The notes under the pieces are model-generated. The model was not told the origin of the DNA, did not search any database, and saw only the letters and a list, made by a program, of their open reading frames with translations. Source: an uncultured Rhodospirillales bacterium (GTDB lineage: Bacteria > Pseudomonadota > Alphaproteobacteria > UBA9219 > RGZA01). From it: a stretch of DNA of 64,000 nucleotides. This document shows positions 1 through 64,000 of the stretch, piece by piece. A program made the position numbers and the translations under genes. Every line of letters starts with the position of its first letter. The first letter of the stretch is position 1. Location of the stretch: contig CAZMQI010000003.1 in the NCBI GenBank assembly GCA_964568585.1, positions 32,975-96,974 on the forward strand, written 5' to 3'.

Positions 1-163
1 AAAAGGCGCGTTTGTGTGCAAGCTGTTTCAAGGCGGCGCGGATAAGGATTTATTGGCCGTGTTAAAAAAAGAATTCGTATCCGTGAAACACGCAAAACCA
101 GCAGCATCACGCAGCGACAGCGCGGAAACATATGTTGTAGCGCAAGGGTTTAGAGGCCCATAA
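1..163 (+). CDS. rlmE: 3' end of the 23S rRNA (uridine-2'-O)-methyltransferase RlmE/FtsJ gene; partial, continues upstream of the window
   Basis: Frame-2 translation ...KPAASRSDSAETYVVAQGFRGP* resembles the conserved RlmE C-terminus (KPxxSRxxSxExYxV). Stop codon at 161-163. Confidence 0.55.
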   Translation, partial: KGAFVCKLFQGGADKDLLAVLKKEFVSVKHAKPAASRSDSAETYVVAQGFRGP

Positions 164-170
164 ACCCACC

Positions 171-274
171 GCGGCGTTGGCTTTTTGCCGCTTTCCTACG
201 CTTCCGGTACGCGCGTACAAATGTATGCTTACGTTCCGGTTCTCGAAAATCATCAAAAATCCTTAGCCACAGGG
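171..274. repeat. Intergenic element of about 102 bp, copy 1, upstream of guaB; about 85% identical to 1870-1971
   Basis: Direct comparison with 1870-1971 shows the same length and scattered substitutions. It contains an internal direct sub-repeat CG(C)TTCCGGT and the palindrome GTACGCGCGTAC. Confidence 0.6.
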
Positions 275-372
275 GGTTTATGATGAGTTTCAAATACTTG
301 GTTTCAGCCTGCTTTTTCGCTTTTACTTTCGTTTAAACTCGCTATATTCGCCGAGGATATGGAGATATTTAA

Positions 373-1857
<1,485 letters not shown>

Positions 1858-1869
1858 TAATCTCTAACT

Positions 1870-1971
1870 GCGGCGTTGGCTTTTTGCCGTTTTCTGCGCT
1901 TCCGGTGCTCACGTACTTAAATGTACGCTGCGCTCCGGTTCTCAAAAACAACAAAAATCCTTAGCCGCAGC
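1870..1971. repeat. Intergenic element of about 102 bp, copy 2, between guaB and rsmB
   Basis: Aligns along its full length to 171-274 (gcggcgttggctttttgccg...ccttagcc[a/g]cag). Confidence 0.6.
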
Positions 1972-2003
1972 GAGATTCTAAATAGAATTTTGAAGGAAGA
2001 ATT

Positions 2004-3317
2004 ATGAAAGACGGCGCCCAACTCCAAGCCATCATGGATGTGCTTTTGGAAATAAACGAAGCTGCCCAACCAGCAGATGCAGTGATTGCCAAGTATTTTC
2101 GTGGCCATCGCTACATTGGCTCGAAGGATCGTGCGGCGATTTCCGGCGCGCTGTATTATATTTTGCGCCATATGTACCGTTTGAACTGGTGGGTGGACGA
2201 ACTGGCGGGCACCAAATTATCTGCCGAAGAGCGCATCCGCCTGACTATCATTCTGTTTTTATCGCTGCTCAAGAAATATCCGGCTGATGCGATAACTGCC
2301 GTTTTTTCTGGCGGGAAATATGCCCCTGCCGCATTGGAAGATGATGAAGTCGCATTTTTAAAGAAGCTGGAAGGCCGTACGCTTATTCATCCCAATATGA
2401 ATGACAGCATCCGTCTGGAATGCCCGCCTTGGGCGTATAGCCTTATGAAGCCGTTTTATGGCGAAACGCTCGATAGCGAAATGCGCGCCATGCAGGAAGC
2501 GGCAAGCCTTGATATCCGCATCAATCCATTGAAAACAACCCGCGATGATATTCTAGAAGAATTGGAAAAAGCGGAAATAAAAGGCAAAGCAACGCCGTTC
2601 TCCCCCTATGGTATCCGTATTGATGGCCGCCCGCCGCTATCGCAAATGGCAATGTTCAAGGATGGCCGTATCGAAGTGCAGGATGAAGGTTCACAAATTC
2701 TATCCCTGATGCTGGATGCAAAAAGCGGCATGAGCGTCGTAGATTTTTGTGCAGGTGCAGGCGGTAAAACATTGGCGATTGCAGCAGGTATGAATAATAA
2801 AGGCCGCGTCGTGGCATGCGATGTGGCTGGTGGGCGTTTGGAAAAAGCCAAATTACGTTTCCGCCGTGCCGGATTGCATAATATCGAAACTCATGAATTG
2901 AAGAACGAGAACGACCAATGGGTCAAACATAACGCCGGAAAATATGACCGCGTCATCATCGATGCGCCATGCAGCGGTACCGGCACATGGCGCCGCAACC
3001 CCGATGCGCGCTGGAAACAACTAGGCCCAAGCCTTGATGAATTATTGGGTATGCAGACACGGATTTTAAATTCAGCATCACGACTTGTGAAAGCGGGTGG
3101 ACGCATGGTTTACGCGACCTGTTCGATGTTGCAGGAGGAAAACCAAAGCCAAATCACAGCATTCCTTGAAAAGAATCCATCATTCAAACTGGTGCCATTG
3201 GATGCTGCTATGCCCGCACAGCTGAAGAAACTGGCGAAAGGCGAGATGCTAGTACTCACGCCATCCCGACATAAAACCGACGGGTTTTTTGCCGTAGTTT
3301 TGGAAAAAATCCAATAA
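2004..3317 (+). CDS. rsmB: 16S rRNA (cytosine-C5)-methyltransferase, RsmB/Sun family, with an N-terminal NusB-like domain
   Basis: 437 aa. SAM-binding motif VVDFCAGAGGKT and the catalytic DAPCSGTG...ATCS motif. Confidence 0.85.
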   Translation: MKDGAQLQAIMDVLLEINEAAQPADAVIAKYFRGHRYIGSKDRAAISGALYYILRHMYRLNWWVDELAGTKLSAEERIRLTIILFLSLLKKYPADAITAVFSGGKYAPAALEDDEVAFLKKLEGRTLIHPNMNDSIRLECPPWAYSLMKPFYGETLDSEMRAMQEAASLDIRINPLKTTRDDILEELEKAEIKGKATPFSPYGIRIDGRPPLSQMAMFKDGRIEVQDEGSQILSLMLDAKSGMSVVDFCAGAGGKTLAIAAGMNNKGRVVACDVAGGRLEKAKLRFRRAGLHNIETHELKNENDQWVKHNAGKYDRVIIDAPCSGTGTWRRNPDARWKQLGPSLDELLGMQTRILNSASRLVKAGGRMVYATCSMLQEENQSQITAFLEKNPSFKLVPLDAAMPAQLKKLAKGEMLVLTPSRHKTDGFFAVVLEKIQ

Positions 3318-3409
3318 AATCCAATAAATAGACCGAAAGTAATTAAGCGATATGGCTTGGGGTGTTTGGCAAATAATATCCGTGCAGAACATTTTTTAAG
3401 AGATATTGT

Positions 3410-4255
3410 ATGACGACTATTCACCCACTGCATGCGCTTGCGCGCCTCAAATTAAAGTTAGCCAACCTTTTTGGTGATAATCTTGCCGCATATTCCTTGG
3501 GCTATGCAAATTTACATCCTGAATCGGATACCTATTTAGATGCCACAGCGAAGGCATGGGAAAATATCAATCAAATCGTATCAAAAGACGGGAGCACCGG
3601 CTTTCTTCCAAGTCAGGTAATCGCACTGACAAATCCTAAACCGTCAGTTATGCAGCTGGCTTTGTTGTTGGATGATAAATCAAGTCCGTCCGGATATTCT
3701 GTCCGTTTAATTGAACACGATTTTGAATCAGCCGCAGAAGACCTTGTGATGATGGATGTTGAATTAATCGATGAATCAAGCTCTGTTGTTCTTGCTGCAG
3801 ATAATCGCTCTGAAACTTTTGACTTGAGATGGCTCAATCAAGAACAAAGCGTGCCGCGCATCATGCAGCGGGCATATGATGCTACGGAAGAATATAAATT
3901 CCAAAACATAAGCGATGTTGCGAACTGTTTTGGTCGCTATGGTTTTGATATCAGTGATATTGGGATGGTAGCGCAAGCACCGTTTAGCCCAACTGAACAT
4001 AGTTTGCTTTTAATGGCTATTCCTGACCAAAAGTATCCAGAGACATTTATTATCTATGCTCCGTATGATGCGGTACTGCAGGAACTATCTACGCATGCCG
4101 TTGAAATGGTAGAGCTGCCCGCAGAACAAGAAGCATCGGCCAATGCCGGATATCGATTGGCTGCTAGCCGCCATTTTTTAGGCGAGAGGTTGCTAAAGGC
4201 ATTAAGGCCAGATGTCAGCCTTCAGGCACCCAGATTTCCCGATAATGTTTTCTAA
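3410..4255 (+). CDS. Hypothetical protein
   Basis: Long ORF of 281 aa in the coding gap between rsmB and a terminator. No motif recognised. Confidence 0.45.
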   Translation: MTTIHPLHALARLKLKLANLFGDNLAAYSLGYANLHPESDTYLDATAKAWENINQIVSKDGSTGFLPSQVIALTNPKPSVMQLALLLDDKSSPSGYSVRLIEHDFESAAEDLVMMDVELIDESSSVVLAADNRSETFDLRWLNQEQSVPRIMQRAYDATEEYKFQNISDVANCFGRYGFDISDIGMVAQAPFSPTEHSLLLMAIPDQKYPETFIIYAPYDAVLQELSTHAVEMVELPAEQEASANAGYRLAASRHFLGERLLKALRPDVSLQAPRFPDNVF

Positions 4256-4292
4256 CGCGATTAAGCTGTCATAATGGGCGCGCGCAACAAAA

Positions 4293-4322
4293 AACACCCC
4301 TGAGGTTATCAGGGGTGTTTTG
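4293..4322. terminator. Bidirectional rho-independent terminator
   Basis: Hairpin cacccctga/ggttatc/aggggtg with A-run on one side and T-run on the other, between convergent genes. Confidence 0.5.
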
Positions 4323-4340
4323 CAATTCTAGATATACAGA

Positions 4341-4580
4341 CTATTTGTGCTTGTCGGCAACTTCTGCACATTCCTTGGATAATTCAGCGTGATGTTTTTG
4401 AAGGCATGCATCAATTTCATGATCACCCTTGACATCTTTGCAGTTCTTTTCGATTTCGGCTTTGCAATGGCTCCAGTCAACGGCTTTATGTTCATTTGCA
4501 AAAGCAGGTACGGCAAGCATCGCAACAGCAACTAAAGCCAACATCATCATCTTGTTCATTTTTAAAATCTCCATTGTCAA
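4341..4580 (-). CDS. Small secreted Cys/His-rich protein, possibly metal-binding
   Basis: Signal peptide MNKMMMLALVAVAMLAVPAFA. The true start is likely the internal Met at 4556. The mature part is about 50 aa with 4 Cys and several His. Confidence 0.45.
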   Translation of the reverse strand: MTMEILKMNKMMMLALVAVAMLAVPAFANEHKAVDWSHCKAEIEKNCKDVKGDHEIDACLQKHHAELSKECAEVADKHK

Positions 4581-4647
4581 AGGTATGCCACGGAATATGG
4601 CAATCCGACCTTAAAATCCGATAATTAAACAAAAGTTAAACCGCTTC

Positions 4648-5766
4648 CTACGCCGCTAACGCATCTTCTGCAGTTTGATAATTCTTGTTCAGGGCTTCTG
4701 CCACTTCCTTATGGGTAATCTTGCCCTTGGAAACGTTCAGACCCTTACGGAATCCTACATTTTCCAACAACGCCTTCTTATAACCCTTATCGGCTAATGC
4801 CAGAACATATGGCAGCGTTGCATTGTTCAATGCAAAGGTCGATGTGCGCGCAACCGCGCCAGGCATATTGGCAACACAATAATGAATGACGCCATCAATG
4901 GTATAGATGGGGTCGGCATGAGTTGTTGCTTTTGATGTTTCAAAGCAACCGCCTTGGTCGATGGAAACGTCAACCAACACGCTGCCTTTCTTCATATTGC
5001 CAATCATATCGCGGGTGATAAGACGCGGCGCCGCTGCGCCAGGAACTAATACCGCGCCAATCACGAGGTCTGCTTCCAATGCATAACGTTCAATAGCATG
5101 GTCGGTTGCATATACGGTGCTGATGGATGCGCCAAAGAACATATCCAGCTCCTTCATGCGTTCGTTGGATTTTTCAATCACAGTCACATGCGCGCCCATA
5201 CCAATCGCAACCTTGGCCGCATTGGTTCCAACGACACCGCCGCCCAATACCACAACGTTACCAGCATTCACGCCCGGTACGCCGGACAGCAATACACCAC
5301 GGCCACCATAGGTTTTTTCAAGGTAATGCGCGCCTGCCTGAATGCTCATACGGCCAGCAACTTCCGACATAGGTGCTAAGAGGGGTAAGCGACCTCGCTC
5401 GTCAGTCACGGTTTCATAAGCAATGGCAATCGCACCCGATTGCATCAGCAACTCGGTCTGTGTTGGATCGGGTGCCAAGTGCAAATAGGTGAACAGGATT
5501 TGCCCTTCGCGCAGCATCTTGCATTCTGCTGGCTGTGGTTCCTTCACCTTCACGATCATATCGGCGCGTTTGAAGATTTCGGCGGCTGTCGCCACCATCT
5601 CCGCGCCTGCTTTTTGGTATTCAGTGTTATCAAGCCCGATGGACGTACCGGCATCCTGCTGCACCATCACCTTATGGCCATGCTTGCATAGTTCACGTAC
5701 CGCAGCAGGGGTAAGGCCAACACGGTATTCATGGTTCTTGATCTCTTTTGGAACGCCAATAAGCAT
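4648..5766 (-). CDS. ald: Alanine dehydrogenase
   Basis: 372 aa. N-terminus MLIGVPKEIKNHEYRVGLTP and the NAD-binding motif VVVLGGGVVGTNAA. Confidence 0.9.
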   Translation of the reverse strand: MLIGVPKEIKNHEYRVGLTPAAVRELCKHGHKVMVQQDAGTSIGLDNTEYQKAGAEMVATAAEIFKRADMIVKVKEPQPAECKMLREGQILFTYLHLAPDPTQTELLMQSGAIAIAYETVTDERGRLPLLAPMSEVAGRMSIQAGAHYLEKTYGGRGVLLSGVPGVNAGNVVVLGGGVVGTNAAKVAIGMGAHVTVIEKSNERMKELDMFFGASISTVYATDHAIERYALEADLVIGAVLVPGAAAPRLITRDMIGNMKKGSVLVDVSIDQGGCFETSKATTHADPIYTIDGVIHYCVANMPGAVARTSTFALNNATLPYVLALADKGYKKALLENVGFRKGLNVSKGKITHKEVAEALNKNYQTAEDALAA

Positions 5767-5781
5767 GGTCAGTCTCTCCTA

Positions 5782-6675
5782 TTACTTCTTTTGTTTTTGA
5801 GGGATGAAGTTCAGAACGAACTTAATCATGGTTGGCATAAGGGTAGGGCGGATTAACCGTGCATCAAACGGCGCCATGCGCTTATCATTTTCTGATAGGC
5901 ACAATTCCAGAAATTCGCGCACATTGAAATCTGCGGCAAAGTTTTGCCCGCCTGCGGCCACGAAATTATCCCCACTTGAATTTGAATTGCCGCTTGCGGC
6001 ATCGCCGGCAATATCCAAACGGCCAAAGGCATTCAGCAATAATGCGCCGATGCAGCGGATGCGGAAGATAACTTTATCAAGCATATTCGTCTTGTTTGCA
6101 GATTGCCATGCCACCCAGTTCACGAAGAACAGGATATGGCGGCCTTCTTCACGGATAACGGGCTCGAACGTATCGACCAAAGCTGGCGGGAAAAATCCGG
6201 AACGCTTCGCCAGTTCAAATAGACCAAATGCAAAAAAACTGTCGAAGCATTCACCGTAACCCGTACGCAAAAACGCCCATTCGGGGTCCTTATCTGCCTG
6301 ATACACAGGCTCGGGTTTTAATTTAATACCATAGGCATTGATCATGTGTTCTAACACATGTTTATGCCGTGCTTCTTCGAATGCATTCAGCGCAACGGCT
6401 TCCTTTAGCAAGGTATCATTGAGTGTATCAGCAAGGCGCTGTACGCGGATGGAGGCATAGCCTTCGGTCTGTACCGCGACATCCCAAAAGGGCAGGGAAG
6501 TGATGCGTTGTAACGCATCAGGTTCCAACTGCGGCCATTCGATGACGGCAGGCTTATACGCATCAAAGGTATCAAGCAGCATATGGCAGAATGCATGCTT
6601 GTGTTCGGGAGAACCGATTTTTAATGGGGGCAGTGATGCAGGAATGTCAGAAGCTGAATACGCGGCATGGGTCAT
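5782..6675 (-). CDS. Ferritin-like di-iron domain protein, possibly DUF455-type
   Basis: 297 aa. E...EExH-like carboxylate/His pairs (EEARHKH, EEGRH) typical of ferritin-like four-helix bundles. Confidence 0.5.
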   Translation of the reverse strand: MTHAAYSASDIPASLPPLKIGSPEHKHAFCHMLLDTFDAYKPAVIEWPQLEPDALQRITSLPFWDVAVQTEGYASIRVQRLADTLNDTLLKEAVALNAFEEARHKHVLEHMINAYGIKLKPEPVYQADKDPEWAFLRTGYGECFDSFFAFGLFELAKRSGFFPPALVDTFEPVIREEGRHILFFVNWVAWQSANKTNMLDKVIFRIRCIGALLLNAFGRLDIAGDAASGNSNSSGDNFVAAGGQNFAADFNVREFLELCLSENDKRMAPFDARLIRPTLMPTMIKFVLNFIPQKQKK

Positions 6676-6810
6676 ATCAAAAACCTTGGGTAAAACCTCG
6701 TCAGTATGTGTGGGCGAATTAAGGCCAATTCGCTTTTAATTGCAATGATTAATGCATAAAGTTAATTGGGGGGCTTGCTAATTAACGGTTTGATTGCCAC
6801 ATAATAATGC

Positions 6811-7278
6811 ATGACAACACGCCTATCCATATTCAGCAGCCCGCTATTACTGGGCTTTGACCAGTTCGAACGTACCCTTGAACGGTGTACCAAGGGCAGT
6901 GATAGCTATCCGCCATATAACATCGAGCAGACGGGTGACAATACCTTGCGTATCACCTTGGCGGTTGCCGGATTTACGATGGATGATTTATCGGTGCATA
7001 CCGAAGACAGCCAGTTGGTTATTCGTGGTAGAGCACGAGAAGAATGCAGCCAAGAACAGCAACGTATTTTCCTGCACAAGGGAATCGCCGCACGGCAGTT
7101 CCAGCGAATCTTCGTGCTGGCTGAAGGCATCGAAATCGGCTCCGCTTATTTGGACAACGGGCTTTTAAATATCGATTTGCGCCGTCCGGTGGTTGAACCA
7201 AAAATCCAATCCATTCCTATCACCAAGGGAAAAGTGCCACAAAACAACAGCATTTCAATCAAATCAGAACGCGATTAG
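6811..7278 (+). CDS. Small heat-shock protein, Hsp20/IbpA family
   Basis: 155 aa. The N-terminus resembles IbpA (GFD.FER...GYPPYNIE....YRI.LAVAGF). Alpha-crystallin domain. Confidence 0.85.
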   Translation: MTTRLSIFSSPLLLGFDQFERTLERCTKGSDSYPPYNIEQTGDNTLRITLAVAGFTMDDLSVHTEDSQLVIRGRAREECSQEQQRIFLHKGIAARQFQRIFVLAEGIEIGSAYLDNGLLNIDLRRPVVEPKIQSIPITKGKVPQNNSISIKSERD

Positions 7279-7400
7279 CCATTCTGGTTTCCACATCGAT
7301 GGGTGTGTGGCTGCGTCATAATTAATCATCTGTTAAGAATACTGAAATCGGCTTTAATCATTCATTATCTTCTGTGGGCTTACACTGAACCTTCCACACA

Positions 7401-7646
7401 ATGAGGGTGTTCATGAGCCGTGATTTGCCAAACAAGAACAACGAATTGAAGAAGACCATTTCAACCCAAGACTTCAACAGTTTTGGTCTTGAAGATATGG
7501 CTTATGTCAAAACCGTTAGTGTTGAAGGGCAGAAATTACACGCGGTACATGCAGCGGATGGTACGCCGCTTACGGTCATCAATACACGCGATTTGGCATT
7601 CGCAACCGTGCGTCAGCACGAGATGGAACCGCTTAGCGTCCACTAA
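7401..7646 (+). CDS. DUF1150-family small protein, commonly found next to hsp20 in alphaproteobacteria
   Basis: 81 aa, conserved length and position downstream of hsp20. Recognition is weak. Confidence 0.5.
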   Translation: MRVFMSRDLPNKNNELKKTISTQDFNSFGLEDMAYVKTVSVEGQKLHAVHAADGTPLTVINTRDLAFATVRQHEMEPLSVH

Positions 7647-7666
7647 GTCAGTTCACTAAATCCCAA

Positions 7667-8338
7667 CTATTGATTCGTCACTAGCGCAGCGCCTGGCACG
7701 TTGTAGTGGAAATTTGGCGCCGTTAAACATGTGCCAAGGTCAATTTTGAAACGTTTTGCCAGCTTCATATTTTCTTTCAGGCTCATTTCAGTCCAATAGA
7801 CGCCGCCATTCATATCCACCGCGACCGCGATGAACGGAATGCTGTTCACTTCGCGCTTTAAAAAATCTGTGATGAAGGTTTCACGGTCAAAGCGGATGTA
7901 AGTCTTGGTTGTGTTATAGGGCTTATACATGCTGGAGCGTTCAAAAATACCATTTTCGTGGCTAAGGCATATGTAGCCCGCAGCACCTGCATTGACCAGC
8001 TCGTAAAAGTTAGATTTGCGCTCCCAGCTCGGCATCTCAATCGCCAGATAGGTGATGGCGGCGATGATTGCAATCCACACCAACGGTTTTTTTGCGTATG
8101 TCAGGCCGATGCGTTTGCTGTTCTCAATCAGCTTGTCTTTGTTGATGTCGAACTTTGGTAATTCACTTAAAAGTGGCTTCTTGGGTGCAACAGGTTTACT
8201 CGCGGGTTTTTTCTGCACGGGCTTTTTGGAACCTATTTTTTGTGCATCAGGTTTTTTTTCACCTGAAGGTGGCTGATTAGTTGGCGGCTTCCACATTCTT
8301 TTCGCCTTCCGAAAGCAGCGCGTAGAGGGCTTTGGCAT
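7667..8338 (-). CDS. Hypothetical membrane protein with a Lys/Pro-rich N-terminus
   Basis: 223 aa. Basic low-complexity N-terminus followed by one TM segment (LVWIAIIAAITYLAI). The 5' end overlaps ptsN, so the true start is probably downstream. Confidence 0.4.
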   Translation of the reverse strand: MPKPSTRCFRKAKRMWKPPTNQPPSGEKKPDAQKIGSKKPVQKKPASKPVAPKKPLLSELPKFDINKDKLIENSKRIGLTYAKKPLVWIAIIAAITYLAIEMPSWERKSNFYELVNAGAAGYICLSHENGIFERSSMYKPYNTTKTYIRFDRETFITDFLKREVNSIPFIAVAVDMNGGVYWTEMSLKENMKLAKRFKIDLGTCLTAPNFHYNVPGAALVTNQ

Positions 8339-8759
8339 CGTTAGCAGCGCGTAGTTTTTCGCAGAATGCTTTTTCGCGGAACATACGGCTTATTTTAGCC
8401 AGGGCTTTAAGATGGTCTGCGCCTGCATCATGGGGCGCAAGGAGCATGAACAATAAATCAACGGGCTTTTCATCAATCGCTTCAAAATCAATCGGCTGTG
8501 AAAGTCGTGCAAAAAAGCCGAATACCTTATCGGTATTTTCAATCTTACCGTGCGGGATGGCAATGCCATGACCTACGCCAGTTGTGCCCAGTTTTTCACG
8601 GGCGAACAGCACATCAAATACCACATGTTCGGAAAGGCCGGTGATGGGGGCCGCGAGTTTTGCAAGTTCATGCAACGCTTGTTTCTTATTATCGACCTTA
8701 AGGTCTGCGATAATATGCCCTTCACGAATGAGGCCGGCAGTTGTTTCACGTTTAGTCAT
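8277..8759 (-). CDS. ptsN: Nitrogen-related PTS EIIA component, PtsN (EIIA-Ntr)
   Basis: Motifs HGIAIPHG and the phospho-His region. The ORF extends to 8822, but the Met at 8759 gives the canonical length of about 160 aa. Confidence 0.8.
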   Translation of the reverse strand: MTKRETTAGLIREGHIIADLKVDNKKQALHELAKLAAPITGLSEHVVFDVLFAREKLGTTGVGHGIAIPHGKIENTDKVFGFFARLSQPIDFEAIDEKPVDLLFMLLAPHDAGADHLKALAKISRMFREKAFCEKLRAANDAKALYALLSEGEKNVEAAN

Positions 8760-8843
8760 GGGTTTATATTCCGGTGTTTTGTTTTCGGAGGATTTAATTG
8801 ATTGAGGTTTGCGCGCTAACATGATGCACCCTTTTTCCTGGGC

Positions 8844-9488
8844 TTATTTCTTTGGTGATGCATTGGTGGGGTCAACCCAGCCAATGTGACCATCCGCACG
8901 GCGATAGACCATGTTCAAATTACCATGTGTGCGGTTGTTGAACAAAAGTGCAGGAAGCTCAGCAAAATCCAGCATCATCACTGCTTCGCTTACCGTCAGG
9001 TTTTCGATGCGGGTGGTGGTTTCAGCAACAATCAACGGCGCGTGCGCTTCATTTGCGGCGCCTGCGGCCTCGTTTTCAGGATTGAGAACATATTTACGTG
9101 CAGTCATCGCTTCGAATGCTGCGTGCTTGTCATTACCTTGGTGGTGATGCATATCGAGTAGGCGTTTTTTATGACGGCTCAGGCGTTTTGCAATACGGCC
9201 TGCGGCTTCATCGAATGCAGGGTAGGGGTCGTTTGCGGAGAAATTACTTTGCAGGATAATGCCACGTGCAGCATGCACGGAGATGTCGGCGCGGAACTGA
9301 TGCGCTTCTTTGGAGAACACGACGGTGGCATCTAAAGGGGTTGTAAAATACTTGCTGACGACATCGGAAAGGTGTTGCTGGACATGGGCACGAAGGCTGT
9401 CCCCTACATCAAGTTGCTTACCCTTGATCTGAATCTTCATTTCTGCGGGGGCAGCGTCATTATTTGGCACTTGTGCATGTGTAGTCAT
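8844..9488 (-). CDS. hpf: Ribosome hibernation promoting factor (sigma-54 modulation protein), long form
   Basis: Conserved KIQIKGKQLDVGDSLR N-terminal domain plus a C-terminal extension. The true start is likely the Met at 9440. Confidence 0.85.
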   Translation of the reverse strand: MTTHAQVPNNDAAPAEMKIQIKGKQLDVGDSLRAHVQQHLSDVVSKYFTTPLDATVVFSKEAHQFRADISVHAARGIILQSNFSANDPYPAFDEAAGRIAKRLSRHKKRLLDMHHHQGNDKHAAFEAMTARKYVLNPENEAAGAANEAHAPLIVAETTTRIENLTVSEAVMMLDFAELPALLFNNRTHGNLNMVYRRADGHIGWVDPTNASPKK

Positions 9489-9785
9489 TGGTTTTTAAAA
9501 CCCTTCTGTATGGAAAAATTGGGATGATTGGTTGGATTGACCCCCGCCTGCTTTTTAAAATTGGCAACCTGTGAGGTTGTGGTAAGCGGCCGGGTTCGAG
9601 GATAGTGAGGTCAATGATGTTTTCATCGAGTTATGATGCTGCGATTGCGAAATACTGTCAAGAAAACTATCTTTTTTCGGGCATTTTTGAGCTTAATGAT
9701 TAGAACAAAAGCGGATAATTCGCCCATGATTACTGTGGATTACTCGGTGATTATTGGGGGATTATTGGGGGATTAATCAAAAGTA

Positions 9786-11288
9786 TTAAATTTTGATGCG
9801 TTTTTCACGGCGACGTTGTGCGGAGGTCGCGATGTGCATCGCTTCGCGATATTTTGCAACAGTACGGCGTGCGATTTCAACGCCTTCACGTTTCAGGATT
9901 TTTACCAAATCTTCATCTGATAATACGGCTGCAGGCGTTTCGCCTTCAATCAATGCTTTGATGCGGTGGCGCACAGATTCGGCTGAATGCGCGCTTAACC
10001 CCGAGCATCCATTGATGGATACGGAGAAGAAGTATTTCAATTCAAACATGCCGCGCGGTGTCGCAATGTACTTGTTGCTGGTTACGCGGCTGACGGTGGA
10101 TTCGTGCATGCCGATGATATTAGCAATATCGCGAAGGGTCATGGGCTTTAAAAATTCAACGCCGTGCTGAAAGAACATATCCTGCTGGCGCACGATTTCG
10201 CTGGCCACTTTCAAAATGGTGGTGGCACGTTGGTGTAACGCGCGTACCAGCCAATTGGCCGATTGAACGCGGTCTGACAGATAATCCTTTTCCTGTTTCT
10301 TGACGACTTGGCCTTGTACTTTTGATAAATAACTTTCGTTGATAAGCACACGCGGTAATGTTTCCTGGTTCAGTTCAATGATCCAGCCCTTGGCGGCAGA
10401 ACCACGCATCAATACATCCGGGATGATGGTTGGCGCGGTATCATGATCGAATGCCAAAGCTGGCTTTGGGTTCAGGCAGCGGATTTCGCTGACCATATCT
10501 GCGAAATCTTCGGCATCAACACCGCACAATTTCATCAATTTATCTTTTTCGCGGGCGGCCAATAAATCAAGGTGTTCGACCATCGCCTGCATCGCAGGAT
10601 CAAAACGGCCTTTTTCCTTCAGTTGCAGGGAAAGACATTCTTTCAAATTGCGTGCAAAAATTCCAACTGGCTCCAGTTTTTGTAAACGAAGCAATATGCC
10701 TTCGATTATGGAAGCATCACAGCCAAGTTTTTCAGCCATCACGCTAATATCGGCGGTCATATAGCCCGCTTCATCAAGGCTATCCATCAACATCAAGGCA
10801 ATGATGCGTTCTTTTGCATCGACAACATCGAGTTGCATCTGACCCATCAAATGGTCACGAAGGCTTACGCCGTGGGAAAGGGTGCTTTCCTGTTCGCCTG
10901 CATCTTCATTGCGCCCATCATGGCCACCGCTGCGGCTGCTGGATGACAGGTTCCATGAACCTTCATCGCTGCTGTCTTCGCCGCTGCTTTCATAATTGCC
11001 TTGGTCGCTGGCTTTATCTGCGGCAACCATTTTTCCATCATCGGGTAGTTCTTCATTTGCGTCACGGTCGCGTGCATCGGTTTCGAATGCGTTGTCATCC
11101 AACTTTTCCAATAATGGATTTTTTTCCATTTCGGTTTCGAGGTAGCTAGATAATTCGATGTTGGACATTTGCAACAGCTTGATGGCTTGTTGCAGTTGCG
11201 GGGTCATAACCAGGTTTTGCTGCAGCGCCTGACTGCCGCGCATTTCCATACGTGGGTTTGATGCTTGGGGGTTTGGTGTGCCAGCCAT
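9786..11288 (-). CDS. rpoN: RNA polymerase sigma-54 factor
   Basis: 500 aa. Gln-rich N-terminus, acidic region, and the RpoN box ARRTVAKYRE at the C-terminus. Confidence 0.95.
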   Translation of the reverse strand: MAGTPNPQASNPRMEMRGSQALQQNLVMTPQLQQAIKLLQMSNIELSSYLETEMEKNPLLEKLDDNAFETDARDRDANEELPDDGKMVAADKASDQGNYESSGEDSSDEGSWNLSSSSRSGGHDGRNEDAGEQESTLSHGVSLRDHLMGQMQLDVVDAKERIIALMLMDSLDEAGYMTADISVMAEKLGCDASIIEGILLRLQKLEPVGIFARNLKECLSLQLKEKGRFDPAMQAMVEHLDLLAAREKDKLMKLCGVDAEDFADMVSEIRCLNPKPALAFDHDTAPTIIPDVLMRGSAAKGWIIELNQETLPRVLINESYLSKVQGQVVKKQEKDYLSDRVQSANWLVRALHQRATTILKVASEIVRQQDMFFQHGVEFLKPMTLRDIANIIGMHESTVSRVTSNKYIATPRGMFELKYFFSVSINGCSGLSAHSAESVRHRIKALIEGETPAAVLSDEDLVKILKREGVEIARRTVAKYREAMHIATSAQRRREKRIKI

Positions 11289-11333
11289 GGTGATTTCGTC
11301 TTCTATGCAAGAATTGTTCCAACTCGGGAAATC

Positions 11334-12131
11334 TTACAGACGAAACCTTTCTCCAAGGTAAACACGACGAACATCGTCATGGGCAATAATTGCCGATGGA
11401 GTGCCTTCCATCAGCACTTTTCCATCATGGATAATTGTCGCACGATCAACTAAATCAAGGGTTTCTCGTACATTGTGGTCGGTGATGAGTACGCCGATAC
11501 CCCGTGCCTTTAAATGCAAAATAAGTTCACGAATATCTGAAATCGCGATGGGGTCGATTCCCGCCAACGGTTCATCCAGCAGGATGAAGCTGGGGCGCGT
11601 GGCAAGCGCCCGCGCGATTTCAACGCGGCGGCGTTCACCGCCCGAAAGTGCGAGTGCTGGGGCACGGCGAAGATGGGTGATGGAGAATTCGGCGAGTAGA
11701 CTATCCAGCATCGCTTCACGGCGGTGTTGGTCTTTTTCGTGAATCTCCAGAACGGAGCGCAGATTATTTTCGACATTCATGCCGCGGAAAATCGATGCTT
11801 CCTGCGGAAGATAGCTGATGCCCAAACGCGCACGGCGATACATCGGAAGACTGGTAATATCGTGACCATCAAGGGTCATGATGCCTGCATCGGCGTTAAT
11901 CAGGCCTGTCAGGATATAAAAGAACGTCGTCTTGCCGGCACCGTTTGGGCCCAGTAGGCCAACAATCTCCCCGCGCTGAACATCAAGGCTGACGTCGCGC
12001 AATACCGGGCGGTTCTTGTAATGCTTAGCGATGTTGAATGCAGCAAGGCCCGGCGTATCGCTGACAATCGGAAGCGCATCGGTTGTAATCTCGCCGTGCT
12101 TATCCTTTAAATATATCGGTTTGATTTTCAT
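11334..12131 (-). CDS. lptB: LPS export ABC transporter ATP-binding protein
   Basis: 265 aa. Walker [13 protein letters not shown] signature LSGGERRR, Walker B ILLDEP. Conserved position upstream of rpoN. Confidence 0.9.
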
Positions 12132-12133
12132 GC

Positions 12134-13096
12134 TTATTGCTTATCTGTCTTATCACTGGGGGCGGGTTTGCCCTTGGCAGAACGAATAAGTGCATGTACG
12201 CGGCCTTTACCGGTATTCATGATTTTACTTGTACCGGTTTTGAAATTCGCTTCGACCTTATCGCCTTTTAGCTGATTGGTGCCTTGGGTAATGAATACAT
12301 TTCCCGTAAGGGTCGCGGTGTTGGGCGTTACATGATAAATTGCCTGATCGCAGATCACGACATCCTTGGCGGAGGTAATATGCACATTGCCATTCGCGGT
12401 CATGGTGTCTGCTACCAAATCGCCCTTCGCGCTTTTCTTGAATTGGGAGATAAGTTCATTCGCGCGAACCTGGCGACCTTCGCGCACGGCCAATGCATGT
12501 CCTTTGGCAATCGCCCTGTTCTCGTTTTCCCAATATTCAAGACTATCAGTTGCGGTAACGGTGTCTGTTGCGGTCATGAATTTCAGATTATCGCCGCGTA
12601 AAATTGCTTTTTTGGTATCGATATCATATTCAGCTGTCTGGCCGGTTGCGGTCTGGGTCTTGCCCGTTACCTTCACACCGCCTTCTGCTGTTAAACGCCA
12701 TACTTCGCTGCTGCCATCGGGTTTTTTGCGGTCATACGCCTTAAGGGTTTCGGCTTCAATCACCACGTCACCTTTTTTGGCTTTGGCGTGACCCGATGCG
12801 ATATAGACGCGTTCCTGTTCATGCCATTCAAGGCTTTTATCTGCGGTGATATCAATGGCATCTTCACCCGCCTTACCGCCAAAGATACCTGGTGCAGCTT
12901 TGCTTTCAGTTTGTGATGAAGGCGCTGGTACTGGCGCGCCAGCTTCAGCTGGTACAGGGATGAATGCGGCATCGGGCGATGTGCTTGACGCGCTGTGTTC
13001 TTGGCCTTTAACCGGCGGTAATGTTTCAGCGCTTAAGGGAAGCGTGGCCGACATCAAAATGCTAGCTATCAAAAGAGGGAATAAAAAATTCGTCAT
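12134..13096 (-). CDS. lptA: LptA/OstA-family periplasmic LPS transport protein
   Basis: Signal peptide, then an OstA-like beta-jellyroll repeat pattern. Sits immediately upstream of lptB. Confidence 0.65.
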
Positions 13097-13102
13097 GCAG
13101 CG

Positions 13103-13855
13103 TTATGGTTTTGATGGCTGTGGTTGTGTAGGTAGAGCAGGCGGGGTAGCAGCGCCATTTTGCCCCGCATTCGATACAGAAGGCAAGCCAACACCTGGTT
13201 TTCCGGCACCCATTTTCAAGGTTGCGGATGATTGGCCAGTAAAAATAATGGTTTTACCGCCATCTATCGCTTTAAAGCCTTCGCCGCGCACTTCGCCGAA
13301 ATTTCCCTGTAACAGAACCGGTTTGTTACCTTCGGCATTCTTGCTGTTCATATCAATGCGGGCTTCATCGGTGGTAAAGGTGGTCCCATCGCTATGGCGC
13401 AGCACAACACCTTTTTGAACGTTGAGGGTGCCATCTTTTTCATTATAAACAGCGCCTTTGCCTTCAGCATCCAGTTTGGTGCCATTATTCAAATCAATGG
13501 ACGCTTTCGGGTTGGATAAATCCGTCACGCCTGCGGCATTGGGTTGTTGTTTTGCCGCATCCGCTTTGACTTCATAGGGGCGGTTTTGTGCATCATGGCT
13601 GGTGAAGACCGGCGATACCATGGTTGCATCAATAGCGCTTAATTTTTTTGGCTCCGCATTGCTGCCATTCACATTGGGCAGCACGACCAACACCAACAAA
13701 ATGCATGCAGCGGAAATCGGCAGAATGAGTTTAAGGCTGCCCACGATGCGGCTGTAACGCGTGATGGCGCCAGCGGTCACGATGCGTTTTTCCGGCATCA
13801 ACCAGTCCGTTTCATGACCTGTCCTATGTTCGCCCTGTTCAGCCATATCAGCCAA
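13103..13855 (-). CDS. lptC: LptC-like membrane-anchored LPS transport protein
   Basis: 250 aa with a single N-terminal TM segment, located between kdsD and lptA as in the canonical yrbK position. Confidence 0.5.
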   Translation of the reverse strand: MADMAEQGEHRTGHETDWLMPEKRIVTAGAITRYSRIVGSLKLILPISAACILLVLVVLPNVNGSNAEPKKLSAIDATMVSPVFTSHDAQNRPYEVKADAAKQQPNAAGVTDLSNPKASIDLNNGTKLDAEGKGAVYNEKDGTLNVQKGVVLRHSDGTTFTTDEARIDMNSKNAEGNKPVLLQGNFGEVRGEGFKAIDGGKTIIFTGQSSATLKMGAGKPGVGLPSVSNAGQNGAATPPALPTQPQPSKP

Positions 13856-14822
13856 CGCCTGCTTTTAATAAATCATGCATGCGGATGATACCTTGCACGA
13901 CATTCTTGTCATCCAGCACGAAAAAGCTGGTGACTTTCTTTTCATTCATTTTACCTAAGGCTTCTGCGGCAAGCGCCTGCGGGCCGATGGTCTTTGGCGC
14001 ACGCGTCATGATGGTTTCTGCGGTTAGAGTTAGCAGATTATCTTTCATATGACGTCTTAAATCGCCGTCGGTGATGATGCCTTGCAGAATGTTGTTTGCA
14101 TCAACAATTCCGCAGCAGCCAAAGGTTTTATTGGTCATAATTAGAATGATTTCGCCAACCTTGGTGTTTGGCGTCGCAACGGGAACTGCATCGCCCTTAT
14201 GCATCAAATCGCGCACCAGTAATAATTTGGTGCCAAGCTTACCGCCCGGATGGAACACTTTATAATCGCTGGAGGTAAAGCCATTGCGGTGTAACAGCGC
14301 AACCGCCAAGGCATCACCCAGCGCCATCATCATCGTTGTCGAGCTGGTGGGAGCAAGACCCATCGGGCAGGCTTCGGCCGCTTTTGGAACTTCCAGAACT
14401 AAATCGGCTTGTCCGCCAAGATTGGAATCTTTGCCACTGGTCATGGCAATCAATGGAATACTGAAGCGGCGGGTATAGGAAATGATGTCGGATAATTCGC
14501 TGGCTTCGCCAGAATTGGATAGCGCAATCACGCAATCATCACGCGTAATCATGCCCATATCGCCATGACTGGCTTCAGCAGGGTGTACAAAGAATGCAGG
14601 TGTTCCTGTGGATGCCATCGTGGCAGAAATCTTGCGTGCCACATGGCCGCTTTTGCCGATACCAGTGACTGCCACGCGGCCTTTTATCGCGCTGACGATT
14701 TCAACGGCTTTAGTGAAGCGTTCATCAAGGCTGGAGCTAAGTTCTTGAAGAGCGCGGATTTCGGTCGCCAATACATCCTTGGCGTGTTGAACGGGGTTCA
14801 TAAGTTGTGCAGGCTCGGCCAT
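13848..14822 (-). CDS. kdsD: Arabinose-5-phosphate isomerase (KdsD/GutQ family: SIS domain plus tandem CBS)
   Basis: 324 aa. SIS motif VAVTGIGKSGHVARKI and a C-terminal CBS pair. Overlaps lptC by 8 nt. Confidence 0.85.
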   Translation of the reverse strand: MAEPAQLMNPVQHAKDVLATEIRALQELSSSLDERFTKAVEIVSAIKGRVAVTGIGKSGHVARKISATMASTGTPAFFVHPAEASHGDMGMITRDDCVIALSNSGEASELSDIISYTRRFSIPLIAMTSGKDSNLGGQADLVLEVPKAAEACPMGLAPTSSTTMMMALGDALAVALLHRNGFTSSDYKVFHPGGKLGTKLLLVRDLMHKGDAVPVATPNTKVGEIILIMTNKTFGCCGIVDANNILQGIITDGDLRRHMKDNLLTLTAETIMTRAPKTIGPQALAAEALGKMNEKKVTSFFVLDDKNVVQGIIRMHDLLKAGVG

Positions 14823-14971
14823 TTATCTTCCTTATTAGGGCGGATCGCGACCAAAGAGCGCATTCAAAAAAGTGTTGGTCGCGTGAATCTGCCCGATACC
14901 ATTAAGTGAAGGATAAAATGGGCTAATGCCCTTAATAAGGCAACTTGAAAGAATTGAGTTAAAACAGGGGA

Positions 14972-15580
14972 TTAATGCGCGAAAATGTCTGTTTCTGGCC
15001 AGCCCGCAAGGTCAAGCGCGGCACGTACCGGCAGGAACGCAAAACAGGCGTCTGCCACATCCTTGCGGCCTTCACGTACCAGCATCACATCCAGCTTGGC
15101 TTTCAGGGCATGCAAATGCATCACATCGGATGCCGCATATTCCAATTGTTCCTTGGACAGTTCGGCATTACCCCAATCGGAGCTTTGCTGCTGCTTGGAA
15201 ATTTCAACGCCCAGCAAATCACGTGTTAAATCTTTTAGACCATGGCGGTCGGTGAAGGTGCGCGCAAGTCGTGATGCAATTTTGGTGCAATAGACAGGAC
15301 CTGTCATCACGCCCAAGTAAGCCATCATCGATGCGATATCAAAGCGCGCGAAATGGAACAACTTGGTTACATTCGCATCGGTCAGTAATTTCTTCAAATT
15401 CGGTGCGGCGTATTCACCTTTGGCGAATTGCACAAGATGCGCGTCGCCCTTGCCATCGGATAGTTGCACAAGACACAACCGATCACGCTGTGGGTTTAAT
15501 CCCATGGTTTCGGTATCCATCGCAACGATGTTGCCGAGATTGAGATTTGCAGGAAGATCGTTTTTGTGCAGATGGATCAT
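14972..15580 (-). CDS. 3'-5' exonuclease, short form of the DEDDy / RNase D family
   Basis: 202 aa. Motif MDTETMGL...YAASDV of the DnaQ-like exonuclease fold. Confidence 0.65.
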   Translation of the reverse strand: MIHLHKNDLPANLNLGNIVAMDTETMGLNPQRDRLCLVQLSDGKGDAHLVQFAKGEYAAPNLKKLLTDANVTKLFHFARFDIASMMAYLGVMTGPVYCTKIASRLARTFTDRHGLKDLTRDLLGVEISKQQQSSDWGNAELSKEQLEYAASDVMHLHALKAKLDVMLVREGRKDVADACFAFLPVRAALDLAGWPETDIFAH

Positions 15581-15680
15581 GGTGCCACTTATCTATGCTA
15601 TAATTGTTAAAATGTAATAAAGACAAGCTTGCAGCACTTGTCCAGCATTACCGCTGACATGCTGAATTCTATCAGGAATT

Positions 15681-16289
15681 CTAGCGGTTTTCGTCAATCA
15701 GCTTTTTAATTTTGGCAAAGGCGATGTCGCGGTTTTCCATGGTATCGATGGTGCTGACCAGTTTGCGGTTCTTGTCATACAGATAAATGCTCGCGCTATG
15801 ATCGACCATGTAACCGCCGTCCTCCATCGGTGACATCTTCTTATAATAAATGCCATACGCTTTGGTCATTGCTGCAACTTGTTCCGGCGTTCCGGTTAAC
15901 CCGATGATGCGTTTGTCATAGGATTTTAAAAATGACTTCATGCGTTTGATGTCATCACGTTCAGGGTCAACTGAAACAAAAATTGAATTAATGTGCGATG
16001 CATCCGCGCCAAGTTTATCAAGCCATATTCCCATATCCGCCATCGCACCTGGGCAAATGGCCGGGCAATGCGAAAAACCAAAGAACATCATGCTGGGTTT
16101 TCCGATGACAAACCCTTCGGTAACTGTTTTGCCATTCTGGCTGATTAGCGTGAAGGGTTGCGTGGCATGTGTGACAAGCGCAGGGGCTTCCTGCGTTGTG
16201 TTGGTCGTGGGTGGCTTTACTAAAAAATAAATGCCAAGCACGGCAATTATCAGCCATGCAATCATCCGTATTGTTTTAAGTTTGTTCAT
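15681..16289 (-). CDS. SCO1/SenC-family copper chaperone (thioredoxin fold)
   Basis: Motif FGFSHCPAICP (CxxxC) and an N-terminal TM anchor. The start was moved to the Met at 16289 because the longer ORF would overlap the tRNA-Leu. Confidence 0.8.
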   Translation of the reverse strand: MNKLKTIRMIAWLIIAVLGIYFLVKPPTTNTTQEAPALVTHATQPFTLISQNGKTVTEGFVIGKPSMMFFGFSHCPAICPGAMADMGIWLDKLGADASHINSIFVSVDPERDDIKRMKSFLKSYDKRIIGLTGTPEQVAAMTKAYGIYYKKMSPMEDGGYMVDHSASIYLYDKNRKLVSTIDTMENRDIAFAKIKKLIDENR

Positions 16290-16309
16290 TGGATAGTTTT
16301 CATAAAAGA

Positions 16310-16396
16310 TGGTGCCCAGAAGAGGACTTGAACCTCCACGATCTTGCAACCGCTAGCACCTGAAGCTAGTGCGTCTACCAATTCCGCCATCTGGGC
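16310..16396 (-). tRNA. tRNA-Leu (anticodon CAG), type II with long variable arm
   Basis: Reverse complement: GCCCAGATGGCGGAATTGGTAGACGCACTAGCTTCAGGTGCTAGCGGTTGCAAGATCGTGGAGGTTCAAGTCCTCTTCTGGGCACCA. Cloverleaf with anticodon loop TTCAGGT. Confidence 0.85.
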
Positions 16397-16460
16397 ACTA
16401 TAGTAATGGTATGGGGCGGCAACCTAAAGCGAGGCTTTGCAAAAAGCAAGTGAGTAGAGA

Positions 16461-17297
16461 ATGCGTATAATTGAACAGATAAAGCAATGCCGGGAGATTG
16501 TGGCGGCATGGCGTGCTGAACGCGCAACCATCGGTTTTGTGCCGACCATGGGCGCATTGCATGAAGGACATTTAAGCCTGGTCAAGAAAAGCTTGGATGC
16601 TGGTCATAAAACCATCGTTAGCATTTTCGTGAACCCCAAACAATTCGGCCCCAACGAAGATTTCGCGAAATACCCCCGCGTCTTGGATGTCGATGCACAA
16701 TTATTAAAAGATGCGGGCGCGCATATGCTGTATGCGCCGATTGCCACGCAAATGTACCCCGATGGATTTGCGACATCCGTTCATGTAGCAGGGCTCACTG
16801 ATTATTTATGCGGCCCGTTCCGCCCCGGGCATTTTGAAGGCGTCGCCACCATCGTCACCAAATTATTGAATCAGGTACAAGCGAATGAAGCATTCTTTGG
16901 TGATAAGGATTGGCAACAATTACAAGTCATCAAACGTTTAGCTGGTGATTTGGATATTCGTACGCGCATCACCGGTGTGCCGATTGTGCGCGAAGAAGAT
17001 GGTCTCGCATTATCATCGCGCAACCGGTACCTCAGTGTGGAAGACCGCGCGAAAGCATCCTTGCTGAACATTACCCTTCGCAGTTTGGCCGATGAAATCA
17101 TGGCAGGCGATGATATTGACGCAGCCTTAAAAACCGCGCGTGTTGGGTTGACCGAGAACGGATTTGCAGTTGATTATCTAGAACTGGCAGATGCCAGCAC
17201 GCTGCAACCCGCCCGCAAGCTGGATAAACCCGCGCGGGTTTTTGTGGCCGCAAGGCTTGGCGGAACACGCCTGATTGATAATATGGCGGTTAATTAG
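16461..17297 (+). CDS. panC: Pantoate--beta-alanine ligase
   Basis: 278 aa. Motif PTMGALHEGH (HIGH class) plus conserved downstream regions. Confidence 0.9.
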   Translation: MRIIEQIKQCREIVAAWRAERATIGFVPTMGALHEGHLSLVKKSLDAGHKTIVSIFVNPKQFGPNEDFAKYPRVLDVDAQLLKDAGAHMLYAPIATQMYPDGFATSVHVAGLTDYLCGPFRPGHFEGVATIVTKLLNQVQANEAFFGDKDWQQLQVIKRLAGDLDIRTRITGVPIVREEDGLALSSRNRYLSVEDRAKASLLNITLRSLADEIMAGDDIDAALKTARVGLTENGFAVDYLELADASTLQPARKLDKPARVFVAARLGGTRLIDNMAVN

Positions 17298-17388
17298 AAC
17301 GCGCATTAAACCCTCTTGCAAAGGGTGGTGAAAATCATCATATTGCCCCCACCAAGAATAAGCCTATTGATGCATAAGATGCACAACA

Positions 17389-17464
17389 GGGCCCTTAGCT
17401 CAGCTGGGAGAGCGCTACGATGGCATTGTAGAGGTCAGCGGTTCGATCCCGCTAGGGTCCACCA
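17389..17464 (+). tRNA. tRNA-Ala (anticodon GGC) with CCA encoded
   Basis: GGGCCCTTAGCTCAGCTGGGAGAGCGCTACGATGGCATTGTAGAGGTCAGCGGTTCGATCCCGCTAGGGTCCACCA. G3:U70 identity pair and anticodon loop ATGGCAT. Confidence 0.9.
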
Positions 17465-17530
17465 GTTTTTCAATACAATTCAAGATAGCGGGTGAATCGA
17501 ACCGCTTATTTATATCAGCCTGCGAAGCAG

Positions 17531-17563
17531 GCGGGTTCGATCCCGCTAGGGTCCACCAGTTTC
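17531..17563 (+). repeat. Direct duplicate of the tRNA-Ala 3' end (T-arm plus 3' acceptor strand plus CCA)
   Basis: gcgggttcgatcccgctagggtccaccagttt repeats 17438-17467 with one extra G. An inverted T-arm-like copy (agcgggtgaatcgaaccgct) lies between them. Confidence 0.6.
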
Positions 17564-17573
17564 ACAAAATAAT

Positions 17574-18326
17574 CTAAACAGAACTAATCCGGTTGATTGT
17601 CAATCCGCGTGGTGGAGTTGTTGGCGTTGCTGCAGCAACGGCGTTGGGGCGCGGTGTCGGGTTTGCAATTCCCGCTGCAATGTGTTCGGAAATAATGCCG
17701 CGGCCAAGGTCACTTAAATGTAACCCATCACTGGTACGTGACGCTCTGTTTTGCAATTCGCGGTTATCCAGCATGGGAATGAACGATACGCCTAACCGCT
17801 TACTTAAATTCTCAAGTTCATGGGATAGCGTGGGAATACGGTCCACCGCCGCTTGATGATGCCGTTCCAAAAACGGTGATGTGCCCGCATCTGGCCGCAG
17901 ATAGGGAACAGGACCCGCCACCACAACCTTTGCACCGCTTTGCTGGAATGCACGGATGAGCGTTTCATAATTTTTGAGAAACGTCGCTTTGTCCATATAG
18001 CGATTATCATTCAGGAACGAATTATCCCAACCGTTTTTTTGGCCCATCGTATAGAAATCATTATGCCCGATATTAAATAATACGACATCGCCGGGCTTTG
18101 TTCCTGCGGCAATCAACGGGCCATCGCGCAACCAATTGCGATCCGTACGATTATAGGAAATGGCGCTGCCGCCCACGGCGTGATTATCAACACGCAAATT
18201 TGAACCATGGCGTTGCAATGCGCGCTGCAAATCAGTGGTGGATTGCGCCAAAATGGAATCGCCCAGCACCACTAATCGTGGGCCGTTGCTACGCGTCTGG
18301 CGATTATCTGGTGTTTGTAATGCCAC
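17574..18326 (-). CDS. SGNH/GDSL-family hydrolase
   Basis: 250 aa. Block I LVVLGDSI and block GHNDF. Confidence 0.7.
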   Translation of the reverse strand: MALQTPDNRQTRSNGPRLVVLGDSILAQSTTDLQRALQRHGSNLRVDNHAVGGSAISYNRTDRNWLRDGPLIAAGTKPGDVVLFNIGHNDFYTMGQKNGWDNSFLNDNRYMDKATFLKNYETLIRAFQQSGAKVVVAGPVPYLRPDAGTSPFLERHHQAAVDRIPTLSHELENLSKRLGVSFIPMLDNRELQNRASRTSDGLHLSDLGRGIISEHIAAGIANPTPRPNAVAAATPTTPPRGLTINRISSV

Positions 18327-18564
18327 TCTTGATAGTTCTCCTGCTAAATATACTAATCCTGCTGCATTGCTAATCGCTTAATCGCACATGATTTCAGGCA
18401 TAACGATTTGATTTATTTGAATATTGAATGTTGGTTTTGCTTTCCAGATTGCTGCAATGCGAACCAGAATAGGAACGGCGCATCGGTTCTTTCTTGTTCA
18501 CAACCCCAATCACATGCACGCTGAAAATCCCACCTTAAGTGACCACCAACTCCGGAGTGACCCC

Positions 18565-19263
18565 ATGCAATATTCATCCCCACAAAAACTGTTAGCAGAA
18601 TTTTTTGGAACGTTCCTACTCGTGCTTGGCGGTTGCGGCAGCGCTGTTCTGGCCGCTGGCGTTCCAACGCTTGGTATCGGCTTTGCCGGTGTATCCCTCG
18701 CATTCGGGTTGACTGTATTATGTGGCGCTTATGCATTCGGCCCCATCTCTGGTGGTCACTTTAATCCGGCGGTATCATTCGGTTTAGCAGTTGCTGGCCG
18801 TTTTGCATGGAAGGATTTTGTGCCCTACGTGATTTCACAAACGCTGGGCGCATGCGCGGCAGCTGGCGTTATCTATTTGGTTGCAACTGGTAAAGCGGAA
18901 GCATCCATTGGCGGTTTTGCAGCGAACGGTTTTGGCGAACATTCCCCCGGCGGTTACACGCTGGAAGCTGGCGTGATTATTGAAGTGGTGTTGACTGCGC
19001 TATTCCTGCTTGTCATCCTTGGTGCAACCGAAAGCCGCGTGCCTGCCGGTTTTGCGCCAATCGCGATTGGTCTTGCGCTTACGCTCATCCATTTAATCTC
19101 CATTCCTGTCACCAACACATCCGTCAACCCTGCACGTTCAACGGGTCAGGCATTATTCGTGGGCGGCTGGGCGATTGAACAGCTTTGGGTATTCTGGGTT
19201 GCGCCACTTGTTGGCGGCCTAATCGGCGGATTGTTGCACAAGCAATTCTTTGCTCAGAAATAA
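18565..19263 (+). CDS. aqpZ: Aquaporin Z
   Basis: Two NPA motifs ([10 protein letters not shown] and NTSVNPARS) and six TM helices. The Met at 18565 gives the canonical N-terminus [17 protein letters not shown]. Confidence 0.9.
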
Positions 19264-19295
19264 ATCGGCAAAAATAATTGATAAGACAATAAACA

Positions 19296-19330
19296 AGCCC
19301 TGAGGGAGAAATCCTTCAGGGCTTTTTTTA
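19296..19330. terminator. Bidirectional rho-independent terminator between aqpZ and a convergent gene
   Basis: Hairpin gccctgaggga-gaaa-tccttcagggc followed by TTTTTTT. Confidence 0.6.
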
Positions 19331-19342
19331 TGTCTGGTGTGG

Positions 19343-20107
19343 TTAGCGGCTTTGGTGAACTTTGGTGATGCCAGGATGGCTTTCTTCCAAAATTTCCAAA
19401 CGCTGGTTGACGATTTCCATGGTACGGCCATCGCAGCTATCGGTCACGCGTTGATATTCTTCTTTGCTATCAACTTCTTTTTGGCGTTCTTTTAAATCAT
19501 CTTCGATTTGGCGGCTTATCTTATCGACCGCTTGGTTGAAGGCTGAATTGAGCTGATCGTCAATGACTGACGCGGATGATGATTGCACAACACCAATCTT
19601 TTTGGCTGCATCGCGAAATGCGATACGCATTTTGTCGGTGTATTCATCGAGGATAGCACGGTCGACGGCTTTGTGTTTTTCTTCATGACCTAAAATTTCT
19701 TTGAACGGGCAGGAGCGTTTCGGGAATTCCTTGGCGACATAAATCTTGTTATCTTTAAACCCGAATTCCACATGAATGGCTTTAATCTGGCCGCAGGTGG
19801 TCTGGCTGTATCCCGTACGCATCTTCATGATGTCACTGGTGACGCTGAAGAACATCTCGCCGGTTGAAAGGCCTACGGGCCATGCTTCGCTGTGCAGATT
19901 ATCTTTGCCTTTGCCGCGTTCGGATAAATCGCGGATTTTTAACATCGGCTGGGTAAAATCGTATAGCACTTCATCATAGTCGGTTTTTACATCTACTTCA
20001 GTCGGGACATAAGTGTTGCACCCTTCCGCATCGGAGGAGGCGAAGGCTTGCGGCGCATGAACAGTAATGGAAAAAACGATGGCAACGAGAAGGAGAAGGT
20101 TTTGCAT
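19343..20107 (-). CDS. Secreted protein with an HExxH motif (DUF922-like putative Zn-peptidase)
   Basis: Signal peptide MQNLLLLVAIVFSITVHAPQAFA and motif GHEEKH. Confidence 0.4.
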   Translation of the reverse strand: MQNLLLLVAIVFSITVHAPQAFASSDAEGCNTYVPTEVDVKTDYDEVLYDFTQPMLKIRDLSERGKGKDNLHSEAWPVGLSTGEMFFSVTSDIMKMRTGYSQTTCGQIKAIHVEFGFKDNKIYVAKEFPKRSCPFKEILGHEEKHKAVDRAILDEYTDKMRIAFRDAAKKIGVVQSSSASVIDDQLNSAFNQAVDKISRQIEDDLKERQKEVDSKEEYQRVTDSCDGRTMEIVNQRLEILEESHPGITKVHQSR

Positions 20108-20269
20108 TTTGCTTCGAAGAATCTTGGAAATTGAAATGTGATGCCGACACTCTATTGGTCACATAAACACCTTAATAACCTCTAAATATGATTTATTTGT
20201 AAGGCAGCCCCTGTTCTTTAGGTGATGTTATTGGCATGATATGCAGATATTGATTCGACAGGTCACACA

Positions 20270-21205
20270 GTGCACGACGACAACCCATATATTGAGCCAT
20301 CACAGCCAGCGGCAGACGATACTGCAGGCGATGAATTAAGGCTGCGTCAAAGTGATTTACGGCTGCACCGGCGGCAATTCATGGGATTGGCCGCAGGCGG
20401 CGCGATGGCGCTTACCTCCTGCCTTATTTTGCCAAAACCTGTCTTTGCCCAAACATTTGCAGCGCTGAATAAGAATTCTGGTCAGGTATCTGGCGGGGTT
20501 CCCGGCCGCAAGCCAAAACCGCCGCGTCTCATTATGATTGATCCAGGGCATGGTGGCCGTGATCCCGGGGCGATTGGCAAGCATGGCACCTATGAAAAAG
20601 ATGTAACGCTGGATATCGCACGTCGTCTGGTCGATAATTTAAGCCAAGGGTCGGGCGTGATAGCCAAGATGACGCGCCGTACGGATGTGTTCTTGCCGCT
20701 TAAGGAGCGTGTGAGTATTGCTCGTGATGCTAAAGCAGATTTGTTTATTTCCATTCATGCCGATAGTGCGCCTACCCAAGCCGCGCGGGGGTTGTCCGCT
20801 TACTCCCTTTCCGAAAAGGGCACCGATAAATTCGCACGTGAATTGGCGGATCGCGAAAACAGTGTCGATGAAATCGGCGGCGTTGATTTAAAAGACACAG
20901 AACCGGATGTCGCCGCAATTCTGATGGATTTAACCGCACGTCATACGCGTAATGCTGCCTTAAAAGCCAAAAAACAAATCGTGCGCGGGATGCGCGGCAA
21001 ATGGCAGTTGCTGGATAACCCTATACGTGCTGCCAATTTCGCGGTGTTGCGCGCGCCGGATATCCCATCCATTCTTTTGGAAACGGGCTTTCTTTCCAGC
21101 ATCAAGGATGAGGCCTTATTGCGTGATGCCGCCCAGCGGCAACGCATAGCGGCTCTCCTTTCCAAAGAAATGATATCGCTACTTTCCAGCCCGCCCTTCG
21201 CTTAA
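20270..21205 (+). CDS. N-acetylmuramoyl-L-alanine amidase (Amidase_3 family) with a Tat signal
   Basis: RRQFMGLAAGG twin-arginine motif, catalytic region IMIDPGHGGRDPGA, and ...SIHADS. Confidence 0.85.
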   Translation: MHDDNPYIEPSQPAADDTAGDELRLRQSDLRLHRRQFMGLAAGGAMALTSCLILPKPVFAQTFAALNKNSGQVSGGVPGRKPKPPRLIMIDPGHGGRDPGAIGKHGTYEKDVTLDIARRLVDNLSQGSGVIAKMTRRTDVFLPLKERVSIARDAKADLFISIHADSAPTQAARGLSAYSLSEKGTDKFARELADRENSVDEIGGVDLKDTEPDVAAILMDLTARHTRNAALKAKKQIVRGMRGKWQLLDNPIRAANFAVLRAPDIPSILLETGFLSSIKDEALLRDAAQRQRIAALLSKEMISLLSSPPFA

Positions 21206-21253
21206 GCCCTTATTATCATTGAGGGGCATTATGAAAGCAGGCTTTCTGGGCTC

Positions 21254-22723
21254 TTGCCTTTGGCCACTTGCTTTCAAATGGGGAAAACTTTACTTTACGG
21301 GCGTTCCCCTCATAGCTTGGTTATACCCTTGTTCCGGTTACTCGTCCTGCTTTGTCTTAATGTGTTTTTGGCTTTGTCTGTAATGGCGCCCGCCCTTGCA
21401 GATGACCCAAACCAACAGGCCAACCGTACCTTCACCGAAGCAATGCAGCTTATTCGCCGTGCAGGCGCAACCTATGATACGCGCGAAGCAGTACGCTTGC
21501 TGCGCGGTGCGGATAAATCATTGAAGAAAATCGTCAATGATTATCCTGAAAGCACGATTGCGGTGCAGCTCATCACCAATCAATTCATCGGCGATTTCGA
21601 TATTATGGATTTCCGCAGCCGTATCCGCAGCCTGTCATGCGAACGCGGTAATTATGTAGAGGATTTCTTGGCTGAGCACGGCATTGCGACAGCAACCGGC
21701 CCATCGACCGATGCGTGTTTCCTTTACCGCATCGAAACCCTGCTGCCACCTTTGGAACACCCCATCGTCAATGCACGCTGGGATTGGCTTTCATTGGGTG
21801 TTTCCTATCATATCCTTGGCCAGCCAGATCGCGCCCGCGATATCATCCTTCCATTCCTCAACGCACTTATGACCAAGAACAAGGTGAATGACAATCAAGA
21901 GTCACTCATGTTTCTTGCTAGGGCAATGATGCTGATTGGAGAAAAGGATCAGGCGTACAAGATTTCACAACGCATCAGCGATTGTTCATCCAAGCTTTAT
22001 AACCTGATGGATATGACCAAGCAGGCAATATGGAATAATAACATGGTAGGGGCGCGCCAATACGCGGATCAGGCGCGCGATTACGTCGAAGACAACCAAT
22101 GCAGCTGGCAAAAAGGCATTGTTGCGCAGGCACTGAAACTGACCGATCGCGAAGCGGAAGGTAAGAAGATTTATGACGCAATCGAAGCCGAGCAATTCAC
22201 CAATGTGAAAACTGAAAACCGTGATGAAAGTACACCGCCTGAGTTGGCCGTAGCTGCCGCAGCGATGGGCGACCCTGAAACTGCGTTCAATATGCTGCGT
22301 ATTGTGATGGAACAAAACCCATGGACGATTTCAGCAGCAATTGAAGAATTGGGTAAGCGCGGGGAATTCGACGTAACCGAAACCTTCATCAACGATTTAA
22401 GGGGCATTGACCAAAAAGCCGAAGCCTATGCAACCCTGGTTGAAATGGCTGTGCGCCGTAACGATATCAAGCGTGCGATAGCAGTAATCGGCAAATTGAA
22501 TAATCTGCGTGTCAGCCCAAGCCAACCGGATCAGCAAGCGCTTATTCTGGCGATGCGTGCAAGAGCCGAAAAAGATTTATATAAGGACGAGCGTTGGCGC
22601 GATACGATGCAGACCACGCTTAACACCGCTGACCTTGTCGATGAAAGCAAGCGCAGCCAAGTGGCATTGCCGCTCATAGCGACGCTTGCCTATATCAAGA
22701 GTGGCAACCCGCTGCTTGACTAA
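21254..22723 (+). CDS. Hypothetical secreted protein, helical-repeat rich (TPR-like)
   Basis: 489 aa with an N-terminal hydrophobic signal. No catalytic motif. Confidence 0.45.
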   Translation: MPLATCFQMGKTLLYGRSPHSLVIPLFRLLVLLCLNVFLALSVMAPALADDPNQQANRTFTEAMQLIRRAGATYDTREAVRLLRGADKSLKKIVNDYPESTIAVQLITNQFIGDFDIMDFRSRIRSLSCERGNYVEDFLAEHGIATATGPSTDACFLYRIETLLPPLEHPIVNARWDWLSLGVSYHILGQPDRARDIILPFLNALMTKNKVNDNQESLMFLARAMMLIGEKDQAYKISQRISDCSSKLYNLMDMTKQAIWNNNMVGARQYADQARDYVEDNQCSWQKGIVAQALKLTDREAEGKKIYDAIEAEQFTNVKTENRDESTPPELAVAAAAMGDPETAFNMLRIVMEQNPWTISAAIEELGKRGEFDVTETFINDLRGIDQKAEAYATLVEMAVRRNDIKRAIAVIGKLNNLRVSPSQPDQQALILAMRARAEKDLYKDERWRDTMQTTLNTADLVDESKRSQVALPLIATLAYIKSGNPLLD

Positions 22724-23084
22724 GAGCCGCACGTTTTAACCATGCTCGTGTGCAATATAGCTGATATTCCCCATATAAATCAGAGTGCTAATTAAGCCCC
22801 GCCGTTAACCAGCTTCCTTAATTCATACTTAACCAGTATGGAATATAGTAGGCGCATAAAAACTATAAAAAACTTTATGTATTTTGGAGGGCTTATGTAT
22901 ATCGAACAAGAAGAGAAAACAGGGCTTCAGAAAACACTCATTGCTTTGAATGCCGCCTGCGCCACCATCTTCCGCGTATCAGGAAAAACTATAAAGTTCT
23001 TGGTTCGCTTCCTTGCTGGCGAGCCAAACCAGAACAGCCGCAGCCATAGAGACGTGAACTCGTAACTAGGCACGTATGCGGTAA

Positions 23085-23125
23085 TAAAAAAACCCTGCCG
23101 GAATGTGGCAGGGTTTTGTGTTTTT
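23085..23125. terminator. Bidirectional rho-independent terminator downstream of petC
   Basis: Hairpin ccctgcc-ggaatgt-ggcaggg flanked by an A-run and a T-run. Confidence 0.55.
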
Positions 23126-23142
23126 GGGATTAAGGAAAGACC

Positions 23143-23916
23143 TTAATGTAAGTCACGCCACAGGCTGCGTTTCGCGGCATAGAAAATACCAGCCATCACG
23201 AGTAAGAAGATGATTGCGCGTGCGCCCAGACGTTTTCTGTCTTCCATATGTGGTTCTGCCGCCCATGCGAGGAACTGCGTAACGTCCTTGGACATTTGTT
23301 CCTTGGTTGCCTTGGTACCGTCGCTATAGCTCACCAAATCATCACCTGAAAGGGGGGATGGCATTGCAATTTGATAGCCAGGAAACACGTCATTGTAACT
23401 CATGCCCGACATCAATTTAATGTCTTCTGGCGCAGTGCCATAGCCTGTGAGGAGGGAGTAGATATAATCTTCACCGCTGTGGCGTGCCTTCACGATAAGC
23501 GATAAATCCGGCGGGTATGCGCCATTATTAGCTGCACGTGCAGCCTTTTCATTGGCGAATGGTGCCTTGAAGCGATCGGATGGTAATGCGGGGCGTTCGA
23601 ACATCGCACCTTCATCATTTGGGCCATCGGTCACGGTATATTCGGAAGCAATCGCCTTCACTTCGGCTTCGTTATAGCCGATGGATGCGAGATTGCGATA
23701 GCTGAGCAGGTTCATGGAATGGCATGCTGCACATACTTGCTTGTACACAAGGAAGCCGCGTTGCAATGCGCCGCGGTCATAGGTTCCAAAAAGTCCTGAT
23801 TGCGGCCAGCCGCCTTCAGGGGTGCGAAGATGATGTCCTTCTTCTGCCCATGCAGGTGCTGATACCAAAGTTATCGCTAATGCGAAGACTGCAAATACAC
23901 GTTTCATAATTCTCAA
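23143..23916 (-). CDS. petC: Cytochrome c1 (bc1 complex)
   Basis: Signal peptide, haem motif CAACHSM, C-terminal TM anchor. Confidence 0.9.
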   Translation of the reverse strand: MRIMKRVFAVFALAITLVSAPAWAEEGHHLRTPEGGWPQSGLFGTYDRGALQRGFLVYKQVCAACHSMNLLSYRNLASIGYNEAEVKAIASEYTVTDGPNDEGAMFERPALPSDRFKAPFANEKAARAANNGAYPPDLSLIVKARHSGEDYIYSLLTGYGTAPEDIKLMSGMSYNDVFPGYQIAMPSPLSGDDLVSYSDGTKATKEQMSKDVTQFLAWAAEPHMEDRKRLGARAIIFLLVMAGIFYAAKRSLWRDLH

Positions 23917-23926
23917 ACTCCAGATC

Positions 23927-25198
23927 TTATTTTTTATCAGCTAAAATGGCTTCGTGGATGCTGGGTGGCAGCGGCAAGGTTTTTTCATGCTTGTTCAGCA
24001 ACGGCAGCACGATGAGGTAATGCGCGAAGTACAAGAAGGTGCATACCTGGCTGGTGATGGTGTACCAACCTTCAGGTGGTTTTGCGCCCATAAACCCAAG
24101 CGTGATGCACACTGCCATATGTAGCCAGAAAAATTTCTGATACAGCGGGCGGAAACGCGCCGAGCGAACAGGGGATGTATCAAGCCAAGGCAGGATGAAC
24201 AGCATCGCGATTGAACCAAACATCAACAACACGCCACCAAGCTTGGAAGAGATGATGATGATGTCCGTGAATGGAATGACGATGTCGATGGTGAAGGAAC
24301 GCAAAATTGCGTAGAAGGGCAGGAAGTACCATTCTGGAACGATGTGCGCTGGTGTTACCATCGGGTTGGCTGGCGTATAGTTATCAGGATGACCCATATA
24401 GTTTGGTGCGTAGAATACGAACGCCGCGTACACGATTAAGAATACGCACAGACCAAACAAATCCTTCACGGTGTAATACGGGCTGAACGGAACGGTGTCT
24501 TTGTCCGATTTTGGTTCAATGCCCAGCGGGTTGTTAGAACCCGATACGTGCAAGGCCGCGATATGCAGGAACACAACGCCAAGGATAACGAATGGCATCA
24601 GGAAATGCAGCGCAAAGAAGCGGGTCAGGGTTGGATTATCAACCGAAAAACCGCCCCACAGCCATGTCACAATGGTATCGCCCACCAGTGGAATAGCACT
24701 GAACAGATTGGTAATAACGGTTGCGCCCCAAAAGCTCATTTGGCCCCAAGGTAGCACATAACCCATGAACGCGGTTGCCATCATCAGCAGCAAAATCAAC
24801 ACGCCCAAAATCCACAATAATTCGCGTGGCTGTTTATATGATCCGTAATACAGGCCGCGGAAGATGTGGATGTAAACGGCAATGAAGAACATGGATGCAC
24901 CGTTCATGTGGATGTAACGGATGAGCCATCCGTAATCCACATCGCGCATGATGCGTTCAACGATATTGAAGGACAGTTTGGTGTCTGCCGTGTAATGCAT
25001 CGCCAGCACAAGTCCGGATGCAATCATCACCATCAGCATCACCATGGCAATCGCGCCAAAGTTCCACAGGTAATTGAAATTGCGCGGTGTTGGGAATACG
25101 CCGTATTCCTTTTGCATCATGGTGAAAACGGGCAGGCGACGATCAATCCAGTTGATGACGGGATTGCCAAAATCGGTTGGAGTTGTGTTACCGGACAT
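23927..25198 (-). CDS. petB: Cytochrome b (bc1 complex)
   Basis: 423 aa, polytopic, with conserved His pairs and cytochrome b N- and C-domains. Confidence 0.95.
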
Positions 25199-25225
25199 AG
25201 AAAATTCCTTTAGTGAATTGAAGAC

Positions 25226-25855
25226 TTAACCGATGCGAATGCGGTTTTCTGAAAGAAATGAGTAGGCGGGGATAGCAAGGTTCGTTGGTGCCGGGCCTTT
25301 GCGGATGCGGCCTGCGCTGTCATAATGCGAACCATGGCATGGACAGAACCAGCCCTCGAAATCACCATGCATATCGGTTGGTTTTTGACCCATCGGCACG
25401 CAACCCAAATGGGTGCACACGCCAACCATTACCAACCATTGCGGCATCTCTTTTCCGCCAAAGGCTGATTGCTTGACGCGTTCGGCATCTTTTTGCTTAT
25501 CGCGTAGGCCAGCGAATGTAGATGCATCATCATCAACCTTGCGCGCTGATTCAATATCGGCAGCAGTACGGCGGCGAATGAACACAGGCTTGCCGCGCCA
25601 CATCACGGTGACAGCTTGGCCTTCCTGAATGTGTGATAAATCAACTTCTGTGGTCGACAGCGCAAGGGTGTCTTTGGCAGGGCCTAGTGTTGCAACAAAT
25701 GGCCAAGCGACCACCCCTGTTCCAACGGCTGCCATTGATGCGGCAGATATGAAGATGAAATCGCGCTTGCTTTGGTCGGTGCTTTCATCGTGGCTATCTT
25801 GACCATGATTACAATTTGGACCATGAGAATGTGATCCAGAAGAGGAACTACCCAT
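25226..25855 (-). CDS. petA: Ubiquinol-cytochrome c reductase Rieske iron-sulfur subunit
   Basis: Motifs CTHLGCVP and CPCHGSHYD. Start set at the Met at 25855, which has a GGAG 11 nt upstream. The ORF runs further, to 25960. Confidence 0.9.
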   Translation of the reverse strand: MGSSSSGSHSHGPNCNHGQDSHDESTDQSKRDFIFISAASMAAVGTGVVAWPFVATLGPAKDTLALSTTEVDLSHIQEGQAVTVMWRGKPVFIRRRTAADIESARKVDDDASTFAGLRDKQKDAERVKQSAFGGKEMPQWLVMVGVCTHLGCVPMGQKPTDMHGDFEGWFCPCHGSHYDSAGRIRKGPAPTNLAIPAYSFLSENRIRIG

Positions 25856-26013
25856 ACGTATTAAACTCCGAAAATCATATATAGTGTGTGATGGCAAATA
25901 TATGCACGCAAAACGCTTTAATTCCAAGCGCAACATCAATAATATAGGCAAATAAAGCATTATTTGTGCTCGCCGTCGCCTTTATGAAACAACCACACAA
26001 GGAAAGACTCGAA

Positions 26014-27681
26014 ATGGCCTCCTCCATCGACCTCGACATTGCCCAGAAAACCCCGCTCGTGCCAATTGAAACAATTGCCGAAAAATTGGGCATACCGATG
26101 GATGCGCTTTTTCGTTACGGACATACCAAGGCGAAGATTGACCTTGGCTGGCTCAAAAAAATGCCGGAACGCAAGGCAAAGTTGGTGTTGGTAACGGCGA
26201 TTAATCCCACGGCTGCGGGCGAAGGCAAAACCACCACAACCATCGGTCTTGGTGATGCGCTGACATTGATTGGTAAAAAGACCGTGATTGCGCTGCGTGA
26301 ACCATCATTGGGGCCTTGCTTTGGGATGAAGGGCGGGGCAACGGGGGGAGGTTACGCACAAGTCGGCCCGATGGAAGAAATCAATTTGCATTTCACGGGT
26401 GATTTTCATGCCATCACTTCTGCCCACAATTTGCTCGCCGCGCTACTCGATAATCACATGTATTGGGGAAATTCCCTGAACGTTGATACGCGCAAAATAA
26501 ATTTGAAACGTGCGATGGATATGAATGACCGCGCGCTTCGTCAAACCGTGGTGGGGCTTGGTAATAACGGAATTCCGCGCGAAGACGGGTTTGATATCAC
26601 CGTCGCATCGGAAGTCATGGCGATTTTCTGTCTGGCCAAAGATGCGGATGATTTAAAGGCACGCCTTGACCGAATGGTGGTCGCACAAAAGCAAGGTGGA
26701 GGCGTCATTACCGCAGCCGATTTAAAGGCAACTGGCGCCATGGCTGCCCTATTGAAAGACGCATTAAATCCCAATTTAGTGCAGTCTTTGGAAGGTACGC
26801 CTGCCTTCATCCATGGTGGGCCATTCGCCAATATCGCGCATGGGTGTAACAGTGCGATTGCAACACATGCCGCGATGAAACTGGGTGATTATGTGGTGAC
26901 CGAAGCCGGCTTTGGTGCGGATTTGGGCGCAGAAAAATTTCTGGATATCAAATGCAGACAATCGGGTTTGAAACCGGATGCTTGCGTGGTGGTTGCAACC
27001 ATCCGCGCGCTGAAACTGCATGGCGGCGTTTTAAAAACCGATTTGGGAAGCGAAGATACGGATGCGGTGAAACGTGGCCTTACCAATCTGCAACGTCATG
27101 TGGAGAACATGAAGAAATTTGGCCTGCCCGTAGTAGTCGCCATCAATCACTTCACATCCGATACGCCTGCTGAAAGCAAAGTGGTGGAAGATGCATGCAA
27201 GGCAATGGGTGTGCCTGTCCATCTGTGCACCCATTGGGGTGATGGCGGGAAGGGCGCTAAAGCATTGGCAGAAACCGTTGTAAAATTGGCCGAAAGCGGC
27301 GTAAGCCAATTCAAGCCGATTTATGATGACAGCCTGTCATTAAAGGATAAAATCAAAACCATCGCGCAAACAATCTACCGCGCCAAAGACGTGGCGATTG
27401 ATGCGAAAGCTGCCAAAAAACTGGAACAGTTTGAAAAAGACGGCTACGGAAAACTGTCCATCTGCATTGCCAAAACGCAATATAGTTTTTCATCCGACCC
27501 AACACTCATGGGCGCACCGGAAGGATTCACATTCCCCATTCGTGATGTACGATTAAGCGCAGGCGCAGGATTTGTGGTTGCATTGGCGGGGGATATTATG
27601 ACCATGCCCGGCTTGCCGCGCGAACCGGCTGCTGAAAAAATCGGCGTTGGGGCGGACGGAAAAATTTTTGGATTATTCTAA
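26014..27681 (+). CDS. fhs: Formate--tetrahydrofolate ligase
   Basis: About 556 aa. P-loop region TPAGEGKTT. Met at 26014 preceded by AAGGAAAG. Confidence 0.9.
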
Positions 27682-27693
27682 TAAGGAGTTGCT

Positions 27694-27885
27694 ATGCCAT
27701 TCGTGAATGTAAAAATTACCAAGACAGGTGTCACCAAAGACCAGAAACGCGAAATCGTCGAAGGCATCACCGATACCTTGTCGCGCGTTCTCAATAAACG
27801 TCCCGAAGCTACCCACATCGTGATTGAAGAAGTAGAGCTCGAAAACTGGGGCGTTAACCGTAAGCTGGTTGCTGATAAGACCTAA
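27694..27885 (+). CDS. 4-oxalocrotonate tautomerase family protein
   Basis: 63 aa with the N-terminal MPFVNVK motif (Pro1 catalytic). Confidence 0.7.
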   Translation: MPFVNVKITKTGVTKDQKREIVEGITDTLSRVLNKRPEATHIVIEEVELENWGVNRKLVADKT

Positions 27886-27997
27886 ACAGCAGCCATCATG
27901 CCGCGTAGCACGAATGGAAGAATACCGCCATTAGCGTAGTATTCGACTTCATCTGCGGTATTGATGCGGCATTTGAATAGTGCCTGACGGTTTTGTC
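27881..27997 (-). pseudogene. Detached 3' remnant of an aconitase gene (last ~38 codons, intact frame)
   Basis: Minus-strand translation KRIKRQNRQALFKCRINTADEVEYYANGGILPFVLRGMMAAV* aligns with the acnA C-terminus (QDRQIPLKCRIDTADEVEYYANGGILPFVLRGMMAA*). Roughly 90% nucleotide identity to 28441-28535, and the differences are mostly synonymous. Confidence 0.6.
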
Positions 27998-27999
27998 GT

Positions 28000-28434
28000 T
28001 TAATCCTTTTTCAACAGCGATGATGAAATTGGCTTTAGTTTTTTCATAGGCGAGTGATGGCTTAGCTGGCGATCCTTTAAAAGGGATAGATAAACTTTAA
28101 ATGCAGCAATAAAGGCTGCTAATCCACAAACAAAGACGAATATCAAAAATACGTATTGTATAATTTCATTTTCACACAGAATTATATTCATTAGCCATGC
28201 ACGCCTCCCCATTAGAGGGCAGCTTTGGAATACACTAGTTGAGGCGACAAAAAATAGTGCGGCTGAGCCAGCCAAAAGATAAATTATAGAAAGCTTTTTT
28301 CCATATTTGGAGGCGCTGCTATTAAGCTTGTTATTGTAAATAAGAAAAAAATGATACCCTGTGCCTAACAGCAAAAAGCAAATAGTAGCCGATGAAAATA
28401 CCAGTTTCATCGGCTCTATCGAATATTCCAGCAT
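28000..28434 (-). CDS. Hypothetical polytopic membrane protein lying between acnA and its 3' remnant
   Basis: 144 aa with about 4 predicted TM segments. Flanked by the acnA stop (28441) and the acnA-like fragment (27881-27997). Confidence 0.45.
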   Translation of the reverse strand: MLEYSIEPMKLVFSSATICFLLLGTGYHFFLIYNNKLNSSASKYGKKLSIIYLLAGSAALFFVASTSVFQSCPLMGRRAWLMNIILCENEIIQYVFLIFVFVCGLAAFIAAFKVYLSLLKDRQLSHHSPMKKLKPISSSLLKKD

Positions 28435-28440
28435 GCTATT

Positions 28441-31182
28441 TTAAGCAGCCATCATGCCGCGTAGCACGAAGGGTAGAATACCGCCATTGGCGTAGTATTC
28501 GACTTCATCCGCGGTATCGATGCGGCATTTAAGCGGGATTTGACGGTCTTGCGTTCCAGCTTTCGAGATGGTCAGGAATAATTCCATCCCCGCCTTCAAA
28601 CCTTTTTCGATACCGATGATGGATAAATCTTCCGAACCATCCAGTTTCAAATCAGCACGGGTCATGCCGTTCTTGAATTCAAGCGGCAACACGCCCATAC
28701 CCACCAAATTGCTGCGGTGAATACGTTCAAAGCTTTCGGCGATTACAGCGCGCACGCCCAGCAGCTTGGTGCCTTTGGCGGCCCAATCGCGGCTAGAACC
28801 CGTGCCGTATTCTTTACCAGCAATAATCATCAATGGAACATTGGCGGCGATATAACGCATTGCTGCATCATAAATCGGCATGGTCTCTCCTGTTGGCAGA
28901 TATTTGGTAATACCGCCTTCGGTGCCCGGCAATAATTCATTCTTGATACGAATATTGGCGAATGTACCTCGCATCATGATTTCGTGATTACCACGGCGTG
29001 CACCGTACGAATTGAAATCTTCCTTGGTCACTTTGTGTTCGACCAGATATGCGCCTGCTGGGCTTTTAATCGTGATGTCGCCTGCGGGGGAGATGTGGTC
29101 GGTGGTGATGCTATCTGCAAATACCGCTAATGGTTTTGCGCGCAAAATATCCATCACCTTGGTTGGTTGTTTCTGCATGCCTTCGAAAAGTGGCGGATGT
29201 TTTACGTATGTTGAAATTGGATCCCATTGATAGGTAAGACCCGTTGCGGTCTTCACTTTTTGCCATTCTTCTGGGCCTTTGAACACATCGGCGTAGCGGT
29301 CATGGAACATTTTGGGTGTCAGGCATTTTTCAACGGTTTGTGCAACCTCGGCATTGCTTGGCCAAATATCTTTCAAGAATACCGGCTTGCCATCGCGGCC
29401 TGTGCCGATGGGATCTTTTTCAAAATCAATCGTCACGGTTCCAGTCAATGCATACACAACGCAAAGTGGTGGTGATGCAAGATAATTCGCTTTTGTTTGC
29501 GGGTTCACGCGGCCTTCGAAATTGCGGTTGCCGGAAAGCACGGCGGCAACAGCCAAGTTACCCTTGGTAATCGCAGCCGACACAGCTTCAGGGAGCGGGC
29601 CGGAATTACCGATGCAGGTTGTGCATCCATATCCCACCAAATTAAATCCAAGCATATCCAGCGGCATATCAAGGCCAGCGGCATGCAGATAATCGGTCAC
29701 GACTTGGCTGCCCGGTGCAAGCGAAGTCTTCACCCATGGCTTGACGGTCAATCCTTTCTCAACGGCTTTTTTCGCAACAAGGCCAGCTGCAACCATCACG
29801 CTGGGGTTTGATGTATTGGTGCATGATGTGATGGCGGCAATAACAACGTCACCATGGGTGACGGTGTAATCGGTACCTTCGACTTGGGTCTTCGTATTAC
29901 GTGCATCGCCTTCGATTTTGTATTTCTTCAAATCGTCTTCAAACGCTGCGGCAACCTTTGATAATGCAACGCGGTCTTGTGGCAAGCGCGGGCCAGCAAG
30001 GGATGGTTCAACCGTTGATAAATCAAGCTCCAGCGTATCGGTGAATTCCGGATCTGGTGTGGTTGCATCGCGCCACATGCCTTGTTCCTTGGCATATGCT
30101 TCCACCAAAGCAACACGGTCAGCATCACGGCAGGTGAAGTTCAAATAGCGAATGGTTTCTGCATCAATCGGGAAGATACCGCATGTCGCGCCGTATTCTG
30201 GCGCCATGTTGGCAATCGTCGCGCGGTCGGCAAGTGGAAGGGTATCAAGGCCAGGGCCAAAGAATTCAACGAATTTATTCACCACGCCTTTTTTACGCAG
30301 CATGTTGGTAACCGTCAGTACCAAGTCGGTTGCGGTGCAACCTTCTTTCAATTTGCCTTTCAATTTAAATCCGATAACTTCGGGAATAAGCATCGATGTC
30401 GGTTGGCCAAGCATGCATGCTTCTGCTTCAATACCGCCAACGCCCCAACCCAACACGCCAAGTCCGTTGACCATGGTGGTGTGGCTGTCGGTACCAACAA
30501 GCGTATCAGGATATGCAATCATCTTGCCGGTTTGGTCCTTATCGGTCCAAACAACTTGGGCAAGATATTCAACGTTTACTTGGTGGCAAATGCCAGTGCC
30601 CGGTGGAACCACGCGGAAATTTTCAAATGCTTGTTGGCCCCAACGTAGGAACGCATACCGTTCGCCGTTACGTTCGAATTCTTTGGCAACGTTATATGCA
30701 AATGCATTCTTGTCGCCGAATTTATCAACCATCACCGAGTGATCGATGACCAAATCAACGGCGCATAACGGGTTGACCGATTCAACATTGCCGCCAAAAC
30801 TTTTCACAGCTTCACGCATCGCAGCCAAATCCACCACGGCTGGAACGCCAGTGAAATCCTGCATCAGCACGCGCGCAGGACGGTATGCGATTTCGCGGTC
30901 ACTCTTTTTAGTTTTGATCCATTCGGCAATCGCCTTAATGTCATCCACGTTCACGGTGGTGCCGTTTTCAAAACGCAGCAAATTTTCCAAAAGGATTTTC
31001 AACGAATAGGGAAGGCCAGCGAGGCTGCCGATTTTTTGTTCAGCCGCTTTCAGACTGTAATAGTCATAGGTTTTGCCATTGGCAGTGAGAGTGCGGCGTG
31101 TAGCCAGCGTGTCATTTCCAGTGCGAAGAGCCATGAGAGAGCAACCTTTTGATGAGTGAGAGGCGGGATAATGAAGCCTCAC
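28441..31182 (-). CDS. acnA: Aconitate hydratase A
   Basis: 913 aa. Fe-S cluster cysteine motifs (ITSCTNTSNP and GCTTCIGNSG) and the aconitase swivel domain. An alternative start lies at 31134. Confidence 0.95.
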   Translation of the reverse strand: MRLHYPASHSSKGCSLMALRTGNDTLATRRTLTANGKTYDYYSLKAAEQKIGSLAGLPYSLKILLENLLRFENGTTVNVDDIKAIAEWIKTKKSDREIAYRPARVLMQDFTGVPAVVDLAAMREAVKSFGGNVESVNPLCAVDLVIDHSVMVDKFGDKNAFAYNVAKEFERNGERYAFLRWGQQAFENFRVVPPGTGICHQVNVEYLAQVVWTDKDQTGKMIAYPDTLVGTDSHTTMVNGLGVLGWGVGGIEAEACMLGQPTSMLIPEVIGFKLKGKLKEGCTATDLVLTVTNMLRKKGVVNKFVEFFGPGLDTLPLADRATIANMAPEYGATCGIFPIDAETIRYLNFTCRDADRVALVEAYAKEQGMWRDATTPDPEFTDTLELDLSTVEPSLAGPRLPQDRVALSKVAAAFEDDLKKYKIEGDARNTKTQVEGTDYTVTHGDVVIAAITSCTNTSNPSVMVAAGLVAKKAVEKGLTVKPWVKTSLAPGSQVVTDYLHAAGLDMPLDMLGFNLVGYGCTTCIGNSGPLPEAVSAAITKGNLAVAAVLSGNRNFEGRVNPQTKANYLASPPLCVVYALTGTVTIDFEKDPIGTGRDGKPVFLKDIWPSNAEVAQTVEKCLTPKMFHDRYADVFKGPEEWQKVKTATGLTYQWDPISTYVKHPPLFEGMQKQPTKVMDILRAKPLAVFADSITTDHISPAGDITIKSPAGAYLVEHKVTKEDFNSYGARRGNHEIMMRGTFANIRIKNELLPGTEGGITKYLPTGETMPIYDAAMRYIAANVPLMIIAGKEYGTGSSRDWAAKGTKLLGVRAVIAESFERIHRSNLVGMGVLPLEFKNGMTRADLKLDGSEDLSIIGIEKGLKAGMELFLTISKAGTQDRQIPLKCRIDTADEVEYYANGGILPFVLRGMMAA

Positions 31183-31423
31183 ATATAGTAGACGCGCGTT
31201 AAAGAGAGGTGAACGCCCGGCATATCGCTATGAAATCACTGGCATTCGTTCCGTTTGCGGTATTTGCAACTTCAGGCTGAAACCTTTTTAGGAATCTATT
31301 GCAGTATTAGTTTCAATGGCCTATATGAGTACTGCAACTGAATAGAAGGTTTTTAATTGCATGGCCGCTGCTGGCGATCCAGAAGACAATAATGATGGCG
31401 GGTTTCGCAACACCCAGCCAACC

Positions 31424-31825
31424 ATGACTCTTTCCTGGACAGAGCAGGATGAGATTTTGACCAACCTTTGGTCAAAGGGCGAAAAACCAGAATCAATCGC
31501 TGTTACGTTGAACCGTTCAGTTGCCGCCGTAATGACCAGAGCGGCGCGTCTTGGACTGCAGCGTCGTTTCGCACCCGGACGCAAGCCCAAGAAAACAGGT
31601 GATGCTGAAACTGGTCTTGCCAATCTTCGTAATGCCGCACGCCTTTCTGCACAATTGCAAACCACACCCGCACAGCTATCACACCGTATTTGTTTGATGT
31701 GTTTAAGCCGTTTCCAATCGCAGGGACGCCATAATCGCATTTGTGGCAATTGCAAAGGCTCACCTGAATATCGTTCCGCAGCCGGATTGCCAGATGTCGA
31801 CGTTTCATCGGGCGGCGGCGTCTAA
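31424..31825 (+). CDS. GcrA-family cell-cycle regulator-like protein
   Basis: N-terminus MTLSWTEQDEILTNLWSKGEKPESIAVTLNRSVAAVMTRAARLGL matches the GcrA DNA-binding domain. The C-terminus CLMCLSRF...RICGNC resembles the GcrA Cys-containing tail. The ORF is open from 31361. Confidence 0.6.
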   Translation: MTLSWTEQDEILTNLWSKGEKPESIAVTLNRSVAAVMTRAARLGLQRRFAPGRKPKKTGDAETGLANLRNAARLSAQLQTTPAQLSHRICLMCLSRFQSQGRHNRICGNCKGSPEYRSAAGLPDVDVSSGGGV

Positions 31826-31883
31826 TTAAGACGCAATTTACTCCTTAAGTTTTCTTAAACGAACCATCGCTAACTTTATTCAT

Positions 31884-32540
31884 ATGAATAAACAAGATGC
31901 CGTTCAAACCGTTTTAATCCGTAATAGTTTTTACCGCGACGGGTATCGTTCGCTGCTGAAAGTCGCGCTTGTGCAGGGCGGCGTCATCATCGCGCTGATT
32001 GCCGCGATTGTGTATCTCGTTTTAGCCAGCGATGTGAAGCATGTGTTTTTTGCGACCAACGTTGATGGCCGCATCATGCCGATTGAACCAATCGCCGAGC
32101 CATACTTCCAGGATGACCAGGTCATCACATGGGTTGCGAAAACCGCACGCGAAGTTATGCAGATGGATTATCTCAATTATCGTACCTCGTTGGATAAAGC
32201 GAACAGCAAGTTCACACAAGCAGGTCGTATCGACTTCCACGCTGCGCTTAAAGACAGCCGTTTGATTGAAGCGATTGAGAAGAACAAGCTGGTCGTTCAA
32301 TTGAAAGTTGAAGGTGCGCCGCAAATCTTGAAGAAGGCCATCACGAAGGAAGGCGCGTATGTGTGGTTCCTCTCCATGCCGATCAGCATCGTGTATGACG
32401 GACAAGATCCACCGCAACCATTCCACGGAAAACTACAAGTACGCGTTGACCGTATCGACTTCCTTGAAAACCCCGATGGTATCGCATTCGGCCAATGGGT
32501 AGTGGGCGAAGAAAATATCCTCAATCGTGTACAAAAGTAA
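31884..32540 (+). CDS. T4BSS inner-membrane component, DotI/IcmL (TraM)-like
   Basis: 218 aa with a single N-terminal TM helix and a periplasmic domain. It is first in a gene order matching icmL-K-E-G-C-D-J-B. Confidence 0.5.
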   Translation: MNKQDAVQTVLIRNSFYRDGYRSLLKVALVQGGVIIALIAAIVYLVLASDVKHVFFATNVDGRIMPIEPIAEPYFQDDQVITWVAKTAREVMQMDYLNYRTSLDKANSKFTQAGRIDFHAALKDSRLIEAIEKNKLVVQLKVEGAPQILKKAITKEGAYVWFLSMPISIVYDGQDPPQPFHGKLQVRVDRIDFLENPDGIAFGQWVVGEENILNRVQK

Positions 32541-32582
32541 TTCTGGCAAAAGTAATTTTGGCAAAAATAATCTGGATTAGTC

Positions 32583-33263
32583 ATGGCAACAAAACGGCCA
32601 ACTACCGCCATTAAACCCGAACAGGTTTATAAGGTTGTGTTTCATCCATCCGAACCAGCGCCGGTTGGTTCATCGGCGCAGTTCCGTTTCGCCAGAGGGC
32701 TGGTGACGATTTTATCATACATCATCGCGATGCTCGTCTTCTGCGTGTTCATGGTATTCTTCATGTTCGCGGATACATATTTCTATCACTTCAGCGTGCT
32801 TGATCGTGAACGCATTCCCGAGCGGCTAGTGACGATGCATCCACTAGATAATCCGAACTTGACGCGTACGGGCATCACCAACATGGCGATGAATATTGCG
32901 ACAGAAGTATTGACCTTTGGCTTCAATAACGCCGATGAACGCTTGCTGAAATCTCGCCGCCTGTTTACCGAAGCTGCGTGGCTGCGTTTTGCCAAGGCAT
33001 ATCTTAAGGAAGGCCGTCTTGATAAAATCAAGCTCAACCAGCAAGTGCTGACCAACATCGCAAGAGATAATGCGGTGATTGTGGAAGAGGGCAAGAATTC
33101 ATCTGGCGAACTGCAATGGGTCGTACAGGTTCCAACTATTACAACTTACCAAGCCGGTAAAAAAATCGTGCCGGTCCGAAGTGTCCTGCAGATCACGCTC
33201 ATCAAGGCATCGACCCTTGAGCATCCCGAAGGTGTTGCAATTGATGGTTGGGAACAACTGTAA
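32583..33263 (+). CDS. Paralogous DotI/IcmL-like (or DotJ/IcmM-like) membrane protein
   Basis: 226 aa with the same architecture as the upstream gene (TM helix plus a periplasmic domain of similar length). Confidence 0.45.
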   Translation: MATKRPTTAIKPEQVYKVVFHPSEPAPVGSSAQFRFARGLVTILSYIIAMLVFCVFMVFFMFADTYFYHFSVLDRERIPERLVTMHPLDNPNLTRTGITNMAMNIATEVLTFGFNNADERLLKSRRLFTEAAWLRFAKAYLKEGRLDKIKLNQQVLTNIARDNAVIVEEGKNSSGELQWVVQVPTITTYQAGKKIVPVRSVLQITLIKASTLEHPEGVAIDGWEQL

Positions 33264-33473
33264 GGTTCCGCATCGCGCCCAAATCACCTAGAAACTATCC
33301 GGCAAATCACCCCGCAAATCAGGGCCCAACTCGGGCATCTTTACTTCTCGTTAACTTCCCAGTCCCTACTCTAACCGTGTTTGATTCTTTCCTGCCATAG
33401 GGGCAAGAAAAATAGAATCTAACGCCGGTTGAAGCATTGACGGGAGTCTTGAAGAAGATTCTAGTGAAAACAG

Positions 33474-34799
33474 ATGACGATTCGTGACCTCAAATCATTG
33501 ATAGGTAGACCTTTACGGCATTTAGCCGTTTCGGGCGGCGTACTCCTTGTGACATTACTATGCACAGGGATTTCCACAGCTTATGCACAGACCATTTTGC
33601 CTGCCGCGCTGATGGCAACATCTTCCCCTGCGATATTGCCCCCTCCATCAACATCTCAGGCAACATCCCCGACATTATCAATGGAAGCAAATCTTGCGCC
33701 GCCTGCAATGGAAGCGCCTGCGCTCGCTCATCCTGCTTTAGCAATGCCGATTGCATCTGAATCAACCGCGCCACTTCCAACCTCTACGACGACAACCACC
33801 ACTACAACTACCGATGCACCTCCGCCACTTACCATTTCAACGGATACTACACCGCCACCTGCGCCACCAACTGAAGCGCTTGGAAGAACCGCAAGCGTGG
33901 ATCGTCCTGCATCCAGCGTGATGCCACTTGATCCACCGCCCTTGCCGCAAGAAAGCCGTTTGGACAATGCCATCCGTAATGAAGCTGAACGTTCATTCTA
34001 CGATGCCAAAAAACAAAAATATCAATCAACGTTTGAACGCGCTTACGAAGGACTTGTTCCGCTAGGCCCAAATGAAGTGCGCGATACGATGAGCCGTTAT
34101 GAACGCACGCAGCGCGCATCCGTTCCACCATCTACGGGACAGCCACGCGGCCAAGTCCGCATCAAAACATTATCGCTGGAACCTGGTTCTGAACCACCCA
34201 CCATCAATATTTCGTCGGGTTATGTAACGACGATTACGATTTTGGATGCAACGGGCGAGCCATGGCCCATTCTTGATTTAGGGATTGGCGGAAATTTTGA
34301 AGTGAGCAAAACAGGCGGCGGTAATCACGTTATCCGCGTGATGCCACTGACACGTTTTGGTTATGGTAATCTGTCGGTCTTGTTACAGGATTTATCAACG
34401 CCGATTATTTTCAAGCTGGCTTCCGGTGGCGCAACGGTGGATTACCGTTTTGACGCACGCGTTCCGCGTCTTGGCCCCAACGCCAAACTATCGCTGATTG
34501 ATAAGAAGAACAGATTACAAGCGGGCTCAGCCGACATCATGGGGTTCCTTGATAACGCACCGCCGCCCGAAGCAAAGCGCGTTCGCATCAATGGCGCAGA
34601 CTCTCGCACCATGGCATGGACGGTAGATCGCCGCATGTTCGTGCGTACACCGCTCACCATGTTATCGCCATCTTGGGATTCCAGTGTGTCATCCGCGGAT
34701 GGCACCACGGTATATGAATTAACTGAAACGCCCGTCCTTATTATGTCTGATAATGGTGTGCTGGTACGCGCAAGAGTGGCACCCAAGGAAGAAGAATAG
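33474..34799 (+). CDS. DotH/IcmK (TraN)-like outer-membrane-associated T4BSS core protein
   Basis: Signal peptide, then a Pro/Thr/Ala-rich linker (including a run of 10 Thr), then a C-terminal beta-rich domain of about 250 aa. It follows the icmL-like genes. Confidence 0.45.
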   Translation: MTIRDLKSLIGRPLRHLAVSGGVLLVTLLCTGISTAYAQTILPAALMATSSPAILPPPSTSQATSPTLSMEANLAPPAMEAPALAHPALAMPIASESTAPLPTSTTTTTTTTTDAPPPLTISTDTTPPPAPPTEALGRTASVDRPASSVMPLDPPPLPQESRLDNAIRNEAERSFYDAKKQKYQSTFERAYEGLVPLGPNEVRDTMSRYERTQRASVPPSTGQPRGQVRIKTLSLEPGSEPPTINISSGYVTTITILDATGEPWPILDLGIGGNFEVSKTGGGNHVIRVMPLTRFGYGNLSVLLQDLSTPIIFKLASGGATVDYRFDARVPRLGPNAKLSLIDKKNRLQAGSADIMGFLDNAPPPEAKRVRINGADSRTMAWTVDRRMFVRTPLTMLSPSWDSSVSSADGTTVYELTETPVLIMSDNGVLVRARVAPKEEE

Positions 34800-34801
34800 T
34801 C

Positions 34802-36178
34802 ATGACCAACAACAACGCAGATGATTTTGATCAGGATTTTTCGGACGCAACGGTACAACGTGCGCCTGCTGCAAAGCCAACTATGGCGAACAACATCGCC
34901 GCTGCGTGGCAAGGCAGCCCGTTGTTCAAAATGTTTGTGTTGGTGGTGATTGTTGGTGCACTCGCTGCTGCTGCCATCGCGATTTTCTCCGGCAATGAAA
35001 AGGATATTCCTGGTTCATCCGTGCGTTCCGCTCCCGGGTTGACCGAAGCACCAGGTGCCAAAGCGCCGCCAGCTTATGTGGATGCTGTGAACGACGCATC
35101 CGTCAAACGTGCGGAAGAAGCATTGCAACAAGGCAAGAGCGCCATTCCAACGCCTGTGTCGGGCGATGAAACAAAAGCGGGTCTTGGCGATCAAGGTGAT
35201 GAATCGCAATATGATCCTTTGGCAGAATTCCGTCCCAATACTCCGCAAGATGCAGCGCCATCCGAGCAGCAAGACCAAACACCTGTTGAAACCATCGACA
35301 GCGAATTGCTGAGCAAGATGCAATCGCAAATGACCAATTTGTTTGATAGCTGGCGTCCGGCTGGAATTAAAACCATACAGATTCAAGAAATGTCAGCGCG
35401 GCAAGCGACACCGGTTTCAACCACCACCCAGCAGAATGCAAAAACCCTTGTTGCATCGGGTAGCATTTATTACGGCGAAATGTTGATGGAAGCGAATTCC
35501 GATGCGCCTGGCCCGATTGTCGCACAGATTCTATCAGGTCCGTTTGCGGGTGGCCGCGCGATTGGCGCGTTTGAGGTTACACGCGAATACCTGATCATCC
35601 GTTTCACAAAGATCAGCTACAAGAAAAAAGACTATGCAGCTGATATTCTTGCGGTTGACCCGAATACAACCTTGGGCGCACTGGTAACCGAAAAAGATAA
35701 CCGATATTTTACGCGCGTTCTTTTGCCGGCAGCTGCGGCATTCCTTGAAGGGTTCGGTCAGGCATTAGGCACACCATCCAATAGTATTATCAGCAATGAT
35801 GGTCAGACAGTCGTATTGCAGCAATCCAAACAGGGTGTTGAAGACGGGCTCTATCGTGGTCTTGCGGAAGGTGCAACGACCGTTGGTGGTTTCTTCAGGG
35901 ATGAAGCAGCCGCAACCAAACCGCTTATTCGCGTTGCTGTCGGAACGCCGATGGGACTATTTTTTGTGAATGCAGTAACCGACGGGAACCAGAACGGTCG
36001 TAGTGCGAATGTGATTGAAACCCCAATTCAGACACAAGTGCAGCAACCGCCGCCGACTTTTTCCTCATCGGGCGCCTTAATTAATGACAATACCATCCCA
36101 AATACAGGATTAACCACGGTTCCCGCTTCATCTCTTGCGAACAGTGGTGTCAACATTATACAATCCGGTACCAAATAA
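34802..36178 (+). CDS. DotG/IcmE (TraO)-like T4BSS core protein with a VirB10/TrbI-like C-terminal domain
   Basis: 458 aa. N-terminal TM helix, Pro-rich periplasmic linker, and a C-terminal VirB10-type region (FTKISYKKKDY...). Short compared with Legionella DotG and lacks repeats. Confidence 0.55.
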   Translation: MTNNNADDFDQDFSDATVQRAPAAKPTMANNIAAAWQGSPLFKMFVLVVIVGALAAAAIAIFSGNEKDIPGSSVRSAPGLTEAPGAKAPPAYVDAVNDASVKRAEEALQQGKSAIPTPVSGDETKAGLGDQGDESQYDPLAEFRPNTPQDAAPSEQQDQTPVETIDSELLSKMQSQMTNLFDSWRPAGIKTIQIQEMSARQATPVSTTTQQNAKTLVASGSIYYGEMLMEANSDAPGPIVAQILSGPFAGGRAIGAFEVTREYLIIRFTKISYKKKDYAADILAVDPNTTLGALVTEKDNRYFTRVLLPAAAAFLEGFGQALGTPSNSIISNDGQTVVLQQSKQGVEDGLYRGLAEGATTVGGFFRDEAAATKPLIRVAVGTPMGLFFVNAVTDGNQNGRSANVIETPIQTQVQQPPPTFSSSGALINDNTIPNTGLTTVPASSLANSGVNIIQSGTK

Positions 36179-36228
36179 TCCGGTTACCCCCATATAGCCA
36201 AGACATATAAGTTTTAAGAGGCACATCA

Positions 36229-37587
36229 ATGGATAAAGACGACCCGTTCAATCGTCCTGCAAACCCACAGGGGGGCGGAGAAAATGATTTTGAAGATGAT
36301 GCGCGCTATGATGACGCGATAACACCTTCCGTGCGCGAAGAAGAATACGCAGCAGGTCAGGAAGAATGGGATCAGCCAATCGACGAGCTTGCTGAAGATG
36401 ACCAGCACATGGAAGCTCAGCCACAACCACGTAAAGACCCATTCGCCGCAGATGATGAAGGCCCGCTGGAAGATGATTTTTCTGAGCATTCGCACGAAGC
36501 TCATGAGCATGATGGCGAACATGATGCAGAACATCATGACGGCGATGAAGGTCTTGAGCATGACCCAGAGGTAGATGGTTCCGAAATGCAAGCACCGCCA
36601 CGCGCTGCGGGCGGGATGAAATTGCCATCCAATATTATGAAATACGTTCCCTATGTCGGCGGTGGTATCGCCGCATTGGTGATTGCATTCTTTGGCTATC
36701 AAATGTTTGCAGGTGGTTCGTCGTCTGAACCAACACAGCCTTCGCTAGAAAACCAGAATACATGGGATTTGCAGCCTGCACCAACACAAGCGCAACCTGA
36801 ATTAACCGCGAATAATACACAGCCAGCCCCAGCATCATCAGGCAGTAATGTCATAACGCCTGTTACCACCCCCATGGAACAGCAACCCCAACAGGCGCCA
36901 TTACCAGTTGCAACCGCACCTAATCCGCTTGAAAGCCGTGTTGCAGAATTAACCGCGCAGCTTGATCAGATGAGACAAACCCAAGATGATTTGACGCAAA
37001 AATTGCAAGCAGCACAGCAAGCCGCGCAGCAGGCAGCACAACAGCCGCCATCCATGGATGAAAATTCCAAAGCTGCGACTGCTGCGTTGAATGCACGCAT
37101 TGCCGAGCTGGAACAAAAACTAGCAACCGCTTCAACTGGTGCACAAACGACAACCTCAACCACCACCACGTCGTCTGGTGTGGATGCGCCGTTGAGTAAA
37201 GCTGCAGCGCGTAAAGCGGCACGTGATGCGGCAAGAGCAGCACGTCAGGCAGCAGCAGATGCCGCGCCTGCTGAAACCACAACCCGCAAAAGCAAACAAG
37301 CTAGCACCGATTTTATGGCAGCCAAGAAAAGCAAAGCTGCCAAGAAACGCAAAGCTGCTGAAGCCAACGAAGATACAGGCTTTGAGCCAGTCGCACGTTC
37401 ATCCTTCCAAGGTTGGATTTTGCGTTCGGCACAACCTGGTTCGGCATGGTTATCCCAAGGACCTTATAGCAGCGATCTTCGCCGCGTAGTTCCGGGCGAT
37501 AAAGTGCAGGGACTTGGCACCGTGACCTCCATCCACCAAATCGCGGGGCGATGGGTTGTTGAAGGTACGCAAGGCGCGGTTCGCTAG
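36229..37587 (+). CDS. DotF/IcmG (TraP)-like bitopic membrane protein
   Basis: Acidic, His-rich cytoplasmic N-terminus (HEAHEHDGEHDAEHHDGDEGLEHD), one TM helix, a Gln/Ala-rich coiled coil and a C-terminal globular domain. The position matches icmG. Confidence 0.4.
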   Translation: MDKDDPFNRPANPQGGGENDFEDDARYDDAITPSVREEEYAAGQEEWDQPIDELAEDDQHMEAQPQPRKDPFAADDEGPLEDDFSEHSHEAHEHDGEHDAEHHDGDEGLEHDPEVDGSEMQAPPRAAGGMKLPSNIMKYVPYVGGGIAALVIAFFGYQMFAGGSSSEPTQPSLENQNTWDLQPAPTQAQPELTANNTQPAPASSGSNVITPVTTPMEQQPQQAPLPVATAPNPLESRVAELTAQLDQMRQTQDDLTQKLQAAQQAAQQAAQQPPSMDENSKAATAALNARIAELEQKLATASTGAQTTTSTTTTSSGVDAPLSKAAARKAARDAARAARQAAADAAPAETTTRKSKQASTDFMAAKKSKAAKKRKAAEANEDTGFEPVARSSFQGWILRSAQPGSAWLSQGPYSSDLRRVVPGDKVQGLGTVTSIHQIAGRWVVEGTQGAVR

Positions 37588-37800
37588 ACCGTTTTCGTCA
37601 TTCCTCAGAATAATAGTAAGATATGGTTAATGATTTTTAACCAATGGGAATTTCTTCCTTTGAAATCAAAGAAAGAAAGTAATTTTTTATATACTTTTAA
37701 TGAATCCTTGGAATACTCGGATGATGGGGAAAAGCCTTTTACTGTCATCCAATCATATGGGATGTAATCCATGGGGTTGGGTTGTTTTAGGATATTGCGA

Positions 37801-38790
37801 ATGAAGCATGCCAAGAAACAAAACCGCCTGTTCAGTTTCATTTCTGGAGTTGATGTGACGCGCTTACTTTTGGCTGCGCTCATTGTAATTTTATATCCGA
37901 CATCGGGGTTTGCACAAACAATAGATCCGAATAATGGAACAACGGTTGGAAGCATGTTCTGCAATGTCTTGCAGAACTCCGGTTCGTTCCCGCCACTTTT
38001 TTCAGGCATAGCTTACATCACCGGCGCATGGATTGTGGTGCGCGGTCTATTCGATATGATGAAGCGCAGTTCCGATCCGACCAATAAGCCATTTAAAGAT
38101 GGTATTCTTGGCGTGATGATGGGCGGTATGGTGGCATCACTTCCAAACCTCATCAACTGGCTGCATAAATCACTTCTACGTGACACTGTAAAAGGTGACG
38201 GCATCCGTTGCTCGGCCGCAGAATCGGTAGCCACCGATAGTGCTGTTCCGCTTGACGTGATGCTCAGCAATTTCGTTGGCAATATCACCCCTGGCATCCT
38301 TGCGCTGATTAGCGGCATGGCGGTAATCTTTGGTATTGTGATGATTTTCTATAACATGGTGAAGCTGTCGAAATTCGGTTCTGACGCTAAAACCAGCACA
38401 CTGACACCCATCATCGGCAGCTTGATTATCGGTGCGCTTTTGGTCGCGGTTGGTCAAACCATGGATGTGAGCTTAAGCACCATCTTTGGTAACAACACGT
38501 CGATGACGACGCTGACAAAATATTCAGGCGTGGCCTATGTGCCTGGCGGCAGTTTTGATATGACGCGTTTCAATAATGCGATGTCGGCAGTGTTCACATT
38601 CCTTCGAATCGTCGGCAGTTTGAGTTTTGTGCGTGGATTCTTCGTGATGAAGAATGCATTGGAAGGACAAGGGCAGGCGACCAAGGGTCAGGCCTATACC
38701 CATATCATCGGTGGCGCGCTGTTGGTGAACATGCCAGCTTTTATCCAATACATCGAACAGTCAGTCGGGTTCAAAGTTTTGGCTGGCTAA
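37801..38790 (+). CDS. Polytopic membrane protein with signal peptide, at the DotE/IcmC (TraQ) position
   Basis: About 330 aa with at least 5 hydrophobic helices. Start chosen at the Met at 37801, which gives a signal-like N-terminus. Confidence 0.4.
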   Translation: MKHAKKQNRLFSFISGVDVTRLLLAALIVILYPTSGFAQTIDPNNGTTVGSMFCNVLQNSGSFPPLFSGIAYITGAWIVVRGLFDMMKRSSDPTNKPFKDGILGVMMGGMVASLPNLINWLHKSLLRDTVKGDGIRCSAAESVATDSAVPLDVMLSNFVGNITPGILALISGMAVIFGIVMIFYNMVKLSKFGSDAKTSTLTPIIGSLIIGALLVAVGQTMDVSLSTIFGNNTSMTTLTKYSGVAYVPGGSFDMTRFNNAMSAVFTFLRIVGSLSFVRGFFVMKNALEGQGQATKGQAYTHIIGGALLVNMPAFIQYIEQSVGFKVLAG

Positions 38791-38959
38791 AAAAAACCAA
38801 ATTTTTGAAATAGGATGGTTAATAAAGGGTAAATAGGTAAACCTTTATACAATTTTTAATAATTGCTTTGTTATTATTACTTACATCCAAAGGCCATAAT
38901 TTTTGTTACACTGAGTTGTTCATCAGTAAATGATGTAAGTTTTTGAAGGAAACTTAGGA

Positions 38960-39364
38960 ATGAAGTTTGGTAGCGTAATGAATACAGCAGTTAAGAGCGC
39001 GATGATCGCGGGTATTCTTGCAGCAGCATGGCCTGAAATGGCACATGCACAGAATTTTCAGGCTACATCTGCCGCGTTGGTAGACGCGCTAAAAGATATG
39101 CCAGTTATTATTTCGGGCGTCTCTTATATGTTTGGTGGGTTGCTGGTTTTGGGCGGCGCAAACAAATTGAAGATGCATGCGGAAAATCCGCAGCAGACTC
39201 CGATGTCTCACGGCCTTGTTCGTATTGGCGTGGGCGGGATGATTGCAGGCTTGCCACCGTTTATGGGTTGGGTGAACAACTCGTTGTCGATTGGCGGCGG
39301 CACGATGAAGTTCAAGAAGCTTGATAGAATTTCTGACCTAATTACTTTCAGTGGTGTGTGTTAG
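38960..39364 (+). CDS. Small membrane protein, DotP/IcmD (TraR)- or VirB2-pilin-like
   Basis: 134 aa with a signal peptide and two hydrophobic segments. Shares the motif HAENPQQ(T/N)P...G...R with the next gene. Confidence 0.4.
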   Translation: MKFGSVMNTAVKSAMIAGILAAAWPEMAHAQNFQATSAALVDALKDMPVIISGVSYMFGGLLVLGGANKLKMHAENPQQTPMSHGLVRIGVGGMIAGLPPFMGWVNNSLSIGGGTMKFKKLDRISDLITFSGVC

Positions 39365-39403
39365 AATTAACTTAGAAGTTTAACAGCGAAGGAGAGGGAA
39401 AAT

Positions 39404-39826
39404 ATGAAACGTGAATTGTTTGAAAATGTACTTAAGACCGGTCTCGTTGCAGCAGTGATTGCAATTGCTTGCCCTGATTTAGCATCCGCACAAGCACTTC
39501 AAAACTCTGTAACCGAAGTGAAAGCCGGTATTGCGAATATGCCGATGCTTGTATCAGGCTTTGCATATATCGCAGGCGGTGCAGCGATGTTAAGCGGCGC
39601 CGGTATGCTCAAGAAACATGCTGATAATCCTCAACAAAACCCACTTGCACCAGGCGTGACCCGCATGGCATTGGGCGGCGTGGTAGCAGCGATGCCATCA
39701 TTCCTCAGCTACGTAAACGGTACGCTGAAAAGCAATACCGAAGGGCCATTGCAGTACAAAGGACTTCAAACCGTTGGTGAATTGAAGTTGAATTTGATGC
39801 ATCAAATTACCAGTCTCTTCTCATAA
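39404..39826 (+). CDS. Tandem paralog of the previous small membrane protein
   Basis: 140 aa. Motifs KKHADNPQQNPLAPGVTRMALGGVVAAMPSF here versus KMHAENPQQTPMSHGLVRIGVGGMIAGLPPF upstream. Confidence 0.4.
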   Translation: MKRELFENVLKTGLVAAVIAIACPDLASAQALQNSVTEVKAGIANMPMLVSGFAYIAGGAAMLSGAGMLKKHADNPQQNPLAPGVTRMALGGVVAAMPSFLSYVNGTLKSNTEGPLQYKGLQTVGELKLNLMHQITSLFS

Positions 39827-39844
39827 GATTGGTTTGATGAATTA

Positions 39845-40576
39845 ATGTCCCTCCTCCCGATTACGCTGGGCGTCAAGCGCAACCTTGATGCCCAGCAATC
39901 CGGAGCAGCCGGTAAACCAAAACGTCGCAAACCACTTTCGAAGTCTGAGCTTTCTAAACTCGTCCAACACACCTTCGAAAAAGATTCCTTCACCTGCTGC
40001 TACTGCGGATTCAAAGCTAAACAATTTCAAAAGGCGATACCCAAAGATTGGGCGGTAACTGACCCGCGCGATTCTGAAATGGTCACCGCATGCATTTTCT
40101 GCGAGCAATGCTTTGCGCTAGAAACTGTGGGTCCTATGGCGTCCGGCACGCTCATCTGGCTTCCCGAAATCAGCCAGGCTGCGCTGCATCACATCATGCG
40201 CGCCGTCTATGCCTCACGCGCACAAATGGATATTGCGCCAGATAACATCAAAAATTGTGCCGACCGGACATTCGAAGTCCTGTTTAACCGCAGAGGTGAA
40301 GCCAAACGCCGTATCGGTACCGATGACCCGATGGTTTTGGCTGCTGCCTTACTTGAAAATGTGACCGAAGAAACGTTTCGAGGCCGCGAAGATAAATTCA
40401 GTGGGATTCGCCTAATGCCGCTGGATAAACGCATGATCCCAAGTGCTTCCGGCAAAGATAACGATCAATTCCCGCGGATTATCGAATATTGGGTCTCTGA
40501 TGAAGGGCCTTTAGGCAAGATGCCCCCAGCCACTTGGGAAGCCATGCAACTCGGCATTACCAAAGTTGCCAGCTAA
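39845..40576 (+). CDS. DotN/IcmJ (TraT)-like cysteine-rich Zn-binding T4BSS protein
   Basis: Motifs CCYCGFK and CIFCEQC. Located immediately upstream of the DotO/IcmB ATPase, as in Legionella. Confidence 0.6.
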   Translation: MSLLPITLGVKRNLDAQQSGAAGKPKRRKPLSKSELSKLVQHTFEKDSFTCCYCGFKAKQFQKAIPKDWAVTDPRDSEMVTACIFCEQCFALETVGPMASGTLIWLPEISQAALHHIMRAVYASRAQMDIAPDNIKNCADRTFEVLFNRRGEAKRRIGTDDPMVLAAALLENVTEETFRGREDKFSGIRLMPLDKRMIPSASGKDNDQFPRIIEYWVSDEGPLGKMPPATWEAMQLGITKVAS

Positions 40577-40711
40577 GTGATTTTAGCGATTTGTTCATTT
40601 TCAGTTAAGGCTTTGTCTTTACTCTAGATTCTGGCCCTAACCGTTCTATCTCAAGAAGGGCTGGGCAGGGGGCTAATCACATCCTTCTGTTCATTACACC
40701 CCTAATTTAAA

Positions 40712-43700
40712 TTGCACCGCATGCTGGGTTTTCTAGACGAATTTTTTGCCGGAATCTTGCTGCTGTTTAAGCAGCCGGTGGAATCGTTCATCAATCTTGA
40801 AACGGCCGATGATGATACGACGCTGGTATCCAATGATGGATCATTGCTGAGTTATTTGAAAATCAGTGGCGCGCGCCAGATGATTGGCGGCGAAGAATAT
40901 AACTGGATTATCGATCAGGCAACGTTGAAGCTTGGTGCGCGTTTCGATCGCCCCGGCCAAGCGATGCAATTCTATTTCTACCGCGATCCTGACCGTATTG
41001 GCCGCACGCTGCACAAGATGATGACGCCGAACCGTATGTCGGCAGCAGCGATAGGTATTGATCTGGATGATTTGCTCAAAGAACGTCAGCGCAATCTTTC
41101 AAATTATTTGGCGCTTGAAGAAATGTATCTGGTGCTGTGGACGCGTCCATCAGGCTTAACACCGAATGAATACAAACGCGCGCAAGAAACCCGCAAGGAT
41201 GTGAAATGGCATGCGGCAAAAAATGCACAAATGCCATTTGCCGCGCTTGAACCATTGCGGTTGAAGCACAAAGCGTTTGTATCGAACATCTCTGAATCAC
41301 TGTTCGAGCTTGGCATCGTTTCCAACGTAATGGAAGTACATGATGCATTGCGTGCGGTGCGTGCCAGCATCTATCCAAATCTGGATAACGATAAATGGAA
41401 AGCATGTTTGCCCGGCGACCCGATTGCGCCGCGCCGCCCACGTTATAAACGCGATTGGTCAGATTTGTTATGGCCGCCGATTTCACAACAGCTTTGCCCG
41501 ATGGATGCCGAAGTACTCGGCCCTAGCACGGTGCGTGTTGGTGATTTGGCATGGGCGGCAACCGACATGTCGCTTGGACCATCCGATGCGTCACCATTTC
41601 CGCAATTACTCAACCGCTTAATCGAAGCGAACATGCCATTCCGCATTTCGTTCATGATTGAAAGCGGCGGCGTGACGGGTGAAAATTTCCGTAAGCTTGC
41701 GGCGTCATTGCTCGCATTTTCCAACGGCATCAATCGCCAGATTAAAGATACGTTGAACGAGTTGATTGCGTTGTCGCAAAGTGATCCGGTTGTAAAACTC
41801 AGAATCTCCTATGCGACCTATGCGCCTGCGGGCGATAAAAAACTCATCGAAACGCGCCTTGCGAATTTAATGCAAGCCGCCGAATCATGGGGCTATTGTC
41901 AGGTTGCGAATATCTGCGGCGATCCGCTCGAAGCGGTGATGTCGTCCGTGCTTGGTATTTCGTGTTCCGCAACGGCGCCCCCCGGTGTTGCACCACTTCG
42001 TGAAGTTGTGAAGATGTTGCCATGGCAACGGTCATGTTCACCGTTCAATGATGGTGCGGTGATTTTGCGTTCCCCTGATGGTCGAATCTGGCCATACCAG
42101 ATGGGTACGGCGTTGACTACCACATGGTTCGATTTGATTTTCGCACAACCTGGTTCTGGTAAATCGGTTCTCATGAACGCGAAAAATCTTGGCTGCTGTT
42201 TATCAGCAGGTATGAGCAAATTGCCGTTCATCGCCATCCTTGATATTGGCCCATCATCATCAGGGCTAATCTCGCTACTTAAAGATGCATTGCCTGCTGA
42301 CCGCCGCCAAGAAGTTCTGCATTTCAAATTATTGATGACACCGGAATATGCGGTGAACCCGTTTGATACGCAGCTCGGTTGCCGTTACGCATTGCCCGAT
42401 GAACGCGCCTATCTTTGTGAACTTCTCACATTAATTTGCACACCGCCAGGTCAAGACACGCCCTATGACGGTATGACACAGCTAGTTGGGTTTTGCGTTG
42501 ATGAAATGTACCGTTGGCGCGATGATGCGGAAGCGAATGCCGAAGCACGCCCATATTTGGAACTCATCGAACCGCGCGTGGATGATGCCATCAAGAAAAT
42601 GAATTTGGTGCTGCCACCTGAACCCTATTGGTGGGAAGTGGTGGATGCGCTGTATGATGCCGGTGCAAAACATGAAGCAATGCTAGCGCAACGCCATGCT
42701 GTCCCGACCTTGGTGGATGCTGTTACTGCTGCGCGCCGCCCGCAAATTAGAGCATTCTTGGATGAAACCGCCATCGGCCCCAGCGCAGAAGGTGTTATCC
42801 ATGCGTTTGAACGTATGATTGCATCGGCTATTCGTGAGTTTCCAATTCTTGCTGGCGTAACGCGGTTCGATACCGGTACGGCGCGCGTGGCATCGGTAGA
42901 TTTACAGGAAGTATCCCCGCAAGGCGATGCATCCGCTGACCGTCAAACCGCTATTATGTACATGCTTGCACGCCATACACTTATTCGTGCGTGGTGGCTC
43001 AATCCCGATAGCCTTCGTAACGTAACCCCGCGTTATCGTCCGCATCATGACGAACGTTTGAAAGAAATTCGCGAAATTCCAAAACGTCTTTGCTATGACG
43101 AATTCCATCGTACCGCGAACAGTTTTGCTGTGCGCGCGCAGCTCATCCGCGACGTGCGCGAAGGCCGTAAATGGGGTGTACAAATCGTCCTTGCATCCCA
43201 ATTGCTTAATGACTTCACCGCAGACATGATTGATTTGGCGACGGGTATCTGGGTGTGCGGTTCAACCGCATCGGAACGCGCGATTAATGATTTGGGCGAA
43301 AAATTCTCCCTTTCCGAAACAGCACGCTGGGTTGTGCGTTATCGTTTGACGGGTCCAAAGCCGAGCGGTTCGCCCGTATTGCTAATTCTGTCAACGACCG
43401 AAGGTCGCTATGAGCAGCATCTTGTGAACACCCTTGGCCCGATTGAGTTATGGGCACTGTCCACATCTGCCGAAGACGTGGTTATCCGTAGCAAGCTGTA
43501 TGAAAAGGTAGGGGCAACCAAGGCGCGACGACTTTTAGCAACCCTATTCCCCGGCGGTACCGCCCGCCATGAAATCCGCCGCCGCGTGGTCATCCGTACC
43601 GAACGCGGTGAACTAACCACCAACGCCCAACAGGCCGTTATGCAGGAAATGGTGGATGAATTAGCAGCTTATGTGACCAGAGAGGTGCTGGACGGCGTGC

Positions 43701-43816
43701 TTGAAGTTGAAAAACGCGCAGCCGCCGAAAAGGCCAAGGAAGCCGAAGCAAATAAAGTTACTAAAAAACGTGATTTTTCGGGTTCAAGTTCGCGTGCATC
43801 CGGCACGCCCCGCTAA
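40712..43816 (+). CDS. DotO/IcmB (TraU)-like T4BSS ATPase
   Basis: 1034 aa (Legionella IcmB is about 1009 aa). Walker A motif AQPGSGKS. Confidence 0.8.
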   Translation: MHRMLGFLDEFFAGILLLFKQPVESFINLETADDDTTLVSNDGSLLSYLKISGARQMIGGEEYNWIIDQATLKLGARFDRPGQAMQFYFYRDPDRIGRTLHKMMTPNRMSAAAIGIDLDDLLKERQRNLSNYLALEEMYLVLWTRPSGLTPNEYKRAQETRKDVKWHAAKNAQMPFAALEPLRLKHKAFVSNISESLFELGIVSNVMEVHDALRAVRASIYPNLDNDKWKACLPGDPIAPRRPRYKRDWSDLLWPPISQQLCPMDAEVLGPSTVRVGDLAWAATDMSLGPSDASPFPQLLNRLIEANMPFRISFMIESGGVTGENFRKLAASLLAFSNGINRQIKDTLNELIALSQSDPVVKLRISYATYAPAGDKKLIETRLANLMQAAESWGYCQVANICGDPLEAVMSSVLGISCSATAPPGVAPLREVVKMLPWQRSCSPFNDGAVILRSPDGRIWPYQMGTALTTTWFDLIFAQPGSGKSVLMNAKNLGCCLSAGMSKLPFIAILDIGPSSSGLISLLKDALPADRRQEVLHFKLLMTPEYAVNPFDTQLGCRYALPDERAYLCELLTLICTPPGQDTPYDGMTQLVGFCVDEMYRWRDDAEANAEARPYLELIEPRVDDAIKKMNLVLPPEPYWWEVVDALYDAGAKHEAMLAQRHAVPTLVDAVTAARRPQIRAFLDETAIGPSAEGVIHAFERMIASAIREFPILAGVTRFDTGTARVASVDLQEVSPQGDASADRQTAIMYMLARHTLIRAWWLNPDSLRNVTPRYRPHHDERLKEIREIPKRLCYDEFHRTANSFAVRAQLIRDVREGRKWGVQIVLASQLLNDFTADMIDLATGIWVCGSTASERAINDLGEKFSLSETARWVVRYRLTGPKPSGSPVLLILSTTEGRYEQHLVNTLGPIELWALSTSAEDVVIRSKLYEKVGATKARRLLATLFPGGTARHEIRRRVVIRTERGELTTNAQQAVMQEMVDELAAYVTREVLDGVLEVEKRAAAEKAKEAEANKVTKKRDFSGSSSRASGTPR

Positions 43817-43864
43817 TATAATATGCTGATGTAATGATTCGAGTAGTTATAACGAGAAGTAGCA

Positions 43865-45085
43865 ATGGCTCAACAACCCAAAGCAGATGATGTAGAAATC
43901 ACAATGGTGCTGATTGTCGCCATGGGATTCCTATTCATGTGGGGATTATGGTCGTATGCCAAGCAGCCGATGGTCGAAGCCATCCGCTGGGTAAAGTGGA
44001 CAGAAGTTTCCGTGTTTCAATTGATTGATCCGAAATTGGCACGTGACCGCGAACTTCTGGAAACATTAAAGAACGATCAAGCGCTCATCAAACAGATGAG
44101 CGAAGAAATGGATTTACAAAAAAAGAAATACACCGTCGAAGGATGGATTGCTAACAAACTGCTGGCGCCGGAAGTATTGTGGGATATTTCGAACCGTGTG
44201 GGTGTTTATTCGCGCGTGCCGATTATCATGGGATTGATGGCGGGCGCAATTTTTTATATGTTCTTCTCGTTCCGCACAAAATACAAAACCGCCTATGATC
44301 TGGAAGGGCTTATCCGTATCCAGTCAAAACAATGGCCTGTTATATCGCCAATTGAAAACTTCAGCCCGACGGATGCGAATGCGCGCAAACCCGGCGAGCC
44401 GGTTCCTGCTGATTTACCGTTGTTTTCCGAAGCATTATCACCTGAAGAATGGGTCGCGCATCAGCGCATTCCCATCGTCAATAAAATCCCTGATAAGGAT
44501 GCATTGCGCCGCGCCTATCTGGCGCAGCTAGGCCCGCGCTGGACTGGCATGAGTTGTATGACACCTGCACAACGTTGTCTGATGGCATCTTTTGCATTAA
44601 AGGGCGCACAAAAACGCCGCGACAGCGATAACCTTTTGGGACGCGTGGCGACGCACTGGAACCATAAAACGGATTTCACGCCTTCCGTCGAATTGATGGC
44701 TGAGGTTGATAAGGTGCTTGCCGATCCAAAAGTTGGCGGCGAGGCGATGAAGGTGGCTAGCCGTTTTGCGTATCGCACCACGGCGTTGATTGGCGTGTTG
44801 AAATGGGCGCGTGAACGTGGCGGTGTGCTTGCACCGGCAACCTTTATCTGGCTGCGCGGTCATGACCGCGCATTATGGTATCCACTCAATAATTTTGGTC
44901 GCAGAGCGTATCATGCCGAAGCTGCTGGCGCGATGGCGCATTTCATGGCTGAAAAAATCGCCGGAAAACCATTACCCATTCCGCGCTTGGAAACAGCCAT
45001 TCTTACCATTACCCAATACTGGGGCATTAATAATCCTGTGGTTCCACCGCTTGAAGAAAACACCAAAAAAATCACTAAAACATAA
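43865..45085 (+). CDS. DotM/IcmP (TrbA)-like inner-membrane protein
   Basis: 406 aa with two N-terminal TM helices and a cytoplasmic domain. Sits upstream of the coupling protein. Confidence 0.4.
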   Translation: MAQQPKADDVEITMVLIVAMGFLFMWGLWSYAKQPMVEAIRWVKWTEVSVFQLIDPKLARDRELLETLKNDQALIKQMSEEMDLQKKKYTVEGWIANKLLAPEVLWDISNRVGVYSRVPIIMGLMAGAIFYMFFSFRTKYKTAYDLEGLIRIQSKQWPVISPIENFSPTDANARKPGEPVPADLPLFSEALSPEEWVAHQRIPIVNKIPDKDALRRAYLAQLGPRWTGMSCMTPAQRCLMASFALKGAQKRRDSDNLLGRVATHWNHKTDFTPSVELMAEVDKVLADPKVGGEAMKVASRFAYRTTALIGVLKWARERGGVLAPATFIWLRGHDRALWYPLNNFGRRAYHAEAAGAMAHFMAEKIAGKPLPIPRLETAILTITQYWGINNPVVPPLEENTKKITKT

Positions 45086-45097
45086 GGAAGTAAGTGT

Positions 45098-45598
45098 ATG
45101 ACCAAATTTCTACGTTCCAAACGCAACCGCGGCCATTTCGTAGTAGTTAGCGATGATGTACTCGTGGCTGATCTGCGTCAGGCAAAGACATCAGGTGTTG
45201 TCCGTTTGAAACTTGCCGATTTGACCTTCGCGCATTTCCATGTACGCAGCGATGATCAGGGATCAAAACTTGGTTTTACCACAGGCCGTGATGATTTTGT
45301 GGTACTTGGTGTATTCAATGATCGCGGCGATGCCGATAATCTGCTGAAAGAAATCCGCAATGAAATGCTGCAGATTGAAAAGTTGCACCGGGTCTTCAGC
45401 CTTCGCACCTTCCTGACCGCGATGTCAGTCATCATCACATTGGTATTCCTTATCTGGTTTTATGGAAAAGCCACGCAGCAAAATCTTCCGCAACTCAATG
45501 AACCACTCGCTCTTGAAGAACCGTTCCGTGAACCAGGTCCTGCAGCTGAACCCGGCAGGCCCATGGATGCGGATAGTAAGTTAACTGCCCCTGAATAA
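45098..45598 (+). CDS. Hypothetical protein with a C-terminal TM segment
   Basis: 166 aa ORF between the dotM-like and dotL-like genes. Confidence 0.35.
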   Translation: MTKFLRSKRNRGHFVVVSDDVLVADLRQAKTSGVVRLKLADLTFAHFHVRSDDQGSKLGFTTGRDDFVVLGVFNDRGDADNLLKEIRNEMLQIEKLHRVFSLRTFLTAMSVIITLVFLIWFYGKATQQNLPQLNEPLALEEPFREPGPAAEPGRPMDADSKLTAPE

Positions 45599-45627
45599 CA
45601 TTTTTGGAAAAGATTGACACATAAGCC

Positions 45628-48108
45628 ATGGCCGTCATCCCCGTAAAATACCGAGTTCATCGATCGCGGCGCTACCGCGATGCACGCCCCACGGGCGAGC
45701 GTATTGCCGAGTCCATGGGTTCGACAAATACCATCAGCTATGTGTATTTCTCGCTCGCGATGGCGATGATTATTCTGCCGATGGTGGGCTTGAACTTTGC
45801 ATTGGCAATTGCCGATGTACTGGCAGTGGTGGCGTGGCTTTATGCACGCTGGTTCAACGCGCAGAAGTTTAGTCTGCCGCTCAAGATGCCATCTTATTCC
45901 GAACGCAAGGATCCTAAAAATCCTATTCCAGGTACCGACGGTGTCGCAGGAAAATCGGAAGGTATTCTGTTTCTTGGCAACGAACGCGATCCGAAGACGG
46001 GTAAGGAATTATGGCTGACGAACAGCGATGCGCGCACCCATACATTATTCCTTGGTACAACGGGTACCGGTAAAACCGAAGGTTTGAAATCGCTGGTTAG
46101 CAATGCGCTGAGTTGGGGTTCGGGCTTCGTATATGTGGATGGTAAAGCCGATACCGATTTGTGGGCAGGTCTGTACGGTTTGGCGCGCCGCTTTGGCCGC
46201 GAAGATGATTTGCTTGTTCTGAATTATATTACTGGTAACTCCGATGATGCGTCGGTTTCCAATACGATGAATCCGTTCGCCAATGGCTCATCCTCCTTCC
46301 TTTCCAATATGATCACCAGTTTGATGCCGGATGCTGGCGGCGATAACGCGATGTGGAAAGAGCGTGCGGTGGCGCTCATGTTCGCGTTGATGCCTGCGCT
46401 AACCTTCAAGCGCGATAAGCAAGGCCTGCTGATGGATATCGGCACGGTGCGTGAATTCATCGAGTTGAAGCCGATTGTGCGCCTATCACGCGATACGACG
46501 ATGCCGGAACGCATCATCCGTGGTTTGCAGGGCTATCTATCAACCTTGCCAGGTTACGTGGATGAAGCATTTGATGATGATGGTAATGAAAAACCACCAA
46601 GCCCCGATGCGCCGATGTACGATTTGCAGATTGCGCGTCAGCAGCACGGCTATCTCTCAATGCAGTTTACCCGCGCGTTCCAATCGCTCGCTGATGAATA
46701 TGGTTTTATCTTTAGAGCGCAGCTTGCCGATATTGATACCATCGACGTGGTGTTGAACCGCCGCATGCTGATCGGTCTTATCCCGTCACTTGAAAAGTCA
46801 GGCGATGAAGCGGCGAACTTGGGTAAAATCATCGCCGCATCCTTGAAGGGCATGATGGGTTCTACCCTTGGCGCGTCCGTGGAAGGTTCGTGGGAAGATA
46901 CGATTGAAAGCAAGCAGACACGCTCGCCATCACCTTACATGACCGTATTCGACGAAGTCGGTTACTATACCGCGCAAGGTATGGCGGTGATGGCCGCGCA
47001 GGCTCGTTCGCTCGGCTTCGCTCTTGTGTTTGCCGCGCAGGATATTCCCGCGATGGAAAAGCGCGTGAAGCAGGAAGCTCACTCCATCTTGGGTAACTGC
47101 AACTTGAAAATTTTCGGTAAACTCGAAGATCCTTTGGAAACCAAAAAGTTCTTCGATGACCATGTGGGAACCGTGTGGCTTTATGAAAGTACCGGTTTTA
47201 ATGCGCCGACCAATTTGATGTCGTCATTCTTCGTCAACAACCCCTACATTGATAACCGTCAAACGGGTACCTTGCAGGAACGTAAACGTACCAACTATGA
47301 CTGGCTACGCGAAATGCGCGAAGGTCAGGTCATCATGATGTTCCACGATTTCATCGTCTCAGCTCAGTTATTCCATGCCGAACCTAAAAAAGTCAGGGCG
47401 ATGCGGGTGCAACGTTTGCTTCCTGTCCCCGGCTTTACTACCAGCACGCAGGCCAAGGAACGTATGGTGGCTGATTTATCGCGCAAACTGGATGATCCGG
47501 AATGGATTGCGGCAAAGGCGATGTCACCAGCACAAGTGCAACCGGAGATTAAAGCACTTAGCGTTGGTTATGAAACGGCGCAAGCAGCAGGCCTTGATCC
47601 GATTAAATCGGCAATGGCGGCTCTTGCCGGACTATCCGAACTTGCTGAAAAAGCCAAAGAAGAAGAAAAGGCCAGCGGTGGGTCGGGTCGCGGCAAAATC
47701 AATATGGACGAGCTGGATAATGTAGAGGAAGTGCAGCAGCAAGAACAAGCCGCGCAACCACAACAGCAACGCATGCAAATAGCGCCATCTTACCAAGACC
47801 CAGATACAGTCCAGGCCCAATACAATACTGATAATGGCAGCGGTAACGGCCAGCAGACCAATACGCGCGCAGGCTTTGGAGATGATTTTGATTATCGTCC
47901 GCGTGCTACCAGCAAGCTCAAGAAGATGGGCGTTGGTCTTGAAGACATCGCAGCCATCAAAGCTAAAGATCTCGTTGGTAAAAACGCAGAAAGCGTTGCG
48001 CTCAAAGACGTGTCGCCTGAAATCGCTGCGCTTCTGCAAAAAGGCGCGCAGAATATTTCACAAACGCTGTTCCACGATGTCCGTGGCACCGGCGGCGATG
48101 CCGAGTGA
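45628..48108 (+). CDS. Type IV coupling protein, DotL/IcmO (TrbC/VirD4 family)
   Basis: 826 aa. N-terminal TM helices and Walker A FLGTTGTGKT. An alternative start lies at 45715. Confidence 0.8.
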   Translation: MAVIPVKYRVHRSRRYRDARPTGERIAESMGSTNTISYVYFSLAMAMIILPMVGLNFALAIADVLAVVAWLYARWFNAQKFSLPLKMPSYSERKDPKNPIPGTDGVAGKSEGILFLGNERDPKTGKELWLTNSDARTHTLFLGTTGTGKTEGLKSLVSNALSWGSGFVYVDGKADTDLWAGLYGLARRFGREDDLLVLNYITGNSDDASVSNTMNPFANGSSSFLSNMITSLMPDAGGDNAMWKERAVALMFALMPALTFKRDKQGLLMDIGTVREFIELKPIVRLSRDTTMPERIIRGLQGYLSTLPGYVDEAFDDDGNEKPPSPDAPMYDLQIARQQHGYLSMQFTRAFQSLADEYGFIFRAQLADIDTIDVVLNRRMLIGLIPSLEKSGDEAANLGKIIAASLKGMMGSTLGASVEGSWEDTIESKQTRSPSPYMTVFDEVGYYTAQGMAVMAAQARSLGFALVFAAQDIPAMEKRVKQEAHSILGNCNLKIFGKLEDPLETKKFFDDHVGTVWLYESTGFNAPTNLMSSFFVNNPYIDNRQTGTLQERKRTNYDWLREMREGQVIMMFHDFIVSAQLFHAEPKKVRAMRVQRLLPVPGFTTSTQAKERMVADLSRKLDDPEWIAAKAMSPAQVQPEIKALSVGYETAQAAGLDPIKSAMAALAGLSELAEKAKEEEKASGGSGRGKINMDELDNVEEVQQQEQAAQPQQQRMQIAPSYQDPDTVQAQYNTDNGSGNGQQTNTRAGFGDDFDYRPRATSKLKKMGVGLEDIAAIKAKDLVGKNAESVALKDVSPEIAALLQKGAQNISQTLFHDVRGTGGDAE

Positions 48109-48128
48109 GTTGTTAGCGGAGGATACCA

Positions 48129-48317
48129 GTGATTGATCTAAAAAGTTGGCTGCCTTCTTCACTGGTTGATAGTTTAAAAGGCTTTGCCGTCACTCCTGGA
48201 GGTGACGATAAGAATGTGGACCCAGGCAAGGGTGGATGCTGCTTGGTGATCTTCGGATTTATTGTCCTTATGGTGTCGGGTGGATTGCCATTGTTGCTTG
48301 GCATGATTAAAAAATAA
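48129..48317 (+). CDS. Small hydrophobic protein (62 aa)
   Basis: A single TM segment (CCLVIFGFIVLMVSGGLPLLLGMI) right after dotL. Could be spurious. Confidence 0.3.
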   Translation: MIDLKSWLPSSLVDSLKGFAVTPGGDDKNVDPGKGGCCLVIFGFIVLMVSGGLPLLLGMIKK

Positions 48318-48514
48318 AATTGTGATTGTACAATTCTGCCTTCGCGCCCTACCAAGTTAACCTTTCCTTATCAGAAAATTAAACTTTACTTCATATAATC
48401 TTAAAGGTGTTTTTACTATAATGATGCTTGTAATAGCTTGAATGGTATTAGGTTTTTGAGCGCTATGTTTGAACGCTCTTAACCACAAAAATTTTACCAA
48501 GAGGATTTAAAAGC

Positions 48515-49060
48515 GTGACAAACCAAACAGCTTTTTTTGAACGCAAAACAATCCATAAGCTTTTCTCAGCTGTGTTCGTTCTGTTGGTTTCACTGTTGTT
48601 CATATCAGCTGCACATGCTGATCTTTACTGCGATCCACAAATTAAAGCCAAAGCGCAACAAGACCGCCAAAATGCTATCATGAAAGATATCGCGCGGTTT
48701 GAAGGATCGTATGGTCAACCCAACAGTTTCGATGGTTTATTCTGCGGCGCTCAAATCACGTCTGGCTTTGACAAAATAGGCCAGAATTTGGTGGGCAATC
48801 TCACTAATCAGGTTAACAATCTTATCACCCAGTTATTTCAGCAAGCATGTAAGGCTGCAATCGCGCCCATTCAAAACCTCGCTGCACAAACCTGCGTTCC
48901 TAATTTTGCAAATGTGTATTTTGATACAAGCTTCCTGAACTTTAATTTGAATAAAAATAACTACTGTCCTGGCACGCAGCTTATTCAGGTAACGCCAGTG
49001 ATGGGTGGTTCTACCGGACAGGGTGGCGGTAATTACAGCGTTCCAGATTTATATTGGTGA
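48515..49060 (+). CDS. Hypothetical secreted protein
   Basis: GTG start preceded by AGAGGA, then the signal peptide LFSAVFVLLVSLLFISAAHA. 181 aa. Overlaps the next gene by 7 nt. Confidence 0.45.
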   Translation: MTNQTAFFERKTIHKLFSAVFVLLVSLLFISAAHADLYCDPQIKAKAQQDRQNAIMKDIARFEGSYGQPNSFDGLFCGAQITSGFDKIGQNLVGNLTNQVNNLITQLFQQACKAAIAPIQNLAAQTCVPNFANVYFDTSFLNFNLNKNNYCPGTQLIQVTPVMGGSTGQGGGNYSVPDLYW

Positions 49061-50613
49061 TGAATATGAAACCCTTATCACGTATAAAAACGAACTTAAA
49101 ACCATCTACATGCATCATGGCGCTCGTACTGCTGTTGGCACCCACGCCATCGCATGCCGACATTCCTTCAAGTTTAATTACGGCCATTTTCGGTTCAGGA
49201 TTTATGAATGGCGGCCAGCTTCCCAGCAATGCAGGAACAACCGTTAAAGACCAAGTCATTCCATTGCTTCAACAGCTTGCAATTCTAAATAATGATGCTG
49301 CCGGGGTAAACAATCAAGGTCAGCGTTTGATGACCGAGACGGATATTAAACGTTCAACCTACGAACAACAAGTCGCGTGGGAACGTGAACGCAAACTGCG
49401 TGATGATGAAATCGCCCGCAGCTATCCTGAAATGTCGAACCTTTCCTGTGCTCTTGCGACTGCAAATAAAAGTGTGCCGGCGATTGAAGTAGGGGTCGAT
49501 AACGTTGTAGGCCAAGTGGTCGCCCTGTTATCAAGCTCCATGTACCGCAGTTTGGTATTGGATAGTGAAATTTCAGCCACCAAGAAAGCAAAGATTTGGT
49601 GCGCGCTGGGGGCAACCGGTAAAATCGGTGCATGTAAGACTGAAGCCGATGCTTTGGTAGAGGGATCGGATAGAGGTCGCCACGCTGCTATTACACGCAA
49701 GGTTTCCATTCCATGCGATATGCGAAGTGTTGTACAAGATTTCTCGAAAATGAATAACGATAACTGGGCACCAAGCTCACGCAGCAATAAAGAATGTATT
49801 GCTGCAATTCTTGCAATCGCTAACGAATTCCCTATATCCACATCACTGCAAACCGAAGAAGAAGTGAATAGCTTTTCGGGCAGAAAAAAATGGGATTTAA
49901 AAGTCAACCAGATTGCACAAGCCGCAGCGACCAAAGGTGGCGTATTCCAGCAATTCGCGGATCGCGTATCGGTAGCAAAAACTTCGCAACCTAACTGTGA
50001 TGACGGATTGAAAGGTGGCAGCGAAGATGTTTATTCACTGCTGGAAAGAGTATATCAAAATTTCAGCCGCAGCACCGAAGTAGCACCATTCGGATTGCCA
50101 CCGAACGAATTCTGCCTTAGCAAACGGTTAATACGGCAAGGCAAGCGTTTGTTGATGAACCGTTATGCTCAGAACGAACGCGGTAAAGATAATATGGCCG
50201 CAAAGCTTGATGCGTTGGTTGATATCAGTATCGAAAATTATGGAACATCCAACCAGCTTGCCATTTTCACCAGCGATGCCCCAGTTGCAAATACCTATGG
50301 GCCAATGGATGGCACGCTTGCCGATCGCGGCGTGAAGGGTGCAGAGAATGACCATAACGAGGAGCTGCTCGGTGCCATCCGCCAATTGACCAGCGCTATT
50401 CAAACCATGAACACCGGTGTCTATGCAGGCAAACCGCAGGAAGTGCGTTTAAAGAAGCGTGCCCCTTCCACGAAGCCAGCAGTTGCTGGACAAGCAGCCG
50501 AAATTACCGACGCCCTAAAAGAAATGGGGCTCAAGGTGAGTTCACCTATGGCGCCATCGAATGGAATTTTGGGTCCCTTGACCCAAGAGTTCCCTGTGCT
50601 TCCGCCGCGATAA
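49054..50613 (+). CDS. Hypothetical secreted protein (519 aa)
   Basis: Signal peptide CIMALVLLLAPTPSHA, followed by a long hydrophilic protein. Could be IcmX/TraW-like. Confidence 0.45.
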   Translation: MVMNMKPLSRIKTNLKPSTCIMALVLLLAPTPSHADIPSSLITAIFGSGFMNGGQLPSNAGTTVKDQVIPLLQQLAILNNDAAGVNNQGQRLMTETDIKRSTYEQQVAWERERKLRDDEIARSYPEMSNLSCALATANKSVPAIEVGVDNVVGQVVALLSSSMYRSLVLDSEISATKKAKIWCALGATGKIGACKTEADALVEGSDRGRHAAITRKVSIPCDMRSVVQDFSKMNNDNWAPSSRSNKECIAAILAIANEFPISTSLQTEEEVNSFSGRKKWDLKVNQIAQAAATKGGVFQQFADRVSVAKTSQPNCDDGLKGGSEDVYSLLERVYQNFSRSTEVAPFGLPPNEFCLSKRLIRQGKRLLMNRYAQNERGKDNMAAKLDALVDISIENYGTSNQLAIFTSDAPVANTYGPMDGTLADRGVKGAENDHNEELLGAIRQLTSAIQTMNTGVYAGKPQEVRLKKRAPSTKPAVAGQAAEITDALKEMGLKVSSPMAPSNGILGPLTQEFPVLPPR

Positions 50614-50849
50614 TCCATCACAATATCTGCACATCATTTTGCTTTTCCGGTTACCTTGGTTAAGCAAAAATTACTTTTGCGCGCGCCAATCTGTGCCACA
50701 AACTCATCATATCGATATTGAAATACTCACAGCTATTTCAGGTGTTCCAGCTCGAATCAACGCATGGCGTGATGAAAGTAAATTAAGCCTCTGTTAAGAA
50801 TCTAGGAGCAAATTAGGCTAAATTTATTAAGAATTTTAGGGAGTTTCCT

Positions 50850-51191
50850 ATGCGTATCGATTTTCGCAAGCTTTTAGCAGTTGGAGTATTGGCAGCAATA
50901 TGTGCCATGCCAAGTCATTCCCAAGCTGACACCTATGACCAAGAAGACTTTCAGGGCGCCACCCAAGCCTTTGAGCAAAAAATGAAAGAGCAGGCAGACG
51001 AAAAGATGAAGGACGCCTTCAAGCAAATCAAATGTTACGAAAAACGAATGAATGCCGACGCAGCCAGAAAAAAACAAAAGGAAGCCGGTCAAAAAGGTAC
51101 GCCATTTACACAAGATACATGGCCTGATTTTGAAAGCGCAAAAGGCATGACCGACAAATTGGGCAGCGATTTGTTCGATAAATGCGAATAA
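50850..51191 (+). CDS. Hypothetical small secreted protein
   Basis: Signal peptide LLAVGVLAAICAMPSHSQA, then charged, Lys-rich sequence. Confidence 0.45.
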   Translation: MRIDFRKLLAVGVLAAICAMPSHSQADTYDQEDFQGATQAFEQKMKEQADEKMKDAFKQIKCYEKRMNADAARKKQKEAGQKGTPFTQDTWPDFESAKGMTDKLGSDLFDKCE

Positions 51192-51197
51192 TTTGAT

Positions 51198-51467
51198 TTG
51201 AATGGTGTTGGGAGTACAAGCATGAAAAAAATAAATTATCTACTATTGGCGGCGGGATTTACATTCTTATTCGCGCTGGAAAGACCAATCATCCTTCACG
51301 CTGCACTTCCCCCAATGGAGGCGGAACAAGAAGAAGAAAAAGAGAAAAAGCTTGTCGAACAGAAAAAAGCTGGAAAGACCGATAAACAAAAAGGTCAAGG
51401 CAAGCAAAATAAATCATCAAAAGACCCTGAGAAGTGTAATTCTTCTTGGGATAATCTAAAATGTTAG
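51198..51467 (+). CDS. Hypothetical small secreted Lys/Glu-rich protein
   Basis: Signal peptide, then a charged low-complexity tail (EQEEEKEKKLVEQKKAGKTDKQKGQGKQNK). Confidence 0.35.
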   Translation: MNGVGSTSMKKINYLLLAAGFTFLFALERPIILHAALPPMEAEQEEEKEKKLVEQKKAGKTDKQKGQGKQNKSSKDPEKCNSSWDNLKC

Positions 51468-53146
51468 GGGGACACATGAAAAACTTTCAATCCTTTTTTG
51501 CGATGGTAGCAAAAGGCACAGCGGTTGCAGGTGTAGTGTTCACGGTTGCGCTGTTCTCCGTACACGGTAATGCGGCGTTTGATACTCAAATGCTTACGGC
51601 TCCCAAGGGACTTGGTGGGCCGCCTGCATCCGATATCGGGCTTTTGAAAATTCAAGAAGGGCTGCAAACGATAACCACAGCCATCAACAATCTTGAAAAG
51701 AGAATGGAACGGCTTTCCGGTACACAAACTTCCCAAACAGCGCAAAGTGACCAGTTGAGAATGCGTTTAGCTGAAGCACAGGCTCGCGATAATCGGGCTG
51801 GCGAAATGCAATCCGCAAACGTCGCGATTGCGATGGCAAACCAAGCACCGCGTGTTGCTGCAGCATATGAATTAATGGGTGCAACTGGCTGGTCGGAAGC
51901 AGATACCAACGCAACGGGTATGTGGGTACGACAAGTATCAGAAATGGCGGAAAACATAAATCCGCCTAATAAAGATATGACCAAGAATGAATATATGGAA
52001 AAGATTGTTGCCGCAGGTTGCGAGTCTGGTTCGATGACCAAGACCGAAGCAGAACGTGCAGGTTGTTCATCTAGCGGAAAATATGCTGGCACATTCTGCA
52101 ATCCAGCAAAATGGTCAACAGTAAAAGGCATTGAAACAAAACCTGGCAGCCCAGGCGCAAATGCGATGATGGCTACGGTGGCGTGCACATCATCCCGTTT
52201 TGCCGAAGTGCTTCCAACGGGTGACTTGCTGCGTAATCCGTCACGCACCAGCGAGCTGAATAAAAGAGGCTTAAAGCAATTGGCCAAATATTATGAAATC
52301 GACCCTGCTTATCTTGAACAGGCCGCATATGGTAACTTCGTTGCGGGTGTGACTAGAGCGACTAATAACTTTGCAGCGATAGGTTGCATCGCAAATGGTT
52401 CTGCTTCCCGCACATCGCGCCCTGACGGTGATTGGGGTGCTGATTATAAGGCATGCCGCAATATCCTTAAGGAAGAAGGCAAGGCAGGACCTCAAGAAGG
52501 CGAAATGACACGCGACGATGTTTTGAAATGCCGTGAAATGGTCGCCCGCAGAACCATGAAGGATGCACCAAAGCAACCAGGGGTGAATGGTGGCAATATG
52601 TTGCAATTGGGCCTTTCTGCAAATCAGGCTAGCCGCGGTGAGCGCGACCAGCTCGGTTCATCGCAAGGCAATTCAAGTTGCCAAGGCGATGCCGCGATGC
52701 AGGAAAGCATCAGTCAGGTTGCGCTATACATGCAAAGTCCGATTTTCTTGGCACGTGTTAAGGATGGCTCGTTCATGAAAACGCGTCTGGCATGGCGTGA
52801 AGAGCTGAAGGGCATCAACAAGCAATTGGAAGTCCAATACGCAGAAATGATTAGGGAATATAAACTTGGTGCCGCCTATTCGTTGTATGCGTTCAATGAA
52901 CCAGAACCAGGCCCAACAACACTTGCCGAATTATTCGCAGATGTTGGTGTGGATATGAAAACGCTTATCCCGACCAAGGGCGATATGCGCTTTTCGGGCA
53001 TGACTGCGTTGCTGTCACCTGAACAGATTGATTCAGTGACCGGCGCTGCGGTTCAGCTGGCATTACGCGATGGCTTACCAGTTCCCGGTAAGTCGGTGGA
53101 TGCTGCGCCGCTTGCCACACAAACACTGCTTGTCTCGGCTAAATAA
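51461..53146 (+). CDS. Hypothetical secreted protein (561 aa)
   Basis: Signal or TM segment GTAVAGVVFTVALFSVHGNA, then a long hydrophilic protein with several Cys. Confidence 0.45.
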   Translation: MLGGHMKNFQSFFAMVAKGTAVAGVVFTVALFSVHGNAAFDTQMLTAPKGLGGPPASDIGLLKIQEGLQTITTAINNLEKRMERLSGTQTSQTAQSDQLRMRLAEAQARDNRAGEMQSANVAIAMANQAPRVAAAYELMGATGWSEADTNATGMWVRQVSEMAENINPPNKDMTKNEYMEKIVAAGCESGSMTKTEAERAGCSSSGKYAGTFCNPAKWSTVKGIETKPGSPGANAMMATVACTSSRFAEVLPTGDLLRNPSRTSELNKRGLKQLAKYYEIDPAYLEQAAYGNFVAGVTRATNNFAAIGCIANGSASRTSRPDGDWGADYKACRNILKEEGKAGPQEGEMTRDDVLKCREMVARRTMKDAPKQPGVNGGNMLQLGLSANQASRGERDQLGSSQGNSSCQGDAAMQESISQVALYMQSPIFLARVKDGSFMKTRLAWREELKGINKQLEVQYAEMIREYKLGAAYSLYAFNEPEPGPTTLAELFADVGVDMKTLIPTKGDMRFSGMTALLSPEQIDSVTGAAVQLALRDGLPVPGKSVDAAPLATQTLLVSAK

Positions 53147-53167
53147 GGCCTGAGTTTACTTTTTAAA

Positions 53168-53206
53168 GCCCGCCCCGACCGTTAAATGTTGGGGCGGGTT
53201 TTTTTA
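53168..53206 (+). terminator. Rho-independent terminator after the secreted-protein run
   Basis: Hairpin cccgcccc-gaccgttaaatgtt-ggggcggg followed by TTTTTTT. Confidence 0.55.
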
Positions 53207-53394
53207 TGCTTATCTGCTTGTTTTTTGGTCTTAAATCGGGCATTCATGCGCGAATTTAGCGTTCAGACCATTTTTTAAAGCAGTGCCGATAAGCTTCTAT
53301 CAACGAATACTCTTTATGATTTATGACTTGCCTAGCAATTAGGACGACATTTTAACCAATTTTTTAACCCTTAAGGCCATACCCTGTACCCCTG

Positions 53395-54282
53395 ATGAGT
53401 GACGCAGCCGCTTTAAAAACCACTGGCTCTGCCGCCCCCAGCAATAATGGGCCAAGCGGTAATCGCATGAAGTTGCATGCGCGCGTCGCCGTGCTCAAAC
53501 ATGTGGTAACGCCGCTGTTACAGGCGATGGCGGAAGTTAAGAACGCTAATAAAGAAAACCCGTCAACGCCAACCCCCGAAGAAGAAGCGCAAACGCTTGG
53601 CACTCTGGTTGATGGTGCGATGGCGCTTTCCAAAGCGACAACCGAAAATTTCAACGAAGCAGGCGGCGCGATTGAAGATAGCGTGCGCTGGATGATTGTG
53701 CATGCATCAACCCAAACCGTGGCAGCGCGCTACCGCGCAACAGGCACCATCATTGCTGCCGAAGAAGCGGTGAACCTTGCCAAGACTACATTTGAAATCA
53801 AAGACAAATTCCAAAGTCAGAGCGTTGCACAGGGCGAGTCAGTTCCCAATACCTTGGGAATATTTCGTGCCAAGATGCTTGAAGCACTGGTTCCAGTTGT
53901 TAACGCTGTCGCCCAATATTCGTTTGGCCGTGCCGAACATTTACTTTTGGCGCAAGTCGCCGAACGTTTATTAAAGACCGCAGACCAGGTTACCCGAAGC
54001 CTTGCGCCTGCTGGATGTACCCCAAAAGACTGGCGTTTATTGTGTTGGAGCGTGCTTTTGGCTGCGGGTTACCTGTATTCCGATTGCCACTTTGCAGAAG
54101 CCGATCGTTTGCTTTATATGGATAAGGAAGAACGCGACGTTTATTTTAAAGAGCACGATAATATGCCACCGCTACATTTTGTATGGCAATCCTTTGACCA
54201 ACGCATGTCCATGCTAGCCACCCTTATCACTTATCTTGATGTGCCGGAATCCGCACGTCTTGATGAACAGCAGATGGAGTAA
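53395..54282 (+). CDS. Hypothetical cytoplasmic protein
   Basis: 295 aa, no signal peptide. Precedes the lytic transglycosylase gene with a 3-nt spacer. Confidence 0.4.
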   Translation: MSDAAALKTTGSAAPSNNGPSGNRMKLHARVAVLKHVVTPLLQAMAEVKNANKENPSTPTPEEEAQTLGTLVDGAMALSKATTENFNEAGGAIEDSVRWMIVHASTQTVAARYRATGTIIAAEEAVNLAKTTFEIKDKFQSQSVAQGESVPNTLGIFRAKMLEALVPVVNAVAQYSFGRAEHLLLAQVAERLLKTADQVTRSLAPAGCTPKDWRLLCWSVLLAAGYLYSDCHFAEADRLLYMDKEERDVYFKEHDNMPPLHFVWQSFDQRMSMLATLITYLDVPESARLDEQQME

Positions 54283-54285
54283 GCG

Positions 54286-54795
54286 ATGGCGATGTCAGCA
54301 CTTCAGGTTTTTGCTTCCTGCCTCATGCTTTCGGCGCAGACCTATGCGGTGCCACCGCAAGTGATGGTCGGCATCCTGCATGTCGAAGGCGGAAAAGTCG
54401 GCCAAGAAGTTGGCCCGAATGTGAACGGCACCTACGATTTGGGACCGATGCAGGTCAATACCTTGTGGATACCGCAACTCGCTAAATACTGGCAGGTTGA
54501 TAACAAGACCGCGCATAAATGGGTGCGTGATAATTCCTGCGTGAACCTGCATGTGTCGGCGTGGATTTTGCGTCAGAAGCTTGATCAGGCTGGCGGAAAT
54601 TTATTCAACGGCATCGCACGCTATCATTCTGCGACTCCAGCATTTGGCCATAATTATGCGTATAAAGTTATCAAAGCTATGGATAGGCAGGGTTTGATTG
54701 ACTATTCTAACAGCGGCAACGGATCGGGTAATTCCTATGCGGGTGATACCGGAAACCGCAAAGGGAAAACCATTCGCGTTGCGGATGTGAACTAG
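54286..54795 (+). CDS. T4SS-associated lytic transglycosylase (SLT domain; VirB1/IagB/TrbN-like)
   Basis: Signal peptide. Catalytic Glu context GILHVEGG and motif GPMQVN. Confidence 0.7.
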   Translation: MAMSALQVFASCLMLSAQTYAVPPQVMVGILHVEGGKVGQEVGPNVNGTYDLGPMQVNTLWIPQLAKYWQVDNKTAHKWVRDNSCVNLHVSAWILRQKLDQAGGNLFNGIARYHSATPAFGHNYAYKVIKAMDRQGLIDYSNSGNGSGNSYAGDTGNRKGKTIRVADVN

Positions 54796-54831
54796 TCGTT
54801 TTTTAAATCTCATCGTTTTGTTGGGCCCTTG

Positions 54832-55887
54832 ATGAAACTTGCATATGTAAAATCTGTTATGGCTGCGCTTATGGTAAGCGCGCTTATTGCTGTCCCTGCT
54901 TTTGCTGCTCAAAAAAAGGAAGCCGCTCATAAAGAGGCTGCCAAAGAAACAGTTGTTCCCTTGGCGGCTTCACCATCTGCAAAAGAGCCTGCGACAGAAC
55001 CATCACCTGCCACCGCTGTTCCAGCAGATGCTGCTGCGATACCTGCCGCGCCAGTAAATGTTCCCGATACATCCAATATCTTGTTTATGCAGAATATGCG
55101 TAAGATTGGGGCGACCATTTATTATCTTGGCGAGAATTTAGGTCTGCATGGCTGGTTTGTGGTCAAGGATGGACAAGTACAAATCATCTACACAACGCCG
55201 GATCAAAAAGCGTTACTGGTCGGCGCGTTGCTATCTCCTGAAGGCGCGAATGTATCGCAGCAACAAGTGATGGTGCTGGCCAATAACAATCCTGAAATTC
55301 AAAAAATCTTAAGGGGTTCTGCTGCCGTTACAGGCCAGCCACCAAAACCTGCGCCAGCTGTAGCAAATGATGTGCTGCATGCCGCAACGGGTGTTGCGCC
55401 AGCCCCAGCAAAAGCACCGCAAGAGTCGCCCAGTGAGAAATTCTTTGGTGAGCTTCTCAAGGCTACCAATGTAACATTCGGCAAAGAAGGCGCGCCGCAA
55501 TTGCTGATGATTATGGATGTGAATTGCCCGCATTGTCATAACGCATGGAAGAATATGCAGCCATTGGTTGATGGCGGAAAATTGCGCGTGACGATGATTC
55601 CTATCAAAGCACTTGGCCCTCAATCGGAGTTGGAAGGCGCGAATTGGCTTTCTAAAAAAGATCCATACGAAGCATGGAAGAAGCGCATTGCAGGTGACGA
55701 AACCGTTTTCAGAAGCGGCCAACAGGATACTGAAAAAGAAAAAGGTGTCTTTGCAAATACAGTGCTAGTCAAACATTGGGGTGTAATGCAAACGCCATAC
55801 ATTCTATATCGCGGTAAAAACGACAAAATCCGGTTGATTGAAGGTGAGCCAAAAAGCATCGACGAAATCATGTCGGATATAAAGTAA
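54832..55887 (+). CDS. DsbC/DsbG-family thiol:disulfide isomerase (IncI TrbB-like)
   Basis: Signal peptide, Ala/Pro-rich linker, thioredoxin-fold motif CPHC. Confidence 0.7.
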   Translation: MKLAYVKSVMAALMVSALIAVPAFAAQKKEAAHKEAAKETVVPLAASPSAKEPATEPSPATAVPADAAAIPAAPVNVPDTSNILFMQNMRKIGATIYYLGENLGLHGWFVVKDGQVQIIYTTPDQKALLVGALLSPEGANVSQQQVMVLANNNPEIQKILRGSAAVTGQPPKPAPAVANDVLHAATGVAPAPAKAPQESPSEKFFGELLKATNVTFGKEGAPQLLMIMDVNCPHCHNAWKNMQPLVDGGKLRVTMIPIKALGPQSELEGANWLSKKDPYEAWKKRIAGDETVFRSGQQDTEKEKGVFANTVLVKHWGVMQTPYILYRGKNDKIRLIEGEPKSIDEIMSDIK

Positions 55888-55914
55888 GAGTGAACACGTA
55901 ACCAAGGTGACGCT

Positions 55915-56199
55915 ATGGCTAATATGTTAGACAAGTTTAAGGAAAAGATTTCCGGCACACCGCCAAAGAAAAGCGGTGTCACGGTCTATACATCTGGCCC
56001 GCTTGCAAGACCTGTTGAGCGTCAAGCAGCACCGGAATCAACATTACCACATGCCGCCGCCATTTATGGCGCTGCTGCCGCCATATTTGCCGTGTTGACC
56101 GTTTATTATCTGATTAAGGGACATTGGTTCACCGGTACGGTGATGATTCTTCCAACCTTGTGCCTGGGTGGATTTGCATATCACCACATGAAAAACTAA
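55915..56199 (+). CDS. Small membrane protein (94 aa)
   Basis: Two hydrophobic helices at the C-terminus. Confidence 0.3.
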   Translation: MANMLDKFKEKISGTPPKKSGVTVYTSGPLARPVERQAAPESTLPHAAAIYGAAAAIFAVLTVYYLIKGHWFTGTVMILPTLCLGGFAYHHMKN

Positions 56200-56402
56200 G
56201 CCATCCGCTTAGCCAGCATTTTGCCGGAAAGTTTTGTCCTGCTGTTTTACCGTCGCAAATATGACACAGGCGGTGTCACGATTCAGCACAGACTCTTGTA
56301 ACAAATCACCGACCAAGTCATAGTTTTTCATTAAGCGAATCAGTTGGTTAGAGTTTTGGCCAATCGGCTCGTTTTGAATGGATGACTTGAACCGGAATAC
56401 TC

Positions 56403-56981
56403 ATGGCGATACATCGCGCATCTTTTTACAAAGTCACTTGTTTAGAAAATGCGGGCCGCTTTTTACGCGTTTGCATCTTGCTTGGGTTGATAACTGTTTC
56501 CACCATTACCCTGACAGGGTGCGCGGATGATGATATTGAAAATCCGGCCATGCTTCCTGTGTATGCAACCCCTGTTGACCCCGATCCGGTTGGTCTGCGC
56601 TTAGCACAAGCAGCGGAGCGCGCGACCCAGGCACAAAACAAAATGGCGCAAATTGAATCATTCCGCACGCCGTTGCCAACGCAAGATGGCCTTGGCACAT
56701 CACTTCCCGGCACCGCGCAAATCACCAGCGTGACATGGACTGGCCCCATCGATCAGATTACCCGCACGCTTTCTGAAATGGCTGGTTTGAGCTTTAAGGT
56801 AACTGGAAAAGAACCGCCTTTGCCAATGATAGTAAGTGTCAATGCGCACCAGGAGCCCATAAGCAAAATTCTACAGGATATTGGTGCGCAGGCTGGGCGG
56901 CGGGCTGACTTGATTATCGACCCCACGAATAGAACGCTTGATCTGCATTATGCACCGACCGATGGACTCAATTATTACTAA
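56403..56981 (+). CDS. DotD (TraH)-like outer-membrane lipoprotein
   Basis: Lipobox LTGC, a disordered linker, and a C-terminal domain of about 90 aa (secretin-N0-like position). First gene of a dotD-dotC-dotB order. Confidence 0.55.
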   Translation: MAIHRASFYKVTCLENAGRFLRVCILLGLITVSTITLTGCADDDIENPAMLPVYATPVDPDPVGLRLAQAAERATQAQNKMAQIESFRTPLPTQDGLGTSLPGTAQITSVTWTGPIDQITRTLSEMAGLSFKVTGKEPPLPMIVSVNAHQEPISKILQDIGAQAGRRADLIIDPTNRTLDLHYAPTDGLNYY

Positions 56982-57015
56982 TCATCGCGCACCTTTAAAA
57001 AAGCCGCGCAGGTTC

Positions 57016-57864
57016 ATGGCCGCGTTGCTTGCCTGCGCGTTGATGATTGGAATAAGTCACGCTGCATTCGCTGACAATGAAGAAAACCGTGATGCGCCAG
57101 CGCCGCCACCGCCCAATTTCAATCAGATGCAATCGTGGCTGAAGATTAAAGATGATGATGCGGAAGAACACGAAGAACAAGCCAAGAAAAAAATCGGTGT
57201 ACAAATCCGTGTTGATGCGTTGAAAGAAGCTGCGCTGTCGTATGGCGCACGCGGCGGTCTTGCATGGCGCACATTCCAAATTCAACGTCGCCTAGCGGAG
57301 AACGAAGGCAATATCACCAAGATTTTCAATTTCGGTAATTTGCTGATTGCCGCGCCATCTGGATTGATGATTGAACCACCCGTGGTGACCGAAGCACAAA
57401 AAGCGGTCATCGTCGCCAATGGCGGACAAAATGCTGCCGTGGCTGACCGTGTCTATCGTATCAATCGCAATGCCCGCATTGTGACCGCAGCTAAAAACTG
57501 GCGTGCTTATCTGGAGCGTGATTGGGGCAGGGTGGAACCGCCCCCTAACGCTTTGGTTCCCAAGAACGAAGAAGAGCTCGCCCATTGGCGTCGCCAGCTG
57601 GCTTTGGGCTGGCAAGAAGGAATTCGTCAGGCAGATGACATATTTCAGGCCGATTTGGACCGTTTAAACACAGATTATTTAGGAATGGTAAGGTATCGTG
57701 AGTTGTTGGCTCAGGGCATCATTACACCGCCCTATGCCACGCAAGAAGATAGAGGCGTAACCGGTGGTGGCAGCGAAATGCGTATTGGCGATCGCGGCCT
57801 CGTCATTACCGGACCGTCGCAGTTTAACCCGAAGAGTGAACGATGGATCACGGCTCCGCGCTAG
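57016..57864 (+). CDS. DotC (TraI)-like lipoprotein
   Basis: Lipobox LLAC at the Met 57016 start (the ORF is open from 56938). About 280 aa. Lies between the dotD-like and dotB genes. Confidence 0.55.
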   Translation: MAALLACALMIGISHAAFADNEENRDAPAPPPPNFNQMQSWLKIKDDDAEEHEEQAKKKIGVQIRVDALKEAALSYGARGGLAWRTFQIQRRLAENEGNITKIFNFGNLLIAAPSGLMIEPPVVTEAQKAVIVANGGQNAAVADRVYRINRNARIVTAAKNWRAYLERDWGRVEPPPNALVPKNEEELAHWRRQLALGWQEGIRQADDIFQADLDRLNTDYLGMVRYRELLAQGIITPPYATQEDRGVTGGGSEMRIGDRGLVITGPSQFNPKSERWITAPR

Positions 57865-59045
57865 CATCTGGTCAAGGCCTTGTCGTCGGTTCTGCCGAAA
57901 TGGATTTTTGGCCGGATGAGCCACCGCGTATTCGCGTCGAGCTGGTTGATGATCTGATCCTGTGGTGCGTGATGCAGCGCGCCAGCGATATCACCATTCA
58001 ATCCGACCGCCCGACCTATATCGAAGTTGACGGAAAATTATTTCCTGTAACGCGTCGTTCCATCGACAGCGCCGACATCGCGGCCTTCGTCACCAAAATG
58101 TATGGGCTTGATGCCATGGCCGCATTGACGGCGGGTAAAGATCTGGATTTATCCTACGAAATCCGCGTCGATCGAAATACACGCTTCCGTTTCCGTGTGA
58201 ACATCACCGCGATTTTAAGTAAAGGACGCGATGGCGTTTCCATTACCATGCGCGTGCTTCCGAATGTCCCGCCGCGTATGAGCGATCTTGGAATTGAAAA
58301 GGAATTGATTGATGCGTGGGCACCGCGCCAGGGTCTTGTGTTCGTAACGGGACCAACGGGTTCTGGTAAGACAACGCTGTTAGCCGCTGGTACACGCATG
58401 CTCATCGAACGTCCTGAAGGCGCAGGAAAGATGCTCACTTATGAAGCGCCGATTGAATATGTGTATGACCAGATTGTCGGCCCGCACAGTGTAATCGCGC
58501 AAAGTGAAATCCCGCGCAATCTGCCAAGCTTTGCTGCGGGAGTTCGTAACTCGTTGCGCCGCAAACCGAACATCATTCTGGTGGGTGAAGCCCGTGACCG
58601 CGAAACGGTTTCTGCCGCGATTGAAGCGGGGCAGACGGGTCACTTGGTATATGCCACAACCCATACCATCGGTGTGGCGGCAACGGTTCGCCGTCTTGTG
58701 TCTGTATTTGATTCAGGCGAACGTTTGGAGCGCGCCTATGCATTGATCGAAACAACGCGTTTAATCGTCACGCAGGCACTTGTACCACGTGTGGGCGGTG
58801 GACGTATCGCGCTTCGTGAATATCTGATTTTCGATGAACATGTGCGCGAGCATCTGTTGGAAACACCACTTGAAAACTGGACATCCGAAACGCAGAACAT
58901 GCTCGAGAAGTATGGCCGCACGATGCAGAAATCGGCCAACGAGATTTATAGCCAAGGCTTGATTGATCGCCGCCATTACCTATTATTGTCGCGTGGCTTT
59001 GGCGATGAAAATGTTGATGAAAAACCTGCTGGCCACGCTCAATAG
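57843..59045 (+). CDS. DotB (TraJ)-like secretion ATPase of the PilT/VirB11 superfamily
   Basis: Walker A VFVTGPTGSGKTT and Asp/His boxes. 400 aa. Confidence 0.85.
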   Translation: MDHGSALASGQGLVVGSAEMDFWPDEPPRIRVELVDDLILWCVMQRASDITIQSDRPTYIEVDGKLFPVTRRSIDSADIAAFVTKMYGLDAMAALTAGKDLDLSYEIRVDRNTRFRFRVNITAILSKGRDGVSITMRVLPNVPPRMSDLGIEKELIDAWAPRQGLVFVTGPTGSGKTTLLAAGTRMLIERPEGAGKMLTYEAPIEYVYDQIVGPHSVIAQSEIPRNLPSFAAGVRNSLRRKPNIILVGEARDRETVSAAIEAGQTGHLVYATTHTIGVAATVRRLVSVFDSGERLERAYALIETTRLIVTQALVPRVGGGRIALREYLIFDEHVREHLLETPLENWTSETQNMLEKYGRTMQKSANEIYSQGLIDRRHYLLLSRGFGDENVDEKPAGHAQ

Positions 59046-59206
59046 TCCAGACGTATCTATCCAATCTATAACGCGTGCGTAATGCGTCAGTAATGCTTGT
59101 AATTATTATATAAATTGCAGTGGTAAGGTGTCGTTAGCAAATACACTTTATGCTGAATCCTGTTTCAACGTAACCACCGTATAACACTCAATCATGGAAC
59201 CACGCA

Positions 59207-59614
59207 TTGGATACACACTGGCGAAATAGTATGAAGCCCGCGCGCTTTTTTATGCTTGATGCACGCGCTGCATGGCCAGTGCTTGTCATGCTGTTGCACA
59301 TGCGTTTTTATACGATGATTTTTGCTGTGTTCGTGATGGTTGTATTCTATTTTCTGGAGCAACGCGGTCTGAGTTTTTTTGCAGCGCTTCGTGCATTCAG
59401 AGTTTGGATTGTTACCAAGAAGCGACCCAATTATCGCCCCAGTGACATGACGCGCATGGTCGACTTCGCATTCGAACCATTGCCACAAAGGTTTATTAAC
59501 GAGAAGCCCGCTCCAAAGACCGGATTTGCACCGGGCGGAAAAACTGTGAACGGCGAATCAGTTGCACCCAGCCACAATAAGGCAACGGTGCCTCCTGCCA
59601 AAAAATCTCAATAG
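59207..59614 (+). CDS. IcmT/TraK-like small membrane protein
   Basis: N-terminal motif HWRNSMKPARFFMLDARAAWPVLVMLLH and two TM helices. Sits after dotB, matching the R64 traH-I-J-K order. Confidence 0.45.
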   Translation: MDTHWRNSMKPARFFMLDARAAWPVLVMLLHMRFYTMIFAVFVMVVFYFLEQRGLSFFAALRAFRVWIVTKKRPNYRPSDMTRMVDFAFEPLPQRFINEKPAPKTGFAPGGKTVNGESVAPSHNKATVPPAKKSQ

Positions 59615-59764
59615 AAAATCAACCAAAAATTAATACATTCGAAACAATTTAGGCTCTGCTTTGGCTGTAAGGCGAGAAAATTGTTGCACAACCATCACAC
59701 TTGCTGTTCTCTCGCTGTCGCGACGCGGCTAAACGTTTGGTGAATAAGAATCTTCTTCCCTAAG

Positions 59765-61120
59765 ATGCGTAAGCCAATTGAGTACCCTCACGATAGTCGT
59801 GCGTCGATTTTTGGTGCAAGAGGGGATTTTTTAAAGGCAGGAATGAACATGAAAAGAAGTCATATGGGACTATTTTATAAGGCTATTACCATCGTTTCTT
59901 TTTTATCGATTGCGTTGATAGGCCACGACTTGCAAGCCGTCACGCTAGGGACATCATCAGCAAAGCAAATCGGTTTTAGAGTTGCAAATTCAGGCGCCAC
60001 CAATGGCGCCACACAAAATCAAGGCATCATTGATCAGCCACCTGTCGTTATTCAGGGTCGTTCAGGAAACGCCCAGCAGCAATCCCAACAACAAGCCCCG
60101 CAAAATCAGAATACTGCGCGCGCGCCAAATGGTTACGCGCAAGCTGGCGCTCCATCCATGGCGATGGAACCGGTTGTTGAAGGGTTTGGTGACAAGGTTC
60201 CGCTCACCGTTGCCATCCAGCAAATTCTTCCACAAGGTTATGGCTACACATTAGGCGACGGCGTTGATGCAGGTCAGCTTGTTAGCTGGCGCGGTGGTCG
60301 TTCGTGGTCAGCTGTGTTGCAGGACATGCTTGGTCAGGCCGGTCTTGCTTATTCGGTAAATGGACGTTCTGTTGCGATTAATGGCAATGGTGCATCCCCA
60401 ACCATCGTAACTGGTACGCCTTCGATGCGTGTTCAGCCGCAACCTGTTATCCAGCCTGTTCAATCAGCCCCGGTTGTTGTTCAACAGCCAGTGATGATGG
60501 ATCCAGTGCCTGTCATGCAACCACAACCACAAATGGTCATGCAGCAACCTCAAATGCAACCAATGATGCAGGTGCAGCCGCAGATGCAGCCAGTGATGAT
60601 GCAGCCGCAGCCGCAAATGGTTATGCAGCAACCCCAGATGCAACCAATGGTGCAGTCACAGCCAATGATGATGCAGCCGCAAGGTCAGCAACAAGTAGTG
60701 ATGATGCAGCAGCAGCCACAAATGATGATGGTCGATCCACTAGGTCAACCCATGATGATGCAGCAGATGGCGCCGGCACAACAAGTTGTGCCAGCTTCAA
60801 CGGCACCTCAGCCATTGCAAATCGAAAATCCATTAGTGTTCCAATCGCAAACATGGACCGCTGCTCCTGGTCAAACGCTTCGCACATTGCTTCAAAACTG
60901 GTGTGCACGCGTTGGTGTCGAACTGAACTGGACTGCGGAATTCGATTACCCAATTATGGCGACGATGAATATGACGGGCACGTTTGAAGAAGCGGTTCGC
61001 GTATTGCTCATAGGATTTGATGGCGCAAAACCAACGCCACGCGGACGTTTGCACTACAACCCGGCAGCCGGACAATCGATTTTGATTGTTGAAGCTGACG
61101 GCAATCATTATGGGGACTAA
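59765..61120 (+). CDS. PilL/TcpQ-like periplasmic protein with a Gln/Pro/Met-rich repeat spacer
   Basis: Signal peptide. Low-complexity (QPQMQPMMQ)n region. C-terminal region of about 100 aa resembling the TcpQ C-terminal domain, directly upstream of a secretin lipoprotein. Confidence 0.45.
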   Translation: MRKPIEYPHDSRASIFGARGDFLKAGMNMKRSHMGLFYKAITIVSFLSIALIGHDLQAVTLGTSSAKQIGFRVANSGATNGATQNQGIIDQPPVVIQGRSGNAQQQSQQQAPQNQNTARAPNGYAQAGAPSMAMEPVVEGFGDKVPLTVAIQQILPQGYGYTLGDGVDAGQLVSWRGGRSWSAVLQDMLGQAGLAYSVNGRSVAINGNGASPTIVTGTPSMRVQPQPVIQPVQSAPVVVQQPVMMDPVPVMQPQPQMVMQQPQMQPMMQVQPQMQPVMMQPQPQMVMQQPQMQPMVQSQPMMMQPQGQQQVVMMQQQPQMMMVDPLGQPMMMQQMAPAQQVVPASTAPQPLQIENPLVFQSQTWTAAPGQTLRTLLQNWCARVGVELNWTAEFDYPIMATMNMTGTFEEAVRVLLIGFDGAKPTPRGRLHYNPAAGQSILIVEADGNHYGD

Positions 61121-61123
61121 ACT

Positions 61124-62797
61124 ATGGCGTTGTTGACGTTGTTGCCATCACAGTTTCGCGAAAAAGCGGTTTCGTTTTTCGGCGTGTTCATCTTAGCTGC
61201 TGCACTTTGTGGCTGCCAATCCGAAGACTACCGCAATACCATTAGTGAACGTCAACAAGTAGCCGAACAGCGCGTTGATGAAGCACGCATTCCAGCATCT
61301 GCCAAACGGTTTAACCCATTGACAGTGACCGATAGCATTTGGACTGGTGGTAAAGCCATACGCATGCGTCATGGCATTCCATTGCCGTCACGCGTTGAAA
61401 GCAATCGCTCGGTTGCATTGATTTCGCCTTCACCAATGTCCGTTCGCGCTATTGCAAACGCTATTTCACAACAGACGGGTATTCCAGTTCGTTTTGGAAA
61501 AGATGTGGATGATGGCAGTGGTGAAGACGATGACGCGCCGAGCAGCTCATCTTCCAGCTCTTCGACCGCCAAAAAGCCAGCCCCATCCGCCAAAGTGGTG
61601 GCAAAAACCCCGCAAGTCGGTATGCGTGTTGCCTATGAAGGCCCGCTCTCCGGACTACTTGATCGTGTTGCAAGCCATTTTGGTGTAAACTGGAAATATG
61701 ATGGCAGCGCACTTTCCGTTACCCGTTATGAAACGCGCACCTTTGTTATGGATGCATTGCCAGGTACCCAAAAAGTTAAAGACGGTATGAAAGAGCAGAC
61801 CGATAATAATGCGTCTGCTTCGGGTAATACACAGGTTACCAGCGTAAGCCAGCAAGCTGGCGAACAAACATCCAGCATGGAAGTTGATTTCAAGTTCTGG
61901 GATGAAATTGGCAAAACACTTGAAACTATTTTAGGTGGCGTTGGAAGCTATTCGATGTCTCCGTCATCCGGCACAATTACGGTTATGACGACGCCTGATG
62001 TCATGCGCGGTGTTTCCGATTTCATCAATCAGGAAAATGATCGTCTTGGTCGTCAGGTTGCCATCAACGTGGAAGTGTACACAGTTGATATGAATGAAGG
62101 TGAAGACTTTAATATGAGGTTTGATACAGCGTTGCGTCGTCTCACCAACATTGGCGGTAACTTCACATCGGCTGGCGGACCATCATCCACCAGCACGGGG
62201 TTAGGACAGCTCGCTGTTTCTGTGCTCAATCCTGAAACCATTGGTAGTGTTACCAGCATCTTTAACCTGCTTTCAAACGTAGGTAAGACGGCGCGCGTTG
62301 CACAGTTTCCGTTGACCACGCTGAACAATCGTCCTGTGTCACGCCGCATTGGCCGCGATATTGCGTACCTTGCTTCGGTACAAACCAATACCAGCCAGAC
62401 ATTCCAAAACACCACGCTAACGCCAGGTATTATTAAGGATGGTTTCTCCATCCAAGTAACGCCACGCTTGCTGGGTGAAGGACGTATTCTCTTGCAATAC
62501 TCCTTGTCCTTAATTGATTTGGTCGGTGCTCCGAGAACATTTACGTCGGGTGATAACCAGATTCAGCTTCCTGAAACCGCGACACGCTTCTTTGTACAGC
62601 AATCGATGTTGCGTAGTGGATCGACCCTTGTGCTTGCCGGATTTGACCAAGATCAGGCTTCACAAAGTTCACAGGGTGTAGGCAATCCTTATAACTATCT
62701 ACTTGGTGGGGGCGTAACCAATTCACGCACACGTCAAATCCTGTTTATTGCAATGACGCCGCAGGAGATTACCCTACCGAGGACGGAGAATGAGTAA
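61124..62797 (+). CDS. Secretin-family outer-membrane lipoprotein (PilN/TcpC-like)
   Basis: Lipobox LCGC. Ser-rich linker. C-terminal secretin-like block STLVLAGFDQ...NPYNYLLGGGVTNSRTRQILFIAMTPQEI. Confidence 0.55.
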   Translation: MALLTLLPSQFREKAVSFFGVFILAAALCGCQSEDYRNTISERQQVAEQRVDEARIPASAKRFNPLTVTDSIWTGGKAIRMRHGIPLPSRVESNRSVALISPSPMSVRAIANAISQQTGIPVRFGKDVDDGSGEDDDAPSSSSSSSSTAKKPAPSAKVVAKTPQVGMRVAYEGPLSGLLDRVASHFGVNWKYDGSALSVTRYETRTFVMDALPGTQKVKDGMKEQTDNNASASGNTQVTSVSQQAGEQTSSMEVDFKFWDEIGKTLETILGGVGSYSMSPSSGTITVMTTPDVMRGVSDFINQENDRLGRQVAINVEVYTVDMNEGEDFNMRFDTALRRLTNIGGNFTSAGGPSSTSTGLGQLAVSVLNPETIGSVTSIFNLLSNVGKTARVAQFPLTTLNNRPVSRRIGRDIAYLASVQTNTSQTFQNTTLTPGIIKDGFSIQVTPRLLGEGRILLQYSLSLIDLVGAPRTFTSGDNQIQLPETATRFFVQQSMLRSGSTLVLAGFDQDQASQSSQGVGNPYNYLLGGGVTNSRTRQILFIAMTPQEITLPRTENE

Positions 62798-64000
62798 TGG
62801 TTTCTGGCGTTGTCAAAGTTGGCAGGCAAATTTATGCTGTCGGCCTGTTATGGCAGCCGTCGCCTAGTGGGCGTATTGCTCAGGCGGCACGCGAAGCAGC
62901 GGCGCAACCTGGCCAACAATCCGACTACTATTGCGTACGTGCTGCAAGTAAATCAGTTGCAATCCCTCAATATGGCCTAGCGCAAAGTACGCAAGGTCAC
63001 AAAGCAGGCATGGCTACGCTTGCGGCATCGCTTGCCAATGCACAGCCGGGTTCTTGGGCGGGTGCGTTTCGTTTACGCGAAGGCACATGGGTTGTTGTTG
63101 TCAGAGATGATTTAATTGCGCCAGATGGCGACGTTTTATTTGATAATGATGAAGCCGCACGTGACCGCTTACTGCAGGAAGTAAGCCTTGGCGGTGTACA
63201 ACGTATTTATGCCCCAGATGGCTGGGCCGTACCGGGTTCTGATCCGACGCCATTGCCGTTATTATTACAAGACAAAGCCGAATGCCGTCTGCAACCTGTG
63301 CGCTTGCCGATGCGCCTCATTATTTACGGGGCTGCAGCAGGCGCGGTAGTGTTACTGGTTATCTTTCTTGCCTTACAATGGCAGGCCGAACAAGAACGCA
63401 TCGAGCAAGAGCAGACCGCTGCACAGCTTAAAGCGCAACAGGAAGCTATTAAAAATGGCCCTGTCAGCAAGATGATGAACAAGTGGGAATGGCCACCTGC
63501 AGACCAATGCTATGAACGTAAATGGGAAAAGGCCGCGACTTCAAGAGAAGTAGTAACTGCCTGTCAGGGTATGATGGCCAAGGTTCAGGCTTCCCAGCTC
63601 GGTTGGAAGCGCAGCACCGCAGTGTGTAGCGGCGATAACAAGCTGACGATTACCTGGTTGCGTAATAAAGACATTAATGGTGTCGTCCCTCCTGAATCAA
63701 TTGTTAAAGAAGATTTAAGCATGGCAACGCAGAATAGCCGTGGTGCGACATGGGTTGCGCGTGGCGTTGAGCCATTGATGCGGGAAATAGACTTATCGGC
63801 ACTTATGATTCATGATAAGTGGCCAGTGTCAGTCATGCGTCTCCCTGATGATCCGCCGATGGTTCAGCCACCGGCAGATATGAAGGATCCACCACCGCCG
63901 CCACCGCCGCCATGGCGCAAGCGCGGGATTAAGTATTCTGGTAAGGTTCCGCCGTGGGAAATGTGGCGCTATTTTGATGGGGTAACGGGTTTGATATTGG
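62797..64000 (+). CDS. Hypothetical protein, possibly a PilO-like pilus biogenesis component; 3' partial at the window edge
   Basis: Start codon overlaps the secretin stop (ATGA-type overlap). One TM helix (LIIYGAAAGAVVLLVIFLAL) and a poly-Pro stretch (PPPPPPPP). No stop before position 64000. Confidence 0.35.
   Translation, partial: MVSGVVKVGRQIYAVGLLWQPSPSGRIAQAAREAAAQPGQQSDYYCVRAASKSVAIPQYGLAQSTQGHKAGMATLAASLANAQPGSWAGAFRLREGTWVVVVRDDLIAPDGDVLFDNDEAARDRLLQEVSLGGVQRIYAPDGWAVPGSDPTPLPLLLQDKAECRLQPVRLPMRLIIYGAAAGAVVLLVIFLALQWQAEQERIEQEQTAAQLKAQQEAIKNGPVSKMMNKWEWPPADQCYERKWEKAATSREVVTACQGMMAKVQASQLGWKRSTAVCSGDNKLTITWLRNKDINGVVPPESIVKEDLSMATQNSRGATWVARGVEPLMREIDLSALMIHDKWPVSVMRLPDDPPMVQPPADMKDPPPPPPPPWRKRGIKYSGKVPPWEMWRYFDGVTGLIL

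Follow-up and report, generated by a model that had tools for sequence, protein, structure and literature searches.

The 3' end of the aconitate hydratase gene acnA is present twice in the 64,000-nucleotide window (the whole stretch of DNA that was analysed): once at the end of the live gene and once as a remnant beside a convergent tautomerase gene, with AT-rich DNA and an orphan open reading frame (ORF), orf144, lying between the two copies (Table 1). The remnant is a dead, decaying acnA fragment that carries a frameshifting deletion and a diverged stretch and lacks a start codon. Its alignments show it to be a mosaic, with a distal 88 nt that resembles the genome's own acnA and a proximal part that is equally far from the resident gene and from those of sister species. 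The whole structure is probably the scar of a single recombinational insertion into a flexible slot just 3' of acnA.

Table 1. Features of the acnA 3' region and its surroundings (positions are those of the window).
Feature	Position	Strand	Description
Formate-tetrahydrofolate ligase (FTHFS) gene	25966-27681	+	PF01268, assigned to this gene in identical and in related contigs; conserved anchor on the right of the slot
4-Oxalocrotonate-tautomerase-family gene	27694-27885	+	63 aa; PF01361, E 8.8e-19, 67.6 bits against a cut-off of 22; convergent with acnA
Remnant 3' end	27882-27887	-	Extra Val codon and TAG stop, from sequence reading and alignment
Remnant zone A (repeat copy 2)	27888-27975	-	83/88 to the live acnA end (82/87 codon-aligned); 68-73/87 to sister species
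Remnant zone B	27976-27998	-	Strongly diverged: 12/23 to resident acnA, 11-14/23 to sister species; adjoins the point of the 40-nt gap
Remnant zone C	27999-28025	-	Homologous to the acnA codons for IIGIEKGLK; 22/27 to resident acnA, 24/27 to L095; E 6.6e-5 to L095 acnA
orf144	28000-28434	-	Orphan ORF, 144 codons; 3-4 hydrophobic helices predicted from hydropathy; starts 6 nt after the acnA stop
Segment X	28026-28440		Lineage-specific AT-rich insert, ~415 nt; GC 0.33-0.42 against ~0.5 in flanks
Candidate acnA terminator	28387-28415	-	Perfect 11-bp stem, 7-nt loop, then T-rich tail; starts 26 nt past the acnA stop
Live acnA	28441-31134	-	Aconitate hydratase, 897 aa from ATG at 31134; the ORF listing extends to GTG at 31182
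Zone A0 (repeat copy 1)	28444-28531	-	Last 88 coding bases of live acnA
Rest of acnA segment represented in remnant	28532-28621	-	B0 28532-28554; 28555-28594 (40 nt) absent from remnant; C0 28595-28621

Local alignment and a repeat search both show that the final 88 coding bases of acnA (28444-28531) recur on the minus strand at 27888-27975, with identity at 83 of 88 positions (94%), and a longer alignment gives 87% identity over 108 nt. The copies are separated by 556 nt from start to start and form the sole long direct repeat of this kind in the window. The first-pass annotation had already noted that the acnA 3' end recurs downstream, and this is confirmed, with the block moved from 27886-27980 and 28441-28535 to the coordinates given here; the frame that it had described as about 38 codons long is indeed open, but runs for 42 codons on the minus strand (KRIKRQNRQALFKCRINTADEVEYYANGGILPFVLRGMMAAV, ending in a stop). 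By tblastn, this frame matches AcnA residues 878-913 at 31 of 36 positions (E 3e-18). Its stop codon, TAG at 27884-27882 on the minus strand, overlaps the tautomerase stop codon, TAA at 27883-27885 on the plus strand, as the first-pass annotation had read from the sequence. Homology runs past the near-identical block, as far as position 28025 of the remnant and position 28621 of acnA. A 40-nt deletion in the remnant, corresponding to acnA 28555-28594, shifts the frame, and homology then returns at 27999-28025, which matches acnA 28595-28621 at 22 of 27 positions, as good a match being found in 0 of 2000 shuffles. Both the repeat and its extension are significant, and in total the remnant represents approximately the last ~180 bases of acnA in a partly decayed state. 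A further extension beyond 28025, hinted at by tblastn (LSIPFKGS), was rejected for lack of support at the nucleotide level.

The window comes from a metagenome-type assembly, the differences in zone A are mostly synonymous and at the level expected of strains or close species, and one Logan contig stops at 28434, immediately ahead of the repeat; each of these would fit an artefact in which the assembler joined the acnA ends of two strain haplotypes. Such an error is nevertheless extremely unlikely. Three Logan assemblies from independent sequencing runs are 100% identical to the window over 27600-28800, and the two of these other than the truncated contig span the whole structure. The longest exact stretch common to both copies is 27 nt, too short to mislead an assembler with k of at least 31, which, with the identical independent assemblies, argues against an artefact. 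In addition, zones B and C, with their 40-nt deletion, are physically joined to zone A, and no functional gene could have them as an allele.

Zones C, B and A of the remnant are collinear with acnA residues ~854-913, zone C being out of frame relative to zones A and B. Zone A is 94% identical to this genome's own acnA, compared with 78-84% to those of sister species, whereas zone C lies equally far from every member of the clade (21-24 of 27 positions) and far from the more distant L087-L089 (12-13 of 27). Zone B differs from resident acnA at 11 of 23 positions. Differences thus number 5 of 87 in zone A and 16 of 50 in zones B and C together (Fisher P = 1e-4), the counts for zones B and C resting on few sites (23 and 27 nt), and divergence steps from 6% to about 32% at 27975/27976. 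It had been proposed that the pattern is the footprint of an insertion, or of homologous recombination with foreign DNA carrying a different acnA allele. The proximal remnant, equally distant from resident and sister acnA, agrees with an origin from a different allele, but zone A bears a specific resemblance to the resident gene. One foreign allele therefore cannot account for the entire remnant, and a mosaic history, by gene conversion or a crossover tract, is needed.

The remnant had also been regarded as something other than a decayed copy, kept under coding selection. The first part of this view is contradicted by the 40-nt frameshifting deletion, the stretch diverged at 11 of 23 positions and the lack of a start codon in the remnant frame (ORF listing), which mark it as a dead gene fragment. 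As to the second part, a bias towards synonymous changes is confirmed. A count of substitutions in the codon-aligned block of zone A (87 nt) gives five differences, four synonymous and one non-synonymous (D to N), with pS 0.198 and pN 0.015, and the last 29 residues encoded by the two copies differ at one position. The bias would have P ~0.01 if both copies drifted neutrally, but under a fairer null, in which one copy is constrained and the other free, our own arithmetic on these five differences gives P ~0.07. The 4:1 synonymous bias, which comprises five sites only, would sit more easily with two alleles that both once functioned than with conversion and subsequent neutral decay.

The 42 open codons and the conservation of zone A could be taken to mean that the remnant is functional, whether as a small peptide, as a fusion to orf144 through a +1 slip on the A-run GAAAAAGG (28005-28012), or as DNA that serves the convergent genes as terminator or 3' UTR. 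Slippage by +1 on AAA-A at 28011-28008 would fuse orf144 to the remnant frame, and on the plus strand 27870-28005 folds with slightly greater stability than its shuffles (z = -2.15). The frame, however, has no start codon, nothing apart from the A-run supports a frameshift signal, folding of the minus strand is unexceptional (z = -0.63), Rfam gives no match and the remnant is found in no relative, all of which make a function scarcely credible.

The DNA between the copies, segment X, has a GC of ~36% against ~50% in the flanks. Comparison with acnA, the remainder of the window and 90 related loci revealed no similarity, and the segment is absent from nine related genomes, in keeping with its earlier description as an insertion. 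The 144-aa ORF reported between the copies is present in the ORF listing, and its last eight codons and stop overlap remnant zone C in a different frame. The stop-free run of 146 codons to which it belongs was reached in one of 3000 dinucleotide shuffles, and a chance origin of this open frame is unlikely. A word-indexed search and an exhaustive phmmer search of 1.84 billion representative proteins identified no relative of orf144; the sole phmmer match is a shorter gene call of the same sequence, covering the C-terminal 63 aa, on another contig. Likewise, no relative was identified in plasmid and phage collections by tblastn, and no significant match in Pfam. An AF2 model from the single sequence is helical with a pLDDT of 62, too weak for a fold search. 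No donor of segment X was found in the window or the 90 related loci, or, by way of orf144, in the protein, plasmid and phage collections.

These properties of segment X bear on another conceivable origin for two direct copies in tandem orientation 556 nt apart, a plain local duplication of the acnA 3' region with subsequent decay, by which segment X would be decayed acnA and orf144 a chance ORF. Upstream of zone C, a weak collinear tblastn match (LSIPFKGS against LPLEFKNG) with an E-value of 0.03 in a tiny database would accord with such an origin, but this extension amounts to just 8 of 24 positions at the nucleotide level by our own count. Segment X is otherwise unrelated to acnA despite adjoining an 81%-identical block, differs in base composition, and contains a stop-free run that shuffling rarely produces. 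In such a duplication the DNA between the copies would itself duplicate what lies upstream of the repeated part, but segment X has no significant similarity to acnA at either the DNA or the protein level. A tandem duplication is accordingly very improbable.

The live gene gives no indication of foreign origin at its 3' end. Its relatives among AcnA proteins (897-899 aa) carry PF00330 and PF00694 and are 97-71% identical over 100% of the length, placing the product within AcnA. Nucleotide identity to acnA from the sister species L085 and L090 is uniform along the whole gene, and a foreign origin of the live 3' end was rejected on this basis. The region 28380-28420, which includes the candidate terminator, has a fold energy of -19.2 kcal/mol, and the hairpin covers an internal ATG of orf144 (Met9). 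A promoter scan yielded nothing above shuffle expectation, the hairpin alone standing out, and an Rfam search of 27400-28900 gave no match.

Relatives of the locus were gathered via protein search and exact-protein look-ups. Ten genomes share the order DotH, DotI, DotI, GcrA-like gene, acnA, slot, FTHFS and petABC, and they fill the acnA-FTHFS junction with unrelated DNA, which identifies it as a flexible slot. Its contents include an ORF for a 134-aa secreted protein; bare spacers of ~440 and 480 nt; nitroreductase, tautomerase, methyltransferase and SDR genes; AsnB and OTCase; and ORFs of 199, 220, 260 and 266 aa. Only the ORFs of L087 and L088 are related to each other, at 28%, and a common ancestral slot gene was therefore rejected. 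The tautomerase has an orthologue in L085 that is 95% identical and one codon shorter, and of the 73 loci that a metagenome scan with the tautomerase yielded, none had acnA or FTHFS in its vicinity. Comparison of the acnA-tautomerase junction among relatives, which the first-pass annotation had proposed, places the remnant only in the present genome, as it is absent from nine related genomes bearing other DNA in the slot. The same annotation had likened the overlap of the remnant's stop to that of an original acnA end. The remnant is derived from acnA and is placed where an acnA end could abut the tautomerase, but no relative shows the two genes directly abutting, other genes intervening in L085 and L093, so this idea stays interpretive.

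The overlap of the remnant with the tautomerase stop, like that of a complete gene's end, would also be expected if a second, once-complete acnA (a xenologue or tandem duplicate) had lain between acnA and the tautomerase and been deleted down to its last ~140 nt, leaving segment X as spacer or as the residue of a neighbouring gene. The synonymous-biased zone A would then reflect past evolution within a working gene, and in zone C amino acids are exchanged conservatively (IIAVEKGL against IIGIEKGL). Against this, segment X contains no further trace of acnA, none of the relatives compared has a second acnA copy at the locus, and zone A is much closer to the resident gene than are zones B and C, so that a later conversion would still be needed. 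A second gene is thus distinctly unlikely.

The probable insertion into the slot can be envisaged as follows. Approximately 0.42 kb of AT-rich DNA with orf144 would have entered at the acnA 3' end and displaced or duplicated the acnA tail, giving two copies of the last ~180 nt. The copy joined to acnA would provide the working C-terminus and stop, and the copy beside the tautomerase would be a displaced pseudo-3' end without a start codon, which would since have lost 40 nt, with a shift in frame, and diverged strongly in its proximal part. The distal 88 nt may represent either a strand-exchange tract or a later gene conversion from the live copy 556 nt away. The order of these events, the choice of original copy (live tail or remnant) and the donor are matters that we infer. 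The mosaic requires a second step or a heteroduplex-repair tract, and this was counted against a single insertion, as was the failure to find either a donor or a conspecific genome free of the insert by which the event might be polarised or dated. In homology-facilitated illegitimate recombination (HFIR) or a Campbell-type single crossover, one homologous anchor together with an illegitimate or single crossover imports adjacent foreign DNA. Such insertion can leave a partial duplicate of the anchor that is as long as the homologous segment. HFIR is described in PMC3240628. acnA resembles such a homologous anchor; however, uniform divergence between the copies is predicted, and the jump at 27975/27976 means that an account by HFIR or single crossover needs an extra conversion or repair step.

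A sharp boundary between a 94%-identical and a diverged block is also what site-specific integration might leave, with a small integrative element, or an integrase-less stump of the cis-mobilizable kind, entering the acnA 3' end and restoring the gene by its own acnA-like tail. The 88-nt repeats would then be attL and attR, and zones B and C an older acnA piece from a previous host. Elements that enter the 3' end of a protein or tRNA gene restore it and duplicate attL/attR, as do ICESt1/ICESt3 in fda and the integrase-less CIMEs. As in these, direct repeats of the 3' end of a housekeeping gene bracket foreign AT-rich DNA and acnA is intact: the repeats, identical at 83 of 88 positions, flank segment X, and the working 3' end of acnA is one of the two. 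Furthermore, the block that must restore the reading frame shows synonymous-biased differences, the proximal remnant shows no specific relationship to the resident gene, and a second att-like scar is present at tRNA-Ala within the same window. Unlike ICEs and CIMEs, however, the insert is only ~0.4 kb and lacks an integrase or excisionase; its 415 nt, filled by orf144, which has no Pfam match, hold no recombinase gene and no room for one, and no relative of segment X or orf144 was identified in the loci and collections searched. The repeats are long (88 nt) and imperfect, a mismatch of 6% being unusual for the core of a tyrosine recombinase. Other genomes have insertions in the slot without such repeats; none of the nine related genomes with other slot insertions carries an acnA remnant, and acnA is therefore not a recurrent att site in the clade. 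Integration of this kind appears unlikely. A broader notion, that the last ~90 nt of acnA serves as a reusable landing pad for orphan-gene cassettes with acnA-like tails in this Dot/Icm-bearing alphaproteobacterial lineage, is quite improbable. If it were true, cassettes would enter and leave by recombination within the ~90-nt block, which selection would keep similar because each integration must rebuild the aconitase C-terminus, and this would explain the synonymous-only drift of zone A beside a freely decaying proximal part.

In its layout, the insertion that we favour has a parallel in C-terminal displacement, the source of the 'orphan' 3' tips that follow rhs, cdiA and T6SS effector genes. 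A T6SS case from V. cholerae is the subject of PMC5361080. As in C-terminal displacement generally, a full-length gene is followed by new DNA and then by a start-less displaced 3' end in the same orientation, the displaced acnA copy begins with homology to the gene body, and the process is presumed to be driven by recombination within the gene's conserved portion. However, acnA encodes a housekeeping enzyme whereas rhs, cdiA and T6SS effectors are polymorphic toxins, there is a single displaced tip and no array, and both acnA tips encode nearly the same peptide (one residue differing in the last 29). Neither a differing new tip nor a cognate partner gene was found, orf144 being an orphan of no assignable role and without a link to immunity function.

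The acnA-tail scar is ordinary in kind, at a spot where gene content changes frequently, and no new biological principle is at stake in it. For annotation, the 42-codon frame is to be treated as a pseudogene fragment and not as a gene, and orf144 as a lineage-specific predicted orphan ORF. The locus matters mainly for the annotation and history of the present genome, and the mosaic remnant, with one young and one old end, is a compact and tidy case in which conversion between short direct repeats could be studied.

The last 88 coding bases of acnA (28444-28531) recur downstream at 27888-27975, with 83 of 88 positions identical, as found both by local alignment and by a repeat search. This bears out the duplication described in the first-pass annotation, with slightly corrected coordinates. 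Ungapped extension of the match gives 87% identity over 108 nt, and the copies, which lie 556 nt apart, form the sole long repeat of this type within the 64-kb window. The second copy, hereafter the remnant, can be read on the minus strand as KRIKRQNRQALFKCRINTADEVEYYANGGILPFVLRGMMAAV followed by a stop, a frame of 42 codons that matches AcnA residues 878-913 at 31 of 36 positions and whose TAG (27884-27882) overlaps, as previously noted, the TAA (27883-27885) of the convergent tautomerase gene (Pfam PF01361, E 8.8e-19). The 144-aa ORF reported between the copies (orf144) was also recovered. Three sequencing runs, each assembled independently, yielded contigs that agree with the window at 100% identity across 27600-28800, and the longest exact run common to the two acnA copies is 27 nt, so an assembly artefact is unlikely. 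The Logan contig of SRR12822861 has one end at window position 28434, approximately 10 nt short of the repeat; an assembly at k=31 should cope with the repeat, as the copies have no 31-mer in common, and the contig end could reflect low coverage or population heterogeneity at the junction.

Elsewhere in the window, the 3' end of a tRNA-Ala(GGC) gene (17389-17464) recurs 94 nt downstream (region 17389-17573), with GGTTCGATCCCGCTAGGGTCCACCAGTTT exact at 17534-17562, 90% identity over 40 nt and approximately 70 nt between the copies; this is an att-like scar, such as elements leave when they integrate into a tRNA gene or excise from it. At 60563-60730, a 63-nt unit with many ATG, CAG and CCG triplets occurs in two diverged copies, which encode M/Q/P-rich peptide repeats inside a 451-aa ORF (59765-61120) whose C-terminus matches Pfam TcpQ (E 8.4e-12).

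Features of the acnA 3' region, with remnant zones A to C running from the acnA stop side (distal) further into acnA (proximal)
Feature	Position	Strand	Source	Differences from live acnA
acnA	28441-31134	minus	ORF listing	
orf144, 144 codons, between acnA copies	28000-28434	minus	ORF listing	
Zone A (87 nt, codon-aligned)	27888-27974			5/87
Zone B	27976-27998			11/23
Zone C	27999-28025			5/27

Just proximal of the 88-nt block, the match to acnA falls to 12/23 in zone B, and 40 nt of acnA (28555-28594, approximately AGMELFLTISKAG) are then missing from the remnant. Homology returns in zone C, which matches acnA 28595-28621 at 22 of 27 positions and encodes IIAVEKGL, compared with IIGIEKGL in AcnA. 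A score as high was reached in 0 of 2000 shuffles in the adjacent search space and in 2 of 2000 when the whole insert was compared with 570 nt of acnA, and zone C also matches the acnA of sister genome L095 directly (26/30, E 6.6e-5); the homology is therefore significant, and approximately the terminal 181 nt of acnA are represented in the remnant. The remnant had been regarded as not decayed; however, the 40-nt deletion shifts its frame and the ORF listing contains no start codon for it, making it a dead gene fragment, a pseudogene in decay. The last eight codons and stop codon of orf144 are the zone C sequence in a different frame. The 3' end of orf144 (28005-28012, minus strand) reads TTG AAA AAG GAT TAA, and a +1 slip on its run of five A would lead into the open remnant frame (KRIKRQ...), probably by coincidence.

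The remnant is a mosaic, with zone A differing in divergence from zones B and C combined (Fisher P = 1e-4). Zone A specifically resembles the resident acnA, with 82 of 87 positions identical, compared with 68-73 of 87 for six sister genomes. Zone C is equidistant from the resident acnA (22/27), L095 (24/27) and other clade members (21-22/27), and matches the more distant L087-L089 at 12-13/27, while zone B exhibits approximately 50-60% identity to every clade member. The distal block separated from the resident acnA far more recently than the proximal remnant did, and no single allele, foreign or local, accounts for the whole. The earlier reading, an insertion or an exchange with a foreign allele, is partly supported: an insertion has left its footprint here together with another acnA-like tail, but a single foreign allele under selection does not account for that decaying tail. 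A foreign 3' end on the live acnA was rejected, as identity with L085 and L090 stays level along the gene (0.81-0.93 per 150 nt). The AcnA of one sister lineage (L091, 4582-4857; L092, 2943-3218) contains an insertion of 8 residues, and its loop is rewritten (TITRSASDAVARSAEQTTQIPLKCRI), at exactly the site where the remnant diverges most and lacks the 40 nt; within the clade, this surface loop seems to be a hypervariable stretch of AcnA.

Zone A has five differences, of which four are synonymous and one is non-synonymous (D to N; pS = 0.198, pN = 0.015); a mostly synonymous pattern had been taken to indicate coding selection. The bias has P ~0.01 under neutral drift of both copies, but under a fairer null, with the live copy constrained and the remnant free, the expected synonymous share is ~0.37 and, by our own arithmetic, P(>=4/5 synonymous) is ~0.07. 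Outgroup polarisation places D to N and CCC to CCA on the remnant lineage. The pattern is only suggestive of past coding selection on the remnant, alongside clear decay outside zone A.

The AT-rich segment X (28026-28440) between the copies has a GC content of 33-42% in 150-nt windows, with flanks of ~50%, and the wider stretch 27976-28443 (468 nt) has 37%. Outside zone C, nothing in X resembles acnA, and X likewise matches neither other parts of the window nor any of the fetched loci. Since X does not derive from acnA, a plain tandem duplication is excluded. Of 3000 dinucleotide shuffles of the 468-nt stretch, only one attained its stop-free run of 146 codons, so orf144 is a real coding frame or was one until recently. 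It possesses three or four hydrophobic segments, and its AF2 model is all helices at low confidence (pLDDT 62). A word-indexed protein search found no relatives, nothing matched among plasmids and phages, and the sole hit of exhaustive phmmer over 1.84e9 representatives was this very sequence under an alternative gene call of 63 aa; orf144 is therefore a strict orphan in the searched collections. Its start lies 6 nt past the acnA stop, and no ribosome-binding site is obvious there. At 28387-28415, 26 nt past the acnA stop, a hairpin with a perfect 11-bp stem and a T-rich tail covers its internal Met9 codon; the fold of 28380-28420, containing the hairpin, has -19.2 kcal/mol. The hairpin looks like a candidate acnA terminator, and expression of orf144 is uncertain.

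A protein search yielded relatives in an AcnA clade at 97-91% identity and a more distant set at 84-80%; the best AcnA match beyond the clade has only ~68-73%. All ten contexts recovered keep the order DotH/IcmK, two DotI/IcmL, GcrA-like ORF, acnA, slot, FTHFS (formate-tetrahydrofolate ligase gene), petABC, where the slot is the stretch between acnA and FTHFS; the L087 contig is short and reaches upstream only as far as the GcrA-like ORF, and the L091 contig ends before FTHFS. Directly upstream of acnA in the window lies a set of type IVB (Dot/Icm-type) secretion genes (31361-37587), which consists of two DotI/IcmL genes along with DotH/IcmK and a TrbI/DotG-like gene; a GcrA-like 154-aa ORF separates the set from acnA. 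The Dot/Icm-acnA order is kept in eight related metagenome-derived loci labelled Alphaproteobacteria (L085, L088-L091, L093-L095).

What fills the slot is unrelated from genome to genome. It holds a 134-aa secreted ORF and a tautomerase in L085 and L086 (AcnA 97% identical to the window); spacers of ~440 nt in L090 (96%) and ~480 nt in L094 (95%); nitroreductase, tautomerase, methyltransferase, SDR and an ArsR-type regulator in L093 (95%); AsnB, OTCase, an HTH regulator and then nitroreductase in L091 (94%); and ORFs of 199 aa in L095 (93%), 260 aa in L087 (84%), 266 aa in L088 (82%) and, after a rhodanese, 220 aa in L089 (80%). Among the slot ORFs, only those of L087 and L088 are related to each other. 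The slot is a flexible islet, a small hotspot of gene turnover. The comparison with relatives' acnA-tautomerase junctions that the first-pass annotation proposed was run: the remnant is absent from L085-L091 and L093-L095, and acnA directly abuts tautomerase in none of the compared loci. Among the compared genomes, the remnant is unique to the window's lineage.

Integrase-type att duplication at the acnA 3' end fits the geometry of the repeat; however, a recombinase is absent, the insert is tiny, and other insertions at the slot occur without a remnant. The likeliest history, held with rather better than even confidence, is one acnA-anchored recombinational insertion. The geometry, the mosaic pattern, the decay and the restriction to this lineage are seen directly, and from them we infer the order of events, the donor and the conversion step. 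A single event with the acnA 3' end as homologous anchor would have imported X and given acnA its second tail, whether through a single crossover of Campbell type, an illegitimate join coupled to a homologous crossover, or 'C-terminal displacement', which is known for rhs, cdiA and T6SS effector genes. In the displaced tail, the proximal part would stem from another allele within the clade, or simply be old, and the distal 88-nt similarity would have been kept or made by the crossover heteroduplex tract or, alternatively, by a subsequent gene conversion with the live copy, at a distance of 556 nt, as template. A further reading, of low probability, would make the acnA tail a landing pad that small cassettes use repeatedly and that selection maintains. 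The type of structure is already well known, and the window locus is a new instance of it.

What the first reader, a model, noticed from the sequence alone, without database searches (positions are those of the whole stretch)
31361..64000. Chromosomal Dot/Icm-like (I-type, type IVB) type IV secretion system in an alphaproteobacterial context
About 32 kb of genes on a single strand start right after acnA. Gene order and architecture match Legionella icm region II (icmL-K-E-G-C-D-J-B). DotI-like is present twice. A DotH-like protein has a signal peptide, a Pro/Thr linker and a beta-rich domain. A DotG-like protein carries a VirB10-like C-terminus. Next come a DotF-like bitopic protein, a polytopic protein and two pilin-like small proteins, Cys-rich DotN (CCYCGF...CIFCEQC), and a 1034-aa DotO ATPase (AQPGSGKS). 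These are followed by a DotM-like protein, the DotL coupling ATPase (GTTGTGKT), a lytic transglycosylase, a DsbC/TrbB-like isomerase, and DotD-DotC-DotB(GPTGSGKTT)-IcmT-like genes in the IncI traH-I-J-K order. Type IVB systems are hallmark machinery of Legionellales and IncI plasmids. Here the system is embedded among alphaproteobacterial core genes, including a GcrA-family protein, an alphaproteobacterial tRNA-Ala and the rpoN/lpt cluster. No relaxase, NikA, DotA/TraY, IcmX or IcmS/W/Q-type adaptor is recognisable, and no integrase or tRNA marks the left boundary. The system could be an effector-translocating T4BSS of a host-associated alphaproteobacterium or a divergent conjugative element. 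Either way it is an uncommon, divergent instance.
Basis: partly seen in the sequence, partly recalled or inferred. Interest (0 to 1): 0.9.

Follow-up and report, generated by a model that had tools for sequence, protein, structure and literature searches.

The report
Chromosomal Dot/Icm-like secretion system with pilus
An uncultured alphaproteobacterium carries on its chromosome a complete-looking, long-resident type IVB (Dot/Icm-like) secretion machine joined to a type IVb pilus and lacking any sign of conjugation genes, so it most likely injects proteins into other cells, as Legionella does.

Summary
Profile HMMs or homology searches identify DotI x2, DotH, DotG, DotE/DotP-family x3, DotN, DotO, DotM, DotL, a lytic transglycosylase, a Dsb isomerase, DotD, DotC, DotB and IcmT between 31.9 and 59.6 kb, all on the + strand. 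The upstream 'GcrA' gene belongs to the locus and is not a host marker.

The region is not a recent mobile element. Its composition equals the housekeeping flank. Core genes have dN/dS of 0.02-0.09. The acnA|T4BSS junction is kept in relatives down to about 81% cytochrome b identity. DotO homologues (58-99% identity) occur in 38 uncultured alphaproteobacterial MAG loci, several labelled Micavibrio or Bdellovibrionales. In some of these, dotO-dotM-x-dotL sits alone among housekeeping genes.

No relaxase, integrase, DotA, IcmX or IcmS/W was found. DotB, DotC, DotD, DotL and DotM score about twice as high against Legionella as against IncI proteins.

The best reading is a domesticated, protein-translocating T4BSS; the target cell is unknown. 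T4BSS in alphaproteobacterial plasmids is common, and a 2022 screen already flagged such systems in Micavibrionales. I rate it a new variant of a known kind, of moderate-to-high interest.

The parts
31361..31825 (+). GcrA-N-like helix-turn-helix plus C-terminal CxxC...CxxC zinc-ribbon protein; candidate locus-specific regulator
   Evidence: The Pfam GcrA match covers the N-terminal half only and scores 21.2 bits, below the 26.9 cut-off. The gene lies directly upstream of dotI in L002-L004, L007, L009, L011, L016, L031 and L054. dN/dS is 0.028.
31884..32540 (+). DotI/IcmL (TraM) copy 1
   Evidence: Pfam T4BSS_DotI_IcmL 1.1e-37. NCBIfam IcmL_DotI 135 bits, cut-off 175.
32583..33263 (+). DotI/IcmL paralogue, copy 2 (in the position of DotJ)
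   Evidence: Pfam T4BSS_DotI_IcmL 4.1e-27.
33474..34799 (+). DotH/IcmK (TraN) outer-membrane core protein
   Evidence: Pfam T4BSS_DotH_IcmK 7e-72, residues 196-432. phmmer against IncI TraN 4e-28.
34802..36178 (+). DotG/IcmE (TraO), short form with a VirB10/TrbI-like C-terminus
   Evidence: Pfam TrbI 4e-9. NCBIfam IcmE_DotG 117 bits against TraO_IncI1 65 bits.
36229..37587 (+). Bitopic protein in the DotF/IcmG (TraP) position; fast evolving
   Evidence: No family match. One TM segment at residues 136-154. Same-position homologues occur across the clade. dN/dS is 0.17. The assignment is positional only.
37771..38790 (+). Polytopic DotE/IcmC (TraQ) family protein with an extra N-terminal domain
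   Evidence: NCBIfam TraQ_IncI1 4.7e-17. Pfam DUF6750. Five predicted TM segments.
38960..39364 (+). Small membrane protein, DotP/IcmD (TraR)-like paralogue of the TraQ domain
   Evidence: phmmer shows mutual hits with 39404-39826 and with the TraQ-like proteins of many loci.
39404..39826 (+). Second DotP/IcmD-like small membrane protein
39845..40576 (+). DotN/IcmJ (TraT), Cys-rich coupling-complex subunit
   Evidence: NCBIfam IcmJ_DotN_IVB 3e-26, 92 bits, cut-off 100.
40712..43816 (+). DotO/IcmB (TraU), VirB4-family ATPase
   Evidence: No Pfam, NCBIfam or PDB sequence match. phmmer against IncI TraU 5e-99. tblastn finds 3783 plasmid records, the best at 43% identity. 38 genome loci match at 58-99% identity.
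43865..45085 (+). DotM/IcmP (TrbA)
   Evidence: Pfam DotM_C 3e-45. NCBIfam DotM_IcmP 8.8e-49. Legionella DotM (6sz9_B) scores 92 bits against 40 bits for IncI TrbA.
45098..45598 (+). Conserved bitopic protein always encoded between dotM and dotL; new accessory family
   Evidence: Homologues occupy the same position in 28 loci. The alignment shows an N-terminal domain, one TM helix and an invariant C-terminal G-x-P-x-x-A-D motif. No family match.
45628..48108 (+). DotL/IcmO (TrbC) type IV coupling ATPase with a 160-residue unaligned C-terminal tail
   Evidence: NCBIfam TrbC 5.7e-116. L. pneumophila DotL (6sz9_A) 3e-131, residues 13-666, 38.9% identity. IncI TrbC scores 206 bits.
48515..53146 (+). 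Block of five lineage-specific proteins (181, 519, 113, 89 and 561 aa) whose N-termini carry a hydrophobic segment that looks like a signal peptide; fast evolving
   Evidence: No Pfam, NCBIfam or PDB match. The KD-window scan calls an N-terminal TM segment in the 181-, 89- and 561-aa proteins only; the printed N-termini of the 519- and 113-aa proteins are hydrophobic by eye. Diverged homologues lie at the same position in L053, L051, L007 and L011. The 519-aa protein is only 47-49% identical where DotO is 97-99%. GC is lower here, 0.445-0.458. A strong terminator lies at 53165-53202.
53395..54282 (+). Cytoplasmic all-alpha protein of an unnamed family, conserved upstream of SLT-dotD-dotC-dotB-icmT
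54286..54795 (+). Lytic transglycosylase (TrbN/IagB-like)
   Evidence: NCBIfam TrbN 6e-24. Pfam SLT match is weak.
54829..55887 (+). Periplasmic thiol:disulfide isomerase (DsbG/TrbB-like)
   Evidence: NCBIfam DsbG 4.5e-30. Pfam Thioredoxin_2.
55915..56199 (+). Small membrane protein conserved in the clade
   Evidence: Homologues at the same position in L001, L051 and L053.
56403..56981 (+). DotD (TraH) lipoprotein
   Evidence: Pfam DotD 1.5e-26. L. adelaidensis DotD scores 77 bits against 15 bits for IncI TraH.
56938..57864 (+). DotC (TraI) lipoprotein
   Evidence: Pfam T4SS_TraI 3e-76. Legionella DotC scores 152 bits against 89 bits for IncI TraI.
57843..59045 (+). DotB (TraJ) hexameric ATPase
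   Evidence: NCBIfam dot_icm_DotB 405.5 bits against plasmid_TraJ 245.7 bits. Legionella DotB (6geb) 2e-107, 47.5% identity. The best record in the plasmid collection is Legionella adelaidensis, at 48.7%.
59207..59614 (+). IcmT/TraK
   Evidence: NCBIfam IcmT_TraK 3.3e-22, above its cut-off of 40.
59765..61120 (+). PilL-like type IVb pilus protein (TcpQ domain) with a long Q/P/M-rich low-complexity linker
   Evidence: Pfam TcpQ 8e-12. Sequence shown.
61124..62797 (+). PilN type IVb pilus secretin
   Evidence: NCBIfam TIGR02520 4.9e-78, 263 bits, cut-off 288. Pfam Secretin and Secretin_N_2. IncI PilN 2.8e-49.
62797..64000 (+). PilO (cut by the window end); the pilus operon continues beyond the window
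   Evidence: Pfam PAP_PilO 1.5e-16. Identical contigs L041 and L042 continue with PilP, the PilQ ATPase and the PilR platform. Relatives add a PilS pilin and a PilV-like protein.

Best explanation
The region is a chromosomally fixed, vertically inherited type IVB secretion system of about 28 kb, directly joined to an R64-type type IVb pilus operon. With the pilus genes beyond the window end, the whole unit spans about 40 kb.

Proposed mechanism:
1. The type IVb pilus (PilL, PilN, PilO, then PilP, Q, R, S and a PilV-like protein in relatives) makes and holds contact with a target cell.
2. The DotC-DotD-DotH-DotG(-DotF-like) core spans the envelope. The lytic transglycosylase and the Dsb isomerase help to assemble it.
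3. The DotL-DotM-DotN coupling complex, together with the clade-specific 166-aa membrane protein, recruits cytoplasmic substrates.
4. DotO and DotB supply the energy for transfer.

Because there is no relaxase and the genes behave like resident chromosomal genes, the substrates are most likely proteins (effectors or toxins) and not DNA. The system probably descends from an IncI-like conjugative module that was domesticated early in an uncultured alphaproteobacterial lineage. Some members of that lineage are labelled Micavibrio or Micavibrionales.

Shown here: gene identities, gene order, chromosomal fixation, purifying selection, and no detectable relaxase or integrase in the DNA examined.
Inferred: protein translocation, the pilus-contact step, the identity of the target cell (bacterial prey or protist host), and the regulatory role of the GcrA-like gene.
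For: - Component identities.
- Composition: tetranucleotide correlation is 0.90 between the T4BSS half and the housekeeping half, against 0.91 within halves; GC is 0.493 against 0.488.
- Selection: dN/dS is 0.02-0.09 for GcrA-like, DotI, DotH, DotG, DotN, DotO, DotM, DotL, DotC, DotB, IcmT and PilN, at dS of about 1.
- Conserved junction: acnA|GcrA-like-dotI is the same in L002-L004 and in L054, where PetB is 81% identical.
- Distribution: 38 loci from uncultured alphaproteobacterial MAGs carry DotO at 58-99% identity. They form one clade separate from a Bosea plasmid and IncI TraU.
- Co-divergence: the same contigs appear as nearest relatives for PetB, PilR and the 295-aa protein, with parallel identity ranks.
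- Dispersal: in L027 (a 1.64-Mb chromosome) and L018, dotO-dotM-x-dotL stands alone between flagellar genes and pheST, or between addAB and pta-ackA. Full and split layouts are interspersed on the DotO tree.
- Mobility genes: no NikB, NikA or Rci-like ORF in the window or in 805 kb of clade loci.
- Nearer Dot/Icm than IncI: DotB 374 against 189 bits, DotC 152 against 89, DotD 77 against 15, DotL 441 against 206, DotM 92 against 40. NCBIfam gives dot_icm_DotB 405 bits against plasmid_TraJ 246 bits.
- The pilus stays linked to dotD-dotC-dotB-icmT in relatives down to 49% identity of the neighbouring 295-aa gene.
- Literature: a MacSyFinder screen called relaxase-less pT4SSi in seven marine Micavibrionales MAGs (PMC9418006).
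Against: - No effector, translocation signal or IcmS/IcmW/LvgA-type adaptor was identified.
- DotA/TraY and IcmX/TraW, which are needed in both Legionella and IncI systems, were not found in the window or the fetched loci. They may lie elsewhere, or the machine may differ.
- The relaxase test used a single MOBP query (NikB) and only about 0.8 Mb of DNA. No whole genome was scanned.
- A type IVb thin pilus next to a T4BSS is the signature of IncI conjugation. Legionella-type effector systems do not have it.
- The order-level taxonomy and lifestyle of the organism rest on MAG labels. The cultured Micavibrio aeruginosavorus ARL-13 was reported to have no type IV secretion system (PMC3189940).
Confidence: 0.6

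Rival explanations
1. It is the mating-pair-formation module of an integrative conjugative element, or of an ancient and now immobile one that can still conjugate. DotL would deliver a relaxase-DNA complex, and the type IVb pilus would stabilise mating in liquid, as in IncI1 R64.
For: Gene order equals IncI traM-U and traH-K, and the region has an R64-type pil operon. A coupling protein is present. Most plasmid relatives are typed as conjugative. The relaxase could lie outside the DNA examined.
Against: No relaxase, NikA or integrase was found in the window or in 805 kb of related loci. There is no compositional difference from the flank. The chromosomal junction is the same across deep divergence. 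The genes are scattered among housekeeping genes in related genomes. Divergence runs parallel with housekeeping genes. The proteins are closer to Legionella Dot/Icm than to IncI.
Confidence: 0.13
2. It is a weapon of an epibiotic bacterial predator or competitor. The pilus captures Gram-negative prey, and the T4BSS injects lytic or toxic effectors into bacteria, not into eukaryotic cells.
For: Several T4BSS-bearing relatives are labelled Micavibrio or Bdellovibrionales, which corresponds to GTDB Micavibrionales. Related genomes are small, 1.6-2.0 Mb, and flagellated. Type IV pili are implicated in predation (PMC3189940). A fast-evolving block of apparently secreted proteins sits inside the locus.
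Against: The one cultured Micavibrio genome was reported to lack T4SS. No toxin-immunity pairs or cell-wall-degrading effectors were identified. No type IVB system is known, to my knowledge, to target bacteria. The taxonomy comes from labels only.
Confidence: 0.2
3. It is a decaying or repurposed relic, for example an adhesion or biofilm apparatus, that no longer translocates substrates. This would explain the missing DotA, IcmX and adaptors.
For: DotA, IcmX, IcmV and IcmW were not detected. Every equivalog HMM score is below its cut-off.
Against: All ORFs are intact, with short spacers. dN/dS is 0.02-0.09 for all three ATPases and the core components. The system is retained across a deep clade. 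The IcmX test had no power: the control comparison of IcmX with TraW also failed.
Confidence: 0.07

Closest known systems
Legionella/Coxiella Dot/Icm type IVB secretion system (pT4SSi in MacSyFinder terms)
   Same: Chromosomal and without a relaxase. The same icmL-K-E-G-C-D-J-B order, with dotD-C-B kept together. The genes are dispersed over several loci in some relatives. This is the closest system by sequence: DotB 47.5-48.7% identity, DotL 38.9%, and higher scores than IncI for DotB, C, D, L and M.
   Different: Found in Alphaproteobacteria, not in Legionellales and allied Gammaproteobacteria. DotG is short, without the long repeat region. No IcmS, IcmW, LvgA, IcmQ/R, IcmF/DotU, DotK, DotA, IcmX or IcmV was found in the locus. 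It carries a type IVb pilus operon, a GcrA-like regulator gene, and the conserved 166-aa and 295-aa accessory families, none of which is known from Legionella. dotM-x-dotL follows dotO directly.
IncI1 (R64-type) conjugative transfer region with thin pilus
   Same: One-to-one counterparts of TraM, N, O, Q, R, T, U, TrbA, TrbC, TraH, I, J and K. TrbB-like Dsb isomerase. PilL, N, O, P, Q, R, S and V-type type IVb pilus next to the transfer genes.
   Different: No NikA/NikB relaxase, oriT, shufflon recombinase, exclusion, plasmid maintenance or leading-region genes. No TraY or TraW was found. Similarity is about half that to Dot/Icm. The system sits in the chromosome and is inherited vertically.
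T4BSS genes on alphaproteobacterial plasmids and megaplasmids (Bosea pBSY19_1, Rhizobium, Methylorubrum extorquens AM1, Roseomonas, Acetobacter)
   Same: Same bacterial class. These are the best plasmid matches for DotO (43%) and DotL (40%). The Bosea replicon is typed non-mobilizable.
   Different: The gene neighbourhood in Bosea differs: it has a response regulator, an A24 peptidase and restriction-type genes, and no collinear dotI-dotN block. The Bosea sequence lies outside the MAG clade on the DotO tree.
pT4SSi calls in marine Micavibrionales MAGs (Needham et al. 2022, PMC9418006)
   Same: Probably the same kind of system in the same broad lineage: a relaxase-less T4BSS found by MacSyFinder.
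   Different: It is mentioned in one sentence and a supplementary table. Gene content, the pilus link, synteny and inheritance were not analysed. I could not verify that those MAGs belong to the clade found here.

Membership tests
Type IVB secretion system / MPF_I (I-type T4SS) | VirB4-family ATPase of the TraU/IcmB/DotO type | tested here: met
   phmmer against IncI TraU 5e-99. tblastn finds 3783 plasmid records, including IcmB-annotated ones. No curated HMM matched.
Type IVB secretion system / MPF_I (I-type T4SS) | MPF_I-specific components DotI/TraM, DotH/TraN, DotG/TraO, DotE/TraQ, DotN/TraT, DotC/TraI, DotD/TraH, DotB/TraJ, IcmT/TraK, DotM/TrbA and DotL/TrbC, encoded together | tested here: met
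   All have HMM matches with E between 1e-17 and 1e-121. Only IcmT reaches its NCBIfam equivalog cut-off.
Type IVB secretion system / MPF_I (I-type T4SS) | DotA/TraY polytopic protein and IcmX/TraW periplasmic protein | tested here: not met
   phmmer with L. adelaidensis DotA and IcmX and with IncI TraY and TraW finds nothing in the window or the loci. hhalign was negative, but the IcmX-TraW control also failed, so there is no power for IcmX. They may lie elsewhere in the genome.
Dot/Icm-type protein-translocating T4BSS (pT4SSi) | No relaxase associated with the system | tested here: inconclusive
   No NikB or NikA-like ORF in the window or in 805 kb of clade loci. Only one MOBP query was used, and no whole genome was scanned.
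Dot/Icm-type protein-translocating T4BSS (pT4SSi) | Resident chromosomal genes inherited vertically, often split over several loci | tested here: met
Dot/Icm-type protein-translocating T4BSS (pT4SSi) | Coupling-complex adaptors IcmS/IcmW/LvgA and chaperones IcmQ/IcmR | tested here: not met
   No IcmW hit. There is no small ORF or spacer large enough in the locus. IcmS, LvgA and IcmQ/R could not be tested directly because no reference sequence was held.
Dot/Icm-type protein-translocating T4BSS (pT4SSi) | Translocated effector proteins | not testable with these tools
   No effector predictor and no whole genome were available.
IncI-type conjugative transfer system | MOBP relaxase NikB, accessory protein NikA and oriT next to trbC | tested here: not met
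   In IncI, nikB-nikA follow trbC. Here dotL is followed by apparently secreted proteins of unknown function. No NikB or NikA hit.
IncI-type conjugative transfer system | Hallmarks of a mobile element: integrase or replication genes, atypical composition, variable presence | tested here: not met
   No Rci-type recombinase. Composition equals the flank. The junction with acnA is conserved. No empty site was looked for.
R64-type type IVb (thin) pilus | PilL lipoprotein (TcpQ), PilN secretin, PilO, PilP, PilQ ATPase, PilR platform, PilS pilin, PilV adhesin | tested here: met
   PilL, PilN and PilO are in the window. PilQ and PilR are on identical contigs. A PilS pilin and a PilV-like protein (N_methyl plus Peptidase_S74) are in relatives. 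PilP is assigned by position only.
R64-type type IVb (thin) pilus | Shufflon with Rci recombinase, PilU prepilin peptidase, PilT transglycosylase, PilM | tested here: not met
   None is present in L043 or L044 downstream of pilR. No Rci hit. An A24 peptidase occurs only in the adjacent Tad locus.
GcrA cell-cycle regulator | Full-length GcrA domain: N-terminal DNA-binding part plus C-terminal sigma-70-binding part | tested here: not met
   The Pfam GcrA match covers profile positions 2-85 of 155 and scores 21.2 bits, below the 26.9 cut-off. No NCBIfam hit. The C-terminus is a conserved CxxC...CxxC motif.

The most novel reading that the evidence does not exclude
An order-level clade of small-genome, flagellated, uncultured Alphaproteobacteria (Micavibrio-like) domesticated an IncI-like conjugation machine independently of Legionellales. 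It now uses the T4BSS, together with the retained type IVb pilus, to seize other bacteria and inject effectors into them. This would be the first type IVB system dedicated to bacterial predation, and an evolutionary intermediate between IncI conjugation and Dot/Icm effector delivery.
Probability: 0.2. Interest if true: 0.85.

Novelty: new variant of a known kind. Interest (0 to 1): 0.6.

Why it matters
Reviews treat effector-translocating type IVB systems as a landmark of Legionellales and a few allied gammaproteobacterial lineages (PMC11338181). This locus, and the 38 related MAG loci, point to a second lineage in another class where a T4BSS has become a fixed chromosomal trait under strong purifying selection.

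The system keeps the IncI-type thin pilus that Legionella lacks. It may therefore show what an early stage of domestication from conjugation to protein delivery looks like.

It also defines conserved, unnamed accessory families: the 295-aa all-alpha protein with 264 cluster representatives, the 166-aa DotM-DotL partner, and a GcrA-like zinc-ribbon regulator. These could be tested in T4BSS biology.

If the hosts are Micavibrio-like predators or parasites of protists, which are abundant in wastewater and freshwater, the system would be a prime candidate for their attack mechanism.

Tried and rejected
- Megablast of 24.6 kb of the locus against plasmids gave no match, so this is not a known plasmid.
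- An exact-protein look-up of AcnA found nothing, probably because of a start-codon choice.
- DotO and the 519-, 561- and 295-aa proteins have no PDB sequence match.
- I tested whether the 519- or 561-aa proteins are IcmX/TraW or DotA/TraY. phmmer and hhalign were negative, but the positive control (IcmX against TraW) also failed, so this is uninformative for IcmX.
- I tested whether the 295-aa family equals IncI TraE, TraF or TraG. It does not.
- The Bosea megaplasmid locus was inspected as a possible syntenic relative. It is not collinear.
- I considered a chimeric assembly joining a plasmid to a chromosome. I rejected it because the same acnA|T4BSS junction occurs in four independent assemblies and composition is uniform.
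- Consensus promoter and terminator scans were at or below shuffle expectation, apart from one strong terminator.
- Literature searches found no dedicated study of T4BSS in Micavibrionales or related Alphaproteobacteria.

Full report
**1. What is in the sequence**

Six-frame ORF listing shows an unbroken run of + strand genes from 31361 to the window end. The left 31 kb carries ordinary housekeeping genes on both strands: guaB, rsmB, alanine dehydrogenase, rpoN, lptA, kdsD, panC, an aquaporin, an amidase, petABC, fhs and acnA, plus tRNA-Leu and tRNA-Ala at 16.3-17.5 kb.

Pfam and NCBIfam profiles identify the following genes in order:
- two DotI/IcmL paralogues, DotH/IcmK, and a short DotG/TraO with a VirB10-like C-terminus;
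- a TraQ/DotE-family polytopic protein, DotN/IcmJ, DotM/IcmP and the DotL/TrbC coupling ATPase;
- a TrbN-like lytic transglycosylase and a DsbG-like isomerase;
- DotD, DotC/TraI, DotB and IcmT/TraK.

The 1034-aa ORF has no curated-HMM or PDB sequence match. It is nevertheless clearly the TraU/IcmB/DotO ATPase: phmmer gives 5e-99 against IncI TraU, and tblastn hits 3783 plasmid records.

The two small 'pilin-like' proteins are paralogues of each other and of the TraQ domain, so they belong to the DotE/DotP family. The DotF call is positional only.

The gene order is that of IncI traM-N-O-P-Q-R-T-U and traH-I-J-K, as read from an annotated IncI plasmid.

**2.

- The last 4.2 kb (59765-64000) encodes PilL (TcpQ domain), the PilN secretin (TIGR02520, 263 bits) and PilO. 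This is the start of an R64-type type IVb pilus operon. Contigs with identical proteins continue with a PilP-position gene, a 687-aa PilQ ATPase and a PilR platform protein. In relatives the operon goes on with a PilS/bundlin-type pilin, two small ORFs and a PilV-like protein (N_methyl plus Peptidase_S74), followed by an ordinary Tad/Flp pilus locus. T4BSS and pilus together span about 40 kb.
- The 154-aa 'GcrA-family' protein is not a host-context marker. It matches only the N-terminal half of the GcrA profile, below the Pfam cut-off, and it ends in a conserved CxxC...CxxC zinc ribbon. It sits directly upstream of dotI in every relative where that region is visible.
- T4BSS is not rare in Alphaproteobacteria as such. 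The best plasmid matches to DotO and DotL are alphaproteobacterial replicons: Bosea, Rhizobium, Methylorubrum, Roseomonas, Acetobacter and Methylosinus.

**3. Unassigned genes**

Between dotL and the transglycosylase lie six ORFs.

Five of them (181, 519, 113, 89 and 561 aa) begin with a hydrophobic N-terminus that looks like a signal peptide. The hydropathy scan calls an N-terminal TM segment in three of them (181, 89 and 561 aa); for the 519- and 113-aa proteins this is read from the printed sequence. They match no family or solved structure. They evolve very fast: the 519-aa protein is 47-49% identical in genomes where DotO is 97-99% identical. Diverged homologues sit at the same position in distant relatives. 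A strong intrinsic terminator at 53165-53202 closes this block.

The sixth ORF (295 aa) is cytoplasmic. It belongs to an unnamed family with 264 cluster representatives, without Pfam or PDB matches. AlphaFold2 gives a confident all-alpha model (pLDDT 89.7) with no informative fold neighbour. A member only 28% identical is again encoded immediately upstream of SLT-dotD-dotC-dotB-icmT.

The 166-aa ORF between dotM and dotL is conserved at that position in 28 loci. It has one TM helix and an invariant C-terminal G-x-P-x-x-A-D motif.

These are conserved accessory parts of this T4BSS lineage, and their function is unknown.

**4. Resident or mobile?**

- Composition: GC and tetranucleotide usage of 31-64 kb cannot be told apart from 1-31 kb (correlation 0.90 between halves, 0.91 within).
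- Selection: against orthologues at dS of about 1, dN/dS is 0.02-0.09 for every core gene, including the GcrA-like gene and PilN.
- Distribution: a scan of one genome per species found DotO relatives at 58-99% identity in 38 loci. All are uncultured Alphaproteobacteria MAGs. Several are labelled Micavibrio, or Bdellovibrionales, which is where NCBI files Micavibrio.
- Conserved junction: the three closest relatives keep acnA next to the locus. So does a genome whose cytochrome b is 81% identical: petABC-fhs-acnA|GcrA-like-dotI-dotI-dotH.
- Co-divergence: the nearest relatives of cytochrome b, PilR and the 295-aa protein lie on the same contigs, with parallel identity ranks. No cultured organism appears among the best 120 cytochrome b matches.
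- Dispersal: in many relatives dotO-dotM-x-dotL is an isolated four-gene cluster. It lies between flagellar genes and pheST in a complete 1.64-Mb chromosome, and between tsaE-addAB and a glycosyltransferase with pta-ackA in a 'Micavibrio sp.' MAG. The petAB region of that 1.64-Mb chromosome has no T4BSS genes.
- Phylogeny: on a neighbour-joining DotO tree the MAG sequences form one clade apart from a Bosea plasmid and IncI TraU, and contiguous and split layouts are interspersed.
- Mobility genes: no NikB, NikA or Rci-type ORF occurs in the window or in 805 kb of these loci.

Together this describes an old, vertically inherited chromosomal system, not an ICE or an assembly chimera.

**5. Which known system is it closest to?**

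Wherever both references were at hand, the proteins score about twice as high against Legionella as against IncI:

| Protein | Legionella (bits) | IncI (bits) |
|---|---|---|
| DotB | 374 | 189 |
| DotC | 152 | 89 |
| DotD | 77 | 15 |
| DotL | 441 | 206 |
| DotM | 92 | 40 |

The curated dot_icm_DotB model scores 405 bits against 246 bits for plasmid_TraJ. The best DotB record in the plasmid collection is a mislabelled Legionella adelaidensis chromosome fragment, followed by Piscirickettsia.

All equivalog scores except IcmT fall below the curated cut-offs, so the lineage is divergent. Legionella DotA, IcmV, IcmW and IcmX find nothing in the window or the loci.

**6. Mechanism**

The most likely reading, which I put at about 0.6, is a contact-dependent protein translocator:
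- the type IVb pilus holds the target cell;
- DotC, D, H and G form the envelope-spanning core;
- DotL, M and N, with the 166-aa partner, select substrates;
- DotO and DotB power the transfer.

The parts list, the chromosomal fixation and the selective constraint are shown. Protein substrates, the role of the pilus and the target cell are inferred.

The rivals are:
- conjugation with a relaxase encoded elsewhere (about 0.13);
- a bacterial-prey weapon (about 0.2), which is a sub-case of the main reading and the most novel one;
- a non-translocating relic (about 0.07).

**7. Known or new**

In the searchable literature, the ARL-13 genome paper states that Micavibrio has no type IV secretion system (PMC3189940). 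A 2022 study notes in one sentence that MacSyFinder calls relaxase-less pT4SSi in seven marine Micavibrionales MAGs (PMC9418006). Reviews present the T4BSS as a landmark of Legionellales and allied Gammaproteobacteria (PMC11338181). No dedicated analysis turned up.

I therefore rate this a new variant of a known kind. The machine itself is familiar. What appears undescribed is the combination of clade-wide chromosomal inheritance in Alphaproteobacteria, the retained IncI-type pilus, the GcrA-like regulator gene and the conserved unnamed accessory families.

**8. Limits**

- The order-level taxonomy of the source organism was not tested; it rests on MAG labels.
- No whole genome could be scanned for a relaxase, DotA or effectors.
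- The DotO tree is a simple distance tree without Legionella DotO.
- The relaxase test used one MOBP query only.

Noticed in passing
L001, L041 and L042 (Logan contigs identical to window 55-64 kb), ends about 300 bp after pilR: Three independent assemblies all break at the same point, 41 codons into the pilin gene downstream of pilR. This suggests strain-level pilin variation or repeated pilin cassettes.
   Followed up: partly
L043:13164-14540 and L044:12560-14038: The PilV-position protein of relatives combines a prepilin N_methyl signal with a Peptidase_S74 domain (the intramolecular chaperone of phage tail spikes). This is an unusual build for a pilus tip adhesin.
   Followed up: no
window 53165-53202: A very strong intrinsic terminator (15-bp stem with 9 GC pairs, then a T-run) lies right after the 561-aa ORF. 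It splits the locus into at least two transcription units.
   Followed up: partly
window 59765-61120 (about residues 215-345 of the PilL-like protein): A long low-complexity stretch rich in Q, P, M and V (repeated QPQMQPM-type units) lies between the N-terminal part and the TcpQ domain.
   Followed up: no
window 36229-37587 (N-terminal 130 residues): The DotF-position protein has a highly acidic, His/Asp/Glu-rich cytoplasmic N-terminus (HSHEAHEHDGEHDAEHHDGDEGLEHD) and a Q/A-rich coiled-coil-like periplasmic part. It has the highest dN/dS among the genes for which it could be computed (0.17).
   Followed up: partly
L027:17282-17941: In the complete 1.64-Mb chromosome, dotL is followed by a 219-aa ORF with a weak match to eukaryote-type dual-specificity phosphatases (DSPc, 23 bits, below the cut-off). 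It is a possible effector candidate.
   Followed up: no
L007, L011, L018, L031 and L038, immediately downstream of dotL: A conserved family-4 glycosyltransferase gene (N-terminus MRVLHIM...) follows dotL in many distant relatives, often with a Wzy_C/O-antigen-ligase-like gene (L051). In the window's genus this position is taken by the block of apparently secreted proteins.
   Followed up: partly
L048 (GCA_024449935.1, contig JAANSS016098496.1): A 5.4-kb contig with 295-aa-family-SLT-dotD-dotC-dotB-icmT comes from an assembly with millions of contigs. It may be a eukaryote genome project containing a symbiont or contaminant of this kind.
   Followed up: no
L047 (NZ_LR134433.1, 'Legionella adelaidensis plasmid 24'): This 365-kb record in the plasmid collection carries ribosomal proteins, ftsEXY, rpoH, petABC, pheT and Dot/Icm region I. 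It is a chromosome fragment labelled as a plasmid, which inflates 'plasmid' hits for Dot/Icm genes.
   Followed up: partly
L040 (Bosea sp. RAC05 pBSY19_1, 708 kb) and H2-H4: Non-mobilizable alphaproteobacterial megaplasmids (Bosea, Rhizobium leguminosarum, Methylorubrum extorquens AM1) carry the plasmid DotO and DotL closest to this clade (40-43% identity). In Bosea the context differs: response regulator, A24 peptidase, restriction-like genes.
   Followed up: partly
L055:10001-12136, and P0144, P0149, P0191: Several clade members encode a fused cytochrome b/c1 protein (670-711 aa), whereas the window has separate petB and petC.
   Followed up: no
L054:15982-17439: In the 630-kb contig, a gene with a DnaA C-terminal domain lies about 5 kb beyond petC, about 13 kb from the T4BSS. 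The locus may therefore lie near the replication origin in that genome. The window has no DnaA-like gene at the matching place.
   Followed up: no
window 48001-52000: GC drops to 0.445-0.458 over the block of apparently secreted proteins, against about 0.49-0.51 elsewhere. This is the only compositional irregularity in the window.
   Followed up: partly

Follow-up and report, generated by a model that had tools for sequence, protein, structure and literature searches.

A gene for a GcrA-type DNA-binding domain with a C4 zinc ribbon precedes the dotI pair of a Dot/Icm-type secretion locus in uncultured Alphaproteobacteria

A short gene lies between acnA and a block of type IVB secretion system (T4BSS) genes in the 64,000-nucleotide stretch of DNA analysed here (the window), and the question that it raises is whether it encodes the regulator GcrA, a relative of GcrA devoted to the secretion system, or something else. 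GcrA is a monomer that binds region 2 of sigma70 and activates methylated promoters. A preliminary description of the locus had considered the gene GcrA-like, either a hijacked or paralogous regulator that could couple T4BSS expression to the cell cycle or to CcrM methylation, or the core gcrA of the host with an island inserted beside it. Its placement of the gene at 31361, as the first one after acnA and co-directional with the T4BSS block, is borne out: an open reading frame (ORF) runs on the + strand from an ATG at 31361 to a stop codon at 31825, past the divergently transcribed acnA (28441–31182, - strand), and all large ORFs from there to 62797, every T4BSS ORF included, are on the + strand. 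The end at 31883 given earlier takes in the 58-bp spacer that separates this stop codon from the first of two DotI/IcmL genes. The product, here called X, is a 154-residue helix-turn-helix (HTH) and zinc-ribbon protein. It is identical in four public assemblies, in which independent gene callers made the same call, and it has 384 homologs at E ≤ 1e-3 (best E 2e-91); X is therefore a real, conserved gene. Two antisense ORFs overlapping it (31321–31755 and 31503–31808, both on the - strand) were without support and were taken as spurious, and an Rfam scan of 30900–33700 gave no family match.

An alignment of 24 members of the X family (A1), which are 44–88% identical, contains 40 invariant columns. 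The family signature consists of a W-x10-W HTH, the helix RS(V/I)(A/P)A(V/I)MTRAARLGL, an RR-x-APGRK tail, the motif R-x-CLMC-x3-F-x-S-x-G-x-HNRIC-x2-CK and a dotI gene directly downstream, all of which are seen in X. Alignment A1 also reveals a conserved C-terminal tail, S-x-LPD-x-D, of which D145 is nearly invariant. X has neither a transmembrane segment nor a signal peptide, and beyond the cores of the HTH and the ribbon its structure is modelled with moderate confidence.

The block downstream of X is a genuine Dot/Icm-type T4BSS. The two DotI/IcmL-family genes (31884–32540 and 32583–33263; PF11393, E 1e-37 and 4e-27 for the pair) are followed by dotH/icmK (33474–34799; PF12293, E 7e-72) and a dotG/icmE-like gene (34802–36178; TrbI and the NCBIfam DotG model, E 7e-34). 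The rest of the block (36229–62797), recognised by Pfam and NCBIfam matches, includes genes for a TraQ/DotE-like protein (37771–38790), IcmJ/DotN (39845–40576), DotM (43865–45085), a DotL-like T4 coupling protein (45628–48108), DotD (56403–56981), DotC of the TraI family (56938–57864) and the DotB ATPase (57843–59045), and ends in two type IVb pilus genes, one TcpQ-like (59765–61120) and one encoding a PilN secretin (61124–62797), all on the + strand. A 1034-residue protein encoded at 40712–43816 (+) is a putative DotO, named from its position and size only, with a weak VirB4 match. Nothing in the block was recognisable as a gene for a relaxase or for another DNA-transfer function.

The preliminary description spoke of a horizontally acquired-looking locus, and this view is not supported. 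GC content is flat across the window (0.45–0.51), and the left 31 kb is housekeeping in character, with genes for IMPDH, RsmB, RpoN, HPF, PtsN, LptABC, KdsD and PanC, as well as FTHFS, cytochrome bc1 and acnA (the last three from the Pfam labels of the syntenic genes of a related locus, L001). The order X-dotI-dotI-dotH-dotG, preceded in some loci by acnA, is still seen where protein identity has fallen to about 50%. Flat GC, the housekeeping left half and conserved synteny thus give no sign of an island, and the T4BSS looks ancestral in a Micavibrio-like alphaproteobacterial lineage rather than recently acquired. The genome paper of M. aeruginosavorus ARL-13 reported no type IV secretion system (PMC3189940), and a literature search for a T4BSS or GcrA in Micavibrio or Micavibrionales found nothing relevant.

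How far, then, is X a GcrA? Its top Pfam and NCBIfam matches are both to GcrA and both sub-threshold: the Pfam model (PF07750) gives 21.2 bits over profile positions 2–85 of 155, below its GA of 26.9, and the NCBIfam equivalog model (NF050816, 'cell cycle sigma 70 cofactor GcrA') gives 19.4 bits against a cut-off of 280. By the definition of the GcrA family, X lies outside it. When X was compared by hhalign with C. crescentus GcrA and with an 11-sequence GcrA alignment, X 25–74 aligned to GcrA 2–53 at a probability of 94–95% (E 1e-7 to 3e-8), and no alignment was obtained outside X 25–74. The X family profile likewise matches the PDB GcrA chains 7ye1_G (E 1e-4) and 5yiu_A (E 4e-3) over the first ~50–60 residues only. 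From hhalign, the PDB matches and the AF2 model, this segment (31433–31582, +) is a GcrA-type or Myb-like three-helix HTH with a basic RRFAPGRKP tail; the modelled helices span residues 26–38, 43–50 and 54–63 (pLDDT about 90), and identity to the GcrA DNA-binding domain is 38% over 50 residues. The top Foldseek matches of the HTH model were almost all HTH DNA-binding domains, none of them significant. The homology between X and GcrA is limited to the DNA-binding domain, and the HTH of X descends from the same stock as the GcrA head. The label 'GcrA-like' therefore holds for this domain but not for the whole protein, which misses the family thresholds and has no sigma70-interacting domain (SID). 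When C. crescentus GcrA, full-length or as the SID alone, was run by tblastn against the 64-kb window and about 1.2 Mb of related loci, X was the only match, and a protein search with the same GcrA returned only Caulobacterales sequences, which were used for profile comparison.

The X family, with an overall identity of about 45%, keeps the recognition helix, RSVAAVMTRAARLGL, and the RRFAPGRKP tail without change. In GcrA, contacts to the bases and to the methyl-adenine are made by R33, N34, I37, G38, H41 and R42 (PMC5887438). These residues align to V54, A55, M58, T59, A62 and R63 of X, so that only R42 (1/6) is kept, and most of the contact positions of X (M58, T59, A62 and R63) are invariant across its family. 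Besides R63, X retains R60 (K39 of GcrA), W26 (W3) and W37 (W15). In vitro, GcrA variants with bulky substitutions designed to fill the pockets (R33W, I37W, G38Y/W) were mostly impaired in activating methylated promoters (PMC5887438). Because the recognition surface is altered compared with GcrA, the target sequence of X is not inferable from it, and because five of the six residues contacting bases or m6A are lost, neither is a methylation-sensitive role inferable by homology.

The C-terminal part of X is a different matter altogether. Alignment, model and a PHROG match define a C4 zinc ribbon, R-x-C111-x2-C114-x13-C128-x2-C131 ... Y137, in residues 109–137 (31685–31771, +); its four Cys, F118, S120, G122, N125 and R126 are invariant in the X family, and its predicted structure is a beta-hairpin with short helices. 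The SID of GcrA is a CCCH finger of the form C-X14-C-X9-C-X2-H (PMC5887438), whereas the cysteines of X follow the pattern C-X2-C-X13-C-X2-C. An hhalign comparison of the X C-terminal alignment with the GcrA alignment gave a probability of 0.07%, and Foldseek with the C-terminal model returned generic zinc ribbons only, with E>2 and 5YIX absent from among them. The zinc ribbon of X is unrelated to the CCCH sigma70-binding domain of GcrA.

Both modules have a life outside X. Among 1.84 billion representatives searched, there were 24 core-family clusters (E<1e-30) and 3692 weaker relatives, some of which carry 2–11 tandem HTH copies. Small relatives consist of one to three HTHs followed by a ribbon, C-x2-C-x3-F-x-S-x-G-x-(H/G)-N-R-x-C-x2-C, as in X. 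Their HTHs bear the Pfam label GcrA (N-terminal part) or Myb-like; the HTH module matches phrog_323 ('transcriptional regulator, D5-like') and the X ribbon matches phrog_13335 (E 2.4e-8), a family whose function is not annotated. From their recurrence in varied relatives and from the family labels, the HTH and the ribbon of X emerge as mobile modules that keep DNA-binding and regulatory company. As the architecture of a transcription factor, a GcrA-type DNA-binding domain plus a C4 zinc ribbon is best read as new.

The genomic company of X is far narrower. A scan of one genome per species yielded 72 X loci, 67 of them non-redundant and with downstream sequence. All 72 come from uncultured Alphaproteobacteria, many labelled Micavibrio, 'Bdellovibrionales' or Rhodospirillaceae; NCBI places Micavibrio in Bdellovibrionales. 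A dotI pair starts on the same strand within 600 bp after X in 63/67 loci, often at a spacing of <30 bp. In two further loci a gene for an M3 peptidase stands between X and dotI (inspected in L041; the gap in L043 is equally large), one (L046) is without dotI and has a convergent dotL-like gene 850 bp off, and one (L070) holds a 37%-identical X relative with a different recognition helix, beside carB and away from T4BSS genes. In about 20 loci X-dotI-dotI' occur alone together, flanked by unrelated housekeeping genes (for example, L004). The reverse test, on 45 metagenome loci fetched with a DotH query, found X in 19/19 of those that had a dotI pair and enough upstream sequence; four loci have dotH with neither dotI nor X upstream and represent a split system, and one such dotH locus shares its contig with an X-dotI locus. 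On the other side, only 10/58 loci have an acnA ending within 1.5 kb of X. With 63/67 and 19/19 against 10/58, X belongs to the dotI module and the T4BSS, not to the acnA side.

Promoter signals were then considered for X itself. The presumed X promoter, judged from sequence only, is the acnA-X intergenic region (31183–31360), in which a GAATC (a GANTC site, 31292–31296) lies 11 bp upstream of TAGTTTCA (31308–31315). Two motifs are over-represented upstream of X, TA[CG]TTTCA (34/69 loci; 0.67 expected) and TTAA-N7-TTG[AG] (30/69 loci; 0.85 expected). The former is the strongest X-upstream motif and is rare at other T4BSS promoters; a position weight matrix of the X-upstream motif, run over the window, revealed no clear T4BSS regulon. 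The longer string GAATC-N9/10-TTA[CG]TTTCAAT is common to the window and to loci L001 and L006–L010. Across loci, GANTC is not enriched upstream of X (54 sites; 43.5 expected). Motif scans of the 58-bp X-dotI spacer (31826–31883, +) found no promoter, terminator, GANTC or CtrA-like box, and the corresponding spacers of other loci were devoid of every motif tested. Given this short, motif-free spacer, X and dotI are probably co-transcribed. A generic scan for sigma70 promoters and terminators gave no excess over shuffled sequence, and neither the X promoter nor the X-dotI spacer contained a site.

The preliminary description had proposed searching the T4BSS promoters for GANTC and CtrA boxes, and here GANTC clusters and CtrA-like boxes are indeed present. 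The window contains 84 GANTC sites (about 187–250 expected), which makes GANTC the most depleted of the 16 XYNY'X' palindromes (observed/expected 0.45 under a maximal-order Markov model). The predicted dotH promoter region (33264–33483, +) nevertheless combines a CtrA-like box, TTTA-N7-TTAAC (33340–33355), a -35-like TTGACG (33437–33442) and five GANTC sites, at 33383, 33415, 33444, 33457 and 33479, the last of which is CGATTCG and fits YGAKTCK. Five GANTC in the 100 bp upstream of dotH were reached by 4/5000 random placements (p about 8e-4). Over all loci, the dotH spacers contain 65 GANTC (13.9 expected), and T[AT][AT]A-N7-TTAAC occurs in 21/36 of them (0.18 expected). The dotH layout, namely GAATC, then TTGACG-N-GANTC-N8-GATTC-TAGT, then an ATG overlapping [CT]GATTCG, is kept in the window, L001, L006–L009 and L011, where the flanking proteins are only 50–75% identical; L010 keeps the GANTC sites but not the layout, and the strong GANTC cluster is confined to this closer clade. 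We infer a sigma70-type dotH promoter with GANTC in the -35/-10 spacer and at ~+10, the same zones that GcrA boxes occupy (PMC9976885).

In 26/41 loci (about 2 expected) the + strand carries [CT]GATTCG close to the called dotH start, between -49 and +13, and TGATTCG is the consensus that GcrA prefers (PMC4647560). In many loci the site reads as ATG-ATT-CGN (Met-Ile-Arg), or possibly CTG-ATT-CGN, so its conservation may be partly coding; a purely coding origin was ruled out as the sole cause, from the out-of-frame offsets of -10 and -18 and from the codons being fixed as ATT and CGN. GANTC was also counted spacer by spacer. The dotH spacer proper (33264–33473) has four GANTC, plus the one at 33479; 37588–37770 has one, with TTAA-N7-TTGA at 37697 and TTAACCAT at 37623 (-); 38791–38959 has none, with TTAACCAT at 38815 (-) and TTTA-N7-TTAAC at 38818 (-); 50614–51460 has two, flanking a perfect TTAA-N7-TTAA at 50783; and 53147–53394, 55888–56402 and 59046–59206 have none, five and one, respectively. 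CtrA-like boxes and TTAACCAT recur upstream of the homologs of the genes at 37771, 38960 and 39404, and the five perfect TTAA-N7-TTAA boxes of the window all lie outside the listed ORFs of ≥120 residues. Taken as sequence signals, the GANTC/[CT]GATTCG sites and CtrA-like boxes suggest that the T4BSS is also wired to the CcrM/GcrA/CtrA cell-cycle circuit, with the canonical GcrA, if present, a more likely reader of the GANTC than X.

What, then, does X do? The best explanation, to which we give about an even chance of being right, is that X is a transcription factor dedicated to the T4BSS and encoded first in the conserved operon X-dotI-dotI'. The three-helix HTH would bind promoter DNA, the basic linker and the C4 zinc ribbon would provide a second contact, be it with RNA polymerase, with X itself or with another partner, and X would autoregulate its own operon and/or drive other T4BSS operons. 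Several lines of evidence point this way: a GcrA-homologous DNA-binding domain whose module matches PHROG regulator families and, in relatives, Pfam GcrA or Myb; the confident HTH model, with its invariant recognition helix and RRFAPGRKP tail; the absence of transmembrane segment or signal peptide and a layout parallel to that of GcrA; the position ahead of dotI across a short, motif-free spacer; the dotI linkage in both directions; and the conserved, highly over-represented motifs upstream of X and dotH. On the other hand, no operator common to all T4BSS promoters was identified, the fold searches had no significant match, and CtrA together with canonical GcrA can explain the CtrA-like boxes and GANTC without X. 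Moreover, the linkage is specific to dotI/dotI', even when dotH-dotG and the other T4BSS genes are elsewhere, which would also fit a partner of the DotI/DotJ inner-membrane complex. Of the two options put forward in the preliminary description, a T4BSS-dedicated, GcrA-related regulator is the better one in view of the dotI linkage, but the methylation-sensitive role attached to it is undercut by the loss of five of the six contacts.

The main rival, possible though rather unlikely, is that X is a non-transcriptional accessory of the T4BSS: a cytoplasmic partner of DotI/DotI', a nucleic-acid-binding or substrate-recruiting factor of IncI-type conjugative ancestry, or a translocated substrate. 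Such a role would account for an association with dotI/dotI' specifically, in the loci reduced to these three genes and in split systems, and for the very tight spacing to dotI; the conserved S-x-LPD-x-D tail could be a peptide docking motif, and the type IVb pilus genes and IncI-like TraQ show conjugative ancestry. Yet both modules of X are typical of DNA-binding regulators, the block has no recognisable relaxase or DNA-transfer gene, and no component of the Legionella Dot/Icm system has the X architecture (PMC11338181).

An improbable alternative to the dedicated T4BSS transcription factor, and the one that corresponds to the hijacked paralog of the preliminary description, is that X reads m6A-GANTC, as [CT]GATTCG, at T4BSS promoters while tethered to RNA polymerase via its zinc domain, so that the T4BSS would be switched on at a given stage of replication or of CcrM activity. 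Its support from the promoters is real, since GANTC is depleted in the window and yet five copies cluster upstream of dotH, [CT]GATTCG is over-represented at the dotH 5' end, the sites fall in the predicted-promoter zones that GcrA uses, and X retains R63, R60, W26 and W37. This reading is nonetheless rated low, as the pocket residues are lost: R33, N34, I37, G38 and H41 of GcrA are V, A, M, T and A in X, and bulky substitutions in the pocket mostly impaired GcrA activation in vitro. In addition, the X promoter itself is not enriched in GANTC, the GANTC cluster is found only in the closer clade while the recognition helix of X is the same everywhere, the conservation of TGATTCG may be partly coding, and the ribbon has no similarity to the GcrA SID. 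In its boldest form, a speculation to which we attach a small probability, X would be a second, independently evolved, RNA-polymerase-tethered monomeric activator, with a GcrA head and a new zinc-ribbon anchor, reading [CT]GATTCG/GANTC at T4BSS promoters; were this true, assembly of the Dot/Icm-type machine would be licensed to a defined CcrM/CtrA point of the cell cycle, in a Micavibrio-like alphaproteobacterium that is possibly a predator or dependent on a host. Least credible of all, and effectively excluded, is that X is the orthologue of core GcrA in this organism, serving the cell cycle as a sigma70 cofactor, and that the T4BSS adjoins it by chance: GcrA gives its best Pfam and NCBIfam matches and no other gcrA turned up in the window or the related loci, but both curated thresholds are missed, a CCCH SID is lacking, five of six DNA-contact residues are changed, the linkage is to dotI rather than acnA, X travels with dotI even where acnA and the rest of the T4BSS lie elsewhere, and the recognition helix differs in L070, a divergent relative unlinked to T4BSS genes.

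In these genomes a conserved HTH/zinc-ribbon protein, encoded within the operon, accompanies a chromosomal T4BSS that appears ancestral to a large uncultured Micavibrio-like alphaproteobacterial radiation. X shows the GcrA DNA-binding head to be reusable as a module and open to combination with another kind of zinc domain, and X and the GANTC- and CtrA-type signals together offer a concrete, testable way in which a secretion machine could be tied to the cell-cycle circuit of Alphaproteobacteria. The apparently undescribed Micavibrio-like T4BSS, with its cell-cycle-type promoter signals, is at least as interesting as X. For annotation, X proteins should not carry the name GcrA; T4BSS-linked GcrA-DBD/zinc-ribbon protein would be better.

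Among known systems, the closest is GcrA of C. crescentus (PF07750; PDB 5YIV, 5Z7I, 5YIX and 7YE1), whose N-terminal three-helix DNA-binding domain is homologous to that of X and whose layout is alike: a DNA-binding domain, a basic unstructured linker and a small C-terminal zinc domain, in 173 residues as compared with 154 in X. Both are confined to Alphaproteobacteria. They differ in the zinc domain, which is CCCH in GcrA and in X a ribbon without sequence or detectable fold similarity to it, and in setting, GcrA being a stand-alone core gene and X a gene within a secretion-system operon. The multi-repeat GcrA-DBD/Myb-like proteins (phrog_323) have the same HTH module as X in 1 to 11 copies, and the HTH(n)+zinc-ribbon proteins (P0176, P0194, P0214, P0215 and others) have the same C-terminal ribbon; in neither group is the recognition helix RSVAAVMTRAARLGL of the X family conserved, and none of these proteins is known to be T4BSS-linked. 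FlhC, of the flagellar master regulator FlhDC, resembles X in its small size and its Cys4 zinc site; it is a DNA-binding regulator and controls a large envelope machine, as X is proposed to do. Its chains were weak Foldseek matches for both X models (E 0.3–8, not significant), but FlhC has no sequence similarity to X and acts as a hetero-oligomer with FlhD. Dot/Icm-type systems have been studied almost only in Legionellales, and we know of no regulator encoded inside the apparatus operons there. The Dot/Icm regulators of Legionella and Coxiella, PmrA, CpxR and LetA/RsmYZ/CsrA, act globally, through two-component or post-transcriptional control, and their genes lie apart from the dot/icm loci. 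They do the job presumed for X, namely control of T4BSS expression, yet they are unrelated to it in sequence, and X, unlike them, has its gene first in a dot operon.

A complete T4BSS of the Dot/Icm type is conserved across an extensive, uncultured radiation of Micavibrio-like Alphaproteobacteria that takes in complete chromosomes of 1.6–1.9 Mb (window 31884-62797; related loci L001-L122), and it has apparently been inherited vertically. The genome paper on Micavibrio ARL-13 reported no T4SS (PMC3189940), and our literature search found no description of the Micavibrio-like T4BSS.

Perfect CtrA-type boxes (TTAA-N7-TTAA) occur five times in the window, at 4625, 7322, 22818, 50783 and 63704, all of them outside the listed ORFs of at least 120 aa, and the one at 50783 lies within the T4BSS block with a GANTC site on either side. 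Degenerate boxes (TTAA-N7-TTGR, TWWA-N7-TTAAC and TTAACCAT) are strongly over-represented across loci (T4BSS spacers of L001-L069) upstream of dotH, of gene X, which encodes a GcrA-type DNA-binding domain (DBD) with a C4 zinc ribbon (31361-31825), and of the homologs of the genes starting at 37771, 38960 and 39404. This over-representation at T4BSS genes suggests that the T4BSS is a member of a CtrA-like regulon.

GANTC is the most depleted palindrome elsewhere in the window, but five copies fall within 100 bp at 33264-33483, upstream of dotH and just inside it. In the close clade (the window, L001 and L006-L011), with the exception of L010, the layout of the spacer between the second dotI gene and dotH is kept: TTGACG is followed immediately by a GANTC site, a second site, GATTC, overlaps the -10-like TCTAGT, and the GcrA-preferred consensus [CT]GATTCG is found at the dotH start codon. 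In many distant loci (L018, L019, L023, L048, L050, L051, L059 and L064) the conserved Met-Ile-Arg at the DotH N terminus is spelled CTG-ATT-CGN, and there the first in-frame ATG/GTG/TTG comes only several codons downstream. The pattern suggests one of two things: a start codon that is non-canonical (CTG/ATT), or a TGATTCG element that is conserved without being translated. A second GANTC cluster is present upstream of dotD, at 56280, 56291 and 56337 (region 55888-56402). Two further sites, at 56035 and 56145, lie within an unannotated 94-aa ORF (55916-56200) whose product is a small hydrophobic protein.

Gene X itself is preceded, at 50–130 bp, by a conserved TA[CG]TTTCA (34 loci; window 31308-31315), which in some clades pairs with an upstream TGAGTAAT as an imperfect inverted repeat; in the close clade the motif recurs about 60 bp upstream of the gene at 39404 (window 39343). 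The junction of X with dotI is broken in L041 and L043 only, in the former by a same-strand gene for an M3-family oligopeptidase (10409-12535) and in the latter by an insertion of equal size. The HTH module of X recurs in proteins of 300–800 aa with 4–11 tandem GcrA-DBD/Myb-like HTH repeats, and both modules recur in small proteins with 1–3 such HTHs and the C4 ribbon of X. Some of these HTH proteins exceed the Pfam GcrA threshold, by the DBD alone; together, these proteins (P0141, P0142, P0149, P0154, P0157 and others) are an uncharacterised superfamily.

Elsewhere in the window, the rpoN-hpf-ptsN cluster (9786-11288 to 8277, minus strand) lies downstream of lptC-lptA-lptB, the usual proteobacterial order, and nothing in this region was out of the ordinary.

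No relaxase was recognised in the T4BSS block. At its end, dotB is directly followed by two genes (59765-62797), one TcpQ-like and the other encoding a secretin of the PilN family, and these, with the TraQ-like gene at 37771, point to an IncI-conjugation-like ancestry of the block. Genes of these two kinds are of the type IVb pilus type, and the IncI1 thin pilus is likewise a type IVb pilus.
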